From Cyanobacteria bacterium P01_A01_bin.123 (GTDB lineage Bacteria; Cyanobacteriota; Cyanobacteriia; Phormidesmidales; Phormidesmidaceae): 64,000 bases of DNA. Below, piece after piece: positions 1-64,000 of the stretch (its first letter is position 1; each line of letters begins with the position of its first letter). The notes beneath the pieces were generated by a model. That model ran no database searches. It worked only from the letters and a program-made list of their open reading frames with translations, and had not been told where the DNA came from. Location of the stretch: positions 64,001 to 128,000 of the forward strand of contig JBCBZT010000011.1 of assembly GCA_039815185.1 (NCBI GenBank), in the 5' to 3' direction. A program made the translations under genes and the position numbers.

Positions 1-1
1 C

Positions 2-301
2 ATCCGCTACAAACTGGTTGACAAAGTCAAAGACCATACGGGCTATGCCGATCTAGAAACCCTGTTTGGCTGGGAGATCGCCCACCGCGATGACAAACAC
101 CGTAAACGCCGCAAAATTCAGCAGTTGATCGTGGACGAGATTACGTTCGTCTTTTCCGGCGTGATTGCCCTATCCGCATTCTGGTTTTTGGTACCCAAGC
201 CTCCGCTAGGTGTGACGATTCTGTCCTGGGTAGAGCTTCTGCTGTTAATCGTGCTGGGAGTCGAGACGTTTATTTACGCTGATCTGGCAAAAGGTCGTTG
301 A
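2..301 (+). CDS. 3' end of a membrane protein (truncated by window edge)
   Basis: Open frame from base 2 (IRYKLVDKVK...FGWEIAHR...) with two hydrophobic segments, ending ADLAKGR-TGA at 299-301. Confidence 0.7.
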   Translation: MRYKLVDKVKDHTGYADLETLFGWEIAHRDDKHRKRRKIQQLIVDEITFVFSGVIALSAFWFLVPKPPLGVTILSWVELLLLIVLGVETFIYADLAKGR

Positions 302-335
302 TCCGCTAGAAGCGCTAGAGGTAGATAAAAATCTA

Positions 336-407
336 AGGCCCCCCCTAGCCCCCCAATCCTGGGGAGGACAAGGCTCAAAGCCCCCAATCTTGGGGGTTTG
401 GGGGCCT
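336..407. repeat. Palindromic cyanobacterial small dispersed repeat
   Basis: AGGCCCCC...GGGGGCCT outer inverted repeat enclosing two CCCCCAATC(C/T)TGGGG hairpins. Confidence 0.7.
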
Positions 408-506
408 CAAACATCTTTGATAACTTTAACAGTCGCTTTCTCTCAGAAATATCTTTTGGCTAAAGAATCAGCCCTAACCAGGATCGGGGAGCAGGAGGGC
501 TCCCAG

Positions 507-611
507 TATAGCCGTAGCCACAAAGCTTTGTGCGCTACGGCGAGCCAGATTGTTTGTGTGTTGAATATCCCAGCGGTACTAGGTGCATTAAGCAATCTGG
601 CCAGCGCTATA
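507..611 (+). mobile_element. 105-bp MITE-like element, copy 1
   Basis: TATAGC...GCTATA termini and internal palindrome CACAAAGCTTTGTG; near-identical 105-bp copy at 6840-6944. Confidence 0.8.
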
Positions 612-730
612 TATTTTTTTGGAGAAATCACCCAACAGGCGATCGCAGATTGGCATTCTTGGGTCAATCAGGGTGTCGTGAAAAACAGCGACGCCAGAGG
701 ATGACATCGCTGTTTTGCTGTGTGAGATGA

Positions 731-754
731 GGGGTGAATCCTTGAATTCACCCT
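731..754 (-). terminator. Hairpin after the SPFH gene
   Basis: GGGTGAAT-CCTTGA-ATTCACCC just past the stop at 760. Confidence 0.45.
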
Positions 755-759
755 GCTGA

Positions 760-1719
760 TTAAGAGAGTGTCTCGTTATCGGTGACGATTGACCTCATCC
801 CCTCAAGGGTTGCAGGGATGCTGCGGGGATCCATAAACATCACCTTGCTGCTGCCGCTGGTACCAATCTCCTGACCCATATCGAAATAACCCTTAGCCAC
901 CAAAAACTGGAGGGCTTTGTTGGCATTGGGATCTTCTCTCAAGGTTTTCGCAATCACCTGCATGGCCTCAGAGGTAGCTTGGGCTTTGAGCACCTGTTCT
1001 TGGCGATAAGCTTGAGCCCGTAACACAATGGTCTTTTGATCCGCTTCAGCGGCCAAGATGGCGGCTTTTTGTTGCGCCTCTGCCGAGAGCACTTCCGCTT
1101 CCGCACGACCGCGGGCACTGTTCACAGCGGATTCCCTTTCCCCTTCAGAGGTCAAGACAGCGGCCCGCTTTTGCCGTTCTGCAGTCATTTGCAGTTCCAT
1201 GGAATCTTGAACGGCTTTGGAAGGCATAATGTCGCGCAGCTCAACGCGGGTTACCTTGACGCCCCAGGGATCGGTGGAAATATCGAGTTCCCGCAGCAGC
1301 AGTTCATTGATCTCAGAACGAGCGGTGAAGGTTTCGTCGAGTTCGAGTTTGCCGATTTCTGCCCGAATTTGGGTCAGCACCAGATTGACGATGGCCGCTC
1401 TCAAGTTTTCGACTTTGTAGTAGGCCTTTTCCAGATCGACGATGCGCCAATAAACGACCGCGTCAGCGTCTACGGAGACATTATCGCGGGTGATACAGGG
1501 TTGTTTGGGCACATCTAACACCCGTTCGCGCACGGTTTGGCGATAGGCGACGCGATCCACAAAGGGCACCATAAAATTGAGCCCTGGATTCAGCTTTTTG
1601 CCGTTATAGCGACCCAGGGTTTCAACCAGGGCTTCGTCTCCCTGGTTAATGATTTTGACAGAACTGGCGGCAACAGAACCGCCAAGGGCCAAGATAATCA
1701 GAAAAGCAAATGGGTTCAT
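760..1719 (-). CDS. SPFH/band-7 (stomatin/QmcA-like) membrane protein
   Basis: N-terminal TM helix, [32 protein letters not shown], Ala/Glu coiled coil. Confidence 0.93.
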
Positions 1720-1740
1720 AAATTAAAGCCTCTTGAATTT

Positions 1741-2166
1741 TTAAGGATGCAGTTCGCGCTCTGGAATAACAAACAGCGTATTGCCTTTGCGACCTACCAC
1801 AAGAACAGGTTCGTTGGCATCAATGGTCGTGGTGCGATCTTCGCAGCGGGCTTGCCAAGAATTGCCTTCGTACAGGACTCGTCCGGCTTCGCCGGGGGCG
1901 ATCGCGGTTAGGGTTCTGCCCTCAGTCTCTTCTGCGATCGCCCGGGGTGTCTTCTTGGGGCTAAATCGCTTGAGTAAGACAATAAACAGGAGCGAAAACA
2001 CCATCCACAGCACAACTTGCAGGTTGAAGGAGGGCACGACCAGGGTTAGCAAGGCCACAACAAAGGCCGCCACCCCTAGGGCAGATTCGACAAAGGCAGT
2101 TGGTACTAGCAGCTCTAAGAAGCACAGCGCGGCACCAATAATGACCCAGAACAAGGCGAGACTCAT
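1741..2166 (-). CDS. NfeD-like membrane protein (SPFH partner)
   Basis: Hydrophobic N-terminus plus GRVLYEGNSWQA OB-fold motif, directly upstream of the SPFH gene; ATG at 2166 chosen as start. Confidence 0.88.
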   Translation of the reverse strand: MSLALFWVIIGAALCFLELLVPTAFVESALGVAAFVVALLTLVVPSFNLQVVLWMVFSLLFIVLLKRFSPKKTPRAIAEETEGRTLTAIAPGEAGRVLYEGNSWQARCEDRTTTIDANEPVLVVGRKGNTLFVIPERELHP

Positions 2167-2563
2167 AGTCAATCCCGGTTTTCTAACTAAACCTCGTCCA
2201 CATCCAGATCCATCATTGTCCCCTAAGCTAAAAGCCCAAGGTATCAAATCGGATGTGGTTTAATTCACAATTTTTCGATCCAATTCCGTACACTAAGCCT
2301 AATCCAGTGCAAAATTTGATGCTTCTCTTTAGGGAAAATCGTTGCGTTAGACGGGCACAAAGGCCGCTAAAACGCTAAGAGGACTACAAATTTCGCAGGG
2401 AACTGGGTCAAAATTTTTGAGTGCCCCGAGCGAATTGTCTAAAATCCTCTAGGATTAATCTAACTTTGACGACGAAGTCTGTATTCACCTGATTACTTTG
2501 TCTTAAGACCTGATGAATTGTCTTAACAGATAAACACCTAAACACCGTCCCGCTGCTTTGGCC

Positions 2564-4636
2564 ATGAACGTTTCTGAGTCAGTCCCATTCCGTGTAAAAC
2601 AGTATCTCTGGGCCGTTGGCGCAGCAGCAGCGGCTGTGGGAGTGGGTAAGCGTGTGGGAGATCGCTATCAGGTGGTTGCCCCCCAAATCTGGCTCGACAC
2701 CCAACCCGATGATCTACCAGAATTCCCTGAAACGCCTCCTGAAGCGGCCTTACCTTACCTATTGGCCCACCCCCATCGACTCCACGTGCCAGGAGTCTAC
2801 GGGGTTGTGTCACCCCAAAGGGGCGCAGAGATTGGTCAGTCCCAGAGGGGCGCAGAGATTGGCCAGTCCCAGAGGGGCGCAGAGATTGGCCCGCCTCAGA
2901 AGAACACAGAGCGCGACGCGTCCCAAGCCGCCATAGAGGTCGGATTATCTCAGCGGGACTCAGAAGTTTTATCGTCTCCTTGGGATACAGAGGTCGAGCC
3001 ATCTCCTTGGGATACGGAGATCGAATCGCCTCAAGCAGAAGCAGAGGGAGGGGCGTCCCCAGCGGAACCGCCGATTCTGCTGCTTGATAATGCGCCGATT
3101 GATCGCGGCGGTAAGCTGTATCCAACACTGCAAGACCGTTGGGCTGATACCGTTTCGGTGCGACAACTGCATTGGCTGTGGCAACTCCTTGAACTGTGGA
3201 CACCGCTTAAACAACTGGGCCTAGCAGCCAGCTTACTTGAGCGCGACAATATTCGGGTGGAAGGTTGGCGAGTGCGGTTGCGGACGCTCCAAGCGGTGCC
3301 AGTCGATCCGGCCCTGTCTGATTTGCTGCGGAGTTGGCAGCCCTTGCTGAAGCAGGCACAGCCGCCGATTGCCGAAGCGCTGGCTGCAGTACTCAATCCA
3401 AATAACCCAGAAGCGTCTACCCTAGAGGCGATCGCGGCAGGGTTAAACCAACTCCTGCTTAAACAAACAGGGCAGTTGTCGATTCAGCTTTATGCTGGGG
3501 GCGCAACCACGGCTGGCCCGCTACACAAACGCAATGAAGACGCCTGCTATCCCAATAACTTAGACAAGCTGCAGACAGCACCGGGCATTATTCCCAACAT
3601 TGCCATTGTGTGTGATGGGTTGGGGGGCCACGAAGGGGGCGAAGTCGCTAGTCAGATGGTGGTGCGATCGCTCCAGCTCCAGCTCCGGGCTTTGCTGCGA
3701 GAGGTGATCGAGCAACCAGACTATCAATCACCAACCCGCATTGCCGAGCAAATCGAAGCAGCGGTCAGGGTAGTGAATAATTTAATCGCTAAACAAAACG
3801 ATAGCCAGGGGCGTAGCGATCGCCAACGCATGGGGAGCACCCTAACAATGGCGTTACAGCTCCCCCAGCGCGTCCGTACAGCCCAAGGTTGGGTCGCTAC
3901 CACCGAAGTCTACATTGCCCACGTGGGTGACAGCCGCGTCTACTGGATTACCCCCTCCTACTGCCACCTGCTGACCTTAGACGACGATATTGCGAGCCGG
4001 GAGGTTATAGCGGGTCGCAGCCTTTACCTCCAGGCAAAACAGCGACCCGATGCTGGGGCCTTGACCCAAGCCATTGGAACCCGCGAATCAGATGCCCTGA
4101 GGCTGCATATTCAACGGTTCATCATTGACGAAGAGGGCTTACTGCTGGTGTGTTCGGACGGCCTTAGCGACAATCGCCGGGTGGAAGAATCTTGGGCCAA
4201 CTACATTGGGCTGATTGTCAAAGACATCGTCACCTTAGAGGCAGCAGTAGAGTCTTTGATTGAGCTAGCCAATCAAAAAAACGGGCATGACAATGCTTCA
4301 GTGGTGCTGATGCGTTGCCGCGTCTCTCCAGAAGTCGTCCGCCCCGGCTCCCTCACCACTCGCCAAGACAACCTCCAGTTTGAAATGACCGAAGCCTCTA
4401 AAGCCCTACTCTACGGCGAGATTGACCCGGTGACAGGGAAACCTCCTGAAGCAGAACCCATCGAACTTGCGCCTGAGCCTAGCAGCTTCCCCCTCTCATC
4501 AAAGCAAATCCTAGGCGCGATCGCAGCATTAGTGCTAATCCTTGGCGTCGGTTGGGCCAGTTGGTGGTTCTTTGCCCGTTCTGGCAACAACGCACCGCCC
4601 GATGAGGGCAACACGCCGACCCAACTTGAACCTTAG
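2564..4636 (+). CDS. PP2C/PPM-family Ser/Thr phosphatase with N-terminal extension and C-terminal TM helix
   Basis: RNEDA, VCDGLGGHEGGEVAS, MGSTLT, HVGDSR, LTQAIG, CSDGL, GHDNASVV motifs. Confidence 0.92.
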   Translation: MNVSESVPFRVKQYLWAVGAAAAAVGVGKRVGDRYQVVAPQIWLDTQPDDLPEFPETPPEAALPYLLAHPHRLHVPGVYGVVSPQRGAEIGQSQRGAEIGQSQRGAEIGPPQKNTERDASQAAIEVGLSQRDSEVLSSPWDTEVEPSPWDTEIESPQAEAEGGASPAEPPILLLDNAPIDRGGKLYPTLQDRWADTVSVRQLHWLWQLLELWTPLKQLGLAASLLERDNIRVEGWRVRLRTLQAVPVDPALSDLLRSWQPLLKQAQPPIAEALAAVLNPNNPEASTLEAIAAGLNQLLLKQTGQLSIQLYAGGATTAGPLHKRNEDACYPNNLDKLQTAPGIIPNIAIVCDGLGGHEGGEVASQMVVRSLQLQLRALLREVIEQPDYQSPTRIAEQIEAAVRVVNNLIAKQNDSQGRSDRQRMGSTLTMALQLPQRVRTAQGWVATTEVYIAHVGDSRVYWITPSYCHLLTLDDDIASREVIAGRSLYLQAKQRPDAGALTQAIGTRESDALRLHIQRFIIDEEGLLLVCSDGLSDNRRVEESWANYIGLIVKDIVTLEAAVESLIELANQKNGHDNASVVLMRCRVSPEVVRPGSLTTRQDNLQFEMTEASKALLYGEIDPVTGKPPEAEPIELAPEPSSFPLSSKQILGAIAALVLILGVGWASWWFFARSGNNAPPDEGNTPTQLEP
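2813..3055 (+). repeat. In-frame 27-bp (9-aa) degenerate tandem array, about 9 units
   Basis: PQRGAEIGQ/SQRGAEIGQ/SQRGAEIGP/.../SPWDTEVEP/SPWDTEIES/PQAEAEGGA. Confidence 0.8.
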
Positions 4637-4671
4637 AGTTGCGCTTAGCTGATCAAGCGAATCGGTTTGAT

Positions 4672-4812
4672 AGGGAGTGGGGGAGTGATGGGGTAGGGGA
4701 GTTGGGGGAAGATGGGGGAAGTGGGGAGGAGAATTCGCTAACGCTCCTAACTCGATCCCCTAATCACTTCTAAACCCATTTCCCGATCACTCCATCACCC
4801 CATCACCCAAAC
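4672..4812. repeat. G-rich then C-rich short tandem repeat tract between convergent genes
   Basis: GGGAGTGATGGGGT... tract followed by complementary CACTCCATCACCCCATCACCC. Confidence 0.6.
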
Positions 4813-4820
4813 CCACCGTC

Positions 4821-5285
4821 TTAACCCAAAGCCGTCTCAATCGCAGCTTTTAAGTCAGCATCATCAGGGGCGACTTGGGGTTCAAAGCGGGCCTTGACTT
4901 CACCATCACGGCCCACAACAAACTTGCCAAAGTTCCAGGCGATATCTGGCCCATCACCCACAAGAAACTGATAAAGCGGGCTGCGATCAGCACCGTTCAC
5001 GTCTTGCTTTTCCAGCAGGGGAAAATCGACGTTGTACTTACTTGCTGTAAAGGCTTTGATCTCTTCGGGGCTGCCGGGTTCTTGGCTGCCAAACTGGTTG
5101 CAGGGCACGCCAATGACCATAAAATCGCGATCGCTATACGCCTTATTGAGAGCGACTAATCCATCATACTGGGGAGTCAGGCCACACTGACTGGCAACGT
5201 TGACAAATAGGACAACCTTACCGCTCACGGTATCAGGGGAGACGGGTGCTCCGTCTAGGGTGGTTAGAGGAGTGGGCAAAGGCAT
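4821..5285 (-). CDS. Glutathione peroxidase-family protein (Cys-type)
   Basis: NVASQCGLTPQY, GVPCNQFGSQEPG, WNFGKF signatures. Confidence 0.95.
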   Translation of the reverse strand: MPLPTPLTTLDGAPVSPDTVSGKVVLFVNVASQCGLTPQYDGLVALNKAYSDRDFMVIGVPCNQFGSQEPGSPEEIKAFTASKYNVDFPLLEKQDVNGADRSPLYQFLVGDGPDIAWNFGKFVVGRDGEVKARFEPQVAPDDADLKAAIETALG

Positions 5286-5345
5286 AGTAAATCACTCTTA
5301 CGCAACGCCTTCCATTATCAACCAATCGAGGCACGTCTGTTTACC

Positions 5346-6797
5346 CTATTGGGCTGAATCAACCTCTGATAATTGTGGGGTTGATGAACGGTGGGGACTC
5401 AGGGCAGCCCCGAGTAAATATCCCCCAACGCAAATCAGCAACCCGTAAACGTTTACGCCCAAATCCAGGGCATATTTGCCGCCACCCATCACCATCCACG
5501 CGGGGAAGATATGGGTACTCAGGGCATTTTCAAGCACGCGTAAGATGCCAAAGGTGAGCCCTGGCCAAAAGGCGAGGTGAAAACTCAAACGCCCAGCCTG
5601 TGGGATGAATGCCAAGAGGAAAATCGGTGCTAGCCCCATCACCATGGTGCCGCTGATGGTTGTGGCTTGAATGATCGCAGGGCCGACCCTGTCGCCCATG
5701 TAGATACTGAGCAAAGGAAGATTGCCTAAGAGTGCGATCGCGATAATCCACCAACGCCCCAGAAAAGCCTGCTTTTCGGTAGGGGCCCCTTTGCGGTTAT
5801 TCCAATCTCGTGCACCCAGCTTGGCCACACTAGAGAAGGTCGAATCTAAGGTAGACCCAGCACTGGTGAGCATAATGGCGTTGAACACCAACAACATCGG
5901 CAGGCCAAACAAGGCCGGTACCGCCAAGGAAGGACTGCCCTCAACGCCAAAGGCACGGGCATAAAGCCCCACACTACTAAAGAGAAAAATAAAGCCGCCG
6001 CTGATTAACCCAGCCAAGACAAACCCTTTGACCATCGTCTTAGGCCCGGTGATAAAAGCGCGATCAGTCATCACCGGATCATGGAACGGATAGCTAAAGA
6101 TTTGCACAAAGGCTAGACCGCAAAAGGTCAGTCCGGCCAAACTGGTTTCACCATCCGCTTGGGGAAGCCCTTGGTTGATCAAGCCAGGGCCGAGGGTTGC
6201 CAAAATCACGACTAGCAGCAGCGCCGCCAGTACCATTTGTGCGCCGTCAGTGAGCAAGCTGGAGCGCAATCCTCCCAGCAGGCTGTAATACACTGTGAAC
6301 GCCGTGACCATTAAGGCCGCAATCCAGTAACCGCCGCTGCCCTCAGCCCCAAAATAAAGGGAGAACACCTTTGTGTTAGACCACACTTCATTGATCAGGC
6401 GGACAGCGATCGCGATCAAAAACAAGCGGGCACACCATTTGCCATATTTACCGACTAAAAACTCAGGAATAGACCGATAGCCACCCCGCATCCGAATAAA
6501 GTAAAGGGCGACTGCTGCCGTAATAAAACTCAGGTAGTAAATGGCATAGCCCAGGCCACCGAGAATGCCAAAGGAATTGCCCAAGCTAGCTGCATTGTCA
6601 ATCGACTTGGCAAAAATCCAGGAGATCGCTGCACTGGAGACCAGTAGCCAGAGCCCTGGCGCTCGCCCCTGTTGAGACTGCCCTTCAAAAAACTCAGAGG
6701 CAGAGACCTTTTCCGGGGTCGTCGTTTGGACAATGCGATAGATAAAGAAGCCGTAGCCAGCCAACAGTGCCCACGTAATCGCAGTAGATAGCAACAT
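5346..6797 (-). CDS. Sodium:solute symporter family transporter
   Basis: Polytopic 483-aa protein with YSLLGGLRSSLLTDGAQ and SAGSTLDSTFSS SSS-type motifs. Confidence 0.85.
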   Translation of the reverse strand: MLLSTAITWALLAGYGFFIYRIVQTTTPEKVSASEFFEGQSQQGRAPGLWLLVSSAAISWIFAKSIDNAASLGNSFGILGGLGYAIYYLSFITAAVALYFIRMRGGYRSIPEFLVGKYGKWCARLFLIAIAVRLINEVWSNTKVFSLYFGAEGSGGYWIAALMVTAFTVYYSLLGGLRSSLLTDGAQMVLAALLLVVILATLGPGLINQGLPQADGETSLAGLTFCGLAFVQIFSYPFHDPVMTDRAFITGPKTMVKGFVLAGLISGGFIFLFSSVGLYARAFGVEGSPSLAVPALFGLPMLLVFNAIMLTSAGSTLDSTFSSVAKLGARDWNNRKGAPTEKQAFLGRWWIIAIALLGNLPLLSIYMGDRVGPAIIQATTISGTMVMGLAPIFLLAFIPQAGRLSFHLAFWPGLTFGILRVLENALSTHIFPAWMVMGGGKYALDLGVNVYGLLICVGGYLLGAALSPHRSSTPQLSEVDSAQ

Positions 6798-6839
6798 AGC
6801 GTTGTGTTGTAAAAATTAGAACTCAAAACTCAAACTTGC

Positions 6840-6944
6840 TATAGCCGTAGCCACAAAGCTTTGTGCGCTACGGCGAGCCAGATTGCCTGTGTGCTGGGCA
6901 TCCCAGCGAGACTAAGTGCATTAAGCAATCTGGCCAGCGCTATA
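6840..6944 (+). mobile_element. 105-bp MITE-like element, copy 2 (overlaps 3' end of the metallophosphoesterase gene)
   Basis: Same termini, length and internal palindrome as 507-611. Confidence 0.8.
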
Positions 6945-7769
6945 AATCAGCGCACAAGCTGCCTGCTCAGTCGGCGGCAAAATTTCGGCACAGGTCGTCC
7001 AGATGCCGGTTTCTAGTGATTCTGCAAATTCTTCAGGGAGCCCCTCTGCCCGCATCGCAGTCGCCACCGCACTGACGTCATAGTCCAGCGTCATGAGTCG
7101 AGGTAAAATCTCAGTGTCACGTCGTTCCAGCAAACCGTAGTGAACGTGGCGTTGGCCATTATTGGCGGGGCGACCGAGTACCCCAACGTTGAACCAGAAA
7201 CCTAGACGACCATCGGCCTGAACCACCTGCCGAACCCAAGGCAATCCCGAATGGGTAACGCAGATACCATCAACGCCGTAGCGCAAAAGATAGTCACAAA
7301 TCTGCTCATCTGAGGTCTCGGTTTCCCAAACAAACTCGTTGACCCGATCTGGGCTACCGTGGCAAAGCAATACGCTGCGATCGCCCCACGCTATGCGCAT
7401 CTGCTGAGGTAGCGTCTGCAGCCAGTCTCGATGGTGGATAGCCGTGTGGTCATAGGTGTAGTCATAGCTGATTTGGGCAAATCGGCGATCGCGCTCATCT
7501 GAATACCCACAGCCACAATCCCGTGCACCGTTGCCAATGGCGTCATCGTAATTTCCCTGGATACACATCACCCCCGCCTGCCGGATCAAATCCAGTGTCA
7601 GATTAGGACGGGGGCCAAATCCACCGATATCGCCCAGACAGAAGCGATGGGTAACCGTTTTAGTCGTGGCTAGGAACGCCTCAACTGCTGCAAAGTTACT
7701 GTAAGGTCCGCCGCATAAGGCAAGACGCAAACAGTCAGGTGACACCGTTAAAGTAGGAACATCGGCCAT
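6921..7769 (-). CDS. Calcineurin-like metallophosphoesterase
   Basis: LGDIGGFG, GNYD, CHGSP, THSG, NVGVLG motifs; first motif is variant (GGPYSN); DCGCGY insert. Confidence 0.85.
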   Translation of the reverse strand: MADVPTLTVSPDCLRLALCGGPYSNFAAVEAFLATTKTVTHRFCLGDIGGFGPRPNLTLDLIRQAGVMCIQGNYDDAIGNGARDCGCGYSDERDRRFAQISYDYTYDHTAIHHRDWLQTLPQQMRIAWGDRSVLLCHGSPDRVNEFVWETETSDEQICDYLLRYGVDGICVTHSGLPWVRQVVQADGRLGFWFNVGVLGRPANNGQRHVHYGLLERRDTEILPRLMTLDYDVSAVATAMRAEGLPEEFAESLETGIWTTCAEILPPTEQAACALIYSAGQIA

Positions 7770-8378
7770 AGTTTGGGTAAGCGCAGGGGCTAATCAGACA
7801 ACAAATTGAGTCTCAGTCAAACCCCGCAGGACTTGCTCACAGTGAACAAGCTAGAGGTTTAAAGCCGAGTTAAGTTTGAGTATTCCTGATTTAACCAGAA
7901 ACCCGCTGAACTGCGGATGAATTTTCCCTGAGAAATAAGCAGTCTGCCCAAAAAGATGCCTATACGAGGCTCAGCTCAGTCCTTTGGCGTTTCCTGATAG
8001 GCAAAATTCCAGGTCTGAACGTGGAAACGGTTTAAAGCAAGCTCTCACTGAGCTGAATAGATAGAAGAACGTTTGAGATCACCGCAACCAGACTCAGACT
8101 AACGAAAGCTGATTATGCTGCCCTGCTGCGATGGCAAGGCTCGCTTTAAAGTAGCTTTTGGCAGTAACCCTGCTGCCGATTCAGCACAGGAAAGTCCTTT
8201 CTCTAACCTTAACTTTCGGCTGTTCTAATGGGTGAGGCAAAATAAATCTTGGCCACATCCAAACCTGTCGCTTTTCTTAAGTTCAGTATTCAAGCTTGCA
8301 AACCAGACGGGGTTTAGCCTGAAAGTTTTTGACAATTTCCCCTGAGTTCTGCCAGTCAATATCTTTAACTTGAAATCT

Positions 8379-10121
8379 ATGCCATCCAGCTCTAAATTGT
8401 CTTCAGTCTGGCAGCGTCTAAAAAGTGGAAGAATAACCTGTGAGCAAGCGCTAAACCTGTTACGTAACGACCAGGGAAAATTAGCGTTAGAGCTGCTAGA
8501 CAGGGAAGTTGAGCGTCGCTTTTTCCAAAAGTTTCCCGATCTCACGACGCTGCCCCCAGTTATCCCCCTATTGCTGTGGCGCAACTGCTACTACTTAGGC
8601 AGTCCCCATCACTTGACCGCTGAGGTTGTCAGCCATTTACAAGCCTATACCCAAGCAGACGTCCAAATTCTCCCCATTACGGCGAAGTGCTATCGCAAGT
8701 GGTACCACGCTAAAAATTTAGACCCTGCCAGCATTAATGCTGGCCAACTGCTCAATCCACTGACCGGCCAGCATGAGCAAGAAGATATTAGCGAAACAAC
8801 TGAACTGTTTTTGTCTCACGCTGTCGATCAGGTGGAACGGATCAAAACTATCATCGCGAGTGCCCTGCGCAACCGCGCCAGTGACGTTCATTTAGAACCC
8901 ACCCCCGATGGGCTCCGCGTCCGTTATCGCATTGACGGGGTGCTGCGCGACATTACCCTATTGCCAGCTGAGTTGGGACGTCGGGTCGTGGTGGCGCTCA
9001 AAGTGATGGCAAACATGGATATTTCTGACAGCCGTCGCCCCCACGATGGTCGCATTGGAGAAAGATATGCGTCAGAGGCGGGAGCCGACTTGGGCATGGA
9101 TATGCGCGTGAGCACATTGCCCTGTGTCGGCGGCGAGAAGGCTGTTGTGCGCCTGCTGCCGCGAAAAAATCCCTTTTCCACCGTTGATAAGCTGGGCTTT
9201 TCACCCACGGTCTTACCAACTTATAAGACCTGGTTACAACAGCCCCAGGGGTTGATTATCTTTACCGGGCCAACCGGTTCGGGTAAGACCAGCACGCTTT
9301 ATACCAGTTTGCAGGCGATCGCCCAAGAACATGTCAACGTCGTCACGGTAGAAGACCCGGTCGAGTACGTGTTGCCGCGCATCACTCAAACCCAGGTCAA
9401 CGAGGCCGCAGGCATGACCTTCGCCGCCGGTATCCGCGCTATTTTACGCCAAGATCCCGACATCGTTATGGTAGGGGAAGTCCGCGACCCCGAAACTGCT
9501 GAAACCGCTATTCGTGCTGCCTTAACGGGGCACTTGGTCTTCACGACGCTGCACACCAACGACGCCATCGGGGCCATTCCGCGCCTTAAGGACATTGGCC
9601 CTGATCCGGGGTTGGTGAGTGATGCCTTGTTGGGGGTAATTGCCCAACGCTTGGTTCGACGGATCTGCCCCCACTGTGCTGAACCCCACTTACCCAAACC
9701 TGAAGCGCTAGAACGCTTTGGCTTGCAAAGCAAGACCGTGGATATCAGTAATTGTCGGATCGGGCGCGGTTGCAACCAGTGTTTTGGCTCTGGCTATTTG
9801 GGTCGCGAAGCCGTTGTGGAGATGGTGGAAGTAAACGACACCATTCGAGAAATCATCCATGAAGGCAATACTACGGATCTACGTCACTATCTTCACGAGA
9901 TTGATTTTATGAGCTTCCGTAAGGCAGCGGTAGAGAAGGTCATAACCGGAATCACTACTTTTGATGAAGTGTCCCGTGTGTTACCCCACAGTGCCCTACG
10001 TAGACCCCAGACAGTCCGCAGCCAAAAGCTGAAGTCAGAGCTACGATGGCCCACACAGCCGGCAACGGCTAATACGCCAAAGTTGATCGCACCCCTAGTG
10101 CATCCAGACCCCCGTTCATAA
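8379..10121 (+). CDS. GspE/PulE/PilB-family secretion/pilus ATPase
   Basis: ASDVHLEP, Walker A GPTGSGKT, TVEDPVE, LRQDPD, GHLVFTTLHTN, CPHC/CNQC zinc site. Confidence 0.95.
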   Translation: MPSSSKLSSVWQRLKSGRITCEQALNLLRNDQGKLALELLDREVERRFFQKFPDLTTLPPVIPLLLWRNCYYLGSPHHLTAEVVSHLQAYTQADVQILPITAKCYRKWYHAKNLDPASINAGQLLNPLTGQHEQEDISETTELFLSHAVDQVERIKTIIASALRNRASDVHLEPTPDGLRVRYRIDGVLRDITLLPAELGRRVVVALKVMANMDISDSRRPHDGRIGERYASEAGADLGMDMRVSTLPCVGGEKAVVRLLPRKNPFSTVDKLGFSPTVLPTYKTWLQQPQGLIIFTGPTGSGKTSTLYTSLQAIAQEHVNVVTVEDPVEYVLPRITQTQVNEAAGMTFAAGIRAILRQDPDIVMVGEVRDPETAETAIRAALTGHLVFTTLHTNDAIGAIPRLKDIGPDPGLVSDALLGVIAQRLVRRICPHCAEPHLPKPEALERFGLQSKTVDISNCRIGRGCNQCFGSGYLGREAVVEMVEVNDTIREIIHEGNTTDLRHYLHEIDFMSFRKAAVEKVITGITTFDEVSRVLPHSALRRPQTVRSQKLKSELRWPTQPATANTPKLIAPLVHPDPRS

Positions 10122-10122
10122 A

Positions 10123-10230
10123 TCCAGCGCCATTGCGCCTCTAGAAAAGTACTCCAGTGTCGCTGGGATGCTCAGCACACCAGCAATCTGACTCGCAGTA
10201 GCGCACAAAGCTTTGTGCGCTACTGCTATC
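10123..10230 (-). mobile_element. Diverged MITE copy 3 (inverted orientation)
   Basis: Perfect palindrome GCAGTAGCGCACAAAGCTTTGTGCGCTACTGC; about 70 bp aligns with the reverse complement of copies 1 and 2. Confidence 0.7.
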
Positions 10231-10608
10231 CAGCAGAACGACTGACACCAGATCTAACACCGAAAAACAAAGGTTTCGGAACTTTTATGCGACCACCAAG
10301 GTCAAGCAGACACAATGCCAACCCAGAGCGCTGTGGCCTTGGAGCGTTGTTGGTATCAAGTCATAACCCTATCCGAAACCCATGCATTAATTCCGGCACA
10401 AGCTGGAATCTTGAACCTGAGCAACGCTAGTCATGTGACTAAAGCCGTTATGCAAACGCATAGAATTTCGCAACACTTACCTTATAAAGAGAAAACTTAA
10501 GGTAGCCAAAATAACAGTAAGCAGATTTTTTTTCGCTACATTAAATTAACTGTCAAATCGCAGCCTGATGCCGTTCAAGTTATCGATGATGTAGCGATAT
10601 GGGATGAA

Positions 10609-11790
10609 ATGATGCCTGCTGAAAATCTACCAACACAATGGCAAATTTTATTGCGATCTCTGTTGATTTTCCTAATATGGCGTTGTTCATTATATTTATT
10701 GACTTTCTTTGGCCTCCACTTGACTGAAGAATTTGATTTCGAGAAATATGGCTATGCAGAAGGGGTCATTAATGCTGGCAAAGAATGGCAAGCCTTTCCC
10801 AATCATTACTTTTTTGATAGTTTCTTTCGATTTGACAGTACCTGGTTTGACAGCATTATTCGGGGTGGATATTCTATCCAGGACTATCAAAGTAATGTTG
10901 CCTTCTTCCCTTTATATCCTTACCTATCGCGCTGGTTTGGATATGTTATAGGTAATCATTTTTTGGCTGGCTGGCTCATCTCCAATCTAAGCTTGATTGG
11001 CAGTATATTCTACATTTACCGCATTGGCTTACTTTATTTCAAGGCCAAAACAGTTAAACGTGCTCTAGTGCTCTTGCTAATATTTCCCACTTCGTTTTTT
11101 CTGAGTGCTTTTTATAGCGAGGCTTTGTTCCTCTTTACAAGTGCAGCCAGTTTTTACTACTTTCTAACTCAAAGATACAGTTGGGCTGGGATTTTAGGCA
11201 TGCTTGCAAGCCTCACTAGATTTAGTGGAATTCTTTTATTCTTTGCTTTCATTTCTGACATTGCTTACTATTGTTGGAAAGGTAAGCAAAAGCTACATCT
11301 TGAGATGATCTTCTTGACGCTGATTCCAGCAGGCGTCGTCATCTTTATGCTCATTCTCTATGTTCAAGTGGGCAATCCATTAGCATTTATAAATGCGCAG
11401 TCGAGTTGGGGCAGAGAGAAAACTTATCCTTTGCTAACACTGATTAAAACCCTAAACGAAATTAATTTTCAATTTCCGCGAGAACCTAACAACACTTTTT
11501 TGTTATTTGATTGGCTCAGTGCAGTTGGATTCTTAGCAATATCAAGCATCATGGCCTTTAAAAAATATCGATTGAGTTTATGGATTTATGCTGCTTTTAG
11601 TATCCTCTTGCCGCTGTCTACAGGCACTCTGCTTTCTATGATGCGCTTCTGTGCCGTGGTATTTCCAGTCTTCTTCTTCATTGCTGAAATGGCACGTAAG
11701 CCACTCGTCTATCAGTACTTAATTTTTACATTCACCTTCTTGCTTTCAATTTATAATCTTCGATTTATGAACTGGTTCTTAATGATTTGA
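10609..11790 (+). CDS. PIG-V-like / GT-C membrane mannosyltransferase family protein
   Basis: RFDSTWF, AFFPLYP, YSEALF, TRFSG, QSSWGR motifs; many TM helices; visibly AT-rich. Confidence 0.8.
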   Translation: MMPAENLPTQWQILLRSLLIFLIWRCSLYLLTFFGLHLTEEFDFEKYGYAEGVINAGKEWQAFPNHYFFDSFFRFDSTWFDSIIRGGYSIQDYQSNVAFFPLYPYLSRWFGYVIGNHFLAGWLISNLSLIGSIFYIYRIGLLYFKAKTVKRALVLLLIFPTSFFLSAFYSEALFLFTSAASFYYFLTQRYSWAGILGMLASLTRFSGILLFFAFISDIAYYCWKGKQKLHLEMIFLTLIPAGVVIFMLILYVQVGNPLAFINAQSSWGREKTYPLLTLIKTLNEINFQFPREPNNTFLLFDWLSAVGFLAISSIMAFKKYRLSLWIYAAFSILLPLSTGTLLSMMRFCAVVFPVFFFIAEMARKPLVYQYLIFTFTFLLSIYNLRFMNWFLMI

Positions 11791-11801
11791 ATTCAGTTGA
11801 T

Positions 11802-11844
11802 GTAACGGTAAGTACAAACTGCGCTTAGGGTTGCCCGCTAGATT
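11802..11844 (+). promoter_or_regulatory. NtcA-activated class II promoter for the phyH-like/C26 hydrolase genes
   Basis: TGTA-ACGGTAAG-TACA (GTA-N8-TAC at 11802-11815), 23 nt, then TAGATT. Confidence 0.75.
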
Positions 11845-11889
11845 AGTAGACTCCGCATAGTGCTCCCTGCTCCATTACTTGCCTCACCC

Positions 11890-12786
11890 ATGACCTATCA
11901 ATCTCTCCAGCTCGCCGACAGCCAAATTCAGCAGTTTCAAGCCGACGGCTTTTTGATCTTAGAAAACTTCATCGAGATGGATTTAGTCGAGCGAGTGCGC
12001 GATCGCATCGAGCCGTTATTCCACGGCAAGTTTGAAACGGGCATCTATCCCGATGAATGGTACTGGCGACCGGGGTTGAGCCTGCCCGATGTCACCCGTG
12101 AAATCTGCAATGCTTGGAAATGCGATCACACCATTGCCAGCGTCTCCCTCTCTGCCACAGTCGGTCGTCTCAGTGCCCAACTCGCAGGTTGGCCCGGAGC
12201 CCGCATTGGTCAAGATAGCCTGTGGTATAAGCCCCCCGGTGGCGGCAAAGAGATTGCCCTGCATCAAGACGGGGCATATATCGACTATCTCGCACCCGCC
12301 GAAATGATTACCTGCTGGATTGCCCTGGATGACGTCAACCTCGACATCGGTACCCTGCAATACGTCCGTGGATCGCACCGCTGGCCTTTACTGTCTTCTC
12401 TAGAGGGTGAATTCCACGCCCCCACCAAAGACTACCGCTGGGCCATGCTAGAAACCGCTAGAGCAGCAGGCGTTAATGAACCTGAGATCGTCCCCGTCAC
12501 CATTCCCGCTGGGGGCTGTGCCTTCCACCACGGCCTCACCTGGCATGGTTCCGGCAAAAACCTCAGCCAAAGCCACCCCCGACGCAGCCTCGGCATCCAC
12601 ACCATCAGCTCCGAAGCCCACTTCAGCGAGCACCCCGCAGGCTACATTTACGGACGCTACAAACATGTCAACGACAATGTGATGGATGAATCCTTTTTCC
12701 CCATTTTGTGGACTGAGGGTGGTCATCGTTCGTCACACTTGGCGGATTACTGTAAGGACGCGATCGCGCCGTTAGCGTTGGTTTAG
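11890..12786 (+). CDS. Phytanoyl-CoA dioxygenase (PhyH) family Fe(II)/2-oxoglutarate oxygenase
   Basis: LHQDG (HxD), CWIALDD, GSH, HGLTWHGSG, RR motifs. Confidence 0.9.
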   Translation: MTYQSLQLADSQIQQFQADGFLILENFIEMDLVERVRDRIEPLFHGKFETGIYPDEWYWRPGLSLPDVTREICNAWKCDHTIASVSLSATVGRLSAQLAGWPGARIGQDSLWYKPPGGGKEIALHQDGAYIDYLAPAEMITCWIALDDVNLDIGTLQYVRGSHRWPLLSSLEGEFHAPTKDYRWAMLETARAAGVNEPEIVPVTIPAGGCAFHHGLTWHGSGKNLSQSHPRRSLGIHTISSEAHFSEHPAGYIYGRYKHVNDNVMDESFFPILWTEGGHRSSHLADYCKDAIAPLALV

Positions 12787-12968
12787 GGAGCAGGGGCAAG
12801 GGGCGCGAGGGAAGCAAGGGGAGCAAGGGAGCAAGGGAGCAACGCAACTCTGCTGCATCTTAAACTCACCTAGAACTCTTCATAAATCTTGCTCCCCCTG
12901 CTCCTCCGCTCCCCCTACCTCTCCATCTCCCCCCCTCCGCTCCCTTGCCCCCTATCTATCCATCTCCC
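12786..12968. repeat. GGGAGCAA-type short tandem repeats with downstream complementary C-rich tract
   Basis: GGGAGCAAGGGAGCAAGGGAGCAA followed by TTGCTCCCCCTGCTCC. Confidence 0.55.
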
Positions 12969-12969
12969 A

Positions 12970-13695
12970 ATGCCTCCCCTGATCGGCATCACCACCTACG
13001 GACGCAATGCCCATAATCAATTTCACCTCTATGCCAACTACGTTGAAGCAGTACGCCTCGCGGGAGGTGTCCCAGTCCTGCTGCCCCCTAGTGAAGCCCA
13101 ACTAGAGGTCTTGCTAAAACGACTCGACGGCATCATTTTCACCGGGGGAGGGGATGTGTCTCCTGACTGCTTCGGTGGGGACAGCCATCCGATGATCTAC
13201 AGTTTGGATTTAGAGCGCGATCGCTTTGAGTTGCAATTCGCTAAACTTGCCCTCAATGCAAACGTGCCAATTTTGGGCATTTGCCGGGGGCTACAGGTGC
13301 TCAACTTAGCCAGTGATGGCGATAAACTGATTCCCCACGTTCCAGATGTCTTCACAACCCTGGGCCACCGCATCGAACCCTCTAATGTAGAAACGCGGGC
13401 TCAGCCGACAAACCACTGGGTACAGGTAAATCCTGAAAGCCACCTAGCCCAAATCGTTGAAGCAGAGCGTATTCCCGTTGTCTCTTGGCATCACCAGGCG
13501 ATCAAAACTGCACCACCGGGCTGGCAAGCCGTAGCCCATGCGTCGGATGGTTTGATTGAGGCGATTGAGCACCCCTATCACCCCTGGCTCCTTGCAGTTC
13601 AGTGGCATCCTGAAATGTCCATTGATGATGGGTATCAGTTGAAGATTTTTCAGGCTTTTGTCGCTGCTGCGAACGGTAATCGGCAAATGACGTAG
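12970..13695 (+). CDS. Gamma-glutamyl-amide hydrolase (peptidase C26, PuuD-like)
   Basis: GGGDV, PILGICRGLQ, SWHHQAI, VQWHPE class I glutamine amidotransferase motifs. Confidence 0.92.
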   Translation: MPPLIGITTYGRNAHNQFHLYANYVEAVRLAGGVPVLLPPSEAQLEVLLKRLDGIIFTGGGDVSPDCFGGDSHPMIYSLDLERDRFELQFAKLALNANVPILGICRGLQVLNLASDGDKLIPHVPDVFTTLGHRIEPSNVETRAQPTNHWVQVNPESHLAQIVEAERIPVVSWHHQAIKTAPPGWQAVAHASDGLIEAIEHPYHPWLLAVQWHPEMSIDDGYQLKIFQAFVAAANGNRQMT

Positions 13696-13769
13696 CACTT
13701 GCTATGTTGGCTATGGCGTCTCCCGAAGGGAGAAATCCCCAAGCCAATCCCCAGCTTAATTCTGTACGC

Positions 13770-15830
13770 TCAGACCCTATCGGCGAAGTGATCCAGTAGC
13801 TCTCGGTGCAGAAAGCGATAGCTGCCGCCAACCCGCTGCAATAGGCGACGCTCTACACAGTAGTTGAGGAACTGGGCTAAGTTCCAGGGAGCGATGCCCT
13901 GCTGCCAGAGTACCCAGCGCAGGCAAACGTGCTGAGCGCAGGCCAAGCCGCCGCCAGATAAAAAACCAAAGAGCAGCGCACCAAAAATGCCGGGGAGGAT
14001 GAAGCTGGGAAAGATTTGCCAAAGCGTACTTAAAATCGCTTGTCCACTCTCTCCCTCAGCAACACCTTGGGCAACAGTTGAAGGAAGTTCGCCAAGACTT
14101 GCAAGAATGATGCCAAAGGGATAACTGAGGACTGTTGTCCATAGACAGCTTTTCAGAGAATTCCAGATGCCTTGATTGGGGTGTGATCGCACTTGTAAAT
14201 CTTGCTTCAGCCCTCCAATCAGCCCGAAAATCAGTCCTACAATCAGCCCTACAATCAGCCCTCCAATCAGCCCTCCAATCAGCCCTCCAATCAACCCTCT
14301 AATCAGCCCTCTAATCAGCCCTACAATCAGCCCTACAATCAGCCAACCTTTCAAACTGTCTAAAATTTCTCGTCGCACCTCGTATGACATCGAAATTTTG
14401 AACGTCTCAACAGAGGCGATATCATCCAGCCATCCAATCAGCCATCCAATCAGCCCTACGATCAGCCCTCCAATCAGCCCTACGATCAGCCCTCCAACCA
14501 GCCCTAAAATCAACCCTAAAATCAGCCCTAAAATCAGCCCTAAAATCAGCCCTAAAATCAGCCGATATTGCCGTCTAGCTTGCTTTGCCTCTAGCCAGCT
14601 TGGCTGTATCTGTTCAATCAGCAGTTCCACCCGGTTGGCTTGCTGCAACTGTCGCGCAATCCAGGCTAGGGGCTGCTGAGTGCGTCGCCGATTAGGTTCC
14701 TGTGCCAGGGTTGGGTAAGCCCAGCCTTTTTTCGATAAATCTTCCCGACGATTGCTTTCCCGCACTTCGTGCGACAACTGCCAGTCAATATACTGGCGGA
14801 TCAACTCTGTTTTATTTTCAAAGGGCGCTTTCGGGTCGTAAGTCCGCGCTGCCAGCGCCACGAACAGCGGTACCCGCAGCAGCCCCGGATCCCCCTCTGC
14901 GGTTGGCTCCAACAGCTTTCCGAGCCGAGGATTGGTGGCAATCGCCGCCCACAGCGGCGACTGCCGCGCCGCCAAAAAGATTTGGATCTGCTCATCGGTC
15001 AACAGCTCTAAGCGGATTGCCCCGTTCAGCGTGTTCAGCTTAATGCCCGCCTGAGTAAATTCCTTGGTTCGGCAACACACCACCAGATGGGGATACTGCC
15101 CCGCAAATTCCTTCAGTTTTTGAGTGCATTTTTGCTGCCGTTCCATTCCCAGCTCATCCAGGCCGTCCATCAGCGGCAGCAGCGCCTGCTGATCCAGCCA
15201 TCGTTCATACAGCTTGGCTTTGCGATTGCCCCCGTGCTGCTCATACAGTTGCTCAATCAGCCAATCGCGAATGCTTTGATTATCTTTCCGCCAAGTCGAG
15301 AGTTCAAACACCACCGGAATCACCGTTTGCGGCTGAGCCAGGGCACCGCACATCAGTTGCTCCGCTAACCCCAGCAGCGCCGTCGTTTTCCCCGCACCGG
15401 GGGTCCCCAGAATCAGCAGCTTCCGGGCGATGTCCTCCCGCCCAAAGGTTTCAATCAAAAGCTGACGCGGATCGAGGGTGTCCTCTGGCTTCCCCTCAAT
15501 CTGCAACACTCGCTCCGCTTCCAACGGCGACCGCCCCACCCAACTCAGCTGCTCCCGAAAGTTGACGGACATCAGTGCCTTATCCCGACCCAACGTATCC
15601 ATCAGCCGTTTACGAATCTCAGGCAGTTGCTTTTCCTTCAGCAGCCGCATTGCCCAGTGCCAGTCCACCCCTGATGATGCAGACTGCCCGAACTGCACAA
15701 GAGCCTTATTGATCGTGACCTGATTATCGTGGCTATTTTCAAAGCTAACGGCATCTCCCCCGGCCTGGGTGAGCTGAACCTGGCTATTCTGAATTTGGCT
15801 ACCTTCGATGTTTTGGTCTTGCCCTGCCAT
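13770..15830 (-). CDS. NACHT (STAND) NTPase with C-terminal GLIxGL transmembrane repeats
   Basis: Walker A GTPGAGKTT, Walker B LMDGLDE, VCCR, PLF motif, LLQRVGGSYRFLHRELLDHFA tail. Confidence 0.92.
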   Translation of the reverse strand: MAGQDQNIEGSQIQNSQVQLTQAGGDAVSFENSHDNQVTINKALVQFGQSASSGVDWHWAMRLLKEKQLPEIRKRLMDTLGRDKALMSVNFREQLSWVGRSPLEAERVLQIEGKPEDTLDPRQLLIETFGREDIARKLLILGTPGAGKTTALLGLAEQLMCGALAQPQTVIPVVFELSTWRKDNQSIRDWLIEQLYEQHGGNRKAKLYERWLDQQALLPLMDGLDELGMERQQKCTQKLKEFAGQYPHLVVCCRTKEFTQAGIKLNTLNGAIRLELLTDEQIQIFLAARQSPLWAAIATNPRLGKLLEPTAEGDPGLLRVPLFVALAARTYDPKAPFENKTELIRQYIDWQLSHEVRESNRREDLSKKGWAYPTLAQEPNRRRTQQPLAWIARQLQQANRVELLIEQIQPSWLEAKQARRQYRLILGLILGLILGLILGLILGLVGGLIVGLIGGLIVGLIGWLIGWLDDIASVETFKISMSYEVRREILDSLKGWLIVGLIVGLIRGLIRGLIGGLIGGLIGGLIVGLIVGLIFGLIGGLKQDLQVRSHPNQGIWNSLKSCLWTTVLSYPFGIILASLGELPSTVAQGVAEGESGQAILSTLWQIFPSFILPGIFGALLFGFLSGGGLACAQHVCLRWVLWQQGIAPWNLAQFLNYCVERRLLQRVGGSYRFLHRELLDHFADRV
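14218..14562 (-). repeat. Two 12-bp tandem arrays encoding (GLIx)n membrane helices of the NACHT protein
   Basis: ATCAGCCCT(ACA/CCA/AAA) units at about 14218-14345 and 14437-14562. Confidence 0.85.
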
Positions 15831-15884
15831 TATTGCCGCTTATCCTGCCTGCTTTCTCTGGTGCCCTTGCCCCTTACCGTTGAG

Positions 15885-16367
15885 CTACAGCCCAAAGAAC
15901 GTAACCGCTACCCCAATCCACGGCGCAACCGCCTTAAACACCTCCGTCCCCGTTTGCCAAAGGCTCTTACCCGCTTCAGTGCTGTCCTTCAGCGTTTTCA
16001 GCGTTTCGCTAACCTGCTTCAGGTTTTGTCCCACCAGTTCCTTATTGGGGGTTTCCTTTCCCGCCGCTCGCTTCGCCGGACGCAGATAATCCAGCAGTTC
16101 CTCCTGCATCGCTGGGGTGAGGGCAGTGCCTTTCACAGCCGCTTCCAATTGTTCAATCAAGCCAACCACCTCTGCGCCGGTTAGCCCCTGCTGCTGAGCT
16201 TGCAGATCTCCAGTTTGGTTCTGCTCAAGGTCCCGCCCCGCTTGGCCCATTTGCACCATGCCCCCGGTTAGCGTGACGTTGCTGAGGCTTTGGGACTGAT
16301 CGGGCTTACCTGATTTCGGAGACTTCTTCCAAAACATTTTTTGCGAGCCGCTAGTTTGTCCCATCAT
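15885..16367 (-). CDS. Small helical protein with N-terminal Q/G-rich motif, upstream partner of the NACHT gene (start may be 16337)
   Basis: 160-aa ORF co-oriented 54 bp upstream of the NACHT gene; amphipathic helices and hydrophobic C-terminus. Confidence 0.75.
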   Translation of the reverse strand: MMGQTSGSQKMFWKKSPKSGKPDQSQSLSNVTLTGGMVQMGQAGRDLEQNQTGDLQAQQQGLTGAEVVGLIEQLEAAVKGTALTPAMQEELLDYLRPAKRAAGKETPNKELVGQNLKQVSETLKTLKDSTEAGKSLWQTGTEVFKAVAPWIGVAVTFFGL

Positions 16368-16479
16368 ATTCGCTTTTTAAGAGCGTCCATTAGACAAACT
16401 GCGATCTTCAATAATCTTGTGCTTGAAGGTCATTTGTGGCGATCGCAACGGCAAACAATCTCCAGCCCCCAAACCATAG

Positions 16480-16705
16480 CCGATAAAATCGTCCTCATCC
16501 CCGAATCAGAAGAGGATATCGACCCAGGTGACGATCCCACAGAAACTGTAATTGAGGGTATTCGTGAAGGCTGGCAGCAAGCTCTTACCGCCGAAGTGTA
16601 ACCTGTTTCAAAACTTTGGGACAGAATGGAGTCGAATGATTCACCAATTCAAGTTGGCTTCACGAAACGCTTTGAGAGGGCGTTTGAAAAGCGCGATCGC
16701 TGAGA
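16480..16705 (+). pseudogene. Degraded type II antitoxin C-terminus plus toxin (RelE/HigB-like) N-terminus
   Basis: DDPTETVIEGIREGWQQALTAEV*PVSKLWD with in-frame TAA at 16599-16601, then IQVGFTKRFER truncated at a HIP1 site. Confidence 0.5.
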
Positions 16706-16924
16706 TGTTGCAACCATAGACACTCTAAATCATGAAGGTTATCGAAAAGACATCTACAACTTTGAAGCTAAAGTCGGCAAAAACGGCTTACCCCCTACTC
16801 GACTAGCCGTTCACGCCACGATTCTTCCTCAGCCTTTGACTCGTTTCTGGAGCCCTCAAGCGATGTCTGTCAGGGCTGCATTCTGCTAACGCTATAATCC
16901 AGGTACCTCGTTCCTGTTCTTTGT

Positions 16925-17509
16925 ATGGCCTTAATTACAGCCAAGCGCTTCAGCGTAGAAGAGTACCATCGCTTAACAGAGCTGGGCTTTTTTCAGAGTG
17001 ATGAGCGGCTTGAGTTGATACACGGGGAAATTATCCAGATGGCAGCCAAAGGTGTTGCCCATGAAGTGTTTTTGACACGCTTGCTGAGAGAGCTGCCCAA
17101 ATGTTTGGCAGAAACGGTTACCCTCCGTTGCCAATCCCCCATCACCTTGTCACCAGACAGCGAACCCGAGCCAGACTTTGCGATTGTCCGCAATCGAGAC
17201 GATGATTACTTTGAGGGGCACCCTCAGCCAGCCAATATCCTATGGCTAATCGAGGTATCTGACTCATCACTCGCTTATGATCAGTCGGTCAAGCTGGCGA
17301 TGTATGCTGCCCACGGCATTACACACTATTGGATTTTCAACTTACTGGATAGCGTTCTAGAGTGCTACAGCGACCCCTATCAAAATCAGCAAGGGACTTG
17401 GGCCTATCGGATGAAGCGAATTTATCTGCCGACAGAAACAGTTATGATTCCCCAGCTGGATACTCAATCATTGCTGGCGCTGGGTAAGGTATTTCCACCA
17501 AATCAATAA
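16925..17509 (+). CDS. Uma2 family endonuclease-fold protein
   Basis: LELIHGEI, EPEPDFAIV, IEVSDSS, YWIFNL. Confidence 0.92.
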   Translation: MALITAKRFSVEEYHRLTELGFFQSDERLELIHGEIIQMAAKGVAHEVFLTRLLRELPKCLAETVTLRCQSPITLSPDSEPEPDFAIVRNRDDDYFEGHPQPANILWLIEVSDSSLAYDQSVKLAMYAAHGITHYWIFNLLDSVLECYSDPYQNQQGTWAYRMKRIYLPTETVMIPQLDTQSLLALGKVFPPNQ

Positions 17510-17517
17510 GCAGAATA

Positions 17518-18099
17518 TCAGCCCCTGCGTTTCAACCAATGAAAAATCATCTCAGCAGAAAGCTGTAAGTCAACATCTGGCAAACAGGGCAGTAAGCTAG
17601 CCCCGCTTAATAACGTTGGCAGACGATTGGGTTGATAGCAAAAAACCGATTTTTCTTGGGGGTCAAGCAACCAGCCTAATCGCGTTCCGTGCTCAAGACA
17701 GTGCAGAATATTGCCAGTGACTCGGGTTTGACTTTGATTCGGCGATAAAATCTCAATCACCCAGTCGGGCGCGAATTTAATGCCACCACTAGAAATCTCG
17801 CCATCCTCGTCAACTGGAATTTGATCACTCGCTGCGACGACAATATCGGGCACAATCGAGCGTCCCCCGAACGTACACCGTAGCTCTGGAAATGCTTCAT
17901 AAGCACTCTCTAAAGCGTCAATGGCTGCAACTAGTTTTTTCTGCAAGAGGCTGTGTTTACTGCCACCCATCGGTTTTTGGCTGATTTTGCTGTTGCCGTA
18001 TTCCCAAGCAGGCGATTCGTCAATATAAGGCAGTTGTAAGAATGCCTGGAGTGTCATGGATTGGGGAGGAGCAACCGTCATCTCAAGCCTCTCAATCAT
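17518..18099 (-). CDS. Uma2 family endonuclease-fold protein
   Basis: PELRCTFGGRSIVPDI, APDWVIEILSP, GWLLDP. Confidence 0.92.
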   Translation of the reverse strand: MIERLEMTVAPPQSMTLQAFLQLPYIDESPAWEYGNSKISQKPMGGSKHSLLQKKLVAAIDALESAYEAFPELRCTFGGRSIVPDIVVAASDQIPVDEDGEISSGGIKFAPDWVIEILSPNQSQTRVTGNILHCLEHGTRLGWLLDPQEKSVFCYQPNRLPTLLSGASLLPCLPDVDLQLSAEMIFHWLKRRG

Positions 18100-18109
18100 T
18101 ACCGTAAGA

Positions 18110-19510
18110 TTAACGCCTTTTCAGATGCCAACCGCGAGGTTGCGTAAATGTGCGAATGCCTTCTAAAGAAAGCGTTGCCCCCAACCCAGAATGTCCCCGC
18201 CCCGTCCACGGCAGCGGTGGACTCACCCGATCGCAGCAGTTCCAGTAGGCCGTACCGCTATTCACCTGGCCCAAAATTTTCAGGGCGCGATCGCGCTCAG
18301 CCCCATACACCGCAGCCGTCAACCCATAGGGCGTATCGTTCATTAACGCGATCGCTTCGGCATCACTGTCCACCTTTTGAATGCCGATCACCGGGCCAAA
18401 AGTTTCATCTCGCATCACCGCCATGTCATGATTGACACCCGTCAACACCGTGGGTGCAAAGTACCAACCTTTCCCATCGATGGGGTGACCGCCAGTCTGT
18501 AAAGTAGCGCCTTGGGCGATCGCATCTTTGACCTGTCGTGTTAGCTCGCTCAGATGGGGCTTGCGGCTGACCGGGCCGAGATAGGTCTTGGCATCGCTCG
18601 GGTTACCCATCACAAACCCATGAACCGTATCCAAAAACGCCTCTAAAAAAGCATCGTAGACATCAGCATGGACATAGATGCGCTCTACCGCACAGCAGCT
18701 TTGGCCGTTGTTATAAAAGGCCCCATCTGCCAGGGCAGCGGCCACAGCCGCGACATCGGGCACATCGTCACGCACATAGGCCGGATCTTTGCCGCCCAGT
18801 TCAAGCTGCACCTTGATCAGTTGGGCGGCAGCAGCAGCGGCAATCTTTTTGCCCGTGGCGTAAGACCCCGTGAAGCAGATCGCGTCTAAGGGTTGCTCCA
18901 GCAAGGCAGCACCTGTCAAACCACCCCCAATGACTGGGATGAAAACATCTTCGGGAACGCCTGCGGTGTGGAGCAACTCAGCGATCGCCAACCCGGTCAA
19001 TATCGAAAACTCGGACGGCTTGTACAAAACCGTATTCCCTGTCAGCAGCGCCGGAATAAACACGTTGGAACCCACAAAATAGGGGTAGTTCCAGGCAGAA
19101 ATGTTGGCAACTACCCCGAGTGGGTCATGGGTAATCACCTCTTCTAACGCCGCCATACCGGGGATGGTGACAGCATCCTGCTTAACGATCTCTGGGGCGA
19201 TTACCTGAGCCACATGATGGGTAAAAAAGTTGATCCGCTCTACCGTGGTGCCGATTTCAGCATTGGCCTGGGTGATGGGTTTGCCCGTTTCTGAAGTTAG
19301 GGTGGCGGCTAATGCAGTCTGTTGCTGCGTGAGTAAACCTTGAAACCGGGCGATCGCGTCAATTCGATCTGCCAATGGACGAGCTGTCCAAGTGGGTTGA
19401 GCCGCTCTAGCTGCCGTGACTTTGCGTTGCACAGCGGCGGCATCGTCTATGGGGACTTCTTTAACCAGCGCCTCAGTGGCTGGGTTGATGATCGAAAGGA
19501 CGTCACTCAT
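18110..19510 (-). CDS. NAD(P)-dependent aldehyde dehydrogenase
   Basis: WNYP, FTGS, LELGGKDP, GQSCC, ETFGPV. Confidence 0.95.
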   Translation of the reverse strand: MSDVLSIINPATEALVKEVPIDDAAAVQRKVTAARAAQPTWTARPLADRIDAIARFQGLLTQQQTALAATLTSETGKPITQANAEIGTTVERINFFTHHVAQVIAPEIVKQDAVTIPGMAALEEVITHDPLGVVANISAWNYPYFVGSNVFIPALLTGNTVLYKPSEFSILTGLAIAELLHTAGVPEDVFIPVIGGGLTGAALLEQPLDAICFTGSYATGKKIAAAAAAQLIKVQLELGGKDPAYVRDDVPDVAAVAAALADGAFYNNGQSCCAVERIYVHADVYDAFLEAFLDTVHGFVMGNPSDAKTYLGPVSRKPHLSELTRQVKDAIAQGATLQTGGHPIDGKGWYFAPTVLTGVNHDMAVMRDETFGPVIGIQKVDSDAEAIALMNDTPYGLTAAVYGAERDRALKILGQVNSGTAYWNCCDRVSPPLPWTGRGHSGLGATLSLEGIRTFTQPRGWHLKRR

Positions 19511-20706
19511 GCGGCAAAAGCATCTTCATAGATGGCATAAAAGTCGGCTTTAGACACGGGACGCGGATTCAGCGGGTGGCAACCATCCTGTAACGCCACG
19601 CCCACTAATCGATCCGCTACATCAGCAGGCACCCCTAACTCACTTAGGCTAGCGGGGATGCCAATGGCTTGACGCAGGGTGATGATCCAGTCGATAAAGG
19701 CCTCGCCTGAGGTTGCCCCTGGTGTCACGATCCGCGCCATGCGTAGAAATCTTTCGGGTTCCACGGGCAGGTTAAACCGCATCGCCGCTGGCAGCATCAT
19801 GGCGTTAGCCAATCCGTGGTGGGTGTCGCACACTGTCGAGAGGGCATGGGCACAAGAATGAGTGACGCCGAGCCCTTTTTGAAACGCGATCGCCCCCATC
19901 ATCGACGCATTCAACATGCCGCCCCGTGCGCTCAAATGGGCGTTAGCTTCTGCTGCGCTCAGCGTTTCCCCAGCTGCTAGTCTCTGGGCAAACATCACGC
20001 AATCTTTAAGATGCTCAGCCACTAGGTAGATGCCCTCTAAGGCAATCCCGTCGCAGATGGGGTGAAAGCCTTTGGCCAGAAATGCCTCAATCAGATGAGT
20101 CAGCGCATCCATACCAGTTGCAGCGGTAATTTTGGCGGGTAGCCCCAACAGCAATTCTGGATCGGCCAGCACGACTTTAGGCAGGAGTTGTGGGTCAAAA
20201 ACGATCTTTTTCGCGTGGGTCTGATCATCAGAAATCACCGCACTGCGACCCACTTCGCTACCCGTCCCTGCCGTAGTTGGAATCGCCACGATCGCTGGAA
20301 CGCTTTGATCCACCGGACGGGCATCGGGGCGACCGTCTTCGTATTCAAACAGGTGACCGGGGTGATTAGCCATCAGCGCGATCGCCTTAGCCACATCCAT
20401 CGGTGCCCCACCGCCAACCGCAACGATGCCGTCGGCCTGATGTTGCCGATAGGCGGCTAGCCCTGCGTTGACCTGAGAGACCACTGGGTTGCCCCAAACC
20501 CCGCTAAATGTGTTCACTTTCAAGCGGGATAGGGAATCTACCAGGGGATTAAACCAGGGGAGTTGAGACACGTCGCGATCGCTGACCAACAGCGGCCGCT
20601 GTATACCCAATTCAGTCACCGTGTCTAACAGCCTGCTCCGCACCCCTGCCCCAAAGTGAATCGTGGTGGGAAAGCCGTAGGTATGGACCAAACTAGCAGT
20701 TGACAT
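19507..20706 (-). CDS. Iron-containing alcohol dehydrogenase
   Basis: GGGAPMDVAK, PTTAGTGSE, MDALTHLIE, HSCAH, HHG; overlaps both neighbours. Confidence 0.95.
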   Translation of the reverse strand: MSTASLVHTYGFPTTIHFGAGVRSRLLDTVTELGIQRPLLVSDRDVSQLPWFNPLVDSLSRLKVNTFSGVWGNPVVSQVNAGLAAYRQHQADGIVAVGGGAPMDVAKAIALMANHPGHLFEYEDGRPDARPVDQSVPAIVAIPTTAGTGSEVGRSAVISDDQTHAKKIVFDPQLLPKVVLADPELLLGLPAKITAATGMDALTHLIEAFLAKGFHPICDGIALEGIYLVAEHLKDCVMFAQRLAAGETLSAAEANAHLSARGGMLNASMMGAIAFQKGLGVTHSCAHALSTVCDTHHGLANAMMLPAAMRFNLPVEPERFLRMARIVTPGATSGEAFIDWIITLRQAIGIPASLSELGVPADVADRLVGVALQDGCHPLNPRPVSKADFYAIYEDAFAA

Positions 20707-22018
20707 AATGATCCATCTCCCAGGGAGTTATTTGGGCACTGTACTGACGCCACTCTTCGGACTTAAATTCAAAAAACGTCTTCGTGGCAGCTTTGCCGAG
20801 GGATTCCATCAGCAGTTCATCCTGTTTCAGACACTCAATCGCTTCCAACAAGTTCGAGGGGAGCGTTTCTAAATGGGGAAACTCACTGCCTCGGGTAAAC
20901 AGGTTTTCATCAATGCGTGGCCCGGGCATCATCTGCTGCTCAATGCCATCGAGCCCAGCCACCAGCAGCCCAGCTAAGGCTAGATAAAGATTGGTCGAGC
21001 CATCGATTACACGGCACTCAAAGCGTCCTGCCTCTGGAATTCGCAACATATGCGTGCGATTGTTGCCCCCGTAGGAAATGTAGCGTGGGCTCCAGGTGCT
21101 GCCAGAGGTCGTCATCGTCGCTCCCAGCCGCCGATAGGAGTTAACCGTCGGGCTAAACAGGGCTAAAAGCCCCTTAGCATGGGCCAAAACCCCCGCTAAA
21201 AACTGGTAGCCCGCCGGAGATAGCCCGCCCTCATCAGCGCCTGCCTCAAAGGCATTCGTCTCCCCTTGCCAAAGGCTGTTGTGAACATGGGCACCGTTGC
21301 CAGTCAGGTGGCTAAAGGGTTTGGGCATAAACGTTGCCGTCAATCCCCGTTGCTCTGCCAGGGTCTTGACCATGTACTTAAAGAACACATGGCGATCGGC
21401 AGTCACCCTAGCATCGCTGTAGGTCCAGTTGATTTCAAATTGACCGTTGGCATCTTCGTGATCGCACTGGTAAGGTTCCCAGCCCAGATCTTCCATGTAG
21501 GTGACTAGCGTCGAGATAAAGTCATACTGCCGCATCAAATTGAGCTGGTCGTAGCAGGGGCGTTCCGCCGTATCTTTGCTATCTGCGATGGTGTAGCCCG
21601 TCTCAGTTGCCTTGAGCAAGAAAAACTCGGCCTCAACCCCAGCCTTGTAGCTGTACCCCATCTGAGTGCAGCGCGCCAACGCCCGATTGAGAATCATCCG
21701 GGGAGCCGCCTCAAAGGGTTCATCATCAAAGTACACATCGCTCGCCACCCAGCCCACCGTTGGCTGCCACGGCAGCACAATCAACGACTCAGGATCGGGA
21801 ACTGCCGCAATTTCAGCTGAATCTGGCCCTAAACCTAGGTTGGAGGCAAAGGACGCAAAAAAAGCGCCGTCTTTTTCAACCGAGGCAATCTTAGCTGCGG
21901 GTACCAGCTTGGCCCGTGTCCCCCCCAAAAGATCGGTGTAGGAAACCAGAAAAAACTTTAGCCCCAAGGCTTTCGCTTTTTCGGCAAGGGATGTCTGCTG
22001 CGGCAGGGTTCCGACCAT
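20693..22018 (-). CDS. Glutamine-synthetase-like gamma-glutamyl-amide ligase (GlnT/GmaS type)
   Basis: EAEFFL, DHEDANGQFEIN, TFMPKPF, GNGAHVH, NNRTHMLR, FECR; short N-terminus with RAKLVP. Confidence 0.88.
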   Translation of the reverse strand: MVGTLPQQTSLAEKAKALGLKFFLVSYTDLLGGTRAKLVPAAKIASVEKDGAFFASFASNLGLGPDSAEIAAVPDPESLIVLPWQPTVGWVASDVYFDDEPFEAAPRMILNRALARCTQMGYSYKAGVEAEFFLLKATETGYTIADSKDTAERPCYDQLNLMRQYDFISTLVTYMEDLGWEPYQCDHEDANGQFEINWTYSDARVTADRHVFFKYMVKTLAEQRGLTATFMPKPFSHLTGNGAHVHNSLWQGETNAFEAGADEGGLSPAGYQFLAGVLAHAKGLLALFSPTVNSYRRLGATMTTSGSTWSPRYISYGGNNRTHMLRIPEAGRFECRVIDGSTNLYLALAGLLVAGLDGIEQQMMPGPRIDENLFTRGSEFPHLETLPSNLLEAIECLKQDELLMESLGKAATKTFFEFKSEEWRQYSAQITPWEMDHYVNC

Positions 22019-22084
22019 GGTTGACGTCTCCAGTTTGAGTATTTCCTCAGGAGTTCATCTTTATGGGCGAAAACACAACGTTTT

Positions 22085-22098
22085 GTATATTCCAATAC
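22085..22098 (-). promoter_or_regulatory. NtcA box upstream of the GS-like operon
   Basis: TTTT-GTA-TATTCCAA-TAC-AAAA extended palindrome; -10-like TAAAGAT 21-22 nt downstream on the minus strand. Confidence 0.75.
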
Positions 22099-22293
22099 AA
22101 AAATTGCAAAATCTAATCGAAATCTTTTTAGCCAAGACATTTGAGAAACTGACTGCGATCGCACGATATCTCGGACAAAAAGTTGATATTTTTCGTAACT
22201 ATGAATTTGAGCATTTTCGGAGATGCAAAAGTACCTCATTTTTGTGTAATCCCAAAGGGAGAGGACTCAATTAAGAGACTTTTCTAGTGATTG

Positions 22294-22307
22294 GTAGCAG
22301 CTAATAC
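22294..22307 (+). promoter_or_regulatory. NtcA box upstream of amt
   Basis: GTA-GCAGCTAA-TAC; near-consensus CAGACT 22 nt downstream. Confidence 0.65.
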
Positions 22308-22641
22308 AATCTTTTGGTGTCAGAAAATGCAGACTCGTTAACAATTAATTCTCCTCAGCACCGAGACGCAGTCTATGTCTGAAGCTGCTTCATGTCTTTG
22401 CGTCCATCAATTTGTGTAAGCCCGATGTGTGACCAGCTTGTCGGCTAGTTTGCCAAATTTGCCAAAGAATCAGGGAGTCTATCTAAGAATTCCCCCTGCG
22501 TTTGATTGAGAAGATTGGCGTTACATCATTCGTGAGGTTAGAAGTATCTAAAACTCTGAGCAGAAGTTTATGTCAGAAAAATTAGCGGTTTGAAGCCTTG
22601 TTTTTGTTGTGGGGCTGTTTGTTAACTAGGAGGGGTTGAAT

Positions 22642-24027
22642 ATGGAGCCTGAAGCACAAGCGTTTCTAGGTACCTTTGTCACGGAGACCTACTATTATTG
22701 GGCCTCTGTGTTTATGTTGATTATTCACGTAGGCTTCTTGGCCTATGAGGGGGGAGCATCTCGCGCCAAAAATGTTTTGGCGACGATGGTTAAAAACCTA
22801 TTAACCCTTTCGGTGGTAGGGCTTTCATTTTACTTTTTTGGCTGGTGGGTCTATGCCGGCTTTTCGATATTCCCTCGATTTGGCGGAATTATCGGGCCTT
22901 GGACAACTGCCTTGCCTGAGAATCTCGGTACCCTCGACGGTGAGGGCCTGCTTGGCTTTGTCGCCACAACCTATCCCTGGTCTGCCGAGATGGGGCCAAA
23001 CATTGCTGACAACCTAACGGGTGTCTTCTGGTTTGCCTTTGCCCTGTTTGCCATGACGACCGCTTCGATTATGTCTGGGGCAGTCATTGAGCGGATTCGT
23101 CTCGGGGCTTACTTGATTTTGGCCGCGATTTTAGGCGGCTTCCTTTGGGTTGTGGCTGGTTCCTGGGGGTGGAACTACTGGGGTTGGTTCAACACCATGG
23201 GCTATCACGATTTCGGTTGTTCTGCCGTAGTTCACGGCGTTTCTGGATTCTTTGCCCTCGGGGTTCTGATCAATCTCGGCCCCCGGATTGGTAAGTTTGA
23301 TGCCCAAGGCAATCCCCGCGAAATCCTACCCCATAATCTACCGCTGACGATGGTCGGCCTAATGCTGATTTTCGTTGGATTCTATGCGTTTCTGGCGGCC
23401 TGTGTCATCTTTGGCCCTGGTGCCCTGGTGGAATCGACCATCTACGGTTCTCCCATGACACTGGCTTCGATTGGGGTGAATACGACTCTGGCACTTTGCG
23501 TTGGTATTATTGGGGCCTATCTGGGTTCCAAGGGCGATCCGTTTTTTACCATTTCAGGTGGACTAGCGGGGATTATCTCCGTGGGTGCGGGGCTTGATCT
23601 GTACGCACCGCCATTAGTGCTGCTGATTGCTTTTATCGGTGCTTACACCATGCCGTTTGTCGGTAAGTTCGTGGAAAAAATGGGCATCGACGATGCCGTT
23701 GGAGCCTTTGCCGTCCATGGCTATTGTGGTGTGATTGGGTCTATGGCAGTGGGTGTAATGGCCACGGGGTACACCGTAGGCAATTACCCACCAACGAACT
23801 TCATGGCCCAACTGGTGGGTACCTTCTTGTGCACCATAGTGTTGGGTCTAATTCCCGGCTATGGGTGTAGCTGGGTGCTGAAAAAGCTGAATCTACTGCG
23901 AGTCCCGCCTGAAGAGGAAATTGAAGGGCTTGACCTGGGTGACTTTGGACTTGAGGGCTATCCCGAATACACCCTCAAACTTGAAGAATCGGTGTCTGAA
24001 GGACATCTACATGTCTCAGTGAAGTAG
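22642..24027 (+). CDS. amt: Ammonium/methylammonium transporter (Amt family)
   Basis: SGAVIER, HDFGCSAVVH, GPRIGKF, IDDAVGAFAVHG (both pore His present); AGGAGG RBS. Confidence 0.93.
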   Translation: MEPEAQAFLGTFVTETYYYWASVFMLIIHVGFLAYEGGASRAKNVLATMVKNLLTLSVVGLSFYFFGWWVYAGFSIFPRFGGIIGPWTTALPENLGTLDGEGLLGFVATTYPWSAEMGPNIADNLTGVFWFAFALFAMTTASIMSGAVIERIRLGAYLILAAILGGFLWVVAGSWGWNYWGWFNTMGYHDFGCSAVVHGVSGFFALGVLINLGPRIGKFDAQGNPREILPHNLPLTMVGLMLIFVGFYAFLAACVIFGPGALVESTIYGSPMTLASIGVNTTLALCVGIIGAYLGSKGDPFFTISGGLAGIISVGAGLDLYAPPLVLLIAFIGAYTMPFVGKFVEKMGIDDAVGAFAVHGYCGVIGSMAVGVMATGYTVGNYPPTNFMAQLVGTFLCTIVLGLIPGYGCSWVLKKLNLLRVPPEEEIEGLDLGDFGLEGYPEYTLKLEESVSEGHLHVSVK

Positions 24028-24123
24028 AGGATAGCGGCTCTATAGACCTTTGAGTATGGCTATGGTAGCGACCCTACAAGAAAACACTGGTTCTGGACAA
24101 GATGATTTGAGGATAGATGCATT

Positions 24124-24588
24124 ATGTTTGTTTGGTTATTAGGAGCGGCAAGCCCGTTTAAAACCTGGGAAGAGTTTGAAGGCGCAATAGATGGGCCGAC
24201 AGGCGGTGCAATTTATACATTTGCCGATCGCCCTGCTCTGATTGGCATCATGGTTTTTGTTGCAGCCCTAGTGTTTTTGTATTTCATCTACGCGTCGTTC
24301 AACATCAGCAGCGGCAAGTCAACAGCAAAAAGCCCACCCGTGCTGGGCATGTTGATTGTTGCGGGTGCGGCTTCAGCAATGGCGTCTCTCTATGAGGGTT
24401 TTGCAGAGCGTGGTGCGGTACAGCAGGCGTCTCGGTCTGGTGAGGCGTCTCAGGTTACGAAGCAATCGAGTAAGGTGCCGATGGCGCTGTTGGGCATGAC
24501 AGGTTTGGCTGGTTTGTCGGGCCGGAAGCGGCGGACTAAGGCGAGTGCTGCAAAGCAATCATCTCGACGCATCCGTTTGCATCGTTAA
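24124..24588 (+). CDS. Hypothetical membrane protein downstream of amt
   Basis: 154-aa ORF with GAGGA RBS, two hydrophobic segments and a basic tail. Confidence 0.65.
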   Translation: MFVWLLGAASPFKTWEEFEGAIDGPTGGAIYTFADRPALIGIMVFVAALVFLYFIYASFNISSGKSTAKSPPVLGMLIVAGAASAMASLYEGFAERGAVQQASRSGEASQVTKQSSKVPMALLGMTGLAGLSGRKRRTKASAAKQSSRRIRLHR

Positions 24589-24623
24589 ATCGTTAAGTTG
24601 AAGCTGAAAAGCTTGGTGAGCTA

Positions 24624-24674
24624 GGGCACTTGGGCACCGTCAAGGTTAATTGGCGAGGCTCAGGTGCTTTTTTT
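24624..24674 (+). terminator. Rho-independent terminator of the amt operon
   Basis: GCACTTGGGC...GCTCAGGTGC stem followed by T7. Confidence 0.6.
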
Positions 24675-25363
24675 AGTGGATAGCTGACTATTGCAGGAAG
24701 TGTACCTAACAGCCATCAATGCCTGACTACCGCCTCTCCAAAATGATCGGAGAATTTGTTTTGCCTAAATTGAGGGTAGTCCCTAAGAGGTAAGGATAGA
24801 GCATCTGATGCATGGTAATAAGGCGATGCAACCCTTAGTAAAATTGAGATTAAGTTTGAGTTAATGTTGCCATCGTAGTGGCTTCAAGAAAAAAACGGAA
24901 GCCGATCTCACCGGGTAATCCTCGCCACAATCAAGTTGCTGATAGTCTTGATCGGTCTGTAAAATTTCGAAACGACGGGCCTTACGCTGATTCTTATTTT
25001 TGAGACGTTCTCCTTTATGACATTTGCCACAATCGGGTTGTATGTGTAGATAAGCTAGCTTGATTAGGCTGCATCGCGACATGCTTTGTCTTATGGTTTG
25101 CAGGGGCAGACTGCAATTGTTGGCGATCGCGTCGATCCCAAGGCTAGACATGGTGCATAAGCCAACTATTCATCACGATTTGCGTGTTCGACTCTCAGAT
25201 TTGAATGGGGTAAAGGACTGGGAAGTTATGTACCAGCCCTACAAGGGGAGTCCTTTCCCAGTCCTAATTTCAGTCACTCACATTCTCAACTCGGAGAACC
25301 AGATCAAGGCTCTGTATTGTTCAGTGCGTCAATAGTCGCCATCATACTAACAGCGGCCTAACG

Positions 25364-26461
25364 TTAGGTCGGTAAGGTGAAATAGAAAGTCGTCCCCTCT
25401 GTTGGCTTAGAATCCACCCAGATGCGTCCACCGTGACTTTCAATAATCTTCTTACAGATGGCTAAGCCAATGCCAGTGCCAGGGTATTCGGATTTCGTAT
25501 GCAATCGCTGAAAAATCTGAAAGATCTGGTCAAAATGCGCTGATTGGATGCCAATGCCATTGTCATGAACCCCAAAGCGCCACCCATGCGCTTGATGCTC
25601 TATTGAAATCCTCACATGGGGAGGCTGTTCTGGACGCTTATATTTAAGCGCATTACTGATTAGGTTTTGAAAGAGTCGGATTAGCTGGGACTCATTGGCG
25701 TAGATTGTGGGGAGTTCATCAGTAGTAATGACGGCGTGGCTATTGTCGATGATGGGTTGTAAACCAGCGAGCACCTGTTTGATCACATCGTTGCAGTCTG
25801 TTGGCACATCCAGCTGCTGATCAGATGTGCCAACCTTAGCGTAATCCAGTAAATCTTGAATCAATTGCGACATGTGCTTACTGGCACTGATAATGTGATC
25901 GATGTACTGGTTGATGGGCTGCTCAGGGCGATCGCGATAGAGACGAGCCAGAATTTGGGCAAACCCCATAATGCCTTGGAGGGGTTGCTTAAGGTCATGG
26001 GAGACTACATGGGCAAATTGCTCAAGCTCCTGATTAGATCGGATTAACTCATCATTCAAGTGTTGGAGTTTATCTAAATTTTGCTGTCGCTCGATAGCAT
26101 AGTGAATCGCTCGAACTAACCAAGATCTTTGGATTTCACCTTTAATCAGGTAGTCTTGGGCACCTTCTCGCAGGGCGGCGATCGCTGTCTCTTCATCATC
26201 TAACCCCGTCAAGACTAAAATGGGCACCTCTGAATTTGCCCCATACATTCGCTTAACGGTATTTAACCCCTGGCTATCTGGTAAGGACAGATCCAACAAA
26301 ATCGCATCAAACGGGATCTCACTCAGACTACCAATGGCTTCCCCAAGGCGCTCAACATGGGTTAGCTCAATATGAGCCACATTGGAGAGAAATTTCCGCA
26401 AGAGATAGGCATCTGCAGCATTATCTTCGACTAAAAGGACTTGGATAACGTCATTGCTCAC
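25364..26461 (-). CDS. Hybrid response regulator-histidine kinase
   Basis: LLVED/LLDLSLPD receiver domain, SHDLKQP H-box, N, G1 and G2 boxes. Confidence 0.93.
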   Translation of the reverse strand: MSNDVIQVLLVEDNAADAYLLRKFLSNVAHIELTHVERLGEAIGSLSEIPFDAILLDLSLPDSQGLNTVKRMYGANSEVPILVLTGLDDEETAIAALREGAQDYLIKGEIQRSWLVRAIHYAIERQQNLDKLQHLNDELIRSNQELEQFAHVVSHDLKQPLQGIMGFAQILARLYRDRPEQPINQYIDHIISASKHMSQLIQDLLDYAKVGTSDQQLDVPTDCNDVIKQVLAGLQPIIDNSHAVITTDELPTIYANESQLIRLFQNLISNALKYKRPEQPPHVRISIEHQAHGWRFGVHDNGIGIQSAHFDQIFQIFQRLHTKSEYPGTGIGLAICKKIIESHGGRIWVDSKPTEGTTFYFTLPT

Positions 26462-26500
26462 GGCTGATTAATCGACCCAGTTAGGCAAGAACTGAGTGCA

Positions 26501-26947
26501 TCATTGCACAATTGGTAACTTCACAACGGTCAACCAGAACTCTTCGATCGACTCTACGACTTTGATAAACTGCTTTAGGGTAACAGGTTTGGTAATGTAG
26601 CAATTAGCCCGCAGCGCATAGCTCTTGAGAATATCTTCCTCTGCTTCTGAGGTGGTGAGTACCACTACCGGAATGGTGTGCAAATCTGGATCTTCTTTAA
26701 TTTCGGTAAGCACCTTACGACCATCTTTTTTGGGTAAATTCAGATCTAATAGGATCAAATCAGGCCGGGGCGCGTTTTGGTAATTGCCGACTTGGCGCAG
26801 AAATGCCATGGCTTCCACCCCATCCTCAACAATGTGCAAATTGTTGGTAACTTTTGCTTTCTCGAAGGTTTTTGCTGTTAATTTGGCATCCCCTGGTGAG
26901 TCCTCTACCAACAAAATGTCAATCAGATTAGATTCCTTGATGTTCAT
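26501..26947 (-). CDS. Single-domain response regulator (Rcp1 type)
   Basis: [38 protein letters not shown] at 26947. Confidence 0.92.
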
Positions 26948-26969
26948 AAACAGGTATCTGCTGCCAACC

Positions 26970-28985
26970 CTATCCATTATCAGGCCCAAGATGACTCGGG
27001 AGCGCGAAATAAAAGGATGTCCCCTGTCCTGGTGAGGAGTCAACCCAAATCCGTCCATTGTGACGTTGCAAAATCTTGCGGCAAATAGCCAAACCGATAC
27101 CCGTGCCTTCATAGTGTCGACGCGAGTGCAACCGCTGAAAAATCACAAAAATCTGCTCAAAATAGTCAGGTTCAATGCCGATGCCATTATCACGGATGCA
27201 AAATTCCCACTCTTCCTGATGCAACGTGGCTGAAATGTGAATGCGCGGCGGTTCCTGACTGCGGAATTTGAGGGCATTGCTAACCAAATTTTGAAAGAGC
27301 TGGTGTATCTGAGATGCATCTGCGATCACCTCTGGTAGAGGGTCGTGGGTGACCAGTGCCTGACATTCTTCAATGGCCAGTTTTAAGTTAACCAGCACCT
27401 TCTGCATCACGGCATCACAGGACGTCAGTGCAAATGCTTTCCCCCGTGTACCCACCCGAGAAAAGGCCAGCAAGTCTTTAATCAACTGCTGCATTCGAGT
27501 GGCACCATCGACGATGAAGTCAATATATTCATCAGCTTCTCCATCTAGGCGATCGCGATATTCCTCCGCCAGCAGTTCTGTATAACTGCTAATGGTGCGT
27601 AGAGGCTCTTGCAAATCATGGGAGGCGACATAGGCAAACTGCTCTAGTTCAGCATTGGATCTTTCCAGCTCCTGAGCACGCTGTTCGAGTTCTTGGGTTC
27701 GTTCCTGGACTTTCGTTTCCAACCCTTCATTGAGCTGCCTTAGCGCATCCTCTGCTTGCTTGCGGTCAGTGATGTCAGTATGAATTCCAAGCATCCGCTG
27801 AGCTTTACCAACTTGATCCCACTCAACCACCTTACCCCGATCCAAAACCCATTTGTATTTGCCATCTTTGTGGCGAACCCGATGTTCATTTTGGTAAAGC
27901 GGGCTTTTACCAATCAGGTGTCGGTTCATATCCGCATAGCACTGTGCTTTATCCTGAGGATGAACTCGCGAGTCCCATTCATCCAGGCTGTTACCCACTT
28001 CATGGTTTTCATGCCCCAACATGGCTTTCCACTGATGAGAGTAAAAGACTTCATTTGTCTGCAAATTCCAGTCCCAAACGCCATCACCCGCACCTTCGAG
28101 GGCAAACTGCCAACGGGCCTCACTTTCGCGCAGGGCTGCTTCAGTCTGTTTGCGATCGGTAATGTCCCAGTTTACCCCAATCATGCGTCGGGCTTTATCT
28201 GCCCCATCTCTCAACGTAATCGCATGGGCTTCAATAAACCGAACCTGTCCATCGGGCCACACCACCCGAAATTCGGTATGGAAGTCCTTTTCTCCCTTAA
28301 TAGCGGCCTGAATCTCCGCGTCGGCTGTTTGCATGTCGTCAGGATGAACCCCGCGTTTCCAGGCTTCATAAGCACCACCAAAGGTTGCTGCTTCAATTCC
28401 ATAGAGTTCGTACATACGATCGTCCCAAATGAGCCGATCCTCAACCAAGTCAAAATCCCAGACGCCAATATTGGCAGAGTTTGTAGCTAGGGCTAGCCTT
28501 TGAGTGATTTCATAAATCTGGGCTTCAGTTTGCTTGCGTTCAGTGATGTCGCTAATTGAGCCCGCCATCCGTGTAGGCTTCCCCGTGTTATCCCAAATCG
28601 CTTGCCCCTGGGCATGAATCCAGAGATAGTTGCCTTGCTTATTTTGTAGTCGATATTCCACATCATAGGGAGCTTGACGTTCCAAATGGTCACGCACGGC
28701 TGTCAAGACTCGATCATGGTCGTCAGGATGCAAGCGCGATTCGAACGCACTGAACTGATTTTCCATTTCATGATCTTGGTAGCCCAAGATCGCTTTGAAG
28801 CGTGGCGCATAGTAAACCTCATTGGTGAGCACATTCCAATCCCACAAGCCATCGCGAGATGCCTGCATTGCTAACGTGTAGCGTTCTTGGCTCTCTCGGA
28901 GTGCTGCTTCGGTTTGCTTAAGTGCATCAAGCTTTTCACTCAATAATGTATTGAGTCGTTGTTGTTCTAGGGTCTGTGAATTCAT
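26970..28985 (-). CDS. Multi-PAS sensor histidine kinase
   Basis: Three PAS/PAC units (WDW...HPDD...DITERK), [11 protein letters not shown]-box, HATPase boxes; start could be 29030. Confidence 0.93.
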
Positions 28986-29097
28986 CTTGGGCACTAGCCA
29001 AAAAATATAAAAGTAGACACGGTAAGCCATGTCCTTATGTCATGCATAACAAATAGATAAGGCCAAGAGCGTTTTCAAGCCGGACATCTTAAACGCG

Positions 29098-29155
29098 GCT
29101 ATGGCGAAGTCGTTCAGGGAAACTGGGTGCATTAAGCAGTGTAGCCAACACCATA
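29098..29155 (+). mobile_element. Degraded, internally deleted MITE copy 4
   Basis: GGTGCATTAAGCA core and diverged right end align with copies 1 and 2. Confidence 0.45.
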
Positions 29156-29284
29156 AACATTCTGATAGTTAATTTTTGAAGGAAGCTACTTGGGCCTGGA
29201 TTGCGGTGATCACCACTGTATTGGCGTAGCAACGAAATGTCACAGCAAAAACATTGATTCATGGTGTTCTCCTAAATTTGCTTG

Positions 29285-29316
29285 GTTATAACCGACTAAG
29301 TTGAGGATTTTATGAG
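29285..29316 (-). promoter_or_regulatory. Direct-repeat box plus -10 (regulon motif), facing the PAS kinase operon
   Basis: CTCATAAAATCCTCA-N11-TATAAC. Confidence 0.6.
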
Positions 29317-29382
29317 TAACTCTCCGAAGCCGTAAAGCGTTTCGCTCCGGGCATTACCCCCTTGAGCTCAGTTAAGCGTCGC

Positions 29383-29414
29383 CTCATAAGTTCCTCAATA
29401 TCATTCATTACACT
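29383..29414 (+). promoter_or_regulatory. Direct-repeat box plus -10 (regulon motif)
   Basis: CTCATAAGTTCCTCA-N11-TACACT. Confidence 0.75.
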
Positions 29415-29459
29415 GCCAAGTGTCTAGTTCATCCAAACGTCAGTTTGAGGGGGGGGGCA

Positions 29460-30998
29460 ATGACAGTTGATTACTTGATTGTAGGAAGCGGTCTATCTGC
29501 GCTGGTCTTCGGTGCGCTCATGGCCAACGCCGGAAAACAGGTGCAAATTTTGGAATCCCATGAGCACCCTGGCGGGTTTGGCCATACCTTTACCATGGCC
29601 CAAAAATACACCTTCAATGCCCAACTGCACTACGTTTGGGATTGTGGCGCAGGCAATACGGTGAACCGGGTGCTGAAACGGCTTGATCTCGATCAGGCTA
29701 TTACTTTTGAACGGTATGACCCGGATGGATTCGATCACATGCGAATGCCCGGTTATGCCCTAGATATTCCCTCAGATGCGGCCACGTTGATTCAGCGACT
29801 CTCTCAGCTTTTCCCTGACCACCAAAAGCCAATCCAGCAATTTATTGACGAAGTTCAAAACGTTCGGGCTGGATTGAAAATCCTGTCTCCACCCGTGCAG
29901 CCCTTAGAACTACTGAAGCACTTGGGTCAGGCAACAGCAACAGCTCGGTATATGAACAGCACCTTACAGGATGTTTTCGATAAGTTTAAGCTGCCCGAAG
30001 CCGCACAAACCCTACTGGCGCTGCAATGGCCTGATTTTTTGTTGCCGCCAAACCAACTTTCCTTTTATGCCTGGGTAATTCTGTTTACCGGCTATCAAGA
30101 AGGTGCATTTTACCCGACTCAACATTTTGAAGCGGTTATCAATGCCTTAGTCAGCGTGATTGAAAACCATGGTGGGCGGGTCTTGCTGAATCAAGAAGTC
30201 GTGAACTTTTTGGTCACAGACAAAACAGTCGAGGGGGTTCAGGCAATTGACCGCCTCACCCACGTGACCCAAGACTTCACTGCCGATACCATCATCTGCA
30301 ATATGGATCCGAAAAAAGCAGCCAAGATGATCGGCATTGAAAAGTTCTCGAAGGCAATCTGCAAAAAGTTGGATTATGACTACTCCCCTTCAAATTTTAT
30401 GGCCTACTGTGTGGTCAAAGATCTAGACCTGCGGGACTACGGATTTGGCAAGTGGAATATCTTTCATACTGAGCATCCCAATCTGAACGATGCCTTTGAT
30501 CAGATGTATGGTCAGAACGATTTTTCCCAGCTCAGCTTTGCCATCACAACACCGACCTTACTGACAGACGAACATCGAGATTGTCCCAAGGATTGCCAAA
30601 TCATTGAGTTTTTAACCGTCGCGAACTACGACTATTTTCGGGAGCTGCTAGCGCGCGATCGCAAGCTTTATAACCAAAAAAAAGCAGAGATTCTAGACCA
30701 CATTCTCGACATTGTTGAAGCCCATTATGTGCCTAACTTGAGAGACCATCTCGTCTTCAAGATCACCGGTAGCCCAACCACCAATGAACGGTTTTGTAGC
30801 TGCCCCAGCGGTAATTCCTACGGATCAAGCCTGACTCCCAAAAATATGGGGCTGGGTCGGCTGAATCATCAGAGTTCGCTAAAGAATTTCTATTTCTGCA
30901 ATGCCTCCTCTGGTTATCCAGGCTTTGCGCCTACCTTTTGGACGGGGGCACTTCTGTATCAAAGACTGTCCGGCGATGTCATTTTAGGGAAGGGCTAA
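29460..30998 (+). CDS. Phytoene desaturase / retinol saturase-like FAD oxidoreductase
   Basis: IVGSGLSAL dinucleotide-binding motif, PGGFGHTF, SPTTNERF...GNSYG C-terminal motif. Confidence 0.8.
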   Translation: MTVDYLIVGSGLSALVFGALMANAGKQVQILESHEHPGGFGHTFTMAQKYTFNAQLHYVWDCGAGNTVNRVLKRLDLDQAITFERYDPDGFDHMRMPGYALDIPSDAATLIQRLSQLFPDHQKPIQQFIDEVQNVRAGLKILSPPVQPLELLKHLGQATATARYMNSTLQDVFDKFKLPEAAQTLLALQWPDFLLPPNQLSFYAWVILFTGYQEGAFYPTQHFEAVINALVSVIENHGGRVLLNQEVVNFLVTDKTVEGVQAIDRLTHVTQDFTADTIICNMDPKKAAKMIGIEKFSKAICKKLDYDYSPSNFMAYCVVKDLDLRDYGFGKWNIFHTEHPNLNDAFDQMYGQNDFSQLSFAITTPTLLTDEHRDCPKDCQIIEFLTVANYDYFRELLARDRKLYNQKKAEILDHILDIVEAHYVPNLRDHLVFKITGSPTTNERFCSCPSGNSYGSSLTPKNMGLGRLNHQSSLKNFYFCNASSGYPGFAPTFWTGALLYQRLSGDVILGKG

Positions 30999-31003
30999 AG
31001 GCT

Positions 31004-32281
31004 ATGAGAATCGCAATCATTGGAGGTGGCGCCAGTGGCATGGTGACGGCCTACTTGCTCGATCAACAAAGGCATCAGGTCACAGTTTTTGAACGCCAAT
31101 CAGTTTTAGGCGGACACATTCGCACCCTCAACAAAAATGTGCAGCCCAACCATTCAAACTCTGACCAAATCTTGGAAAACGGCGTACTGGAGTTTCCAGC
31201 TGCGTTTCACAACTTCTTGGCGCTGATGCAAACCTTGGAGGTTGAGTTAGACCCCGTTGATATTGGCTCTGCATTGTTTTTGCAAGATGGTCGTCATTTT
31301 CTCTCCAGTACTATGATTCGCAAGAATTTTACGGGGATGCAACGGCTCCTGGAATATCTAAGGCTAGATACGCTGTACGCTCGTTCGGCTGGATTTTGGG
31401 TGAGAATGCAATTTCGAAAGATGCAGGATTTTTATGCCCAGCCCATGTCTCAGCACTTGCCACGCCCCTGTATTCGCAACTGCTGGCTCAAATTGTTGAC
31501 CATGTACAGCTATTCCATGCCCTTTGAGCTGATTGATGATTTTCCCGCAGAGTTGGCGATTCCAGCCCTACGTCAATATATTTTCGTCCATTGGTTCAGA
31601 ATTAAGGGCGGCGTGTATACCTACATTGAAAAAATTCTGGAACGGTTTAGAGGCACAATTTTCCTCAATGCCAACGTGAAAGGGATTACCCGAAATCCTA
31701 ATGGCGTTGCCATCGAGTTGCCCGAGGGATCGCAGTCGTTTGACAAGGTGGTGTTTGCAACACCACCAGATCAGGTGATGAAGCTGTTGGCTGACCCCAC
31801 CCCAGCTGAATGCAAGCGCTTCTCAAGTTGGCGGGAGAACCAAGTGCGAACCCTTCTCCATTCAGATACAACAATGTACGAGCGCTATGGCATTGCCCAA
31901 CCTTCGGAGTTTGACTTTTTCCAAACCGATGAAGGCTGGGGCTACAATGCTTTCCTGAATCAGCTCTGCGGGATTGACTCACCCCAACGTTATAGTTTGG
32001 CTTTTAACCTGGCTGGCCTGATTGACAAGGACAAAATCCTCCATATTCAAGAACACCACACGCCGCTGTATACGGTCGAGTCTTTCCACCATCGCGACCA
32101 GGTGATTGAGACCAATGGCGAGAATAATACTTACCATGCGGGGGCCTATCTTGGGGATGGCTTGCATGAGGGGGCTGTGACCTCTGCTATGCGAGTGGCT
32201 AAGTTGGTGGGCTCTCGGAATTCACCTGATTGGGCGCCATCCCTCTCGACCAGGGCCTTGATCAGATTCTCCATAGGCTAG
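31004..32281 (+). CDS. FAD/NAD-binding oxidoreductase (amine oxidase-like)
   Basis: IAIIGGGASG, LGGH, HHTP, GAYLGDGLHEGAVTSA. Confidence 0.82.
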   Translation: MRIAIIGGGASGMVTAYLLDQQRHQVTVFERQSVLGGHIRTLNKNVQPNHSNSDQILENGVLEFPAAFHNFLALMQTLEVELDPVDIGSALFLQDGRHFLSSTMIRKNFTGMQRLLEYLRLDTLYARSAGFWVRMQFRKMQDFYAQPMSQHLPRPCIRNCWLKLLTMYSYSMPFELIDDFPAELAIPALRQYIFVHWFRIKGGVYTYIEKILERFRGTIFLNANVKGITRNPNGVAIELPEGSQSFDKVVFATPPDQVMKLLADPTPAECKRFSSWRENQVRTLLHSDTTMYERYGIAQPSEFDFFQTDEGWGYNAFLNQLCGIDSPQRYSLAFNLAGLIDKDKILHIQEHHTPLYTVESFHHRDQVIETNGENNTYHAGAYLGDGLHEGAVTSAMRVAKLVGSRNSPDWAPSLSTRALIRFSIG

Positions 32282-32419
32282 CCCATTGGCTTCTGCATAG
32301 CGCTGCATAAATCGCAGGCATCGTTCCCAATGATCGTTTCCCTGTCGGGGTACAAGGCTCTCATCTTTTGGGCTGATGATACGCTGCTGACCAGAGTTGT
32401 TTTTGCTAGCTTAACCCTT

Positions 32420-32989
32420 ATGGCGTCTTCTTCCTGGCAAACTCAGAATCGCTTTTTAGAAATGCGAACCCAATGGCTGACGCTCATTGGTGAGCACCTG
32501 ATCGATAACCAGGGACAAACCTTAGAATACTGGCGGATCGAAAAGGCTGATTCGGTCATCATTTTGCCCATTCATCGTCAGCAGATCCTGCTGCCCCTAC
32601 CTACCTATCGGCCCGGTTTGGGCGAAACAACGTGGGATTTTCCGGGTGGGCGTGTATCTCAGGGGCAAACGCCTAGCACCATGGTACCCATGATCTTGAA
32701 ACGGGAAATGGGGATTGGGGAAGATGCGATCGCGCCAGCGCTGGCCGGTCAGCTCACATCCCTCAAACCGCTTGACTCAACTGGATGGGCTATCAATAGT
32801 GCGTTCTCAAATCAGCGTCTCTACGGCTTTGCTGTCGATCTCAATCCAGCCTTAGAGCTTGATTCAGCGCTCATAGGCAATAGGCTCCCGGCTACTCAGT
32901 CGGGCATTCAAGACTTGCTCAGTCTCCTCACCTGCTTGCAATGTCGCGCCGTTTTACTACAGTGGTGGCTGGCCCAAAATATGGCATGA
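32420..32989 (+). CDS. NUDIX-fold protein with degenerate Nudix box
   Basis: YRPG...WDFPGG motif of ADP-ribose pyrophosphatase-like proteins. Confidence 0.65.
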   Translation: MASSSWQTQNRFLEMRTQWLTLIGEHLIDNQGQTLEYWRIEKADSVIILPIHRQQILLPLPTYRPGLGETTWDFPGGRVSQGQTPSTMVPMILKREMGIGEDAIAPALAGQLTSLKPLDSTGWAINSAFSNQRLYGFAVDLNPALELDSALIGNRLPATQSGIQDLLSLLTCLQCRAVLLQWWLAQNMA

Positions 32990-33079
32990 GGTCAGCATAT
33001 TTGCGATGGTCGTTCACGGGTTTGCTCAATCCGTGACATCATGACCTATTGAATTTGAATGTGGTGGAGAGCGCACACG

Positions 33080-33733
33080 ATGGAGATTGGACAGCTACGG
33101 AAGGAATATGGTCGTCTAGAACTGCATCGAAAGCAACTACCGAATCACCCATTGCCCCTCTTTGAACAGTGGTTTAAGGAGGCCTGCGATCAGGCAGATC
33201 TACCTGAGCCCAATGCCATGACGTTGGCAACCATCTCTCCAGAGGGCATCCCCGCTCAACGCACTGTACTACTCAAATATTTTGACCTGAATGGGTTTGT
33301 GTTTTTTAGCAACTACGAAAGTCGCAAAGCTAAGCATATTGAACAAAATCCAGTGGCGTCGCTATTGTTCCTGTGGTTACCCCTTGAGCGTCAAGTAGAA
33401 ATTCAAGGTCGGGTTGAGCGGGTGCCAACGGCGGAGTCTTTAGCCTATTTCACGTCGCGGCCTCGGGGATCTCAACTAGGGGCGTGGTGTTCCCAGCAAA
33501 GCCAAGTGATCACTTCCCGTAAGCTGCTAGAGCTCAAGCTGGATGAAATGCGACGAAAGTTTGCCAACCGCCAAGTGCCGCTACCGAGCTTTTGGGGAGG
33601 TTATCGGATTGTGCCCCATCAGGTTGAGTTTTGGCAGGGGCGTCCAAATCGGTTGCACGATCGGTTTTTGTATGTGCGTGACCCCGACGCTTCTGGGGTT
33701 AACGATTGGCAGATTCAGCGGTTAGCCCCTTAA
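33080..33733 (+). CDS. pdxH: Pyridoxamine 5'-phosphate oxidase
   Basis: EPNAMTLAT, RTVLLK, NYESRK, EFWQGRPNRLHDR, RLAP. Confidence 0.96.
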   Translation: MEIGQLRKEYGRLELHRKQLPNHPLPLFEQWFKEACDQADLPEPNAMTLATISPEGIPAQRTVLLKYFDLNGFVFFSNYESRKAKHIEQNPVASLLFLWLPLERQVEIQGRVERVPTAESLAYFTSRPRGSQLGAWCSQQSQVITSRKLLELKLDEMRRKFANRQVPLPSFWGGYRIVPHQVEFWQGRPNRLHDRFLYVRDPDASGVNDWQIQRLAP

Positions 33734-33765
33734 GCGCTTTTGATTCCGTCACGGCTTAGTGCCTC

Positions 33766-33797
33766 CTCATCACTTCCTCAAAGTTTATGTGTAGCGT
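33766..33797 (+). promoter_or_regulatory. Direct-repeat box plus -10 (regulon motif)
   Basis: CTCATCACTTCCTCA-N11-TAGCGT. Confidence 0.7.
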
Positions 33798-33828
33798 GTG
33801 GGGATAGACCTGTTTTGGACACTGTGCC

Positions 33829-34233
33829 ATGGATATCGATCTTGAAAACACGGCCACGCCTTCAGGCGAACCTCCAGATGAAACCAATGCCGCGATCGCC
33901 CCGACTGAGGCCGAGACCAACGATCAGGAAAAGGTCACCGTAGAAGAATTTAAAGTCTCGGGCGATGCCTTGGTCGCCAAAATCAAGGAGCTGATTCACC
34001 AGGGTAATATTCGTCGCATCATTATCAAAAATCAAAACGGCCATACTCTGATCGAGATTCCGATGACCGTCGGGGTGATTGGCGGTGCCATCGGAGCAGT
34101 CATTTTTCCCGTTGTTGCTGCTGTTGCCGTCATTGGTGCGATGGTCACCCATCTGACCGTTGTGATTGAGCGTCAGGCGTCAAGCCAGTCGAGTGACTCA
34201 GAAGACTATCATGATTCAGAACAAGAAGCATAG
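33829..34233 (+). CDS. DUF4342 domain protein
   Basis: EEFKVSG...KIKELIHQGNIRRIIIK...LIEIP...G motif. Confidence 0.82.
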   Translation: MDIDLENTATPSGEPPDETNAAIAPTEAETNDQEKVTVEEFKVSGDALVAKIKELIHQGNIRRIIIKNQNGHTLIEIPMTVGVIGGAIGAVIFPVVAAVAVIGAMVTHLTVVIERQASSQSSDSEDYHDSEQEA

Positions 34234-34310
34234 AAAATCAGTCTTAGGCTTGATTGAGCCAAACTCACGATGGCTGTTGATCAAAGCGGGCATTTTTTGG
34301 ACACTGCAGT

Positions 34311-34634
34311 ATGGGTCATAAATCTACGGAAACGAATCCAAAAGTTCAGGCAACAGGCACCATCTGGGGTTGTGCTATTGGCATGTTAGGGGTGTGTATT
34401 CCCTTGGTTGCGATTACCAACAGTGGTTTGATACTGCCCCTTCTGGTGATTCTTAGTGCAGTCGGTGGGACAGTTGCAGTATGGCTTGCCCCTGACAAGC
34501 GTCAGCGAGGGGAGGCTCATTTAGCTCAGACTATAAAGGTGTTGGAGGCACGGGTGATGAATCTAGAGACGATTTATGTCAGCCTTCCCGAGGCTGACAA
34601 ACCCCTGCCACTCCCAGAAATAGACAAGCATTGA
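34311..34634 (+). CDS. Small two-TM membrane protein with coiled coil
   Basis: IWGCAIGMLGVCIPL; LEARVMNLETI. Confidence 0.7.
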   Translation: MGHKSTETNPKVQATGTIWGCAIGMLGVCIPLVAITNSGLILPLLVILSAVGGTVAVWLAPDKRQRGEAHLAQTIKVLEARVMNLETIYVSLPEADKPLPLPEIDKH

Positions 34635-34688
34635 GCCCCTGATGCCGACCCCACTTCCCTGATGTCTTCATTTTTCTAGGCGGAACTG

Positions 34689-34850
34689 ATGTGCTCAATC
34701 TTCTCTCAAGTTTTGGATGGACAAGTTATTGTCGGACGTAATTTCGATTGGATACAGCTAGGGGTAACGTTTGATATTTTCGCTTTCAAAAGTGAATTAA
34801 GTAAAGTGAATTTCATGATGGAATATCCTAAACAAACCAGGAGTTGCTAA
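34689..34850 (+). pseudogene. N-terminal fragment of an Ntn-hydrolase (choloylglycine hydrolase / linear amide C-N hydrolase-like)
   Basis: MCSIFSQVLDGQVIVGRNFDW (Cys2 nucleophile, GRNxD), only 53 aa long. Confidence 0.55.
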
Positions 34851-35033
34851 TATATAAATGAGGATGTAGTTGATCCTCTTTCGACATAGCAAAGATGTGG
34901 CGACGCCTAGCAAGGCAAGGCCAAACAAGGATCTAGAAAGAGACTTCTATGCGAGGGAAACCGTGAGCACTACATGCTCGTGAGTTCAATATGAAAGGTT
35001 CAGGAGAGAACCATTGGAAAACTCAATAGAGAG

Positions 35034-35079
35034 AATTTGACGGGTAATGTCGAGAGATGGCAGTGCCCGTCAAATTTTA
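35034..35079. terminator. Hairpin terminator between convergent units
   Basis: AATTTGACGGG...CCCGTCAAATT inverted repeat. Confidence 0.6.
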
Positions 35080-35148
35080 CTTTAAATTCTCTTATTTGAA
35101 ATATTTCAGAGGCCAGAAGATCTGAGACTACTAATGTAATTGAGTTGT

Positions 35149-35814
35149 TCAAACCAGGTGTTTTTGGAACCATCGATTGGCAAGCTGGGTGACTTGTGCC
35201 AGAGTGCCGGGTTCTTCGAACAGATGAGTTGCCTTTGGGACAATCTCCAGATGTTTTTCAGCAGGGATATATCGGTAAGCCTTCTGATTCAGGATGATGA
35301 CGGGCGCGTCATTGCCTCCCACAATTAACAGCGTAGGTGTTTTGAGGCGCGTTAGAACAGAACCAACCAGATCGGGGCGTCCACCCCGTGAAACAATCGC
35401 TTTGACCGCATCTGGGCGGGCCACTGCAGCCATTAGTGCAGCAGCGCTACCTGTACTGGCTCCAAAGTAGCCAATCTTAAGCTGGCGAGTGACGGGGTTT
35501 TGCAATAACCAGTCAGTTGCCCCAAGCAGTCGCGCTGCAAGCAAACCGATATCGAAGCGGAGGTGATGGGTTTGTCGATCAATGTTTTCTTCTTCGATTG
35601 TTAGCAGGTCAAATAACAGGGTTGCTAATCCAGCTTGTTGCAGGGTTTGAGCCACATAGCAGTTACGAGGGCTGCGCCGACTGCTGCCACTGCCGTGGGC
35701 AAACAAGACAATCCCCTGAGCACTAGCGGGTACCGCTAGATTGCCGATTAATCGCACTGAATCTGTTGGGATCGAAATTAAGGTGTTATGGTCCTGTTTC
35801 TGTATCGTATTCAT
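35149..35814 (-). CDS. Dienelactone hydrolase-family alpha/beta hydrolase
   Basis: FAHGSGSSR, GYFGASTG, SRGGRPDL, HLFEEPG. Confidence 0.88.
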   Translation of the reverse strand: MNTIQKQDHNTLISIPTDSVRLIGNLAVPASAQGIVLFAHGSGSSRRSPRNCYVAQTLQQAGLATLLFDLLTIEEENIDRQTHHLRFDIGLLAARLLGATDWLLQNPVTRQLKIGYFGASTGSAAALMAAVARPDAVKAIVSRGGRPDLVGSVLTRLKTPTLLIVGGNDAPVIILNQKAYRYIPAEKHLEIVPKATHLFEEPGTLAQVTQLANRWFQKHLV

Positions 35815-35832
35815 GGGGTTGACCTCCTGAAT

Positions 35833-36516
35833 TCAGCCAATAGCGTTTGGCATGGTGGGGATGAAGCTGATGTTGTGATGCTGTTGAGCCAACAGTTTAC
35901 GAACTTCTTCATCTGTGGTTTGGTCGAAGTACTCGTACCAAAGACTGATGGCATAAAAGGGAGTTGGGGTAGCTAGACAAGTCATTTGATCGACTTCAGC
36001 TTTTAAGGTTTGGTAAGTGTCTATCGGCGCAACGGGGGTGGCAACAATAAGCTGTCGGGGGCGCTGTGATTTCAGAACGGCGATCGCGGCCTGCATTGTT
36101 GCGCCTGTTGCAATGCCATCATCAACCAGAATGACAATTTGATCGCGAATTTCTGGCTGGGGCCGATTGCCCCGATAGGCACGATCTCGTCGTTGCAGTT
36201 CTCGCAGTTCTCGGGCAGTAACCCGTTCAAGGGTCTGATCAGAAATGCTGAGTGAGCTGAGGATGTCGTCGTTAAGTATCCGAACGCCGCCAAAGGCGAT
36301 CGCCCCCATAGCTAACTCCCTATGATCAGGAACTCCCAGCTTTCGCACCAGACAAATATCGAGGGGCAAATTTAAAGCATGAGCCACCTCATAGGCCACA
36401 GGTACACCGCCTCGGGGCAACCCCAATACCAGCACATCAGTGCGACTGGCATAGGCTTTGAGCTGGTTTGCTAGTAGCTGTCCTGCTTCAATGCGATTGT
36501 AAAATCTAGTGCCCAT
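35833..36516 (-). CDS. Phosphoribosyltransferase family protein
   Basis: LPRGGVPVA, ELAMGAI, VDDGIATGATM PRPP-binding loop. Confidence 0.92.
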   Translation of the reverse strand: MGTRFYNRIEAGQLLANQLKAYASRTDVLVLGLPRGGVPVAYEVAHALNLPLDICLVRKLGVPDHRELAMGAIAFGGVRILNDDILSSLSISDQTLERVTARELRELQRRDRAYRGNRPQPEIRDQIVILVDDGIATGATMQAAIAVLKSQRPRQLIVATPVAPIDTYQTLKAEVDQMTCLATPTPFYAISLWYEYFDQTTDEEVRKLLAQQHHNISFIPTMPNAIG

Positions 36517-36586
36517 AATCCTCACCTTTTTATCTTGCTCATCTTGTCGCTCGAATGGCAAAAGATTTGAGCTTCATCCTGACTTC

Positions 36587-36618
36587 AGGCTAGAGAAATA
36601 ATCTGAGGACTTTATGAG
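36587..36618 (-). promoter_or_regulatory. Direct-repeat box plus -10 (regulon motif)
   Basis: CTCATAAAGTCCTCA-N11-TAGCCT. Confidence 0.75.
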
Positions 36619-36730
36619 GGCATCATCCATTGCAGCCCCTTATCAGAGGCGGCTTCATAAGTTCCTTAAGGAAGTTTGGCGGGCCGATTAAACCATTTTT
36701 GTAGCGTTTTGGGTGTATCTGGCCAACGTC

Positions 36731-36762
36731 TTCATAACTTCCTCAAACTCTCTCTCTAAGCT
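36731..36762 (+). promoter_or_regulatory. Direct-repeat box plus -10 (regulon motif), nifJ promoter
   Basis: TTCATAACTTCCTCA-N11-TAAGCT; extra upstream box TTCATAAGTTCCTTA at 36654-36668. Confidence 0.75.
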
Positions 36763-36802
36763 GAAATTCAAAGGTTAGCGAAAGCCGCTCGAGGATTCAG
36801 CT

Positions 36803-39800
36803 ATGACAACCGCTATCTCGCGCCAGTCCACCTTCGCCACCCTAGACGGCAATGAAGCAGTGGCTCGGATCGCCTATGCTCTGAACGAAGTTATCGCCAT
36901 TTATCCCATAACACCTGCCTCGCCAATGGGGGAATGGGCTGATGCCTGGGCCGCAGGCGGTCAGCCTAATCTATGGGGAACTGTTCCCTCTATTGCGGAG
37001 ATGCAGAGCGAAGGGGGGGTAGCTGGGGTTGTTCACGGAGCACTGCAAACCGGATCGCTCACCACCACGTTTACCGCTTCCCAAGGGTTGCTATTGATGC
37101 TACCCAACCTGCATAAGATTGCGGGCGAGCTGACCCCTTGTGTGATTCATGTGGCGGCCCGATCAGTCGCAGCTCAGGCATTGTCTATCTTTGGTGACCA
37201 TAGTGACGTGATGGCGGCACGGGGCACGGGCTTTGGGTTGCTCTGTTCGGCCTCGGTGCAAGAGGCTCAGGACATGGCCGCGATCGCGACTGCAACTTCC
37301 CTTGCCAGTCGTGTCCCTTTCATCCACTTTTTCGATGGGTTCCGGACTTCCCACGAAATTCAAAAAATTAAGCTGCTTGCTGAAGATGATTTACGAGTCA
37401 TGATCGACGATAAGCTGATCGTGCAGCATCGTCAGCGTGCCCTCAGCCCCGACCACCCCGTTATTCGAGGCACTGCCCAGAACCCAGATGTATTCTTCCA
37501 GGCACGGGAAGCGGTGAATCTCTACTATGATCACTGCACCGATGTTGTCGCAAAGGTCATGGATACCTTTGCCCAACTCACCGGACGACAATATCGACCC
37601 TTTGAGTACTACGGCAGCCCGGGTGCAGAGCGCGTGATTGTGCTGATGGGCTCTGGGTGTGAAACGGTTCAAGCCACAGTGGATGCCCTCAACGAGCAGG
37701 GGGAAAATGTCGGCATGGTCAAGGTGCGTCTCTACCGCCCCTTTGACGCCGAGTGGTTGGCCACCGTACTGCCCAAAACCGTTAAAGCGCTCAGCGTGCT
37801 GGATCGCACTAAAGAACCGGGGAGTGCCGGGGAACCCCTGTACTTAGATGTGCTCACTGCGCTACTAGAACAGCGATTTACCACCCCAGACAATGCCTTT
37901 CCGGTAGTGGTCGGGGGCCGCTACGGATTGTCATCTAAAGAATTTACCCCAGCCATGGTCGTGGCTGTCTTCGATAATCTATTGCTCGACGGCTTCCAGG
38001 ACAACTGCCCGGAACCGAAGAACCACTTCACTATTGGCATTGATGACGATGTCACCCACACGAGTCTTCGCTACGACTCCGCTTTTTCCATTGAACCTGA
38101 GCAAACGATCCGGGCTATCTTTTACGGTTTAGGGTCAGACGGTACGGTTGGCGCCAATAAGAACACGATCAAAATCATTGGCGAAACCACCGACCACTAT
38201 GCCCAGGGCTACTTTGTCTATGACTCAAAGAAATCTGGCTCCGTGACCACCTCGCACCTGCGATTTGGTCCCGAACTCATCCATGCGCCCTATCTGGTCA
38301 ATCGAGCAAACTTCGTCGCTTGCCACCAATGGATGCTGCTAGACCAGCTTGACATTCTAGATCCAGCGATCGCGGGAGCTACATTTTTACTCAATTCCCC
38401 CTATACCCCTGAGGAAACCTGGCATCAACTGCCCATAAGGACTCAGGCCCAGATTATCCAGAAGCAACTTCAGGTCTATGCGATCAATGCCTACCAAGTC
38501 GCCCGCGAAGTCGGCATGGGCGGAAGGATCAACACAGTGATGCAAACCTGTTTCTTTGCCTTGTCAAAGATCTTGCCGGAGACAGAGGCGATCGCAGCCA
38601 TTAAGCATTCCATTCGCAAAACCTATGCCAAGAAAGGAGAGGCGATTGTTGCCATGAACCTGCAGGCTGTGGATCAGACCTTGCAGCACTTGTACGAAGT
38701 CTCTATGCCTCAAGCAGCTGCGGACATGACGATTCCGTCCCTTAAGTCCCCGGTGCCTGAAACTGCGCCAACCTTTGTGCAAACCGTATTGGGCCAAATG
38801 ATGCAACGTCAAGGGGACGCCATTCCCGTCAGTGCTCTACCCTGCGATGGGACTTACCCAACCGATACTGCCCAGTGGGAGAAGCGCAACATTGCCCAGG
38901 CGATTCCAGTGTGGGACTCAGATGTGTGTGTACAGTGCGGCAAGTGTGTCATGGTCTGCCCCCACGGGGTAATTCGCAGCAAAGTCTATGACCCCAAGCA
39001 GTTAAAAGATGCGCCTTCCAGCTTCAAACACACCACCGCCCGCGAATGGGTTGGTCAGGCATTCACGATTCAGGTGGCGGCAGAAGACTGCACGGGCTGC
39101 GGTATTTGCGTAGATGTGTGCCCCGCTAAAAACAAAGCCATTCCTCGATTGAAGGCAATCAACATGACCCCGGTCTACCAAACCGCCTCGGCCTCTAAGA
39201 GGTCAGCCTCTAAGACCTCAGCCTCTGAGACAGACCTTTCTGTTCAGAGGAATGGAACCCACCCGCTTCTCGATTTACGACAGCAAGAGAAACCCAACTG
39301 GGACTTCTTTTTACAGCTGCCTAACCCCGACCGACAACAGCTCAATCTGCACAAAATTAGCCAGCAGCAGATGCAAGAACCGCTGTTTGAATTTTCGGGG
39401 GCTTGTGCCGGGTGTGGTGAAACCCCCTATTTGAAGTTGCTGACTCAGCTCTTTGGCGATCGCCTACTCGTGGCCAACGCCACTGGCTGCTCCTCGATCT
39501 ATGGTGGCAACCTACCCACCACCCCCTGGAGCCAAAACGCCGAGGGACGTGGCCCTGCCTGGTCGAACTCGTTGTTTGAAGACAATGCTGAGTTTGGCCT
39601 GGGGTTCCGGGTGTCGATCGACAAGCAGGCAGACTATGCGGCTGAGCTGCTAAAGCAGATTGCTGACGCAGAAGAAGGACAGTCTGCATTGCCCACCCTA
39701 GCGCGGCAAATTCTCCAAGCACAGCAGTTAGACGAATCCGACATTGTTGAACAGCGGCAGCGGGTCACCCAACTCAAAGCCATGCTGACAGAACTGATTC

Positions 39801-40537
39801 GCTGTGGGGTTTCTGAGTTATTGACTGCCCAGATTCGACGGCTCTTGTCTCTAGCCGACTACCTTGTGAAAAAGAGTGTCTGGATTGTCGGGGGTGACGG
39901 TTGGGCCTATGACATTGGTTATGGCGGATTAGATCACGTCCTGGCAAGCGATCGCAACGTCAACATCCTCGTCCTCGACACCGAAGTCTACTCCAACACA
40001 GGGGGTCAACAATCCAAAGCCACCCCTAAAGGAGCTGTCGCCAAGTTCGCCGCCGCTGGCAAAACTACTAGTAAAAAAGACCTGGGTCTGATGGCCATGA
40101 CCTACGGCAGCGCCTACGTTGCCAGCGTCGCCATGGGTGCCCGCGACGAACACACCCTCAAAGCCTTTCTAGAAGCCGAATCTTACAACGGCCCTTCTCT
40201 AATCATCGCCTACGCCCACTGCATTGCCCACGGCATCAACATGGCCACGGCCATGCACCATCAAAAAGCGATCGTCGAGTCAGGCCGCTGGCTACTCTAC
40301 CGCTACGATCCTCGTCGCCGCGCCACTAGCCAAAATCCCTTGGTAGTCGATAGCCGTGCCCCCAACTTGCCTGTGGAGCAATCCATGTATGCCGAAAACC
40401 GGTTCAAGATGCTGACTCACAGCCATCCTCAAACTGCGAAAAAACTGCTTCAGCAAGTTCAACAAGACGTACAGACTCGGTGGCAGCTTTATCAGTCGCT
40501 AGCGGATCTGAATAGTGGGAAAGCGCAGAGGGAGTGA
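36803..40537 (+). CDS. nifJ: Pyruvate:ferredoxin (flavodoxin) oxidoreductase
   Basis: YPITP, FFDGFRTSHE, two CxxCxxC ferredoxin motifs, GACAGCGE, GGDGWAYDIG. Confidence 0.97.
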   Translation: MTTAISRQSTFATLDGNEAVARIAYALNEVIAIYPITPASPMGEWADAWAAGGQPNLWGTVPSIAEMQSEGGVAGVVHGALQTGSLTTTFTASQGLLLMLPNLHKIAGELTPCVIHVAARSVAAQALSIFGDHSDVMAARGTGFGLLCSASVQEAQDMAAIATATSLASRVPFIHFFDGFRTSHEIQKIKLLAEDDLRVMIDDKLIVQHRQRALSPDHPVIRGTAQNPDVFFQAREAVNLYYDHCTDVVAKVMDTFAQLTGRQYRPFEYYGSPGAERVIVLMGSGCETVQATVDALNEQGENVGMVKVRLYRPFDAEWLATVLPKTVKALSVLDRTKEPGSAGEPLYLDVLTALLEQRFTTPDNAFPVVVGGRYGLSSKEFTPAMVVAVFDNLLLDGFQDNCPEPKNHFTIGIDDDVTHTSLRYDSAFSIEPEQTIRAIFYGLGSDGTVGANKNTIKIIGETTDHYAQGYFVYDSKKSGSVTTSHLRFGPELIHAPYLVNRANFVACHQWMLLDQLDILDPAIAGATFLLNSPYTPEETWHQLPIRTQAQIIQKQLQVYAINAYQVAREVGMGGRINTVMQTCFFALSKILPETEAIAAIKHSIRKTYAKKGEAIVAMNLQAVDQTLQHLYEVSMPQAAADMTIPSLKSPVPETAPTFVQTVLGQMMQRQGDAIPVSALPCDGTYPTDTAQWEKRNIAQAIPVWDSDVCVQCGKCVMVCPHGVIRSKVYDPKQLKDAPSSFKHTTAREWVGQAFTIQVAAEDCTGCGICVDVCPAKNKAIPRLKAINMTPVYQTASASKRSASKTSASETDLSVQRNGTHPLLDLRQQEKPNWDFFLQLPNPDRQQLNLHKISQQQMQEPLFEFSGACAGCGETPYLKLLTQLFGDRLLVANATGCSSIYGGNLPTTPWSQNAEGRGPAWSNSLFEDNAEFGLGFRVSIDKQADYAAELLKQIADAEEGQSALPTLARQILQAQQLDESDIVEQRQRVTQLKAMLTELIRCGVSELLTAQIRRLLSLADYLVKKSVWIVGGDGWAYDIGYGGLDHVLASDRNVNILVLDTEVYSNTGGQQSKATPKGAVAKFAAAGKTTSKKDLGLMAMTYGSAYVASVAMGARDEHTLKAFLEAESYNGPSLIIAYAHCIAHGINMATAMHHQKAIVESGRWLLYRYDPRRRATSQNPLVVDSRAPNLPVEQSMYAENRFKMLTHSHPQTAKKLLQQVQQDVQTRWQLYQSLADLNSGKAQRE
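39186..39230 (+). repeat. 3 x 15-bp in-frame repeat within nifJ
   Basis: CCTCGGCCTCTAAGA GGTCAGCCTCTAAGA CCTCAGCCTCTGAGA. Confidence 0.75.
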
Positions 40538-40608
40538 TGGGGAGGAGTGTTGCATTGGTTCTGCCTTTTACCTGCTGTCCTGACAAAACCCATTGAGGAA
40601 TTCAACCC

Positions 40609-41529
40609 ATGAAATTGAATCTGCTGAAATGGAAATCCTTTAGATGGTGGGTAATTGCCCTCCTTGCGCTGCTCTGGGCACTTTGGGTCAGCGGCAGCTA
40701 CCTGCCCGCATTGGCCAGCCCCGCCGACCAAGACAGCTTTATAGTCGGTGGCGATCTCGTTATTACCGAAGGTCAGACGGTCAACGATGCCTTTGCCGTT
40801 GGCGGCAACCTCACCATTCAGGCAAACGCCTCTGTTCAGGGCGATGCCTTTGCCATTGGCGGCAATGTCCAACTGGAAGAAAACGCTCAAGTGGAAAGCG
40901 ATGTTTTCGCCATTGGTGGCCGAGTGATTCGAGCCGAAAGCGCTGTGGTAAACGGCAGCGAATTTACCGTGCTAGAAAGATTCAGTGGTCTATTTGAACG
41001 CTTTGGTGTACTTGGCACTCTCTACCTGGCCAATGTAGTGTTCTGGTTGATGAGTTTTGTGGTAGCTGCGATCGCCGGGTGTCTGCTGCTATTGCTACTA
41101 CCTAGACAGATTAATACGATTACAACCGCTATCCACGTCCACCCCTTGGCTAGCCTGCTCTATGGCATCGGTGGCGTCGCAGCCCTAACCGTGCTGACTG
41201 TCCTCACTTCGGGTAGCGTCCTAGGTGCTATTCTTTTGCCTTTGATCAATCTGGTTGCCCTGCTGACCGGCATCGTGGGTGGCACTGCTATCTGCGTTTG
41301 GCTAGGCAAACAGCCCCAGCGACAAAAGCCTAAGGCCCACTTCCAGCACTTTGGGTTGGGCCTAATGGTGTTGTTCGTCATCAGCTTGATTCCCTTGGTT
41401 GGGGGGCTGCTGGTGAGCTTTGTTTATCTGTTTGGCTTCGGGGCTACGCTGCTGGCCCGCTATGGAACCCAGCCTATCACTGACCGTCCCCCTGCGGCCC
41501 TGGATCGGCTAGATCATCAAACTGAATAG
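40609..41529 (+). CDS. Membrane protein with beta-helix (bactofilin/polymer-forming-like) repeats
   Basis: Signal/TM segment, repeated (V)xDAFAxGGx units of about 18 aa, several C-terminal TM helices. Confidence 0.7.
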   Translation: MKLNLLKWKSFRWWVIALLALLWALWVSGSYLPALASPADQDSFIVGGDLVITEGQTVNDAFAVGGNLTIQANASVQGDAFAIGGNVQLEENAQVESDVFAIGGRVIRAESAVVNGSEFTVLERFSGLFERFGVLGTLYLANVVFWLMSFVVAAIAGCLLLLLLPRQINTITTAIHVHPLASLLYGIGGVAALTVLTVLTSGSVLGAILLPLINLVALLTGIVGGTAICVWLGKQPQRQKPKAHFQHFGLGLMVLFVISLIPLVGGLLVSFVYLFGFGATLLARYGTQPITDRPPAALDRLDHQTE

Positions 41530-41607
41530 AGCATATTCGAGATTTTGGCTGAATTTTAGAGTTTAGATTTTGGATTGTAGAAAGTTCCCCCACTCCCCCA
41601 CTTCCCT

Positions 41608-42624
41608 ATGCTCTCCACCATCTACCTCGGCCTTAACCTCCACTCGCCTTTAGTCGTCGGTGCCTGTGGCCCCCTGACTGAAAATCTCAGTCACCTGCGT
41701 CAGATGGAGGACGCTGGAGCCGGGGCGATTGTTCTCCACTCTCTGTTTGAAGAACAGCTCCAGAAAGACAGCTTCGAGCTGGAATATTACCTAACTCAGA
41801 GCACCGAGAGTTACGCCGAAGCCCTCACCTACTTTCCCCATCAGCCCCTTTTCCATGTCAATGCTGAAACTTATCTAGACCATATCCAGGCAGCTAAGGC
41901 GATGGTCGATATTCCCATCATTGCTAGCCTCAACGGCAATACCCCCGGCGGTTGGACTGACTATGCCGAGCAGATTGAAGCCGCTGGGGCTGATGCTTTG
42001 GAGCTCAATATCTATGCCGTACCCACTAACCCCAACCAGACGGCAGCCCAGATTGAGCAGTCCTATCTCGACATCGTCCGAGCCGTAACCTATGCCGTTA
42101 ATATCCCTGTCGCTGTCAAACTCAGCCCCTATTTCACTAATCTGGCCAATTTTGCCCATCGACTCTCAAATGCTGGCGTTAATGGTCTGGTTCTATTCAA
42201 TCGGTTTTATCAACCCGACATTGACCTGGAAGCACTGGATGTCTCTCCCCACGCCTTGCTTAGTACGCCCCAAGATTTGCGCCTACCCCTGCGGTGGATT
42301 GCAATTTTGTACGGCACGTTGCCCTTAGATTTTGCCGCAACAGGTGGCGTTCATCGAGCTCAGGATGTGATCAAACTGTTGATGGCCGGCGCTAATGTTA
42401 CCCAGATGGTGAGTGCCCTGCTGCGTCACGGTATCGATCACCTGCATACCGTAGAAAAAGACATGCAAGGCTGGTTGCAAGAACACAGATATGACTCAAT
42501 TCAGGATCTCCAGGGCAGCATGAGTCAGATCTACTGCCCCGACCCTGGTGCTTTTGAACGCGCCCAATATGTCAAATCGATTCAGACCTATCAAAGGCAT
42601 CACTTGTCAGGAATGGCAGGTTGA
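41608..42624 (+). CDS. Dihydroorotate dehydrogenase-like flavoprotein (NifJ-associated)
   Basis: SLFEEQ, IIASLNG, LELNIY, AVKLSPYF, LFNRFYQPD, FERAQY. Confidence 0.9.
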   Translation: MLSTIYLGLNLHSPLVVGACGPLTENLSHLRQMEDAGAGAIVLHSLFEEQLQKDSFELEYYLTQSTESYAEALTYFPHQPLFHVNAETYLDHIQAAKAMVDIPIIASLNGNTPGGWTDYAEQIEAAGADALELNIYAVPTNPNQTAAQIEQSYLDIVRAVTYAVNIPVAVKLSPYFTNLANFAHRLSNAGVNGLVLFNRFYQPDIDLEALDVSPHALLSTPQDLRLPLRWIAILYGTLPLDFAATGGVHRAQDVIKLLMAGANVTQMVSALLRHGIDHLHTVEKDMQGWLQEHRYDSIQDLQGSMSQIYCPDPGAFERAQYVKSIQTYQRHHLSGMAG

Positions 42625-42722
42625 AAAGAGACATCAAACATCAGCCCCCCTCTCCCCTCATCCCCCCAACCCTTTGAGAAACCGCTACCACATCTGTACC
42701 CCTCCCTCCCTCTCTCCTGCCC

Positions 42723-44051
42723 ATGCTCCCCTCAACCCTCCTCCCCAAGAAAATTGGCATTCTCACCAGCGGCGGCGACTGTCCTGGCCTCAATGCAGCC
42801 ATTCGAGCTGTCGTTAAATGTGCTACTGGGCGTGGTTGGGAAGTCTATGGCATTCCCTACGGGACACAAGGGTTCATCAACCTAGAACAGGGAAACTGCG
42901 GTGTTCAGGATTTGCGACTAAAAGACCACGGCTTCGACATTCCAGGTATGCTCCACGGTGTCGATATTCTCCAATTCTTGAGTGGCAGCATTCTTGGCGC
43001 ATTGAATAAAGGCGACCCTAGCGATCCCCATATTGCTCAAGAGATTCTCGATGGCTATCGGTTACTCGAACTCGATGCCCTAGTTACCCTGGGCGGTGAC
43101 GGCAGCCTCGACATTATTAATGATTTAGCCGAGCAGGGCAACTGGAACTGGATCGCGATTCCCAAAACAATTGATAACGACGTCCCATTTACTGAGCGCT
43201 GCCTCGGCTTCGATACGGCGGTCGATACGGTCACCCGCGCCCTCTATGACCTTACCTTTACCGCCGCTAGCCACAGTCGCATCATCGTGGTGCAGGTAAT
43301 GGGACGTGATGCCGGGCACCTGGCATTACAGGCTGGCATTGCCGGTGGTGCAGACGTGATTTTGATTCCAGAGCTGACTCCGAGAATTGATGACAGGATC
43401 CTTGATGGAATTTGCCAGCAGATTATGAAACTCCGACAGGCCGATCGTCAGTTTGCGTTGGTTGTCATTGCAGAAGGGGTTCACAATCAGACTGGGGTCA
43501 AAGAAAAATATATTGGCGATTACTTGGCCCAGCAGATTCAACACCATAGCAATCACCTTTGCCAGACGGGGTTGCCCGAATTCTGCTATGCAGAATACTT
43601 TGCCAATCGCTTGGCCCAGCAAATCCAATCCTACGGCAAACAACTGTGTCAGAATGGGTTGCCCGAACTTTGCTATCTCAAAAATTTAGAAACACGAGCC
43701 ACAACCCTAGGCCATATTCAGCGCAGCAGCGTGCCATCCTCCTTTGATCGTCTGCTCGCCGCCGCCTTTGGTCGCAAGGCGGTTGAGTTGATTGCAGCGG
43801 AACAATATCAGCAATTAGTGATTTGGGCCCAGGGTCGGGTCGAGAGCAAACCCCTTGACGCGGTAATGCCGTTAATTAAGCAGCGGCATCAAGCCCATCG
43901 TTGTCCCAGCCCAGTAGAACCTGACGATTCTTGGGTGCAGACAGCCCGTGATTTAGGGATTTATATGGGCGACCCTGTGGATTTATCGATAGACAGGTCG
44001 GCTTTGATCACCCTCCCTTCCGAGGCAACAGGGCATGAAATATGTCAATGA
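42723..44051 (+). CDS. pfkA: 6-phosphofructokinase
   Basis: [38 protein letters not shown]. Confidence 0.93.
43503..43676 (+). repeat. 87-bp (29-aa) tandem duplication within pfkA
   Basis: [22 protein letters not shown] versus [22 protein letters not shown], offset 87 nt. Confidence 0.85.
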
Positions 44052-45135
44052 GTATCGTGATGAAACACTCGTTCAAGAGTATGTCAGGGCGATCGCATCG
44101 CTGATCACCCAACCCTGGACCCTGATGGAAATTTGTGGCGGCCAGACCCACACCATCGTTAAATATGGCCTCGACCAACTGCTGCCTGCCGAAATCACGT
44201 TGATTCATGGGCCTGGCTGTCCGGTCTGTGTTACCGATACTGCCCTGATCGATCAAGCACTTACTCTAGCAGCCCAACCCGACATCATCTTTTGCTCCTA
44301 TGGCGATATGTTGCGGGTGCCAGGTACCGCCACGGATTTACTGAGTGTTAAGGCTCAGGGCGGTGACGTGCGAATCGTCTACTCTCCTCTAGATGCTTTA
44401 GCCTTGGCCCGCAGTCACCCAGACCGAGAGGTGGTGTTTTTTGCCGTTGGGTTTGAAACCACCGCCCCAGCTACGGCTATGGCAGTCTACCAGGCTCATC
44501 AGCAACAAATTGAGAACTTTTCAGTGTTAATTGCCCATGTGCTTGTTCCCCCAGCAATGGAGGCGATTTTGGCCTCCCCTGACTGTCGGGTGCAGGGCTT
44601 TTTAGCGGCTGGTCATGTTTGTACAGTAATGGGATATGGAGAGTACCATGCGATCGCCCATAAGTATCATGTCCCTATTGTGGTGACTGGCTTTGAACCT
44701 GTTGATATCTTGCAAGGTGTTTATCTCTGTTTACAACAGCTAGAAGCAGGATGTGCTGAGATTGACAATCAATATGCTCGATCTGTTCAAGCCCAAGGCA
44801 ATCTGCTGGCACAACACCTCATGGAGCAGGTTTTTCAGATTGTTCCTCGAGTGTGGCGGGGGCTGGGCAGTCTGACCCAGAGTGGCTTAGGACTTAAGAA
44901 ACCCTATGATTACCTGGATGTCCAGGTGCGGTTTGCAGACCGACTTCGCTTCCAGACTGATCTCCTGAGTGTGGATAACACCTGCATTAGCGGTCTCGTG
45001 TTGCAGGGTTTGAAAAAGCCCCGTGACTGTCCTGCCTTTGGAACGCGTTGCCGCCCCGAACATCCCCTTGGGGCTCCAATGGTGTCTTCGGAGGGAGCCT
45101 GTGCAGCCTACTATCGCTATCGCTCAGCGTCATAA
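44035..45135 (+). CDS. hypD: Hydrogenase maturation protein HypD
   Basis: [39 protein letters not shown]. Confidence 0.96.
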
Positions 45136-45199
45136 GTTCCTCGCCTTTTTTCGTTTTGGAGGTGAAGCTGAGTTCTGTGGATGCCCCATCCATATCCAC

Positions 45200-45733
45200 A
45201 TGTTTAAGGCTCAGATAATCTTTATTTCATAAGTTGTAACTGGTGTTGCGTTAGTTATAGGATACTTTGGATTTACTAGCCTTTACCAAATACCTAAAGC
45301 TGTTAAAGATGCTGTGCCAGAGGTAATTAATCGTGCCCTGCCAAGAGCTGTTGAAGAAGCAGTTCCAGGGGCAGTTCAAAGCCATTTAGATAGTCAATTT
45401 GGAGATGAATTTAAAGAAATTATAAGAGAGACTGAAAAAACAGTAAGTGTTGCTGTAACGAATACAGCAGAAAGTGCTGAGGAAGCACAAAATCTTGCCA
45501 ATGAATTAAAAGCTCTCGTCGATGAATTAAAGACCAAATCTGAACCATTCACAGCAGCTAATCACGGCTATAGCCAATGTGAGTGGGTTGAAGTGGGCTA
45601 TGACAAGAGTCATGAAAGTACTGAAGACTGGTGTGCAGAAGGATTCTTTATTACCCAGCTCGATTTGAGCGGCGGAGAACGCCCCCCAGGTAGTTGGCCT
45701 GTTGTAGGACAAGCTCTATGCTGTTCACCGTAA
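45200..45733 (+). pseudogene. AT-rich membrane-anchored protein gene with premature stop
   Basis: MFKAQIIFIS*VVTGVALVIGYFG... stays in frame with ORF 45314-45733; TAA at 45230-45232 interrupts the TM helix. Confidence 0.5.
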
Positions 45734-45780
45734 GGCTCTCAGATCGCGCTTTTAGCCAAAACATCAAGTCTTGACATACC

Positions 45781-46317
45781 CTAAGTATTGCAAATCAAGT
45801 ATTCGCAAGTCCCCACAGTCATCCACTGCTCTAGCACCTCTGAGGAGATTATCAGGGTAGCTGGGGAGCCCGCTTGCATGGGAATTGCTAACTGCAGCGA
45901 TCGCTCATTTTTGAGCTCAGGTAGTAGGGCCTGAATATCATACTGGCAACCAATCGGCTCAGGTAGCACACCGATGAAAAATTGGCGCGTCACATTGGGT
46001 GCGCTGAGTTGCTTATCCAAGACCAGGTTGAGAATCAAGGGTTGGGTTGCATCAAGATGGATAGTCTGCGACTGCGTGATAAGCCGTAAATCAACCCCCC
46101 GACGCCTGCCTTCCATTTGCTTTAAGACGGTCACCTGCCAGAGGTTGCCGTCTGTATCTGGCAAGACGTGTTGGGCTTGATAGACCCACTGATCAGCGTC
46201 TTCTAAAAGCTTTACTTTAGCTAGGGCAACCGGAGTAGACCACCCAACGATCAGCAATAGCGTTAGCCCTAGGATCACGAGCAGCTTCGCCAGCGTTTTG
46301 CAGAGACGAGGCTGCAT
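45781..46317 (-). CDS. Exported cyanobacterial protein (DUF3122-like)
   Basis: Signal peptide ending ALA; D..GNLWQV...K and QYDI motifs. Confidence 0.6.
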   Translation of the reverse strand: MQPRLCKTLAKLLVILGLTLLLIVGWSTPVALAKVKLLEDADQWVYQAQHVLPDTDGNLWQVTVLKQMEGRRRGVDLRLITQSQTIHLDATQPLILNLVLDKQLSAPNVTRQFFIGVLPEPIGCQYDIQALLPELKNERSLQLAIPMQAGSPATLIISSEVLEQWMTVGTCEYLICNT

Positions 46318-46399
46318 CGTTATGTGGAGAATTGTCGAAACTGCTGCACTGATCAGGCTTGCAGACTGACGGGTCAGCTTTCTCGCGATCGCGAGAAAG

Positions 46400-48370
46400 C
46401 TAAGAAGTCGTTTCATAGTGCCTGTCTCCTCCCAAATAGCTCAATAGCGGTTGGAGGCTATGCCCTTCCTGATTTAACCAGGCGGTTAGATCAGCTGGGG
46501 GCCGGATCTCCGCCAAGAAAGCTTTTAGAGTTTTGCCTTCAAGACTTTCTGTGTCGAGGAGAGTTTGGGCAATACGCTCCAGAACATCCCGGTTTCGCAT
46601 CAAAATCTCTAGCGCCATCTGATGGGCTTGATCAATGAGATCCTTAATCTCACCGTCGATTACCTCTGACAGTTGAGGACTTACTGTCCGTCGCGGTTGT
46701 GACAACCCCTCCAAAAATTGCGACTGATTGCGATCAACCGCAACCGGGCCGAGGGTTTTGCTCATGCCATAGAGGGTGATGCAACGTTCAGCCAGATCAG
46801 TCGCCTTTTGAATATCATCACTGGCTCCCGTAGAAACTTTGCTAAATACCAGTTCCTCAGCTGCTCGCCCGCCGAGCAAGGTGGCTAATCGACCTCGAAT
46901 TTCATCTTCGATCATCAAAAACCGATCATCTTCTGGAAGCTGCAATGTGTAACCCAAAGCAGCTACCCCACGAGGCACAATTGAAATCTTCTCAACAATG
47001 CCAGCCCCAGGCATCAACGCGCCAACGATGGCATGGCCCGCTTCGTGATAAGCCACCGTGCGTTTTTCAAGCTCGTTGAGGATGCGTGATTTTTTCTCTA
47101 ACCCGGTAAGGATGCGCTCAATCGCCTCATTAAAATCGGCCAGGGTGACTGCGACTCGATTCTTGCGGGCCGCCAGCAGTGCCGCTTCATTCACCAAATT
47201 GGCCAGATCGGCACCCGCAAAACCGGGGGTACGGGCAGCCAGTTTGTCCAACACGACATCGTTAGCTAACTGGACATTTTTGGCATGCACCTGCAAAATG
47301 GCTGCTCGCCCCTGGCGATCGGGGCGGTCTACCACAATCCGTCGGTCAAATCGCCCTGCTCGCAGCAGCGCTGGATCGAGGACTTCAGGTCGGTTAGTCG
47401 CGGCCAGTAAAATCACCCCAGCATTGGGTTCAAAGCCATCCATCTCCGCCAGGAGTTGATTGAGGGTTTGTTCCCGTTCATCATTGCCTGCAAAGGGACC
47501 ATTGGCCGTGCGAGATTTGCCCAATGCATCTAGCTCATCAATGAAGACAATGCAGGGGGCTTGCTGCTTTGCCTGCTCAAACAGATCGCGCACCCGAGAT
47601 GCCCCGACCCCGACAAAGAGTTCAATAAATTCCGATGCAGAAATGCTAAAGAAAGGAACCGCTGCTTCTCCGGCGATCGCCCGCGCCAGTAGGGTTTTGC
47701 CCGTGCCTGGTGGCCCAACTAGCAAAACACCTTTGGGAATTTTGGCACCCAACCGCGTATACTTCGCCGCATTTCTCAAAAAGTCAACAATTTCTTGCAG
47801 CTCGGCTTTGGCCTCATCCACCCCCGCCACATCGTCAAAGGTGATACGGGTGCCCCCCTCTGAATAAATTCGTGCTTTGCTTTTACCCACATTGAGGGCA
47901 GCAGGCCCAGCCTGTGCTCGATTGGTAACCAAGTTCCAGATCAGCCACAGCATCACCAGCGGAAAGAGCAGTCCCATGAGACCACCTAGCCAGCCGCCGC
48001 TCTCAGCGGGTAAAGCGGTAATCTCAACCTCATGATTTCGAAGAATACGGGGTAAGTCTGCGTCTGCTGGCAGGGGGGTAGTAATCTGGGTTTCTGGTGC
48101 AGACGCTTCGCCGACATCAATGGCGGCAGGCGTTGTTTTGAGGGTGTACTCAATGCGGTTAGTCCCCACTTTAGCCGTGGCCACTTGACCACTTTCGACT
48201 TGATCAATAAATTCGCTGTAGGGTATTTCCGCTTGGCGCGGCACCCGAGTTATCGTCAGCATGATTAAAACCAGCCATATGAGCATCAAAGCTAGGCGGC
48301 TAATTTTCCTGACGCTAGATGGATCTTCTTCAGGAGTATTGGAACGACGTCTCAGGGGATGGTTTGGCAT
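46400..48370 (-). CDS. ftsH: ATP-dependent zinc metalloprotease FtsH (paralogue)
   Basis: Two TM helices, [32 protein letters not shown]. Confidence 0.96.
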
Positions 48371-48466
48371 ATGACTGACGGATGAGCAATAACGCCTGAT
48401 AGCCTTTCGGCCAAAAAGGCTTATGTATAAGCCTTTTTGGCCAGGATTTATTGGTTGACTGTCTTT

Positions 48467-48498
48467 AGTGTAGAGATCAGATTTGGGGAACTTATGAG
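48467..48498 (-). promoter_or_regulatory. Direct-repeat box plus -10 (regulon motif), ftsH promoter
   Basis: CTCATAAGTTCCCCA-N11-TACACT. Confidence 0.75.
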
Positions 48499-48552
48499 TA
48501 CAGTGAGGTTCCAGCGCCTCCTCTTGTGATGTAGTGCTAGAAACTCAAGTTT

Positions 48553-50910
48553 TCAAGTCGAATATTGTTTGTAGCTATCAAGCCTATTCATGGGGACGTT
48601 ACTACTCCGTTGGTAGTCTTCAAACGTAAACGCATCAACTTGAATGACATCATTGCGAGCAACATCGGCCTCGCACACCAGCTTTATTTCTGCCCCGCTA
48701 ATAATCCCACTTTCACAGGCTAGAGTCAGCAGTTCCTGAGGTTTTCTGTCCGGTAACCGACCTTCCCGGCTAGCCTGCTTGACTTTCTGGAGCACTGCTT
48801 TTGCCCGATGGATCAACTTGAATGCCTGTTCCAGACGGCCTAAGGATTGGTGCGGATCGGTGGGTATATGAATGCCTACCGTCAGGCGATCGCGAGCTGG
48901 CCCCGGTTCTTGTAGCTCCCGAGCCACCTGACTCCCCAACGCATCAGCGGGTAGCTGACTGATTGGATTGAGGCGGAGCATAGGTAGTCCAACCCACCGC
49001 AGCACAGATCCCAATATTGGTACTTGCAGATTCTCTAAAATGCCTTCGACAGCCGGGGACAGCTGAGCTAGGGCATACTGTAGACTCCAATGGATCGAGG
49101 GCAGATCCTCAGGGCGTTGTCCTTCTGCTTCAAAGCGCCGTAGCGTAGCCGTGGCTAAATACATCCAAGACAGCAGATCCGCAAACCGTCCGGTGAGTTT
49201 CTCCTGACGCTTCAAACTGCCACCATAGGTCAACAGCACCACATCGGTCAGAAATGCAAAGATGGCAGAAGCCCAAGTCAGTTTACGGTAGTAATGGGCT
49301 GTTTCCCCCTTCACGGGTGCGGGAACCAGTGCTCCTCGCGTCAGCGTCAAGAGTCCACTCCGCAATCCATTGCTGATCAGAGCACCCAGGTGAGGCCAAA
49401 GGAGTCGATCAAAGGCTGCCACATCCCCCGTACTCAATGCCTGAATTTCTCCATAGACATAGGGATGGCAGCGAATTGCTCCCTGACCAAAAATCATCAG
49501 ACTGCGGGTGAGAATATTAGCCCCTTCTACCGTGATGGCGATGGGCATGGCCGTGTACACATTGGCCAGCAAGTTGCGGGGGCCCCGGCAGATGCCTGCA
49601 CCACCGAGAATATCCATGCCATCTAAGACAATCCGGCGAGCCAGCTCTGTGGTGGTATATTTAGCGATCGCCGACACCACCGCAGGCTGTTTCCCATCAT
49701 CCACAGCGCCACAGGTATAAAGGCGCACCGCATCCAGCATATAGGTGAGTCCGCCAATCCGCGCCAGCGGCTCTTCCACCCCGCCAAATCGGCCAATGGA
49801 GGTGCCAAATTGTTGACGAATCAGGCTGTAATCGCCTGTGACCCGCGCCACCAGTTTGCCGACCCCCGTACAGCTAGCTGGGAAACTAACGCCGCGCCCT
49901 GCCGCCAAAGCTTGCATCAGCATTTTCCAACCCTGCCCAGCTTGGGCCACACCGCCGATAATATGGTCGATAGGCAAAATTACATCACGACCTTCTGTTG
50001 GAGAATTGTAGAAAGGCACACCCATAGGGTCGTGACGGTGGTCAATCACAACGCCAGGGGTGTCGGTGGGCACCAATGCACAGGTAATGCCCACATCCTT
50101 GCCCTTACCCAATAGGTTTTGGGGATCTCGCAGGCGGAAGGCTAACCCTAGCAACGTCGCGATCGTGCCTAGGGTGATATATCGCTTCTTCCAGTTCAAC
50201 CGCAGATAGAGCTTGCCGTCGTCACCACGAAAGACTTCTCCATGGGAGGTAAGACTAGCTGCATCAGAACCGGCATGGGGTTCCGTCAGCGCAAAACAGG
50301 GAATTTCTTCCCCAATGGCGAGGCGGGGTAGATAGCGGGCCTTTTGTTCTGGTGTGCCGTAGCGCAGCAACAGCTTGGCAGGCCCCAGGGAATTGGTCAC
50401 CCCCACCGTGGCGATATGGGTAAACGAGCGGGAAGCCAGTTTGACCATCACAGCACTATAGGCCAAGTTGGAGAATCCTAAGCCGCCATACTCTTTGGGA
50501 ATCATCATGCCCAAGAATCGCTCATGCTTGAGAAATTTCCACAATTCCGGTGGCAGATCCTTACGTTGGTAAATTTCCCAATCGGTTGCCATTTCGCAAG
50601 CTTTTTCCACCGGCCCTGCCAAAAAGGCTTGGATATCTGGCGGTAGCTGGGGATAGCTAGCGTCCAGGATGCGGCGGAAGTTAGGCCGACCCGTGAAGAA
50701 CTCCTGCTCCACCCAGGCGTTGCCTGCTTCAATGGCTGCTCGTTCGGTTTTGGAGATTTTTGGGAGTAGTTTGAAGGTTGCGATCGCTTTGACGATCCAA
50801 ACCGTGATCAGGCTCCGGCGGAGGATTGGCAAGGTGAGAATTAGGGTGAGGGTGGCAATGACGGCAATTGCGGTGAGGAGGGGGGGGGAGATGGGGAGGA
50901 TGAGAGGCAT
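48553..50910 (-). CDS. fadE: Acyl-CoA dehydrogenase (long FadE type)
   Basis: NSLGPAKLL, CFALTEPHAGSDA, WKKRYIT, ITVEGANILTR; C-terminal IQVDAF. Confidence 0.94.
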   Translation of the reverse strand: MPLILPISPPLLTAIAVIATLTLILTLPILRRSLITVWIVKAIATFKLLPKISKTERAAIEAGNAWVEQEFFTGRPNFRRILDASYPQLPPDIQAFLAGPVEKACEMATDWEIYQRKDLPPELWKFLKHERFLGMMIPKEYGGLGFSNLAYSAVMVKLASRSFTHIATVGVTNSLGPAKLLLRYGTPEQKARYLPRLAIGEEIPCFALTEPHAGSDAASLTSHGEVFRGDDGKLYLRLNWKKRYITLGTIATLLGLAFRLRDPQNLLGKGKDVGITCALVPTDTPGVVIDHRHDPMGVPFYNSPTEGRDVILPIDHIIGGVAQAGQGWKMLMQALAAGRGVSFPASCTGVGKLVARVTGDYSLIRQQFGTSIGRFGGVEEPLARIGGLTYMLDAVRLYTCGAVDDGKQPAVVSAIAKYTTTELARRIVLDGMDILGGAGICRGPRNLLANVYTAMPIAITVEGANILTRSLMIFGQGAIRCHPYVYGEIQALSTGDVAAFDRLLWPHLGALISNGLRSGLLTLTRGALVPAPVKGETAHYYRKLTWASAIFAFLTDVVLLTYGGSLKRQEKLTGRFADLLSWMYLATATLRRFEAEGQRPEDLPSIHWSLQYALAQLSPAVEGILENLQVPILGSVLRWVGLPMLRLNPISQLPADALGSQVARELQEPGPARDRLTVGIHIPTDPHQSLGRLEQAFKLIHRAKAVLQKVKQASREGRLPDRKPQELLTLACESGIISGAEIKLVCEADVARNDVIQVDAFTFEDYQRSSNVPMNRLDSYKQYST

Positions 50911-50970
50911 GGTGGGGTCTCCGGGGTGAATGATTTGGGAAAGATGAGGAGAGTAAAGAAGATAGGGTAG

Positions 50971-51354
50971 ATGAGGGAGATGGGGTTAATCAGAAGCCAT
51001 GAGGGTCTGGCAATCTATCAGTTGGCGTTTGGGGCGGCGATGGAGATTTTTAGGGTGACGAAGGTGTTTCCGGTGGAGGAGCGATACTCATTGACGGATC
51101 AGATGCGGCGATCGTCCCGTTCGGTTTGTGCCAACATGGCGGAGGCTTGGCGAAAGCGACGGTATCAGCGAGCTTTTATTTCAAAACTGAGCGATTGTGA
51201 AGCGGAAGCAGCTGAGACCCAAGTATGGTTAAAGTTTGCTGTCAAATGTCAGTATCTAGATCGAGACCAAGCGAAAGCACTCTACAGTACCTACAATCAA
51301 ATCCTCAGTGGCCTAGTCCAACTCATCAACAACCCTAAAACCTGGCTTCTATAA
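50971..51354 (+). CDS. Four-helix-bundle protein (23S rRNA IVS protein-like)
   Basis: FPVEERYSLTDQMRRSSRSVCANMAEAW, EAAETQVWL. Confidence 0.88.
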   Translation: MREMGLIRSHEGLAIYQLAFGAAMEIFRVTKVFPVEERYSLTDQMRRSSRSVCANMAEAWRKRRYQRAFISKLSDCEAEAAETQVWLKFAVKCQYLDRDQAKALYSTYNQILSGLVQLINNPKTWLL

Positions 51355-51376
51355 AATCGCTTCCCCACCTTCCCCA

Positions 51377-52579
51377 TCACCCCATCACCTCAAACACTCC
51401 CGCCGCCCCCATGCCACCCCCAACACACATTGTCACCAGGCCATACTGCACGCCTCGGCGCTTCATCTCATGAAGCAAGGTGGCGGTGAGTTTTGCACCT
51501 GTGCAGGCCAGAGGATGCCCGGTGGCGATCGCGCCGCCGTTGACGTTAACGATGTCCTGATTCAGGCCGAGTTCGCGGATGACGGCGAGGGACTGGGCAG
51601 CGAAGGCTTCGTTAAGTTCGATTAGGCCGATATCTGCTAGTGTGAGGCCGACTTGTTTGAGCACTTTGGGAATGGCGGTGACGGGGCCGATGCCCATGAT
51701 TTCTGGGGCAACGCCGGTGACAGCGAAGCCCAAGAGTCTGCCTATGGGCTGAATTCCCAGGGCTTTAACGCGCGCCCCGCTCATAACAACACAAGCGGCT
51801 GCCCCGTCGGAGGTTTGAGAGGAATTCCCTGCGGTCACGCTGCCATCGGCCCGGAAGACGGGTTTGAGTTGCGCTAGAGCATCCAGGCTAGTGTCACTGC
51901 GGGGGCCTTCGTCGGTGTCGAAGACAAATTCCTGGGTGACGGGTTTGCCATCGATCTGTTGGCTGTGTTGTACAGTGACAGGGATAATTTCGTCTTTGAA
52001 GCGCCCGGCAGCGATCGCGGCTAAGGCCTTTTGATGGGATCTCAGGGCAAAGGCGTCTTGATCGGCGCGGTCAATGTGAAATTGCTCGGCTACCTTTTCT
52101 GCCGTCAGTCCCATGGGGATGTAGGTCGCTGGCATATCTGCCCACAGTTGGGGGTCGGGTAAGAAATGGTGTCCTCCCATGGGAATCAAACTCATGGATT
52201 CGGTGCCCCCGGCCAGAATCACGTCCGCTTGACCCCAGGCCACGGCTTGGGTGGCCATGGCAATGGTTTGCAATCCAGAGGAGCACAGTCGATTGACGGT
52301 GCAACCGGGGACGGTGTCGGGGAGTCCAGCCCGCAGCGCCACAAGTCGGCCTAGGTTAAAGCCTTGTTCCGCCTCGGGCATGGCACAGCCCATGATCACA
52401 TCTTCGACATCATTGGCCGTTAGACCTTGAACCCGCTGTAGGGCACCGCGTAGGGCAACGGCTCCTAAATCTTCGGGGCGAGTGTTTTTTAGCGTGCCTC
52501 GGGGTGCTTTACCGACAGCCGTACGCACGCTGCTGACAATGTAGGCGTTGCCAGGGGTTGTCCGGATAGTCTCTTTCAT
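51377..52579 (-). CDS. fadA: Acetyl-CoA C-acyltransferase (3-ketoacyl-CoA thiolase)
   Basis: [30 protein letters not shown]. Confidence 0.95.
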
Positions 52580-52582
52580 GAC

Positions 52583-54952
52583 TCAGTTCCTCAGCGGCTT
52601 TTTCGTTTTCAACATGTGCAAAATCCGGGCCTGCGTCTTGGGTTCGTCAATCAAGGGTAAGAAAGCATCGCGTTCTAGACCCAGCAGGTAGTTTTCATCT
52701 ACAGGCGTAAGCGCCGTCAGGTCACCGCCGGTTAACACATAGGCGAGTCGATTGGCTAACACCTGGTCATAGGCGCTGGCATAGTGACCTTCTGCCATCA
52801 CGTAGGCCATGTGCTCTAGGGTGGCTCGGGCGGGTGCCCCTAGCACTGGAATGGGATCGCGCGGCGGTGGCACGTAGCCTTGACGAGCCAGACATAATAC
52901 AGATTGCTTGGCAGCATACAGGCGGCGATCGCGGTTTAGAATCACCCGAGTCGTGGGGGGTAAGAATCCCAGTTCCATTGCTTCGTAGGCACTATTAGCA
53001 ACCTTAGCCATGCCAATGGTGGTGAATACCTGTTTCAGATAGGGCAGGATGTCGCTGGTGGTTTTCGTCAGCGCCTGGTGGGCGGCCCAGCGAGCCATCC
53101 GCATCAAGCCACCGCCAGCTGGAATCAAGCCCACCCCCAACTCAACCAAACCAATGTACGTTTCGGCATCGGCCACAACATGGGGACAGGCCATCGCCAA
53201 TTCACAACCACCACCCAGGGCGCGCCCGTGGACTGCTGCCGCAATCGGTTTGTGGAAGTAGTAAATCCGCTGAACCAGGGCTTGGAATTTGCTCAACAGT
53301 TTGGCAATACTGCTGTGGCCATGGCTCAAGGGGTTCAGGTTTTCCCATTGGGCCATCTTGCCCACTTCAGCCAGATTGATGCCAACACAGAAGTTGGGGC
53401 CTTCATTACCAATCACTAAACCGTGATAGGTGTCATGGGTTTCTAGCCAATCCAGTGCCGCAACTAAACCATTAATCACCTTGACCGTCAGGGTATTGGC
53501 TTTAGAGCGGAGTTCGTAGAGGGCGACGCCATTGCCGAGGTCGATTAGGGCCGCGTCAGCATTTTGCCAGAGGGTTGTCTGGGGATTGGCTTTGAGGGGG
53601 CCTAAATGAATCTCATCCGGGGGCAACGGTTGGGGGATATAGCAGCGATCGCTCGGTTGATAAACGGTATGGGGGTCGCCATAGAAGCTCTGACCCCCTG
53701 ACGCCTGCATCGTTTTCACCCAGTCTGGTGCGGTGAATCCAGCTTTTTCCAGATCCTCTAAGACGGTTTCAAACCCTAGGGCATCCCAAATTTGGAATGG
53801 CCCGAGTTCCCAACCAAATCCCCAGCGCAGGGCCTGATCGATGGCAACAGGACTGTCAGCAATCTCGGGAATGCGATGGACGCTATAGGCCAATGTCGCC
53901 AGCATCAACTGCCGGAAGAACTGACCAGCCCGTCCGCGATCGCTATAGAGTTTGCGTAGCCGTGCTTTCAGGGATAGTAGCTTTTTGATGCTGTCCAGAT
54001 TTCCCAGGTTCAGGGGCTGCGGTGGTTCATAGGCCAGGGTTTTAGGATTCAGGGACAAAATTTCCCCAGCCACTTTTTTGTAGAACCCTTGTCCACTCTT
54101 GGCCCCGAGCGTCCCGGTATTCACCAGGGTGTGCAACAGGTCAGGCACCTGAAACATGTCTCGCTGCTCATCCTCGGGAATAGCGGGATACAGGTTCTCC
54201 GATACATACAGCAGGGTATCCAGGCCAACTAAATCGGCAGTGCGGAAGGTGGCGGATTTCGGTCGTCCGACCAGCGTCCCTGTCAGGGTGTCAATTTCTT
54301 CGACGGTGTAGTTCTGCTCGGTGAATGCCTTAATGCCCAGCATGGAAACAAATACCCCAATCCGGTTGGCGATGAAGTTAGGCGTATCTTTGGCAATCAC
54401 AATCCCCTTGCCCAGCCGCAGACGACCAAATTCTGCTGTGCGGGTCAGCACCTCGGGGTCGGTATCGGCAGTGGGAATTAGCTCTAACAACTGCAAATAG
54501 CGGGGCGGATTGAAGAAATGGGTGCCTAAAAATCGTTTGCGGAAACTGGCAGAACGACCATGGGCGATCGCAGCCACAGATAATCCACTGGTATTAGTGG
54601 AAATCACCGTCTTTTTGTCCACAACGGTTTCTACCCTGGTCATCAACTGTTGTTTGATGGTCAGGTTCTCGACCACCGCTTCGATCACCCAATCCACGGT
54701 AGCTAAGCGATCAAAGTGGTCGTCGTAATTGCCTAGGGTAATGCGCTGGGCCATTTTGGCGCTATAGAAAATTGGTGGGGACTGTTTCAGGGCTTTTTTG
54801 AATGCCGTTTCCACGCCCGCGTTTTTATCGCCTCCGGTGGCAGGCAAATCTAGCAGATGAACAGTGAGGCCAGCGTTTGCCAGGTGAGCGGCAATTTGGC
54901 TACCCATGATTCCGGCCCCGAGGACGGCGGCGGTTTTGAAGGGAGTTTGCAT
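52583..54952 (-). CDS. fadN: 3-hydroxyacyl-CoA dehydrogenase / enoyl-CoA hydratase (FadN-type domain order)
   Basis: GAGIMG, STNTSG, HFFNPPRY, then ALGGGCE and GLVELGVGLIPAGGG; KPLRN terminus. Confidence 0.92.
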   Translation of the reverse strand: MQTPFKTAAVLGAGIMGSQIAAHLANAGLTVHLLDLPATGGDKNAGVETAFKKALKQSPPIFYSAKMAQRITLGNYDDHFDRLATVDWVIEAVVENLTIKQQLMTRVETVVDKKTVISTNTSGLSVAAIAHGRSASFRKRFLGTHFFNPPRYLQLLELIPTADTDPEVLTRTAEFGRLRLGKGIVIAKDTPNFIANRIGVFVSMLGIKAFTEQNYTVEEIDTLTGTLVGRPKSATFRTADLVGLDTLLYVSENLYPAIPEDEQRDMFQVPDLLHTLVNTGTLGAKSGQGFYKKVAGEILSLNPKTLAYEPPQPLNLGNLDSIKKLLSLKARLRKLYSDRGRAGQFFRQLMLATLAYSVHRIPEIADSPVAIDQALRWGFGWELGPFQIWDALGFETVLEDLEKAGFTAPDWVKTMQASGGQSFYGDPHTVYQPSDRCYIPQPLPPDEIHLGPLKANPQTTLWQNADAALIDLGNGVALYELRSKANTLTVKVINGLVAALDWLETHDTYHGLVIGNEGPNFCVGINLAEVGKMAQWENLNPLSHGHSSIAKLLSKFQALVQRIYYFHKPIAAAVHGRALGGGCELAMACPHVVADAETYIGLVELGVGLIPAGGGLMRMARWAAHQALTKTTSDILPYLKQVFTTIGMAKVANSAYEAMELGFLPPTTRVILNRDRRLYAAKQSVLCLARQGYVPPPRDPIPVLGAPARATLEHMAYVMAEGHYASAYDQVLANRLAYVLTGGDLTALTPVDENYLLGLERDAFLPLIDEPKTQARILHMLKTKKPLRN

Positions 54953-55088
54953 GGTGGGTTCCTCATTGTGGGGGTGGGAGGGGGGGAGTAATGGAGGGAG
55001 GGGGTGATGGCGTAACGGGGTAGGGATGGTGGGGAGGTGAGGGGATGGGGAGCGGGGGAATGGAGAGAGAGGTGGCAGAGCAGTAGAC

Positions 55089-55162
55089 GGGGAGATGGGG
55101 AGATGGGGAGATGGGGAGATGGGGAGATGGGGAGGCTTGTCCTGAGCTTGTCGAATGGGCGG
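55089..55162. repeat. (GGGGAGAT)5 tandem repeat plus CTGAGCTTGTCGAA dispersed-repeat fragment in a G-rich spacer
   Basis: Five exact 8-mers at 55089-55128. Confidence 0.8.
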
Positions 55163-55288
55163 AGTTGAAGGATGGGGAAGATTTGGAGACGTGTTGTTTG
55201 GGGGGTGAGGAACGGGGTTTCTGGGGAGGGTGTTGGGTAAAACCGTGAGGAGCGTGTGAGAAACCCGGTTCCTGTGTGCAAGTGCAGG

Positions 55289-57481
55289 CTAATGATGCAA
55301 AAGGGATTTGGCGTGGATGGGGCAGGTGTGGGTTAGGGCGTTGTTGTTGGGGGCTGGGGTGGTTGATCGGTTAGCGGGACGGGAGGTTGGGTGATATAGG
55401 GCTTCGATGTCGGCGGCAAATTGGGTCAAGGCCCAGGTGCGATTGAGTTGGCCGTTGGGAAGACGTCCGCCGTTATCTAGAGTAGGTCGGGCGTTTTGGT
55501 GGGGGTCGAGAATGCGGAATTGGCGGACGGTGGACCAATAGGGGAGGTGACAGTTGGCGCTGTCGATTAGGGTTTGGTAGTGGGCCAGCAGGGTGGGATG
55601 GTTCCACCAGTAGGGCGCATCAGTGTCGAGCCCGGCAGTTTCGGCGATCGCGTTGAGGTGGCTCAGATCGGGGGCAATTAACATGCCGCAGAACTTGTGG
55701 TTAGCACCGACAGCGATCGCGTAGGCCACTAAAGGAGAAGCCATTACGGCTTGTTCTAGGGGGCGAGGAGAGACGTATTTGCCAGTAGCCAGCTTAAATA
55801 GGGCCTTTTTCACCCCGGTGATAGACAGGAAACCATGGGCGTCGATTTCCCCTAAGTCTCCAGTGCGGAGCCATCCATCTGGGTCAAAGAGGGTCTGATT
55901 TGCATCAGGGTTTTGGTAGTAACCCGAAGTGACAAAGGGGGCTTTGATCAGGATTTCGCGATCTTCGGTTAGGGTTATTGCCACCCCTGGGATTGGCAGA
56001 CCGACGGTGCCAGCCCGATTGTTTGCACCTCGGTTGTAGCAGACGACCCCGCTGGTTTCAGTCAGGCCGTAGCCTTGAAGTACGGGTAGTCCTGCGGCGG
56101 TAAACAGATTGACGAGATCAGCCCGTAGGGCTGCGCCGCCTGAGATCAGCGCCTTGAGGCGATCGCCAAAGCTGGCTCGCCATTTGCGGAAGACCAATCG
56201 TTCTGCCAACTGCAACTGCACGGCATAGAGCCCTTGGGGCGGATGTTCAACATCAAAGCGCTGGGCTAGTTTTAGGGCCCAATCAAAGACCGCCCGATCA
56301 AAACCCTTTAACCGTCTTCCGCGCTCTATCAGGCGCTCATGCACCTTCTCTAACAGCCGGGGCACCGTAATCATCAAGGTGGGACGGACGGTGCGGAGAT
56401 GCTTAAACAGGTGGTTGGGGTCGGAGAGATAGATCGTGTGGCCATAGGCCAAGTGACCGTAGAGAAATACCCGCGCAAAGATATGGGTCAGGGGTAAAAA
56501 CAGCAGCGCCACTTCTGCCGACCCGAATTGGAGTTGGGGATAACTGGTAAATGCTGCCAGCACATTTGCAGAAATGTTTTCGTGGGTTAGCATCACCCCC
56601 TTGGGATGTTGCGTTTCGCTAGCAATATAAATGATGGTGGCTAAATCTTCAGGGGCGATCGCTCGACGTAACTGCTCTACGGCACGCACTGTCCAGTGCT
56701 GGCGTCCTTGCGCGCGCACTTCTTCAAGGGACATGAGCTGAATGCAAGGGGGAACTAGTCTGGGCGAACAGGGCTCCTGGGAACAGGCATCCCCTAACAA
56801 CTGGGGAATATGCAGACATCTCTCAGGCGTTGGCAACACAGGTTCTGCAGAGGCCGCCGAGTTTTCTAGCGGCTGTGCCGATGAATCTTTCTGGGCATAC
56901 CGAGTCAGGTTAGCGCGGACTATGGGCCAATCCTCAGGCACCTCGGCTACGATAATTTGCGCCAGGGTAGTGGCTTCCCAGAGATAGGGGGCTAACTGCT
57001 GCAACAGATCCAGGTTAGACACCACCATTCCCTTGGCTTGGGTGTGGTGCAAGATGAACAGGATATTTTCAATGGTTTGGGTCAAGTCAATCGGTACATT
57101 AACCACACCAGCCAACAAACACCCCATATCCACCGAACAAAAATCCTGGCTATTGTGCATGACCAATGGCAGGCGATCGCCCCGCTGTGCCCCTAGCGCC
57201 AACAACCCCAAGGCAATGTCTTCTGCATCTCGTCGCAAGGCTTGATTCGAAAGCGATCGCCACTGGTGGTGATGCCATTGATTCAACGCCTGGGCATTGG
57301 GCGTACGCCCACAGGCCGCATCCAGCAGGGAAGGCAGGGTGCGCCCTAAAAGCAACGGACTCCTATCGACTACCTGATCGCTGATAATAGCTACATCACT
57401 CGTGCCAGCGTCGGTACACTTAGTAGTGATTGCACCCGAATCAAAAGCGTTGTGATGGGATAATCTTGGAGAACCATTCAT
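55289..57481 (-). CDS. fadD: Long-chain fatty-acid--CoA ligase-like AMP-binding protein
   Basis: PKGVMLTHEN, VPRLLEK, QGYGLTETS, GWLRTGDLG, GKYVSP; P-loop is degenerate. Confidence 0.85.
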   Translation of the reverse strand: MNGSPRLSHHNAFDSGAITTKCTDAGTSDVAIISDQVVDRSPLLLGRTLPSLLDAACGRTPNAQALNQWHHHQWRSLSNQALRRDAEDIALGLLALGAQRGDRLPLVMHNSQDFCSVDMGCLLAGVVNVPIDLTQTIENILFILHHTQAKGMVVSNLDLLQQLAPYLWEATTLAQIIVAEVPEDWPIVRANLTRYAQKDSSAQPLENSAASAEPVLPTPERCLHIPQLLGDACSQEPCSPRLVPPCIQLMSLEEVRAQGRQHWTVRAVEQLRRAIAPEDLATIIYIASETQHPKGVMLTHENISANVLAAFTSYPQLQFGSAEVALLFLPLTHIFARVFLYGHLAYGHTIYLSDPNHLFKHLRTVRPTLMITVPRLLEKVHERLIERGRRLKGFDRAVFDWALKLAQRFDVEHPPQGLYAVQLQLAERLVFRKWRASFGDRLKALISGGAALRADLVNLFTAAGLPVLQGYGLTETSGVVCYNRGANNRAGTVGLPIPGVAITLTEDREILIKAPFVTSGYYQNPDANQTLFDPDGWLRTGDLGEIDAHGFLSITGVKKALFKLATGKYVSPRPLEQAVMASPLVAYAIAVGANHKFCGMLIAPDLSHLNAIAETAGLDTDAPYWWNHPTLLAHYQTLIDSANCHLPYWSTVRQFRILDPHQNARPTLDNGGRLPNGQLNRTWALTQFAADIEALYHPTSRPANRSTTPAPNNNALTHTCPIHAKSLLHH

Positions 57482-58027
57482 CTGTTTAAGAAGCGTCGAT
57501 ATCGCTCCCTCAAAGACGTCAAAAAGCAGCTTCTCTGCCGCAACTGTCCCTGAAGAGAAGGATCATGGACACGCCAATCACGACCGGAAGTAAGGTCAAA
57601 AAAGGAGAGGAGTAGACGCGATCGCAATGAATGCACCGCAACCTTTTCTCTAAAGATGAAGCGACAGCTATGAATCCAATCTGCAACTCGATGCCTGTGG
57701 CTTAGTCTAAAGGTTTAAAGAAATAGGTGAATTGAATAATCGGCAAATTCTAAACCTTTAATACCTATCAATCTAAATCACTAGAAAAGTTGGTACTAAG
57801 CTAAACAAACACCAGGAGAGTTCATCATTAATGCTGACAAATCAGAGGATTGAGCCAAGCAATAACTTGCAGACAATCAGATCAGAAGCGCTAATTAAAA
57901 GCGCTGTCTGAATAAGCCTTAGTATTCAGTATAACCTTATAGTCGAGTGACTAACCATTTAGATAGCCCCCTCCACCTAGGAGTTGAAAAGAATCTTATT
58001 TTTTCTTCAAAGATTGATTTTGTGACG

Positions 58028-58918
58028 TCAAGGTATTGCTTGACAGCTCCTGAAGTGAGACCTACGTTGATAAACAGATTTCTCTGGCTGAATGTGCTGT
58101 TCCAACCAGAAAAGAATATCTTGAGAAACGGCCAGCGCACAGGTATCATTGTGCAAATCATGATAAGCCCCCAAGTATTCTCGATACGACTTATCTAAAC
58201 ACGGCAGTTTTTCAAAGGCCGTACGTCCGCTTTCATTTAAGGCAACTGGATCACGACTGCCATGCAAAATTAAAATGGGCGTCGTTAGATCAGGTAAATG
58301 AGATTGAATCCATTGCTTTGTTTTGAGGAATTCTGCTGCTAAGCGGGCCGTTCCTTGGCTATGTCGAAGTGGGTCATTGTCATAGGCAGATATAAGGGTT
58401 GGGTCATGTGAACCGCCATCTTTTGCAAGACCAGTATTGAGGGTAAATTGAGGCCAAATCCAAGATAGAAGCTGGCCGATTGCTAGCTTTAAAGGTGAAA
58501 CTCCAACAGATCCAATGGCAGGTGCAAGCGTAATAATTCCCGAGAGGGCTTCAGGATAGTGCAGTGCATAGTCCAGGATAATCACTGCTCCCAAGCTGTG
58601 GCCCAATGCAAAATAGGGGAGGTTGGGGTTTTGGGTCATCATCAGCTGCCAGAACTGATGCAAATCTCCACGAAAGTCTTCCCAATGACTAATGAAGCCC
58701 CGTTGCCCAGGGGACTGACCATGGCCACGCAAATCTAACGCATACACGCCATACCCCTGCTCAACCAAGGGGGCGACCACTCTCATAAACCAACCGCTGT
58801 GGCTACCCAAACCGTGAACAATGCCGATGATAGCCTTCACATGCTGATCGGGGAACCAGCTTTGATAATACAAATCCAGCCCGTCAATGCCGGATAACCA
58901 ACTTTCAATGTGTTGCAT
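58028..58918 (-). CDS. Monoacylglycerol lipase / lysophospholipase-like alpha/beta hydrolase
   Basis: VHGLGSH, DLRGHGQS, GHSLG, HGSRD, YHDL. Confidence 0.9.
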   Translation of the reverse strand: MQHIESWLSGIDGLDLYYQSWFPDQHVKAIIGIVHGLGSHSGWFMRVVAPLVEQGYGVYALDLRGHGQSPGQRGFISHWEDFRGDLHQFWQLMMTQNPNLPYFALGHSLGAVIILDYALHYPEALSGIITLAPAIGSVGVSPLKLAIGQLLSWIWPQFTLNTGLAKDGGSHDPTLISAYDNDPLRHSQGTARLAAEFLKTKQWIQSHLPDLTTPILILHGSRDPVALNESGRTAFEKLPCLDKSYREYLGAYHDLHNDTCALAVSQDILFWLEQHIQPEKSVYQRRSHFRSCQAIP

Positions 58919-58976
58919 GTGGCGTACCTCTCCAAGGGGTTAACTGCGTCTTTAAAGAGATGCAATGATACGCTTG

Positions 58977-60707
58977 CTAAGCGTGTTTGGCAGTTTGGTT
59001 AGCAGTATTACCCTTATCTCTTCTGACATTTTTGGCAGTGACTGTTGGTGAAGAAAACTCTGCCATCAATTGGCTGTCTAAGCACTGCAATTTCTTATCT
59101 AAGGCAGCTTTGGATTTTTCACTGATTAATCCAAGTGCATCGGGAGAATGACTTAAATAGGCGGCATAGTCTGCGCTGAGGTAAGCTTCTATGTCTCTTT
59201 TCTCTGGCTTCAAATACCGATCGAAAAAAGCAATGCTGAGGGCTTTCATGGGCGCATCGACTAAAGCATTTGTTCCGGTAGCGGATACTGATTGGGGTGA
59301 CCAATCGATTTCTAAATTCAAGTCACTCACAAAGCGTTGTAAATCTCGAATATGTGACTTGCCCTGCACTAAAGCTAAGTACTGATTAAACCCGGTTAAG
59401 CCTTGAAAGATGCGGATTTGCTCCAGAACGAGTGGGGCTACCATGTCATGTTCCCCTGCTATTAACATAACGGGAACTTGGATTTGGGCTAGGCCCGTTG
59501 TGCCAAAAATCTCGCTGCCCACTGAGTCCAAACAGAGGATGGCCTGAATCCGATGATCTTGGAGTTGGTAGAGCTGTCGTGGCAACACTAGGGCCTGACA
59601 TTGCAACAGCATTGAAAAATTCGGGTCCGGAGTAGGTAATCCACAGGCTTGTGCAAGTCTTTTGAAGTGGATAGTAGCACCGGCTAGGGCAAACGCACTA
59701 TAAGCCCCAAAGGAATGCCCCATGATCCCAACCCGCTCTAGATTGAGCTTACCGGCCCACGCACTTCCAAAACCTTGAGCGAGTTGATCAAGCAAGTAGC
59801 TGATATCTAAGGGACGATCGATGAATGTTGAGAGCTTAAAGACTTCAGCCCTGTCTCCTGATAGCATGCGACGAATCTGTTCAACATCACTACCAGGATG
59901 CTGGGGCGTCACCACAAAGTAACCATAGGAGGCTAAGTGACGCGCATATAAGTCAACGCCATCTGGCTTCGACGCTAAGCCATGGGACTGAACGATGACA
60001 GGGACAGGTTGGAGAGGCCAGGGATCTGGCTCGTAACAGAGCACTTCCAGTGGACAGGTGTCTTCCTCAAGGCAATCGTCCCGTCTCCTGCCTGGTAAAG
60101 TCAGGTGCGATCGCTGTACTGCAAATTCACCCACGGTTCGCAAATCGGGAAAGGTAGCGAAATGTTGTGCGGGAATCAGTTGGGCCTCTGCCTTTGACAA
60201 CTGGTGAATGGTTTCTGTTGCGATTCGAGTCGCCTCAATCAACCATTCGACGCGTTTTGCCGTGAATAGCAGTTGATCCAGGTTGAATTGCAGCGTTTCG
60301 GGAAAATGACGTAATGCGCTAAGTAATGACAATCCCGCTGGATCCGCTGCCATCTGCACCAAGAGCTCTCTAAGAGACTGTTTGGGATTGTGATGACTCG
60401 GCCATTTGAAAAAGCGTTCAACCCAGTCCAACCATAGCTCTCCTATCGAAGTATGAAAAAAACGATAGAGCTGTTTGGGATTCAGGCTCAGGCGAGTTTG
60501 CAGAACACGCTGACACCTTGCCTGTAGAGCTGCATTACTACCTTCCAAGTAAAGCTCACAGGTTTTTTGAGCTACACGGGGCAGTTTTTGAGCTACGAGA
60601 AGCCCTTTAACTTTTCGCAGGAACCGGATAAATGGAGCAATGACAGTATTTCTGGGTCGCTTGGCGGGAGACAAAAGATTAGGTGGGCGTGAGGGTGCAT
60701 TAGTCAT
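58977..60707 (-). CDS. DUF1400-type alpha/beta hydrolase
   Basis: SHGLAS, QHPGSD, DRPLDISYLLD, GHSFG, LQCQAL. Confidence 0.85.
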   Translation of the reverse strand: MTNAPSRPPNLLSPAKRPRNTVIAPFIRFLRKVKGLLVAQKLPRVAQKTCELYLEGSNAALQARCQRVLQTRLSLNPKQLYRFFHTSIGELWLDWVERFFKWPSHHNPKQSLRELLVQMAADPAGLSLLSALRHFPETLQFNLDQLLFTAKRVEWLIEATRIATETIHQLSKAEAQLIPAQHFATFPDLRTVGEFAVQRSHLTLPGRRRDDCLEEDTCPLEVLCYEPDPWPLQPVPVIVQSHGLASKPDGVDLYARHLASYGYFVVTPQHPGSDVEQIRRMLSGDRAEVFKLSTFIDRPLDISYLLDQLAQGFGSAWAGKLNLERVGIMGHSFGAYSAFALAGATIHFKRLAQACGLPTPDPNFSMLLQCQALVLPRQLYQLQDHRIQAILCLDSVGSEIFGTTGLAQIQVPVMLIAGEHDMVAPLVLEQIRIFQGLTGFNQYLALVQGKSHIRDLQRFVSDLNLEIDWSPQSVSATGTNALVDAPMKALSIAFFDRYLKPEKRDIEAYLSADYAAYLSHSPDALGLISEKSKAALDKKLQCLDSQLMAEFSSPTVTAKNVRRDKGNTANQTAKHA

Positions 60708-60935
60708 GGCACACAACCTCTAACGAGACAACATGACGTTGTCTACTCCGCTCCCTTCAAATCTATGATGACTTACAGGCTTCATAGTTGTGGAGAGTTG
60801 GCAACCATTAGCAATAAAGAAGTCAGCGACTCGTCTAATGACTATGCCACGCTCTCTCTAGGAACTTGCCAAGCGGTTTGGCCACCCAACTTACCCACCT
60901 TTGTAAAGTATCAATGTCCCCGTTGATAGACCGTT

Positions 60936-61064
60936 TCACCCCGTTGACATTTTGGCTTGACGGGCATAGCGACGATCGACATGGCCAATTTCATAGGCAG
61001 AGAAAGTTGCCATGCCGTGGGAGTGCGATCGCAGCTCGTCGGTAGCGTAGCCAAGCATTTCAGC
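60936..61064 (-). pseudogene. Remnant of an elongation factor G C-terminus (domain V)
   Basis: AEMLGYATDELRSHSHGMATFS resembles EF-G AEMFGYATDLRSxTQGRATFS. Confidence 0.5.
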
Positions 61065-61135
61065 ATCTTTCACTATTACCAAGCTTTAAGCGGGCAGGCC
61101 TTTAAATTTGTCTGATGTAGAATTCTTGATTGAAG

Positions 61136-61207
61136 AGTTTAGATGAACAATATGAGGAACTTGTGAACATCACTGACCACAAGTTCCTCATATTGTTTTC
61201 TTAGTAT
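61136..61207. promoter_or_regulatory. Back-to-back regulon promoters forming a perfect 20-bp inverted repeat
   Basis: Minus strand TTCACAAGTTCCTCA-N11-TAAACT; plus strand ACCACAAGTTCCTCA-N11-TAGTAT; IR at 61146-61165 and 61178-61197. Confidence 0.7.
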
Positions 61208-61304
61208 TAATTATAGCTACTTAGAGCTGAATGCCATAAGGTAAATTTTCCGTTGGAAATTTTGCTTGAATTGTTTCTAACTGTATCTTTCTAACAGGAG
61301 TTAG

Positions 61305-61735
61305 ATGATGCTAAGACGTTTTTTAAGTTTATGTATAGGATTGGGTTTATTGATTGTCTGCTGGACTGGGCTGGGATTTGATCAACCTGCAAGTGCTCAG
61401 ATATTGGCAAGCGCACACTTTGATAATCAGCCTATCCTCGCTGAGGTATGACGTAACCCTGTGGATAAGCACCTGACTGAAGTTGGCTCAAAGATTGACC
61501 TGAAAAACTCGAATGTAGGTGCCTTTACACAATATCGAGGATTATACCCAACATTGGCACAGAAAATCATTAGGATGCTCCCTTCAATACAGTCGAAGAT
61601 ATCCTCAATATCCCAGGATTAAGTGATAGCGAGCTTAATATTCTTAAAGCCAATTTGGATCATTTTGTAGTGAATCCACCTGAACCAGCCTTGGTTGAAG
61701 GGGGCGATCGCATTAATCCTGGCATTTACAAATAG
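61305..61735 (+). pseudogene. psbU: Photosystem II 12-kDa extrinsic protein pseudogene
   Basis: [31 protein letters not shown] and [16 protein letters not shown]...EGGDRINPGIYK lie in different frames; in-frame TGA at 61449-61451; frameshifts in the signal peptide and near 61573. Confidence 0.88.
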
Positions 61736-61879
61736 ACCTTTTCCCACTCTGAATTCACAGTTTTCCCTGTCGGAATATAGAGCCTTATCCTCCTGGTCAA
61801 GGATTCTAGATCGGATGTAGTTTAGGGCTGGGTTCATATCAACTTATACCGTCATCGATTTGTAGCATTGGAGGTAATT

Positions 61880-62842
61880 ATGAAAAAAATTCAATTGAGC
61901 CAAACAGGAGTAGAAGTCAGTTGTTTAGCTTTAGGAACGCTGCGCTTTGGCACCCTCAACACATACGAAGAATCAGCCCAGTTAATGGATCTTTACTGTG
62001 AAGCAGGGGGCATATTTATTGATACTGGCAATAGCTATAACCAATGGAGTGCTGGTGGCAAGGGCGGCGAAAGCGAAGTTGTGATTGGGCGCTGGCTTCG
62101 AGAACGGGGAAATCGAGAGGATCTCTTCATTGCCAGCAAAGTTGGGTTTGGTTACGAGAATGTCCCCGATGGGCTGGCCGCATCCACCATTATTTCAGAA
62201 TGCGATCAAAGTCTGAGGCGGTTGGGTATCGATCATCTGGATCTGTACTATGCCCATAAAGATGACCCGAACACGCCCTTAGAAGAAACCCTCACAGCGT
62301 TTCACCAGTTGGTGAAAGCGGGTAAGGTACGGTTTGTTGGGGCGAGCAATTATCGTGCTTGGCGGTTAGTAGATGCCGATGCGATCGCCGTCGCACAAGG
62401 TTGGGCCGGGTTTACCTGCATCGAACAGCGGTTTACCTACCTGCGCCCCAATCCTGGTGCCGACTTTGGCGTTCAACGCTTAATCAATGCAGATCTGATG
62501 AGCTATTGCGATGCCCGGGGCAAAACGATGCTGCCTTACACCCCGCTCCTGCGAGGCGCTTACGTTCGTCCTGATCGGCCTGTCCCCGCGACCTATGTTG
62601 GCCCTGATATGGATGCTCGGATGGCGGCCTTAAGGGAAGTCGCTCAGGAACTTGACGCAACCTTAAACCAGATGGTGTTGGCTTGGATGATGCATCGTCA
62701 ACCACCCCTGCTGCCTGCTTTTTCCGGTGGTAAACCCGAGCACATGCGAGAAAATCTGGGGGCGCTAAATCTAACACTCTCTCCTGAGCAGATGGCCAAA
62801 CTCAACAATGCAGGCCACTGTGTGAATGAGGAACCCAACTAA
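61880..62842 (+). CDS. Aldo/keto reductase
   Basis: FIDTGNSY, ASK, SLRRLGIDHLDLYYAH, GKVRFVGASN. Confidence 0.94.
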   Translation: MKKIQLSQTGVEVSCLALGTLRFGTLNTYEESAQLMDLYCEAGGIFIDTGNSYNQWSAGGKGGESEVVIGRWLRERGNREDLFIASKVGFGYENVPDGLAASTIISECDQSLRRLGIDHLDLYYAHKDDPNTPLEETLTAFHQLVKAGKVRFVGASNYRAWRLVDADAIAVAQGWAGFTCIEQRFTYLRPNPGADFGVQRLINADLMSYCDARGKTMLPYTPLLRGAYVRPDRPVPATYVGPDMDARMAALREVAQELDATLNQMVLAWMMHRQPPLLPAFSGGKPEHMRENLGALNLTLSPEQMAKLNNAGHCVNEEPN

Positions 62843-62870
62843 GGGAACTGCACGGAAGTAACCTACCAAA

Positions 62871-62893
62871 GGGGTTTGGTATTGCCAAACCCC
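62871..62893. terminator. Hairpin between convergent genes
   Basis: GGGGTTTGGT-ATT-GCCAAACCCC. Confidence 0.5.
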
Positions 62894-63039
62894 ACAGTAG
62901 AAAACTGCACTATTGATAGCAAGCTGTTTCAGCAGGACTTTATCAAGCTGATTCAGCAGATGACTGTCCTAAAGCATCTACGGCTTGAGGCATCAAAAAC
63001 ACTTCTCCTTTTTAGCAATTTCTAGACCAGTAGCCTTCC

Positions 63040-63759
63040 CTAGACAACAACCGTAGCTCGCCCACAAAGTTCATTCGCAGGGACAGCTTCCATCATCTTT
63101 TTGGGATTCGGCAGGTTGAGATCGGTCATAAACTTGATAAAGCTTTGGCGATCGCGCAAGCCCTGATCCGTTGCTTCAAGATTGACAAACCGGGGGTTCC
63201 ATCGCTTTTCTTCACCAATGGTTGAGACCGTATGACCGCGATAGTCGTGGCCTGGGTAAATCAATGCCGTGTCAGGTAGGGTAAACAGCCGCTGCGTCAC
63301 TGAGTCATACAGCGTACCCGCGTTACCGCTTTGGAAGTCAGTGCGGCCACAGCCCCGAATGAACAACGCATCCCCAGTCAACACCCGATTATCGACCTGA
63401 TAAGCCATGTGGCTGTCGGTGTGTCCAGGGGTAGCAATGGCTTTTAAGGTAATCGCCCCTAATGTCAGATGTTCGCCATCGTCAATGTGGCGGTCGGCAC
63501 AGCTGACTTGGGCATGGCTAGGAACAATACCCAAGCAACCTGTCACAGCGCGTAGCTTATCTGCCCCGATAATATGGTCAGCATGGACGTGGGTTTCAAC
63601 GCAGTAGCGCAGGGCTAGCCCTAACTCTTTGAGGAGTTTAAGATCACGCTCAACTTGTTCCAGCACGGAATCGACCAGAATTGCCGCTTTCGAATCGGTG
63701 TCAGCAATTAGGTAAGTGTATGTACATGACTCTTGGTCAAATAATTGCCGGAATAACAT
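63040..63759 (-). CDS. ETHE1-like persulfide dioxygenase (metallo-beta-lactamase fold)
   Basis: FRQLFD, ETHVHADH, TPGHT, TGDALFIRGCGRTDF, YPGHDY. Confidence 0.9.
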   Translation of the reverse strand: MLFRQLFDQESCTYTYLIADTDSKAAILVDSVLEQVERDLKLLKELGLALRYCVETHVHADHIIGADKLRAVTGCLGIVPSHAQVSCADRHIDDGEHLTLGAITLKAIATPGHTDSHMAYQVDNRVLTGDALFIRGCGRTDFQSGNAGTLYDSVTQRLFTLPDTALIYPGHDYRGHTVSTIGEEKRWNPRFVNLEATDQGLRDRQSFIKFMTDLNLPNPKKMMEAVPANELCGRATVVV

Positions 63760-63815
63760 GAGACTTTCCCCCTTTGCTGCATGACCTGTGAAATGAGTAC
63801 AGGCTATCCATCCCT

Positions 63816-63847
63816 AGACTAGGCAAACAGTTTGAGAAAGTTGTGAG
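63816..63847 (-). promoter_or_regulatory. Direct-repeat box plus -10 (regulon motif)
   Basis: CTCACAACTTTCTCA-N11-TAGTCT. Confidence 0.7.
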
Positions 63848-63869
63848 ATTTAGATCAACCCTTGAGTTT

Positions 63870-63998
63870 TCACGATGGAGACTGCACTTTAGCCATGGTG
63901 TCAATCAACGCTTCAATCGCCTGCAACGCATTGCCACCCCCCCTTTTTGCCAATGCTGAGAGGTTATGCGCTGACGTAAAATCGCTGGCTGGGACTTC
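63870..63998 (-). CDS. Probable 3' end of a gene truncated by the window edge
   Basis: Open frame EVPASDFTSAHNLSALAKRGGGNALQAIEALIDTMAKVQSPS-TGA. Confidence 0.35.
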   Translation of the reverse strand, partial: EVPASDFTSAHNLSALAKRGGGNALQAIEALIDTMAKVQSPS

Positions 63999-64000
63999 GA

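Follow-up and report, generated by a model that had tools for sequence, protein, structure and literature searches.

Two adjacent genes of a cyanobacterium, one encoding a NACHT protein with hydrophobic repeats (the sensor) and the other a small helical protein (the partner), carry similar short tags near their N-termini. Across related loci the two genes are found paired, their tags match and the tags change jointly from lineage to lineage. The window, i.e. the whole stretch of 64,000 nucleotides that was analysed, comes from Cyanobacteria bacterium P01_A01_bin.123. Co-inheritance and co-variation in the sequences support a two-gene module with a shared tag, as an earlier note on this DNA had proposed, in which the tag appears amyloid-like and the order is reversed with respect to Bell-BASS systems. 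The best reading, held with a little less than even confidence, is an inverted BASS-type amyloid-signalling pair whose partner would be templated through its tag and would then disrupt membranes.

The gene pair and its products

Both reading frames and the two 23-residue segments were found on the minus strand where the earlier note had placed them, with 8 of 23 residues identical in an ungapped alignment. The NACHT gene starts 54 bp past the stop codon of the partner gene. The pair comprises the following features.

13770..15830, minus strand: NACHT-TM gene, 686 residues (PF05729, E 4.7e-9)
15753..15821, minus strand: sensor-side tag, residues 4-26, ending QAGGD (alignment)
15711..15752, minus strand: residues 27-40, a conserved stretch that prolongs the sensor tag and may form another beta segment
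15129..15419, minus strand: core of the NACHT domain; Walker A (residues 142-149) is intact and a Walker B-like acidic motif occupies residues 222-226 (Pfam and alignment)
14427..14563, minus strand: hydrophobic GL[IV]x repeats, encoded by a first array of 11.4 tandem copies of a 12-bp unit
14207..14344, minus strand: GL[IV]x repeats, encoded by a second array of 11.5 tandem copies of a 12-bp unit
13935..14024, minus strand: third hydrophobic segment, residues 603-632 (hydropathy)
13773..13934, minus strand: conserved soluble C-terminal segment beyond the hydrophobic block (alignment)
15885..16337, minus strand: partner gene, 150 residues, N-terminal tag and C-terminal four-helix domain (ORF; alternative start 16367)
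16230..16298, minus strand: partner-side tag, residues 14-36, ending QAGRD (alignment and monomer model)
15894..16178, minus strand: predicted four-helix bundle and short terminal helix, residues 54-148 (AlphaFold2, pLDDT about 85-93)
15888..15977, minus strand: C-terminal amphipathic helix with conserved W-x-G, a candidate membrane-binding element

The partner start had been set at 16367, but 16337 is the likelier position, being the start of most of 36 aligned rows, and the motif formerly numbered 24-46 therefore occupies residues 14-36. Q14, Q16, Q29, Q32 and A33 are invariant in these rows. The partner tag is rich in Q, G and S with alternating hydrophobic positions, and lies in a polar N-terminal part of low confidence in the AlphaFold2 monomer model, where it is likely disordered. 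At the other end of the chain, the hydrophobic last helix described previously is present, but it proved to be amphipathic and of moderate hydrophobicity (Kyte-Doolittle 19-residue maximum 1.45), weaker than a typical TM helix. W[LFIV][GAK] was observed close to the C-terminus in 89/95 partner homologues, among which the W-x-G helix always lies at or near the chain end, with a median hydrophobicity of 1.25; the hydrophobic moment of the helix is 0.29-0.47.

The partner family counts 306 cluster representatives at E<=0.001, and profile scans with the partner found no family in Pfam or NCBIfam. Foldseek returned no match to the helical domain at E<=0.001, while VIA-align gave generic bundles (best Z 11), HeLo, MLKL and Bab being absent from the best 50 matches listed. 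The best hit of the partner in a PDB sequence search was a designed helical protein (E 0.004). No link between the helical domain and HeLo, Bell or MLKL was detectable by profile, in a set that held no Bell profile; a single one of 24 homologue rows reached E 0.044 with the HeLo profile. An identity as TCAD2, DUF4404 or DUF5955 is not supported: it was suggested by embedding similarity only (0.82-0.90), with no Pfam match in the 24 rows. The TCAD2 profile matched 0/151 genomes, and the control was likewise without match.

In the sensor, the Walker A and Walker B-like columns are near-invariant over 26 aligned NACHT rows. Intact Walker motifs and multiple predicted TM regions are also features of the TM-sensor type of bacterial NACHT protein of Kibby et al., membrane topology being read here from hydropathy and alignment only. 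The first 12-bp array differs in length among relatives, and the tag extension is missing in L044 and takes another form in a second NACHT subtype. Whereas the protein had been thought to end in TM repeats, these are followed by a soluble, conserved stretch of some 50 residues, with many invariant columns from residue 637 to 682. The genes around the pair in the window are metabolic and form no defence island.

Tag matching across related loci

Taken alone, the 23-residue match is weak (BLASTP E 0.91; shuffle p 0.027 and 0.015). Equal or higher scores were reached by 119 of 2607 adjacent ORF pairs of this genome (4.6%), with many tandem paralogues among the best 40, and the tag score of this pair is among the weaker ones (39 vs a mean of 50 over related pairs). 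A tag profile built from other loci, leaving out the window and its 96%-identical relative, recovered both genes of the pair (E 2e-11 and 7e-8) and, out of the 12,081 reading frames in this genome, no third carrier better than E 8. The match is beyond chance at the family level and marginal for the single pair.

A matching tag was found at the start of the adjoining gene in 76 of 95 loci, where it beat composition-keeping shuffles, and the median intergenic gap of these 76 pairs is 37 bp. The 95 loci were obtained from 120 homologues by removing 23 without a qualifying downstream ORF and 2 with fewer than 30 residues before the domain. Some of the 19 unmatched neighbours are frameshifted or mis-started NACHTs and some are unrelated genes. 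When one locus was drawn per clade, the true neighbour ranked first in 15.1/27, 9.8/14, 6.5/10 and 3.8/7 clades (median p <0.001, <0.001, <0.001 and 0.004, respectively). Loci fetched later were matched in 3/3 cases and added two tag types, one of these loci having its matched tag in a divergently transcribed NB-ARC-TPR gene. The motif sharing and co-variation that the earlier note had proposed to look for in neighbouring pairs are thus borne out, with at least five tag types on one helical domain, each matched by the neighbour. Single-site co-variation was not significant after tree correction (43/47 concordant, with only 3-5 independent pairs). Rows L054 and L078 were mis-anchored in that tree test; L028, L047, L056 and L063 were left out of the tag-pair comparison, in which L060 was mis-extracted.

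Partner and NACHT protein show no similarity outside the tag. DNA identity across it is 31/69, the same codon being used for only 2 of the 8 shared residues, and over 45 pairs the DNA/codon comparison of tags gave 45% for cognate vs 40% for non-cognate tags. Recent gene conversion was also rejected.

A Walker A protein lies downstream of the partner in 41/45 loci, and two of the other four show a tagged start that the end of the contig truncates. Scanning of 33 neighbours identified 9 NACHT, 5 nSTAND1, 3 iSTAND, 3 FGS and 3 PDZ proteins, 1 MoxR-like AAA protein and 9 without family. A hydrophobic segment was present in 41 of 55 complete matched neighbours and absent from the other 14, including iSTAND and FGS proteins. 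The NACHTs with a tag do not form a single clade (AU p 7e-5; 21 tagged vs 6 other NACHTs of this genome), and the tag was shown to occupy an exchangeable N-terminal slot of the NACHT. Stand-alone partners, with no output domain besides the helical one, account for 84/95. In the 47 longer proteins, the module was found fused behind CHAT (9), TIR (4), pentapeptide (12), AbiTii (1) and TRADD-N (1) domains. Among the flanking genes listed for related loci, none recurs as a conserved third gene, and a metagenome scan with P0292 gave no match. About 60 small genomes yielded weak matches (E 1e-6 to 1e-10), mostly in ORFs of ~500 residues and lacking the C-terminal part of the profile; these were left out.

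Character of the tag and likeness to known systems

The earlier note had called the tag RHIM-like, a label that does not suit this pair. The RHIM core, taken as (I/V)Q(I/V/L)G as in that note (G-phi-Q-phi-G in its published form), is missing from both window proteins (VQMG, VQLT); among the 76 matched pairs it was found in 17 partners and 6 sensors, on both sides in only 4. The Pfam RHIM model matched neither the window proteins nor 24 homologue rows. What the pair does have in common with RHIM, PP and BASS3 is a short Q/G beta-rich motif present in receptor and partner. Q[AS]Gx[DN] occurs on both sides of 36/76 matched pairs, and by its letters the QAG(R/G)D core seems closer to BASS1 than to RHIM. 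In the BASS data set, QAGRD is frequent, with 1146 places counted over repeated cross-validation files; the first 7 places all belong to cluster C01, which we infer from its size to be BASS1. GQAGRD, GQAGGD, QIGQA and VQGDNN had 0 occurrences there by word match, as distinct from profile. Q, G, S, N, D, V and I are abundant in the tag whereas K and P are scarce, and broadly the same composition bias is reported for BASS motifs (Dyrka et al., bioRxiv 10.1101/2020.01.06.895854). Fibrils are formed by BASS1 and BASS3 peptides. Class II relatives show a G-D-(G/N)-N-Q pattern which, by eye, is like cluster C03.

In Bell-BASS/NLR pairs (BASS1-10), the genes are likewise adjacent, mostly collinear and closely spaced; the upstream one encodes a small helical protein and the other a NACHT or NB-ARC protein with a matched tag of ~25 residues at its N-terminus. 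Occurrence in cyanobacteria, TIR and CHAT variants and the QAGRD core (C01) are also common to both. However, the motif of Bell-BASS lies at the effector C-terminus, whereas here it takes residues 14-36 of 150, ahead of a helical domain that is not recognisably Bell, remote or permuted homology being possible. The layout thus mirrors those of HET-S and Bell, with the tag first and the putative membrane helix last. Sensors differ as well, since TM-repeat NACHT, nSTAND1, iSTAND, FGS and PDZ proteins are included here. The published amyloid-signalling screens consulted sought the tag at effector C-termini and would therefore miss an inverted class; as the BASS screen took Bell protein C-termini as input (Dyrka et al., bioRxiv 10.1101/2020.01.06.895854), it could not find a tag-first layout. 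No description of a tag-first helical partner was found in the literature searched, and subscription journals or bioRxiv supplements (Dyrka Table S2/Fig. S5, Ibarlosa extended data, Payne tables) may hold related cases.

In the same way, Bab/Agp (BASS11) is a two-gene pair with a shared motif, a likeness drawn from its description and not from BASS11 sequence. Amyloid-triggered abortive infection was shown for this system, and its motif also occurs with TIR, CHAT, NACHT and NB-ARC (Ibarlosa et al., bioRxiv 10.1101/2024.11.07.622273). Kaur et al. (PMC7159879, PMC8195603) describe EAD adaptors at the N-terminus of iSTAND and nSTAND1 proteins. EAD-coupled conflict systems resemble this pair in that an element present in two copies links a STAND, iSTAND or FGS component with the product of another gene, but there the coupler is a folded EAD instead of a short low-complexity tag; EAD and TCAD2 profiles matched neither of the window's two proteins. 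Finally, the helical domain is similar to the C-terminal third of the PADLOC candidate PDC-M14B (profile positions 167-264 of 267, E 1e-7), whereas the N-terminal 165 residues of PDC-M14B are lacking in the window partner, and the window NACHT matched no PDC-M14 model. P0154 is a full PDC-M14B-like protein carrying the module (E 2e-49). PDC systems are predictions, and M14 is unnamed in the main text (Payne et al., bioRxiv 10.1101/2024.01.29.577857).

Proposed mechanism and alternative explanations

An activated NACHT sensor would cluster its tags into an amyloid seed, and this seed would template the tag of the partner. Templating would free the C-terminal amphipathic helix of the partner, which may then disrupt the membrane and so sacrifice the infected cell. 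Because matched tags change together across pairs, the sensor likely switches on the partner by amyloid templating. Physical coupling of the two proteins through their tags is very probable, and its being achieved by cross-beta templating is quite probable. Given amyloid coupling, the helical domain is fairly likely to be a membrane-damaging output and not an adaptor or cap. By analogy, the trigger may be a phage or a membrane insult.

The TIR and CHAT fusions suggest that the helical domain could be an adaptor or cap rather than a killer. The amyloid coupling would then be real and the domain would act as a scaffold (cf. Drosophila PGRP-LC/Imd) recruiting an effector encoded elsewhere, or as a tag cap, which we regard as rather unlikely. 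In its favour, the TIR, CHAT and AbiTii fusions join the module to an enzyme or to a known defence domain within one chain, the fusions among the 47 longer proteins fit an adaptor or a cap equally well, and the partner's terminal helix is only moderately hydrophobic; moreover, cRHIM/Imd amyloid signals without killing (PMC13506858). It is opposed by the 84/95 stand-alone partners without an evident conserved third gene, by the lack of a third tag carrier by profile in this genome and by the constant position of the W-x-G helix at or near the chain end. Less likely still, the two tags would bind each other in a small closed heterocomplex, either a beta-helix or a beta-hairpin, and would serve as a homotypic adaptor of the EAD kind without self-propagating amyloid. 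The tag does hold the N-terminal position of iSTAND and nSTAND1 where EADs were described (Kaur et al.), and an antifreeze beta-roll profile gives weak hits to class II tags (E 7e-4 to 3e-5), but a tag of about 23-35 residues, of low confidence in the monomer model, with core words and composition in common with fibril-forming BASS motifs, argues against closed docking.

That the NACHT-TM protein is itself the pore-former, kept off by a partner that binds its tag as an inhibitor, is improbable. The three hydrophobic blocks of the sensor and the four-helix bacteriocin immunity proteins of the fold search, at a generic Z of 8 only, would agree with it; on the contrary, the helical domain also pairs with neighbours without hydrophobic segment (14/55) and with the NB-ARC-TPR protein. 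Low complexity could also produce the similarity by chance, or the partner could be the decayed remnant of a duplicated NACHT 5' end; a pairwise E of 0.9 and the 4.6% of adjacent ORF pairs scoring equally high could be invoked in favour. This explanation was refuted by the clade draws, the codon comparison, the leave-out profile and the later 3/3 loci, and is scarcely credible: the partner belongs to a conserved family, its similarity to the NACHT is confined to the tag with few shared codons, and shuffles were beaten in 76/95 pairs. The duplicate origin that the earlier note had named as fatal to its own proposal is thereby dismissed.

Under the preferred reading of an inverted amyloid-signalling pair, the iSTAND ternary and TM-NACHT systems of cyanobacteria become linked to a candidate output. 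Should the helix form pores, it would possibly represent a route to amyloid-triggered death that arose independently of HeLo, Bell and MLKL. More tentatively than the pair itself, the partners may constitute an undescribed family of membrane executioners that amyloid sets off, with a back-to-front order of parts and no apparent relation to HeLo, Bell and MLKL. Found in ~1/4 of sampled genomes in this cyanobacterial class, it could act as a plug-in death module with interchangeable tags and NACHT, NB-ARC, nSTAND1, iSTAND-MoxR-vWA ternary, FGS or PDZ sensors. Since the effector domain stays constant while nature supplies numerous cognate and non-cognate tag pairs, the family constitutes a test set for the specificity of amyloid signals.

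The two genes and their surroundings

The pair is formed by two collinear reading frames, separated by 54 bp.

13770-15830, - strand: reading frame of the NACHT gene, 686 aa
15885-16367, - strand: longest reading frame of the partner

The 686-aa protein contains a PF05729 NACHT match (E 4.7e-9) with intact Walker motifs and three hydrophobic blocks, two of which are encoded by 12-bp tandem arrays. It had been described in an earlier note as ending in transmembrane repeats, but a conserved soluble tail was found after these blocks. The repeat blocks (within 13770-14600) differ strongly in length among relatives and possibly represent a diversifying sensor region. No family match was obtained for the partner in Pfam or NCBIfam. 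Its reading frame from 16367 does exist, but most homologues favour the methionine at 16337, which gives a protein of 150 aa. The 23-residue N-terminal motif common to the two proteins, hereafter the tag, was recovered in place on both sides, with 8 shared residues. In this single pair the match is weak (BLASTP E 0.91; shuffle p 0.015-0.027), and a genome-wide control gave scores as high for 119 of 2607 pairs of adjacent ORFs.

An 86-aa ORF without Pfam family (16341-16601, + strand) overlaps the region upstream of the partner in antisense. Two convergent Uma2 (PF05685) genes (16925-17509 and 17518-18099) lie just upstream of the pair, and several relatives are likewise flanked by Uma2-like genes. 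The cassette sits within a metabolic neighbourhood (11860-13695 and 18110-24024) of dioxygenase-like, glutamine amidotransferase-like, aldehyde and alcohol dehydrogenase-like and glutamine synthetase-like genes, as judged by eye from translations.

Conserved pairing and co-variation of the tags

For the partner, 222 close homologues were counted, along with 306 cluster representatives at E<=0.001. With a wider profile, 94 of 401 genomes in the cyanobacterial class gave matches; all relatives with a given taxon are cyanobacteria. A Walker A protein directly follows the partner in 41 of 45 loci, and two of the four others show a tagged start interrupted by the contig end. In 41 of 42 pairs, the tag was the site of the best local alignment. 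The mean score was 50.3 for cognate tags, those of the same locus, versus 44.1 for non-cognate ones (a difference reached in 0 of 20,000 permutations) and 21.8 for a helical-region control. A tag profile built from other loci picked these two genes, and no others, from the 12,081 reading frames of the source genome. Flanking genes vary among loci, which fits a mobile two-gene cassette, as we infer the pair to be.

A single-site co-variation test was not significant after tree correction (3-5 independent pairs), and the locus set was therefore enlarged to 120 distinct homologues, 95 with a testable downstream ORF and 23 without a qualifying neighbour. A tag match at shuffle p<=0.02 was observed in 76 of the 95 neighbours and was missing in 19, while Walker A was present in 70. 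One locus was then drawn per helical-domain clade (300 draws, 1000 permutations). At 50% identity, first rank went to the true neighbour in 9.8 of 14 clades (0/1000 permutations as high in any draw), and at 40% identity in 3.8 of 7 (median p 0.004, worst 0.043). Tag co-variation thus exceeds shared ancestry, and the earlier expectation that neighbouring genes share and co-vary the motif was borne out. Changes found in both genes include a three-residue shortening (L057, L059), an extra glycine (L132, L151, L153), a VQG(D/N)N repeat tag type (L112-L117, L145) and a GSAI type (L212-L216). Loci fetched after the tests matched in 3 of 3 cases and added two further tag types; at L221, the tag partner is a divergently transcribed NB-ARC-TPR gene. 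The residues that two tags share use the same codon in 45% of cases for cognate and 40% for non-cognate tags, and in 2/8 for the window pair; recent DNA copying therefore does not account for the match.

A second partner-family copy, 32% identical, is present in the source genome (G000) on contig C39 (1-901, - strand; L081). Its neighbour starts with a tag that matches in a variant form particular to this locus, with an extra glycine on both sides, and is truncated by the contig end; no Pfam family was found in the 150 aa available. Stops or frameshifts in the partner or NACHT gene at L008/L028, L021/L060, L049, L031 and L017 are either of the kind common for costly defence genes or assembly errors.

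Sensors, fusions and known systems

The tag goes with the helical domain and not with any single sensor. Among 33 neighbours scanned, 9 were NACHT, 5 nSTAND1, 3 iSTAND (with a MoxR-like AAA gene next), 3 FGS and 3 PDZ, and 9 had no family; two consecutive tagged genes occur at L016, L113 and L123. The cores of tagged NACHTs share 28-67% identity with that of the window and fail to group as a clade when set against six further NACHTs from the source genome (AU p 7e-5, quick tree), so that the tag occupies an exchangeable N-terminal slot. This exchange of sensors is unusually broad. The module, that is the tag plus the predicted four-helix domain, stands alone in 84 of 95 loci. Longer proteins can likewise end in it, and 47 of these were scanned: 12 pentapeptide, 9 CHAT, 4 TIR, one each of AbiTii, TRADD-N and a weak DUF553, 19 with no family, and none with NACHT.

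In L113 (G020:C5), L115 and L117, the module lies directly upstream of tagged iSTAND genes, with a tagged FGS gene in between in L113, followed by the MoxR-like AAA gene and a large third gene; a ternary conflict system thus appears to be coupled to the module. In Nostoc-type cyanobacteria, a near-identical module of class II (tag pattern G-D-(G/N)-N-Q) was seen behind unrelated pentapeptide-TM, AbiTii, TRADD-N and glycosyltransferase-fragment domains (proteins P0121-P0216, P0122, P0136, P0168, P0172). This arrangement points either to recent mobility of the cassette or to an internal start. Several further NACHT-TM paralogues, which differ in their N-termini, are encoded on source-genome contigs C18, C95 and C129 (two). 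Other proteins of this genome share another N-terminal segment, about 60 aa long, which ends in G-x-D-I-H-V-G-D and presumably resembles the EAD10 adaptor:

C76, near 250961, + strand: a pair
C35, 24942-27167: one protein
C35, 27799-28926: one protein

The pair may work like those of bacterial amyloid signalling motifs (BASS) and like Bab/Agp, another amyloid pair. It differs from Bell-BASS, in which the helical effector Bell has a C-terminal motif: the order is indeed reversed, with the partner's tag at the opposite end, and there is no hydrophobic helix at the N-terminus, so that the pair is not a member. The tag is not RHIM-like as had been supposed, the tetrad being found on both sides in 4 of 76 pairs and Q[AS]Gx[DN] in 36 of 76. 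In the portion of the BASS training file available (PMC8086366 supplement 1), QAGRD recurs in cluster C01, which we take from its size to be BASS1, and longer words of the window tag family are absent. The sources compared were the available parts of PMC9815663, PMC10907252, PMC7159879, PMC8195603, PMC12261475, PMC13506858, PMC8086366 and the Dyrka 2020, Ibarlosa 2024, Kibby 2022 and Payne 2024 preprints; the screens that they describe take the effector-side motif from C-termini. No description of a tag-first helical partner was found in the literature searched; closed supplements and subscription journals may hold one. The sequences give good support to a real variant of putative amyloid-type signalling linked to NLRs, in which the partner is inverted and belongs to no known family.

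The helical domain and a possible mechanism

AlphaFold2 predicted four helices and a short terminal helix in partner residues 54-148 (pLDDT about 85-93), residues 1-49 being of low confidence. The final helix of this domain, described earlier as hydrophobic, is amphipathic, and its hydrophobicity (median 1.25) lies below the threshold of 1.6 applied here to TM segments. Of 95 homologues, 89 have W-x-G in this helix. Structural comparison by Foldseek and VIA-align, and a profile search of the PDB, gave generic bundles only.

Pairing, tag matching, co-variation and sensor exchange are observed; beyond them, we propose that a triggered NACHT oligomer would gather its tags into a cross-beta seed, on which the tag of the partner would be templated. 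With the bundle next to that tag unlatched in this way, the terminal helix would be released and could damage the membrane. The whole chain is put forward tentatively, at somewhat under an even chance. Its amyloid step is argued from the composition of the tag (21% Q, 15% G, 12% S, 1% K, 0.2% P), its length, the shared QAGRD core and precedent. BASS favour Q, N, G, V and I and disfavour K, P and L, according to the available part of the Dyrka 2020 preprint. The same features make it unlikely that the tags dock without amyloid.

Killing, as proposed, is the weakest step; it is argued from mirror symmetry with Bell and HET-S and from the fact that stand-alone partners have no further output. TIR and CHAT fusions would equally suit a helical domain acting as adaptor or cap, a reading that we regard as possible if rather doubtful. 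A partner acting as inhibitor of its sensor is quite improbable, and an artefactual tag similarity, which the single-pair scores would allow and the clade test opposes, is hardly credible.

The helical domain also matches the C-terminal third of the PADLOC candidate PDC-M14B, a predicted system (Payne 2024 preprint). The PDC-M14B profile also matches a helical family of more remote kinship (L130, L133, L136, L138, L148), which has no tagged neighbour in the flanks examined; it carries another G/N-rich segment in front and is mostly C-terminal in long proteins.

What the first reader, a model, noticed from the sequence alone, without database searches (positions are those of the whole stretch)
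29285..63847. De novo regulon: fixed-geometry promoter (C/T)TCA(T/C)-N6-CTCA-N11-TAnnnT at nine transcription units
Seen: the same 15-bp direct repeat (11-bp period) lies on the sense strand upstream of the PAS kinase operon (29302), the desaturase-like operon (29383), DUF4342 (33766), PRT-hydrolase (36604), nifJ-DHODH-pfkA-hypD (36731), ftsH (48484), both directions at 61153 and 61176, and the persulfide dioxygenase (63833). At all nine, a -10 hexamer starts exactly 11 nt later: TATAAC, TACACT, TAGCGT, TAGCCT, TAAGCT, TACACT, TAAACT, TAGTAT, TAGTCT. Two more boxes (36654, 45129) lack the -10. Established: 11-bp-period repeats overlapping the -35 region are typical of OmpR/PhoB-family activators, and cyanobacterial ManR, NrsR/RppA and CopR boxes are TCA/TGA-based repeats. 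Inference: a 35-kb co-regulated island for dark fermentation or low-oxygen/sulfide conditions. No OmpR-type regulator is encoded in the window.
Basis: partly seen in the sequence, partly recalled or inferred. Interest (0 to 1): 0.9.

Follow-up and report, generated by a model that had tools for sequence, protein, structure and literature searches.

The report
Conserved cyanobacterial fermentation-regulon promoter motif
A 32-base promoter signature (two 11-base repeats plus a -10 box at a fixed distance) marks about 35 transcription units for hydrogenase, pyruvate fermentation and stress-survival genes in this cyanobacterium and recurs in many other cyanobacteria, pointing to an undescribed regulon and a likely regulator.

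Summary
The strict pattern occurs 6 times in the window against 0.03 expected.

The window holds only part of the system. The genome has about 35 such promoters. Nineteen of them (PWM score 22 or more) lie in a 61-kb island that runs past the window's end. That island also carries hox, hyp, a second pfk, an N-type ATPase, Usp, Hsp20 and CBS genes.

The motif is conserved well beyond this genome. 138 of 301 sampled cyanobacterial genomes have a strict match, and some have 15 to 22, while a reversed control gives 0 to 2. It sits before orthologous nifJ operons in two families.

No OmpR-type gene lies on the window's contig. A large RcaC-architecture regulator (receiver, winged helix, HPt, receiver) lies elsewhere in the genome, beside a CBS-PAS-GAF kinase and a small receiver. 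Its relatives sit next to motif sites in at least seven families.

Best reading: activator-dependent promoters of a fermentation and low-energy survival regulon. Expression, transcription starts and binding remain untested.

The parts
29285..29316 (-). Motif promoter (box 29302-29316, -10 TATAAC 29285-29290). It precedes the PAS histidine kinase 26970-29030, the receiver protein 26501-27112 and the hybrid kinase 25364-26461.
   Evidence: Pfam. This is the weakest of the nine: full-matrix score 16.1, box-only 21.3. There are 254 nt between the -10 and the start codon.
29383..29414 (+). Motif promoter (-10 TACACT). It precedes two FAD/amine-oxidase (weak CrtI-family) oxidoreductases 29445-30998 and 30938-32281, an unknown ORF 32330-32989 and a PNPOx-like gene 33059-33733.
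   Evidence: Pfam; NCBIfam.
33766..33797 (+). Motif promoter (-10 TAGCGT). It precedes DUF4342 33829-34233 and ORF 34311-34634.
36587..36618 (-). Motif promoter (-10 TAGCCT). It precedes the phosphoribosyltransferase-domain gene 35833-36561 and the hydrolase 35149-35814.
36654..36668 (+). Extra box (second unit ends CTTA) with no -10 at the fixed distance. It lies between the two divergent promoters.
36731..36762 (+). Motif promoter (-10 TAAGCT). It precedes nifJ (pyruvate:ferredoxin oxidoreductase) 36803-40537, an unknown ORF 40609-41529, a DHODH-like gene 41608-42624, pfk 42723-44051 and hypD 44035-45135.
   Evidence: In the orthologous promoters of five genomes from two families, most invariant columns (22 of 25) fall inside the 33-nt block.
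45129..45143 (+). Box ending CTCG with no -10, at the 3' end of hypD and upstream of ORF 45314-45733.
   Evidence: (box score 18.6).
48467..48498 (-). Motif promoter (second unit CCCA, -10 TACACT). It precedes ftsH 46400-48370 and DUF3122 45781-46416.
61136..61167 (-). Motif promoter (-10 TAAACT), 419 nt upstream of the DUF1400/hydrolase gene 58977-60716. The hydrolase 58028-58918 follows.
   Evidence: The long leader, or a small ORF within it, was not resolved.
61176..61207 (+). Motif promoter (-10 TAGTAT). It precedes a broken psbU-like gene (about 61306-61735) and the aldo/keto reductase 61868-62842.
   Evidence: In G014 a motif site precedes a small ORF, an intact PsbU paralogue and the same reductase.
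63816..63847 (-). Motif promoter (-10 TAGTCT). It precedes the MBL-fold hydrolase 63040-63759.

Best explanation
The motif is the core of an activator-dependent promoter class.

Anatomy. Two 11-bp direct repeats (unit CCTCAnAnnTT) take the place of a -35 box. They end at a fixed distance from a sigma-70-type -10 (TAnnnT): 11 nt from the second CTCA. If transcription starts about 7 nt after the hexamer, the repeats span roughly -39 to -18.

Proposed mechanism. A winged-helix (OmpR/PhoB-class) response regulator binds the two units head to tail and recruits RNA polymerase.

Most likely regulator. A large RcaC-architecture protein (receiver, winged helix, HPt, receiver; 606 aa) at G000 C101:107766-109583, outside the window. 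It would be fed by the CBS-PAS-GAF-PAS histidine kinase and the single-domain receiver about 9 kb downstream on the same contig. This would be a phosphorelay of the RcaE-RcaF-RcaC or RfpA-RfpC-RfpB type.

The regulon. About 35 promoters in this genome, and orthologous ones in many cyanobacteria. Together they would switch on:
- fermentative energy metabolism: nifJ, two pfk genes, PEP synthase, the hox hydrogenase and hyp maturation genes, and an N-type ATPase; in relatives also ADP-forming acetyl-CoA synthetase and the arginine deiminase pathway;
- survival functions: Usp, Hsp20, CBS and CBS-CP12 proteins, FtsH; in relatives also Lon, GroES/EL and a hibernation factor.
The likely conditions are darkness, low oxygen or low energy charge.

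What is shown and what is inferred. Shown: the motif, its geometry, its placement, its conservation and its genomic linkage to the regulator family. Inferred: binding, activation rather than repression, the start sites and the signal.
For: 1. The motif is far above chance and has fixed geometry. It lies in intergenic DNA on the sense strand.

2. No -35-like hexamer accompanies it. The repeat period is 11 bp and the two units share C-C-T-C-A-n-A-n-n-T-T (position counts).

3. It is conserved across genomes.
- 133 strict matches in 41 related genomes, against 4 for the reversed control.
- 138 of 301 class-wide genomes have a match, up to 19 in that sample (22 in G014), with controls of 0 to 2.
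- In the nifJ-operon promoters of five genomes from two families, most invariant columns (22 of 25) fall inside the 33-nt block.

4. The genes behind it are coherent in function and recur.
- This genome.
- G014: 29 matrix sites in 120 kb, with nifJ-DHODH-pfk, PEP synthase-Usp-Usp, Hsp20, FtsH, Lon, GroES and the ADI pathway.
- G122, G214 and G308, from other families: nifJ-DHODH-pfk, PEP synthase, acetyl-CoA synthetase, protoglobin, Usp, CBS-CP12, CMAS.

5. Evidence for the regulator.
- The architecture is receiver, Trans_reg_C, Hpt, receiver. Its N-terminal module passes the NCBIfam RppA cut-off (273 against 250 bits).
- All nine relatives with a full-length homologue of 48% identity or more have 2 to 22 motif matches. 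The eight same-family genomes with no match have homologues of at most 46% identity.
- Class-wide, all 15 genomes with a homologue of 48% identity or more (one a partial match) have at least one match, against 138 of 301 overall.
- Matrix sites of score 20 or more lie in the flanks of 13 of 17 cyanobacterial loci that encode a relative, and in 0 of 10 non-cyanobacterial loci.
- The gene lies within 0.1 to 6 kb of motif sites in G014, G007, G022, G010, G012, G006, G024, G021, G004, G034, G104, G127, G122, G308, G204, G280, G203, G240 and G290.
- In G122 the gene follows a motif-driven PEP synthase gene and precedes a PAS kinase.
- A 24-member clade (support 94/92) holds the G000 protein and most of these relatives (20 further rows are Leptolyngbya-type; G034 and G127 were not in the tree). 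It also holds a Pleurocapsa MAG and G308, and excludes G000's own paralogues.

6. Controls.
- An ordinary OmpR regulator 6.5 kb from a site in G000 shows no such linkage in 5 of 5 genomes.
- The sigma factor that follows a site in G014 has no close orthologue in G000.
Against: - There are no expression, start-site or binding data. No RNA run was listed.
- In G000 the regulator is 9 kb from the nearest site and has no motif of its own.
- Linkage could mean only that the regulator gene travels with the island.
- Several motif-rich genomes (G204, G241, G280, G273, G226) have only 43-46% identical homologues, which identity alone cannot separate from paralogues.
- In G203 and G280 the homologue next to the sites was not the top-scoring one. 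I picked it after seeing the positions.
- Tree placement is imperfect. The G012 homologue pairs with paralogue C84, and the G122 homologue is unresolved on a long branch.
- Two long loci with relatives, from a Pleurocapsa MAG and Oscillatoria sp. CS-180, have no site of score 20 or more in 21 kb.
- The related genomes are not independent samples.
- The repeats lie about 5 bp closer to the -10 than I recall for classical pho boxes. That comparison is from memory and was not tested.
- A published OmpR-type factor (Hrr1) binds a partly similar 11-nt repeat (PMC13079394, passages read).
Confidence: 0.6

Rival explanations
1. The promoters are of the same class, but the factor is an ordinary single-receiver OmpR-type regulator. 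One candidate is a homologue of Hrr1, the hydration-responsive regulator of Nostoc flagelliforme. The RcaC-like gene would then be only a neighbour or a member of the regulon.
For: PMC13079394 (passages read) reports that Hrr1 binds an 'H box', a pair of 11-nt direct repeats AGGAATTTACM. The reverse complement of the upstream unit here (AGGAAsTTrTG) matches it at 7 of 11 positions, by my own hand comparison. The paper also says a desert Leptolyngbya encodes an Hrr1 homologue. G000 has 27 winged-helix regulators. G014 has a 356-aa OmpR-type gene on the same strand downstream of a motif-driven M48/CBS-CP12/ftsH unit.
Against: - The second unit matches the H box at only about 5 of 11 positions.
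- The reported Hrr1 targets (sigB1, cpeR1, wspA) are not of this gene set.
- The paper says close Hrr1 homologues are mostly in Nostoc, whereas the motif is widespread.
- The G014 356-aa regulator has no equivalent in G000. Its best match is the N-terminus of a 1139-aa hybrid protein.
- The OmpR gene nearest a site in G000 shows no conserved linkage in 5 of 5 genomes.
- The Hrr1 sequence itself could not be tested here.
Confidence: 0.2
2. The repeats are an operator for a repressor that sits on the promoter. The units would be derepressed, not activated.
For: The site overlaps the region from about -39 to -18, where a bound protein could block polymerase. According to PMC5737509 (passages read), RcaC both activates and represses. 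Two boxes without a -10 (36654, 45129) show that the box can occur apart from a promoter.
Against: The promoters have no recognisable -35, which is the usual mark of dependence on an activator (position counts). A repressor does not need single-base-fixed spacing to the -10, yet 24 of 33 strong boxes have it. The orientation is always sense.
Confidence: 0.1
3. The whole 32-nt signature is read by a dedicated alternative sigma factor: CCTCA as an upstream element and TAnnnT as the -10.
For: The spacing between the two conserved elements is fixed. In G014 a 299-aa sigma-70-family gene with a weak region 4 match lies directly behind a motif site.
Against: That sigma has no close orthologue in G000 (best 48-51% identity, none near a site). 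The upstream element is a tandem duplication with an 11-bp period, which fits two protomers of a dimer and not one sigma region 4. The -10 is of the ordinary sigma-70 type.
Confidence: 0.06
4. The similarity comes from chance, or from a dispersed repeat or recent duplication of promoter segments, with no shared regulation.
For: Some sites are clearly duplicated along with their genes: C6:142456 with C101:123619, C6:128188 with C49:108925, and C59:8745 with C101:122417.
Against: Shuffles give 0.03 against 6 observed. Reversed and mis-registered controls give 0 in this genome. Flanks outside the 33-nt block are not conserved. The block is kept before orthologous genes across families.
Confidence: 0.02

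Closest known systems
RcaE-RcaF-RcaC (type 3 chromatic acclimation) and RfpA-RfpC-RfpB (far-red photoacclimation) phosphorelays of cyanobacteria
   Same: The cast is the same: a sensor kinase with PAS/GAF domains, a single-domain receiver, and a large DNA-binding regulator with an OmpR-class winged helix. The receiver, winged helix, HPt, receiver order of RcaC is recalled, not taken from the paper. The regulator acts at promoters of a dedicated gene set. The relay order is as given in PMC5737509 (passages read). The domain order of the protein here is from Pfam.
   Different: The targets are fermentation, hydrogenase and stress genes, not phycobilisome or photosystem genes. The kinase carries CBS domains, and nothing suggests bilin or light sensing. 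The DNA site differs from the L box as far as I recall it. The one paper I read calls the L box an inverted motif, and I could not check its sequence.
PhoB/OmpR-type activator sites (pho-box architecture)
   Same: Two direct repeats about one helical turn apart replace the -35 box at a set distance from an ordinary -10. This is the textbook architecture, recalled and not tested here. The N-terminal module of the candidate regulator scores 257 bits on the PhoB model and passes the RppA model.
   Different: The repeat sequence is different. The repeats seem to lie a few bases closer to the -10 than in pho promoters (recalled). The regulator is a four-domain relay protein, not a two-domain PhoB.
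Hrr1 and its H box (Nostoc flagelliforme; PMC13079394)
   Same: An OmpR-type factor binds a pair of 11-nt direct repeats with an AGGAA..TT core. The setting is stress and rehydration in the dark (passages read).
   Different: Only 7 of 11 and about 5 of 11 positions agree. The reported targets differ. Hrr1 is described as an OmpR-type factor whose close homologues are mostly confined to Nostoc. The paper's supplementary figure with the logo could not be seen.
DosR (DevR) dormancy regulon of Mycobacterium tuberculosis (functional analogy, recalled)
   Same: Gene content is similar: many Usp proteins, an Hsp20-type alpha-crystallin, CBS proteins, a phosphofructokinase, and redox and fermentation functions, under a two-component system with GAF/PAS sensor kinases.
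   Different: DosR is a NarL/LuxR-type regulator with a palindromic site. Here the site is a direct repeat and the candidate regulator is OmpR-class. There is no homology of the cis-element.
Known regulators of cyanobacterial hox and nifJ (CyAbrB1/2, SigE, RpaA)
   Same: The target genes are the same (hox operon, nifJ). These regulators are listed in the 2026 review PMC13421787 (passages read).
   Different: According to that review, CyAbrB2 binds AT-rich DNA covering more than 15% of the genome, and RpaA is the circadian output regulator. Neither is linked there to this direct repeat. The review passages I read name no RcaC-like regulator for these genes.

Membership tests
OmpR/PhoB-type activator-dependent promoter | Tandem direct repeats about 10-11 bp apart | tested here: met
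   The units at motif positions 0-10 and 11-21 share CCTCAnAnnTT. C, T, C and A are kept in 31-35 of 35 sites.
OmpR/PhoB-type activator-dependent promoter | Repeats replace the -35 box at a fixed distance from a sigma-70-type -10 | tested here: met
   TANNNT starts at offset 11 in 24 of 33 strong boxes, and other offsets have at most 1. No TTGACA-like hexamer appears in the position counts.
OmpR/PhoB-type activator-dependent promoter | Bound by a winged-helix response regulator; transcription depends on it | not testable with these tools
   The only evidence is genomic linkage to a Trans_reg_C protein family.
OmpR/PhoB-type activator-dependent promoter | Transcription start 6-8 nt after the -10 | not testable with these tools
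   No RNA run was listed for this DNA.
RcaC/RfpB-type phosphorelay | Regulator with receiver, OmpR-class winged helix, HPt and second receiver | tested here: met
   Pfam: Response_reg x2, Trans_reg_C 147-221, Hpt 261-342 in the 606-aa protein. The same order is seen in G014, G122 and G308.
RcaC/RfpB-type phosphorelay | Partner sensor kinase and single-domain receiver encoded nearby | tested here: met
   A CBS-PAS-GAF-PAS kinase (1040 aa) and a 128-aa receiver lie 9 kb downstream on C101. They are adjacent or within about 1 kb in G014, G007, G122 and G308.
RcaC/RfpB-type phosphorelay | Light-colour sensing through a bilin-binding GAF or phytochrome module | not tested
   The kinase has one GAF domain, but no test for a bilin-binding cysteine or a cyanobacteriochrome signature was made.
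RcaC/RfpB-type phosphorelay | Targets are phycobilisome or photosystem genes | tested here: not met
   The downstream genes are nifJ, pfk, hox, hyp, Usp, Hsp20, ATPase and the like. Only PsbU and Psb28 paralogues touch photosynthesis.
Hrr1 / H box | Pair of 11-nt direct repeats AGGAATTTACM (PMC13079394) | tested here: inconclusive
   Hand comparison of the reverse complement gives 7 of 11 for one unit and about 5 of 11 for the other. The published logo could not be seen.
DosR-type dormancy regulon | NarL/LuxR-type regulator with a palindromic site | tested here: not met
   The site is a direct repeat and the linked regulator is OmpR-class. Only the gene content is alike.

The most novel reading that the evidence does not exclude
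A widespread cyanobacterial master switch for life without photosynthesis. An energy- or oxygen-sensing CBS-PAS-GAF kinase feeds a four-domain RcaC-type relay regulator. The regulator binds CCTCAnAnnTT tandem repeats and turns on hydrogenase, pyruvate fermentation, substrate-level ATP formation, an N-type ATPase and a Usp/Hsp20/CBS survival set. This would be a functional counterpart of the mycobacterial DosR dormancy regulon, built from the same relay design that cyanobacteria use for light-colour acclimation.
Probability: 0.4. Interest if true: 0.85.

Novelty: new variant of a known kind. Interest (0 to 1): 0.78.

Why it matters
How cyanobacteria switch on hydrogenase and fermentative metabolism at night or in anoxic mats is known only in part, and mostly from Synechocystis. 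The 2026 review I read lists CyAbrB proteins, SigE and RpaA.

This motif is precise, strongly conserved and sits at the promoter. It marks hox, hyp, nifJ, pfk and dozens of stress genes in many filamentous cyanobacteria. It gives three things:
- a ready-made list of co-regulated genes in each genome;
- a simple sequence test for membership in the regulon;
- a named candidate regulator and kinase to knock out.

It would also show that the RcaC/RfpB relay design is used beyond light-colour acclimation. For work on biological hydrogen it offers a native, probably anoxia-inducible, promoter set.

Tried and rejected
- **RNA evidence.** No RNA holder was listed for window:29000-37500. Start sites and expression therefore stayed unchecked and read laying was not used.
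- **Earlier findings of this scan.** Two look-ups returned nothing.
- **Mis-typed pattern.** One search used a pattern with one N too many. It found 0 matches in this genome and 10 across 41 genomes. I kept it as an accidental negative control.
- **Sigma factor idea.** The sigma gene behind a site in G014 has no close orthologue in G000.
- **G014 356-aa OmpR-type regulator.** It has no equivalent in G000.
- **OmpR gene on C29, 6.5 kb from a site.** No conserved linkage in 5 of 5 genomes.
- **Self-regulation of the candidate regulator.** No motif lies before the gene in G000, G014, G010, G007 or G022. One does in G280, G203 and G204.
- **Literature.**
  - Searches for hox/nifJ/response regulator/motif, Usp/Hsp20/hydrogenase/nifJ, RcaC paralogues and fermentation/two-component found no description of this motif or regulon.
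  - A 10-letter core of the motif together with 'cyanobacteri' appears in no paper of the library.
  - The search for the L-box sequence returned only primer noise. PMC8739951 gave nothing on it.
  - The search on a desert Leptolyngbya was uninformative.
  - Subscription papers are not in the library, so 'not described' holds only for what was searched.
- **H box identity.** I compared it by hand only. The supplement with the logo was not seen.

Full report
**1. The observation**

The window is G000:C6:64001-128000, from an 8.09-Mb cyanobacterial genome of 50% G+C in 133 contigs.

- The strict pattern YTCAY-N6-CTCA-N11-TANNNT occurs 6 times in the window, against a mean of 0.03 in shuffles.
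- The 15-nt box alone occurs 9 times, against 2.45.
- Reading each claimed site confirms all nine promoters. Each is on the sense strand of the unit it precedes, and a hexamer starts exactly 11 nt after the second CTCA.
- Three sites depart slightly from the stated consensus: TATAAC at 29285-29290, CCCA in the box at 48484-48498, and ACCA at 61176. That is why the strict pattern finds only six.

**2. The scale is larger than the window**

- Genome-wide there are 17 strict matches, 10 of them in C6:93-153 kb.
- A position matrix, built in-script from those matches and iterated once, finds 35 sites scoring 22 or more. Nineteen lie in C6:93.3-154.5 kb. The matrix is trained on its own hits, so the unbiased figures are the pattern counts and their controls.
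- Beyond the window's end the island continues with promoters before the following units:
  - hypE
  - a CheY-like receiver
  - two small ORFs followed by a nine-gene N-type ATPase operon
  - Usp-Usp-hoxE-hoxF
  - Hsp20
  - an unknown ORF followed by hoxU
  - a PstB-like ATPase followed by hoxY
  - a CBS protein followed by hoxH
  - the hydrogenase protease followed by hypA and hypB
  - an adenosine-kinase-family gene followed by hypF and hypC
- Satellite sites on other contigs precede the following:
  - a MacB-type exporter
  - a NUDIX gene
  - cyclopropane-fatty-acid synthase plus a desaturase
  - Hsp20 plus a CBS protein
  - an alcohol dehydrogenase
  - another amine-oxidase-like gene
  - PEP synthase

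**3. It behaves like a promoter**

- 32 of 35 sites lie outside long ORFs, against 81 of 400 random positions.
- 21 of 35 are intergenic with a same-strand ORF of 90 aa or more starting within 300 nt, against 26 of 400 random positions (crude ORF map). Most of the rest precede small ORFs.
- With a box-only matrix, 24 of 33 strong boxes have TANNNT at offset 11 exactly, and no other real offset exceeds 1.
- The position counts show two 11-bp units, CCTCAnAnnTT, at motif positions 0-10 and 11-21. They show no -35-like hexamer.

**4. Conservation**

- A refined strict pattern gives 19 matches in G000 and 133 in 41 related genomes, against 4 for the same pattern read backwards.
- My mis-typed version with one extra N gave 0 in G000 and 10 overall.
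- Counts are uneven within the family. G014 has 22, G007 18, G022 12 and G012 11, while eight genomes have 0.
- In a class-wide sample, 138 of 301 genomes have a match. Many have 11 to 19, and controls give 0 to 2. One family of 30 genomes of at most 3 Mb has 1 of 30.
- In G014, 29 matrix sites lie in 120 kb of one contig. They precede nifJ-DHODH-pfk, PEP synthase-Usp-Usp, Hsp20, MgtC, Lon, GroES, FtsH, CBS-CP12, PsbU, Psb28 and a hibernation factor, and the same stretch holds the arginine deiminase pathway.
- In three genomes of other families, sites precede nifJ-DHODH-pfk, PEP synthase, ADP-forming acetyl-CoA synthetase, a protoglobin, a radical-SAM pair, Usp, CBS, CBS-CP12, CMAS and pfk.
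- Aligning the nifJ-operon promoters of five genomes from two families puts most invariant columns (22 of 25) inside the 33-nt block.

**5. Which factor reads it**

No Trans_reg_C domain lies on contig C6. The genome has 27, all elsewhere.

The G014 island encodes a 614-aa protein with receiver, winged helix, HPt and receiver domains. It lies close to a CBS-PAS-GAF kinase and a small receiver. G000 has a 74% identical orthologue of 606 aa at C101:107766-109583. About 9 kb downstream lie a motif site, the orthologous kinase, the receiver, two more motif sites and PEP synthase.

Evidence linking this protein family to the motif:
- Among 40 relatives, all nine with a full-length homologue of 48% identity or more carry 2 to 22 motif matches. 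The eight same-family genomes with no match have homologues of at most 46% identity.
- Class-wide, all 15 genomes with a homologue of 48% identity or more (one a partial match) have a match.
- Named relatives are from Leptolyngbya sp. Heron Island J, L. cf. ectocarpi, Elainellaceae, Nodosilinea and others. Sites of score 20 or more occur in the flanks of 13 of 17 cyanobacterial loci and 0 of 10 non-cyanobacterial loci.
- In G122 the regulator and a PAS kinase follow a motif-driven PEP synthase gene. In G308 the regulator lies 1 kb from a site, next to a PAS kinase.
- Five motif-rich genomes lacked a close orthologue. In each, a large receiver plus winged-helix protein lies 0.1 to 6 kb from motif sites.
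- A tree places the G000 protein with 20 other Leptolyngbya-type rows, a Pleurocapsa MAG and G308 in one clade (support 94/92). G000's own paralogues fall outside it.

Evidence that weakens the link:
- In G203 and G280 the homologue next to the sites was not the best-scoring one.
- The G012 and G122 homologues are not placed cleanly in the tree.
- Two long loci with relatives have no site.
- Related genomes share synteny by descent, so they are not independent.
- Linkage shows association, not binding.

**6. Rivals**

- *An ordinary OmpR-type factor.* A 2026 paper reports that Hrr1 of Nostoc flagelliforme binds a pair of 11-nt repeats whose core resembles the reverse complement of one unit here. 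I count 7 of 11 positions for that unit and about 5 of 11 for the other. Its reported targets and its distribution differ from this motif's. The two plain OmpR genes that lie near sites in G000 or G014 show no conserved linkage.
- *A repressor.* This fits the overlap with the promoter, but not the missing -35 or the single-base spacing.
- *A dedicated sigma factor.* This fits neither the tandem duplication nor the absence of a conserved sigma gene.
- *Chance or a dispersed repeat.* The controls exclude this.

**7. Known systems**

- The design is that of the RcaE-RcaF-RcaC and RfpA-RfpC-RfpB relays, but the targets are different and the kinase bears CBS domains.
- The N-terminal module passes the NCBIfam RppA model.
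- The gene set recalls the mycobacterial DosR regulon (recalled from memory), but neither the regulator class nor the site is shared.
- The passages I read in a 2026 review of redox regulation list CyAbrB1/2, SigE and RpaA for hox and nifJ, and they do not mention this motif.
- Four topical searches and a search for the motif core found no description of it. Subscription journals are outside the library.

**8. Labels corrected**

- The 'persulfide dioxygenase' at 63040-63759 is an MBL-fold protein below the cut-offs of both GloB and the sulfur dioxygenase model.
- The 'desaturase-like' proteins are weak CrtI-family matches.
- The DHODH gene is a 'dihydroorotate dehydrogenase-like protein'.

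**9. Verdict**

The finding is real and larger than reported. It is a conserved, activator-type promoter class that defines a fermentation and survival regulon, with a specific, testable candidate regulator. Expression, start sites, binding and the signal remain open.

Noticed in passing
window 61306-61735 (+): The psbU-like gene behind the 61176 promoter is broken. It has an in-frame TGA after about 48 codons and a frameshift further on (three-frame translation). G014 has two PsbU-domain paralogues, one full-length (146 aa) in the corresponding unit and a second partial match behind another site. This could be a pseudogene or a draft-assembly error.
   Followed up: partly
window 48553-57481 (-): A fatty-acid beta-oxidation-like cluster lies inside the island without a strong motif site. 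It comprises acyl-CoA dehydrogenase, thiolase, a 3-hydroxyacyl-CoA dehydrogenase/enoyl-CoA hydratase fusion and an AMP-binding ligase. The ORF at 50971-51354 matches the 23S rRNA-intervening-sequence protein family. A weak box lies at 55246-55260.
   Followed up: no
L001:6675-13608 (G000 C6:134675-141608): A complete N-type ATPase operon, including the AtpR and 'gene 1' subunits typical of N-ATPases. It lies downstream of the motif site at C6:133781 and two small unknown ORFs of 81 and 77 aa, which are conserved in G014.
   Followed up: partly
L013-L018 (G014:C2:1-120000): The G014 island sits on a 344-kb contig. It is interrupted by several transposase genes (IS1, DDE_3, DDE_5, DDE_Tnp_1) and split genes (GroEL in two pieces, an amino-acid permease in two pieces, a truncated hypD), which suggests a decaying or mobile second copy.
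   Followed up: no
G000 C49:108925/108956, C59:8745, C101:122417/123619, C100:6343: Several satellite promoters are near-copies of island promoters together with their genes. Parts of the regulon are therefore duplicated in this genome.
   Followed up: no
L007:7133-7804 (G000 C29:63132-63803): A 223-aa protein with a weak receiver match and an HTH_23 domain, followed by a CHASE2-domain protein. It lies downstream of the motif-driven cyclopropane-synthase/desaturase pair on the same strand. It could be a second-tier regulator.
   Followed up: no
L073:5100-6266 (G214) and L075:15718-16458 (G308): Crp-family regulators lie next to motif sites in two distant genomes. One carries a PAS domain.
   Followed up: no
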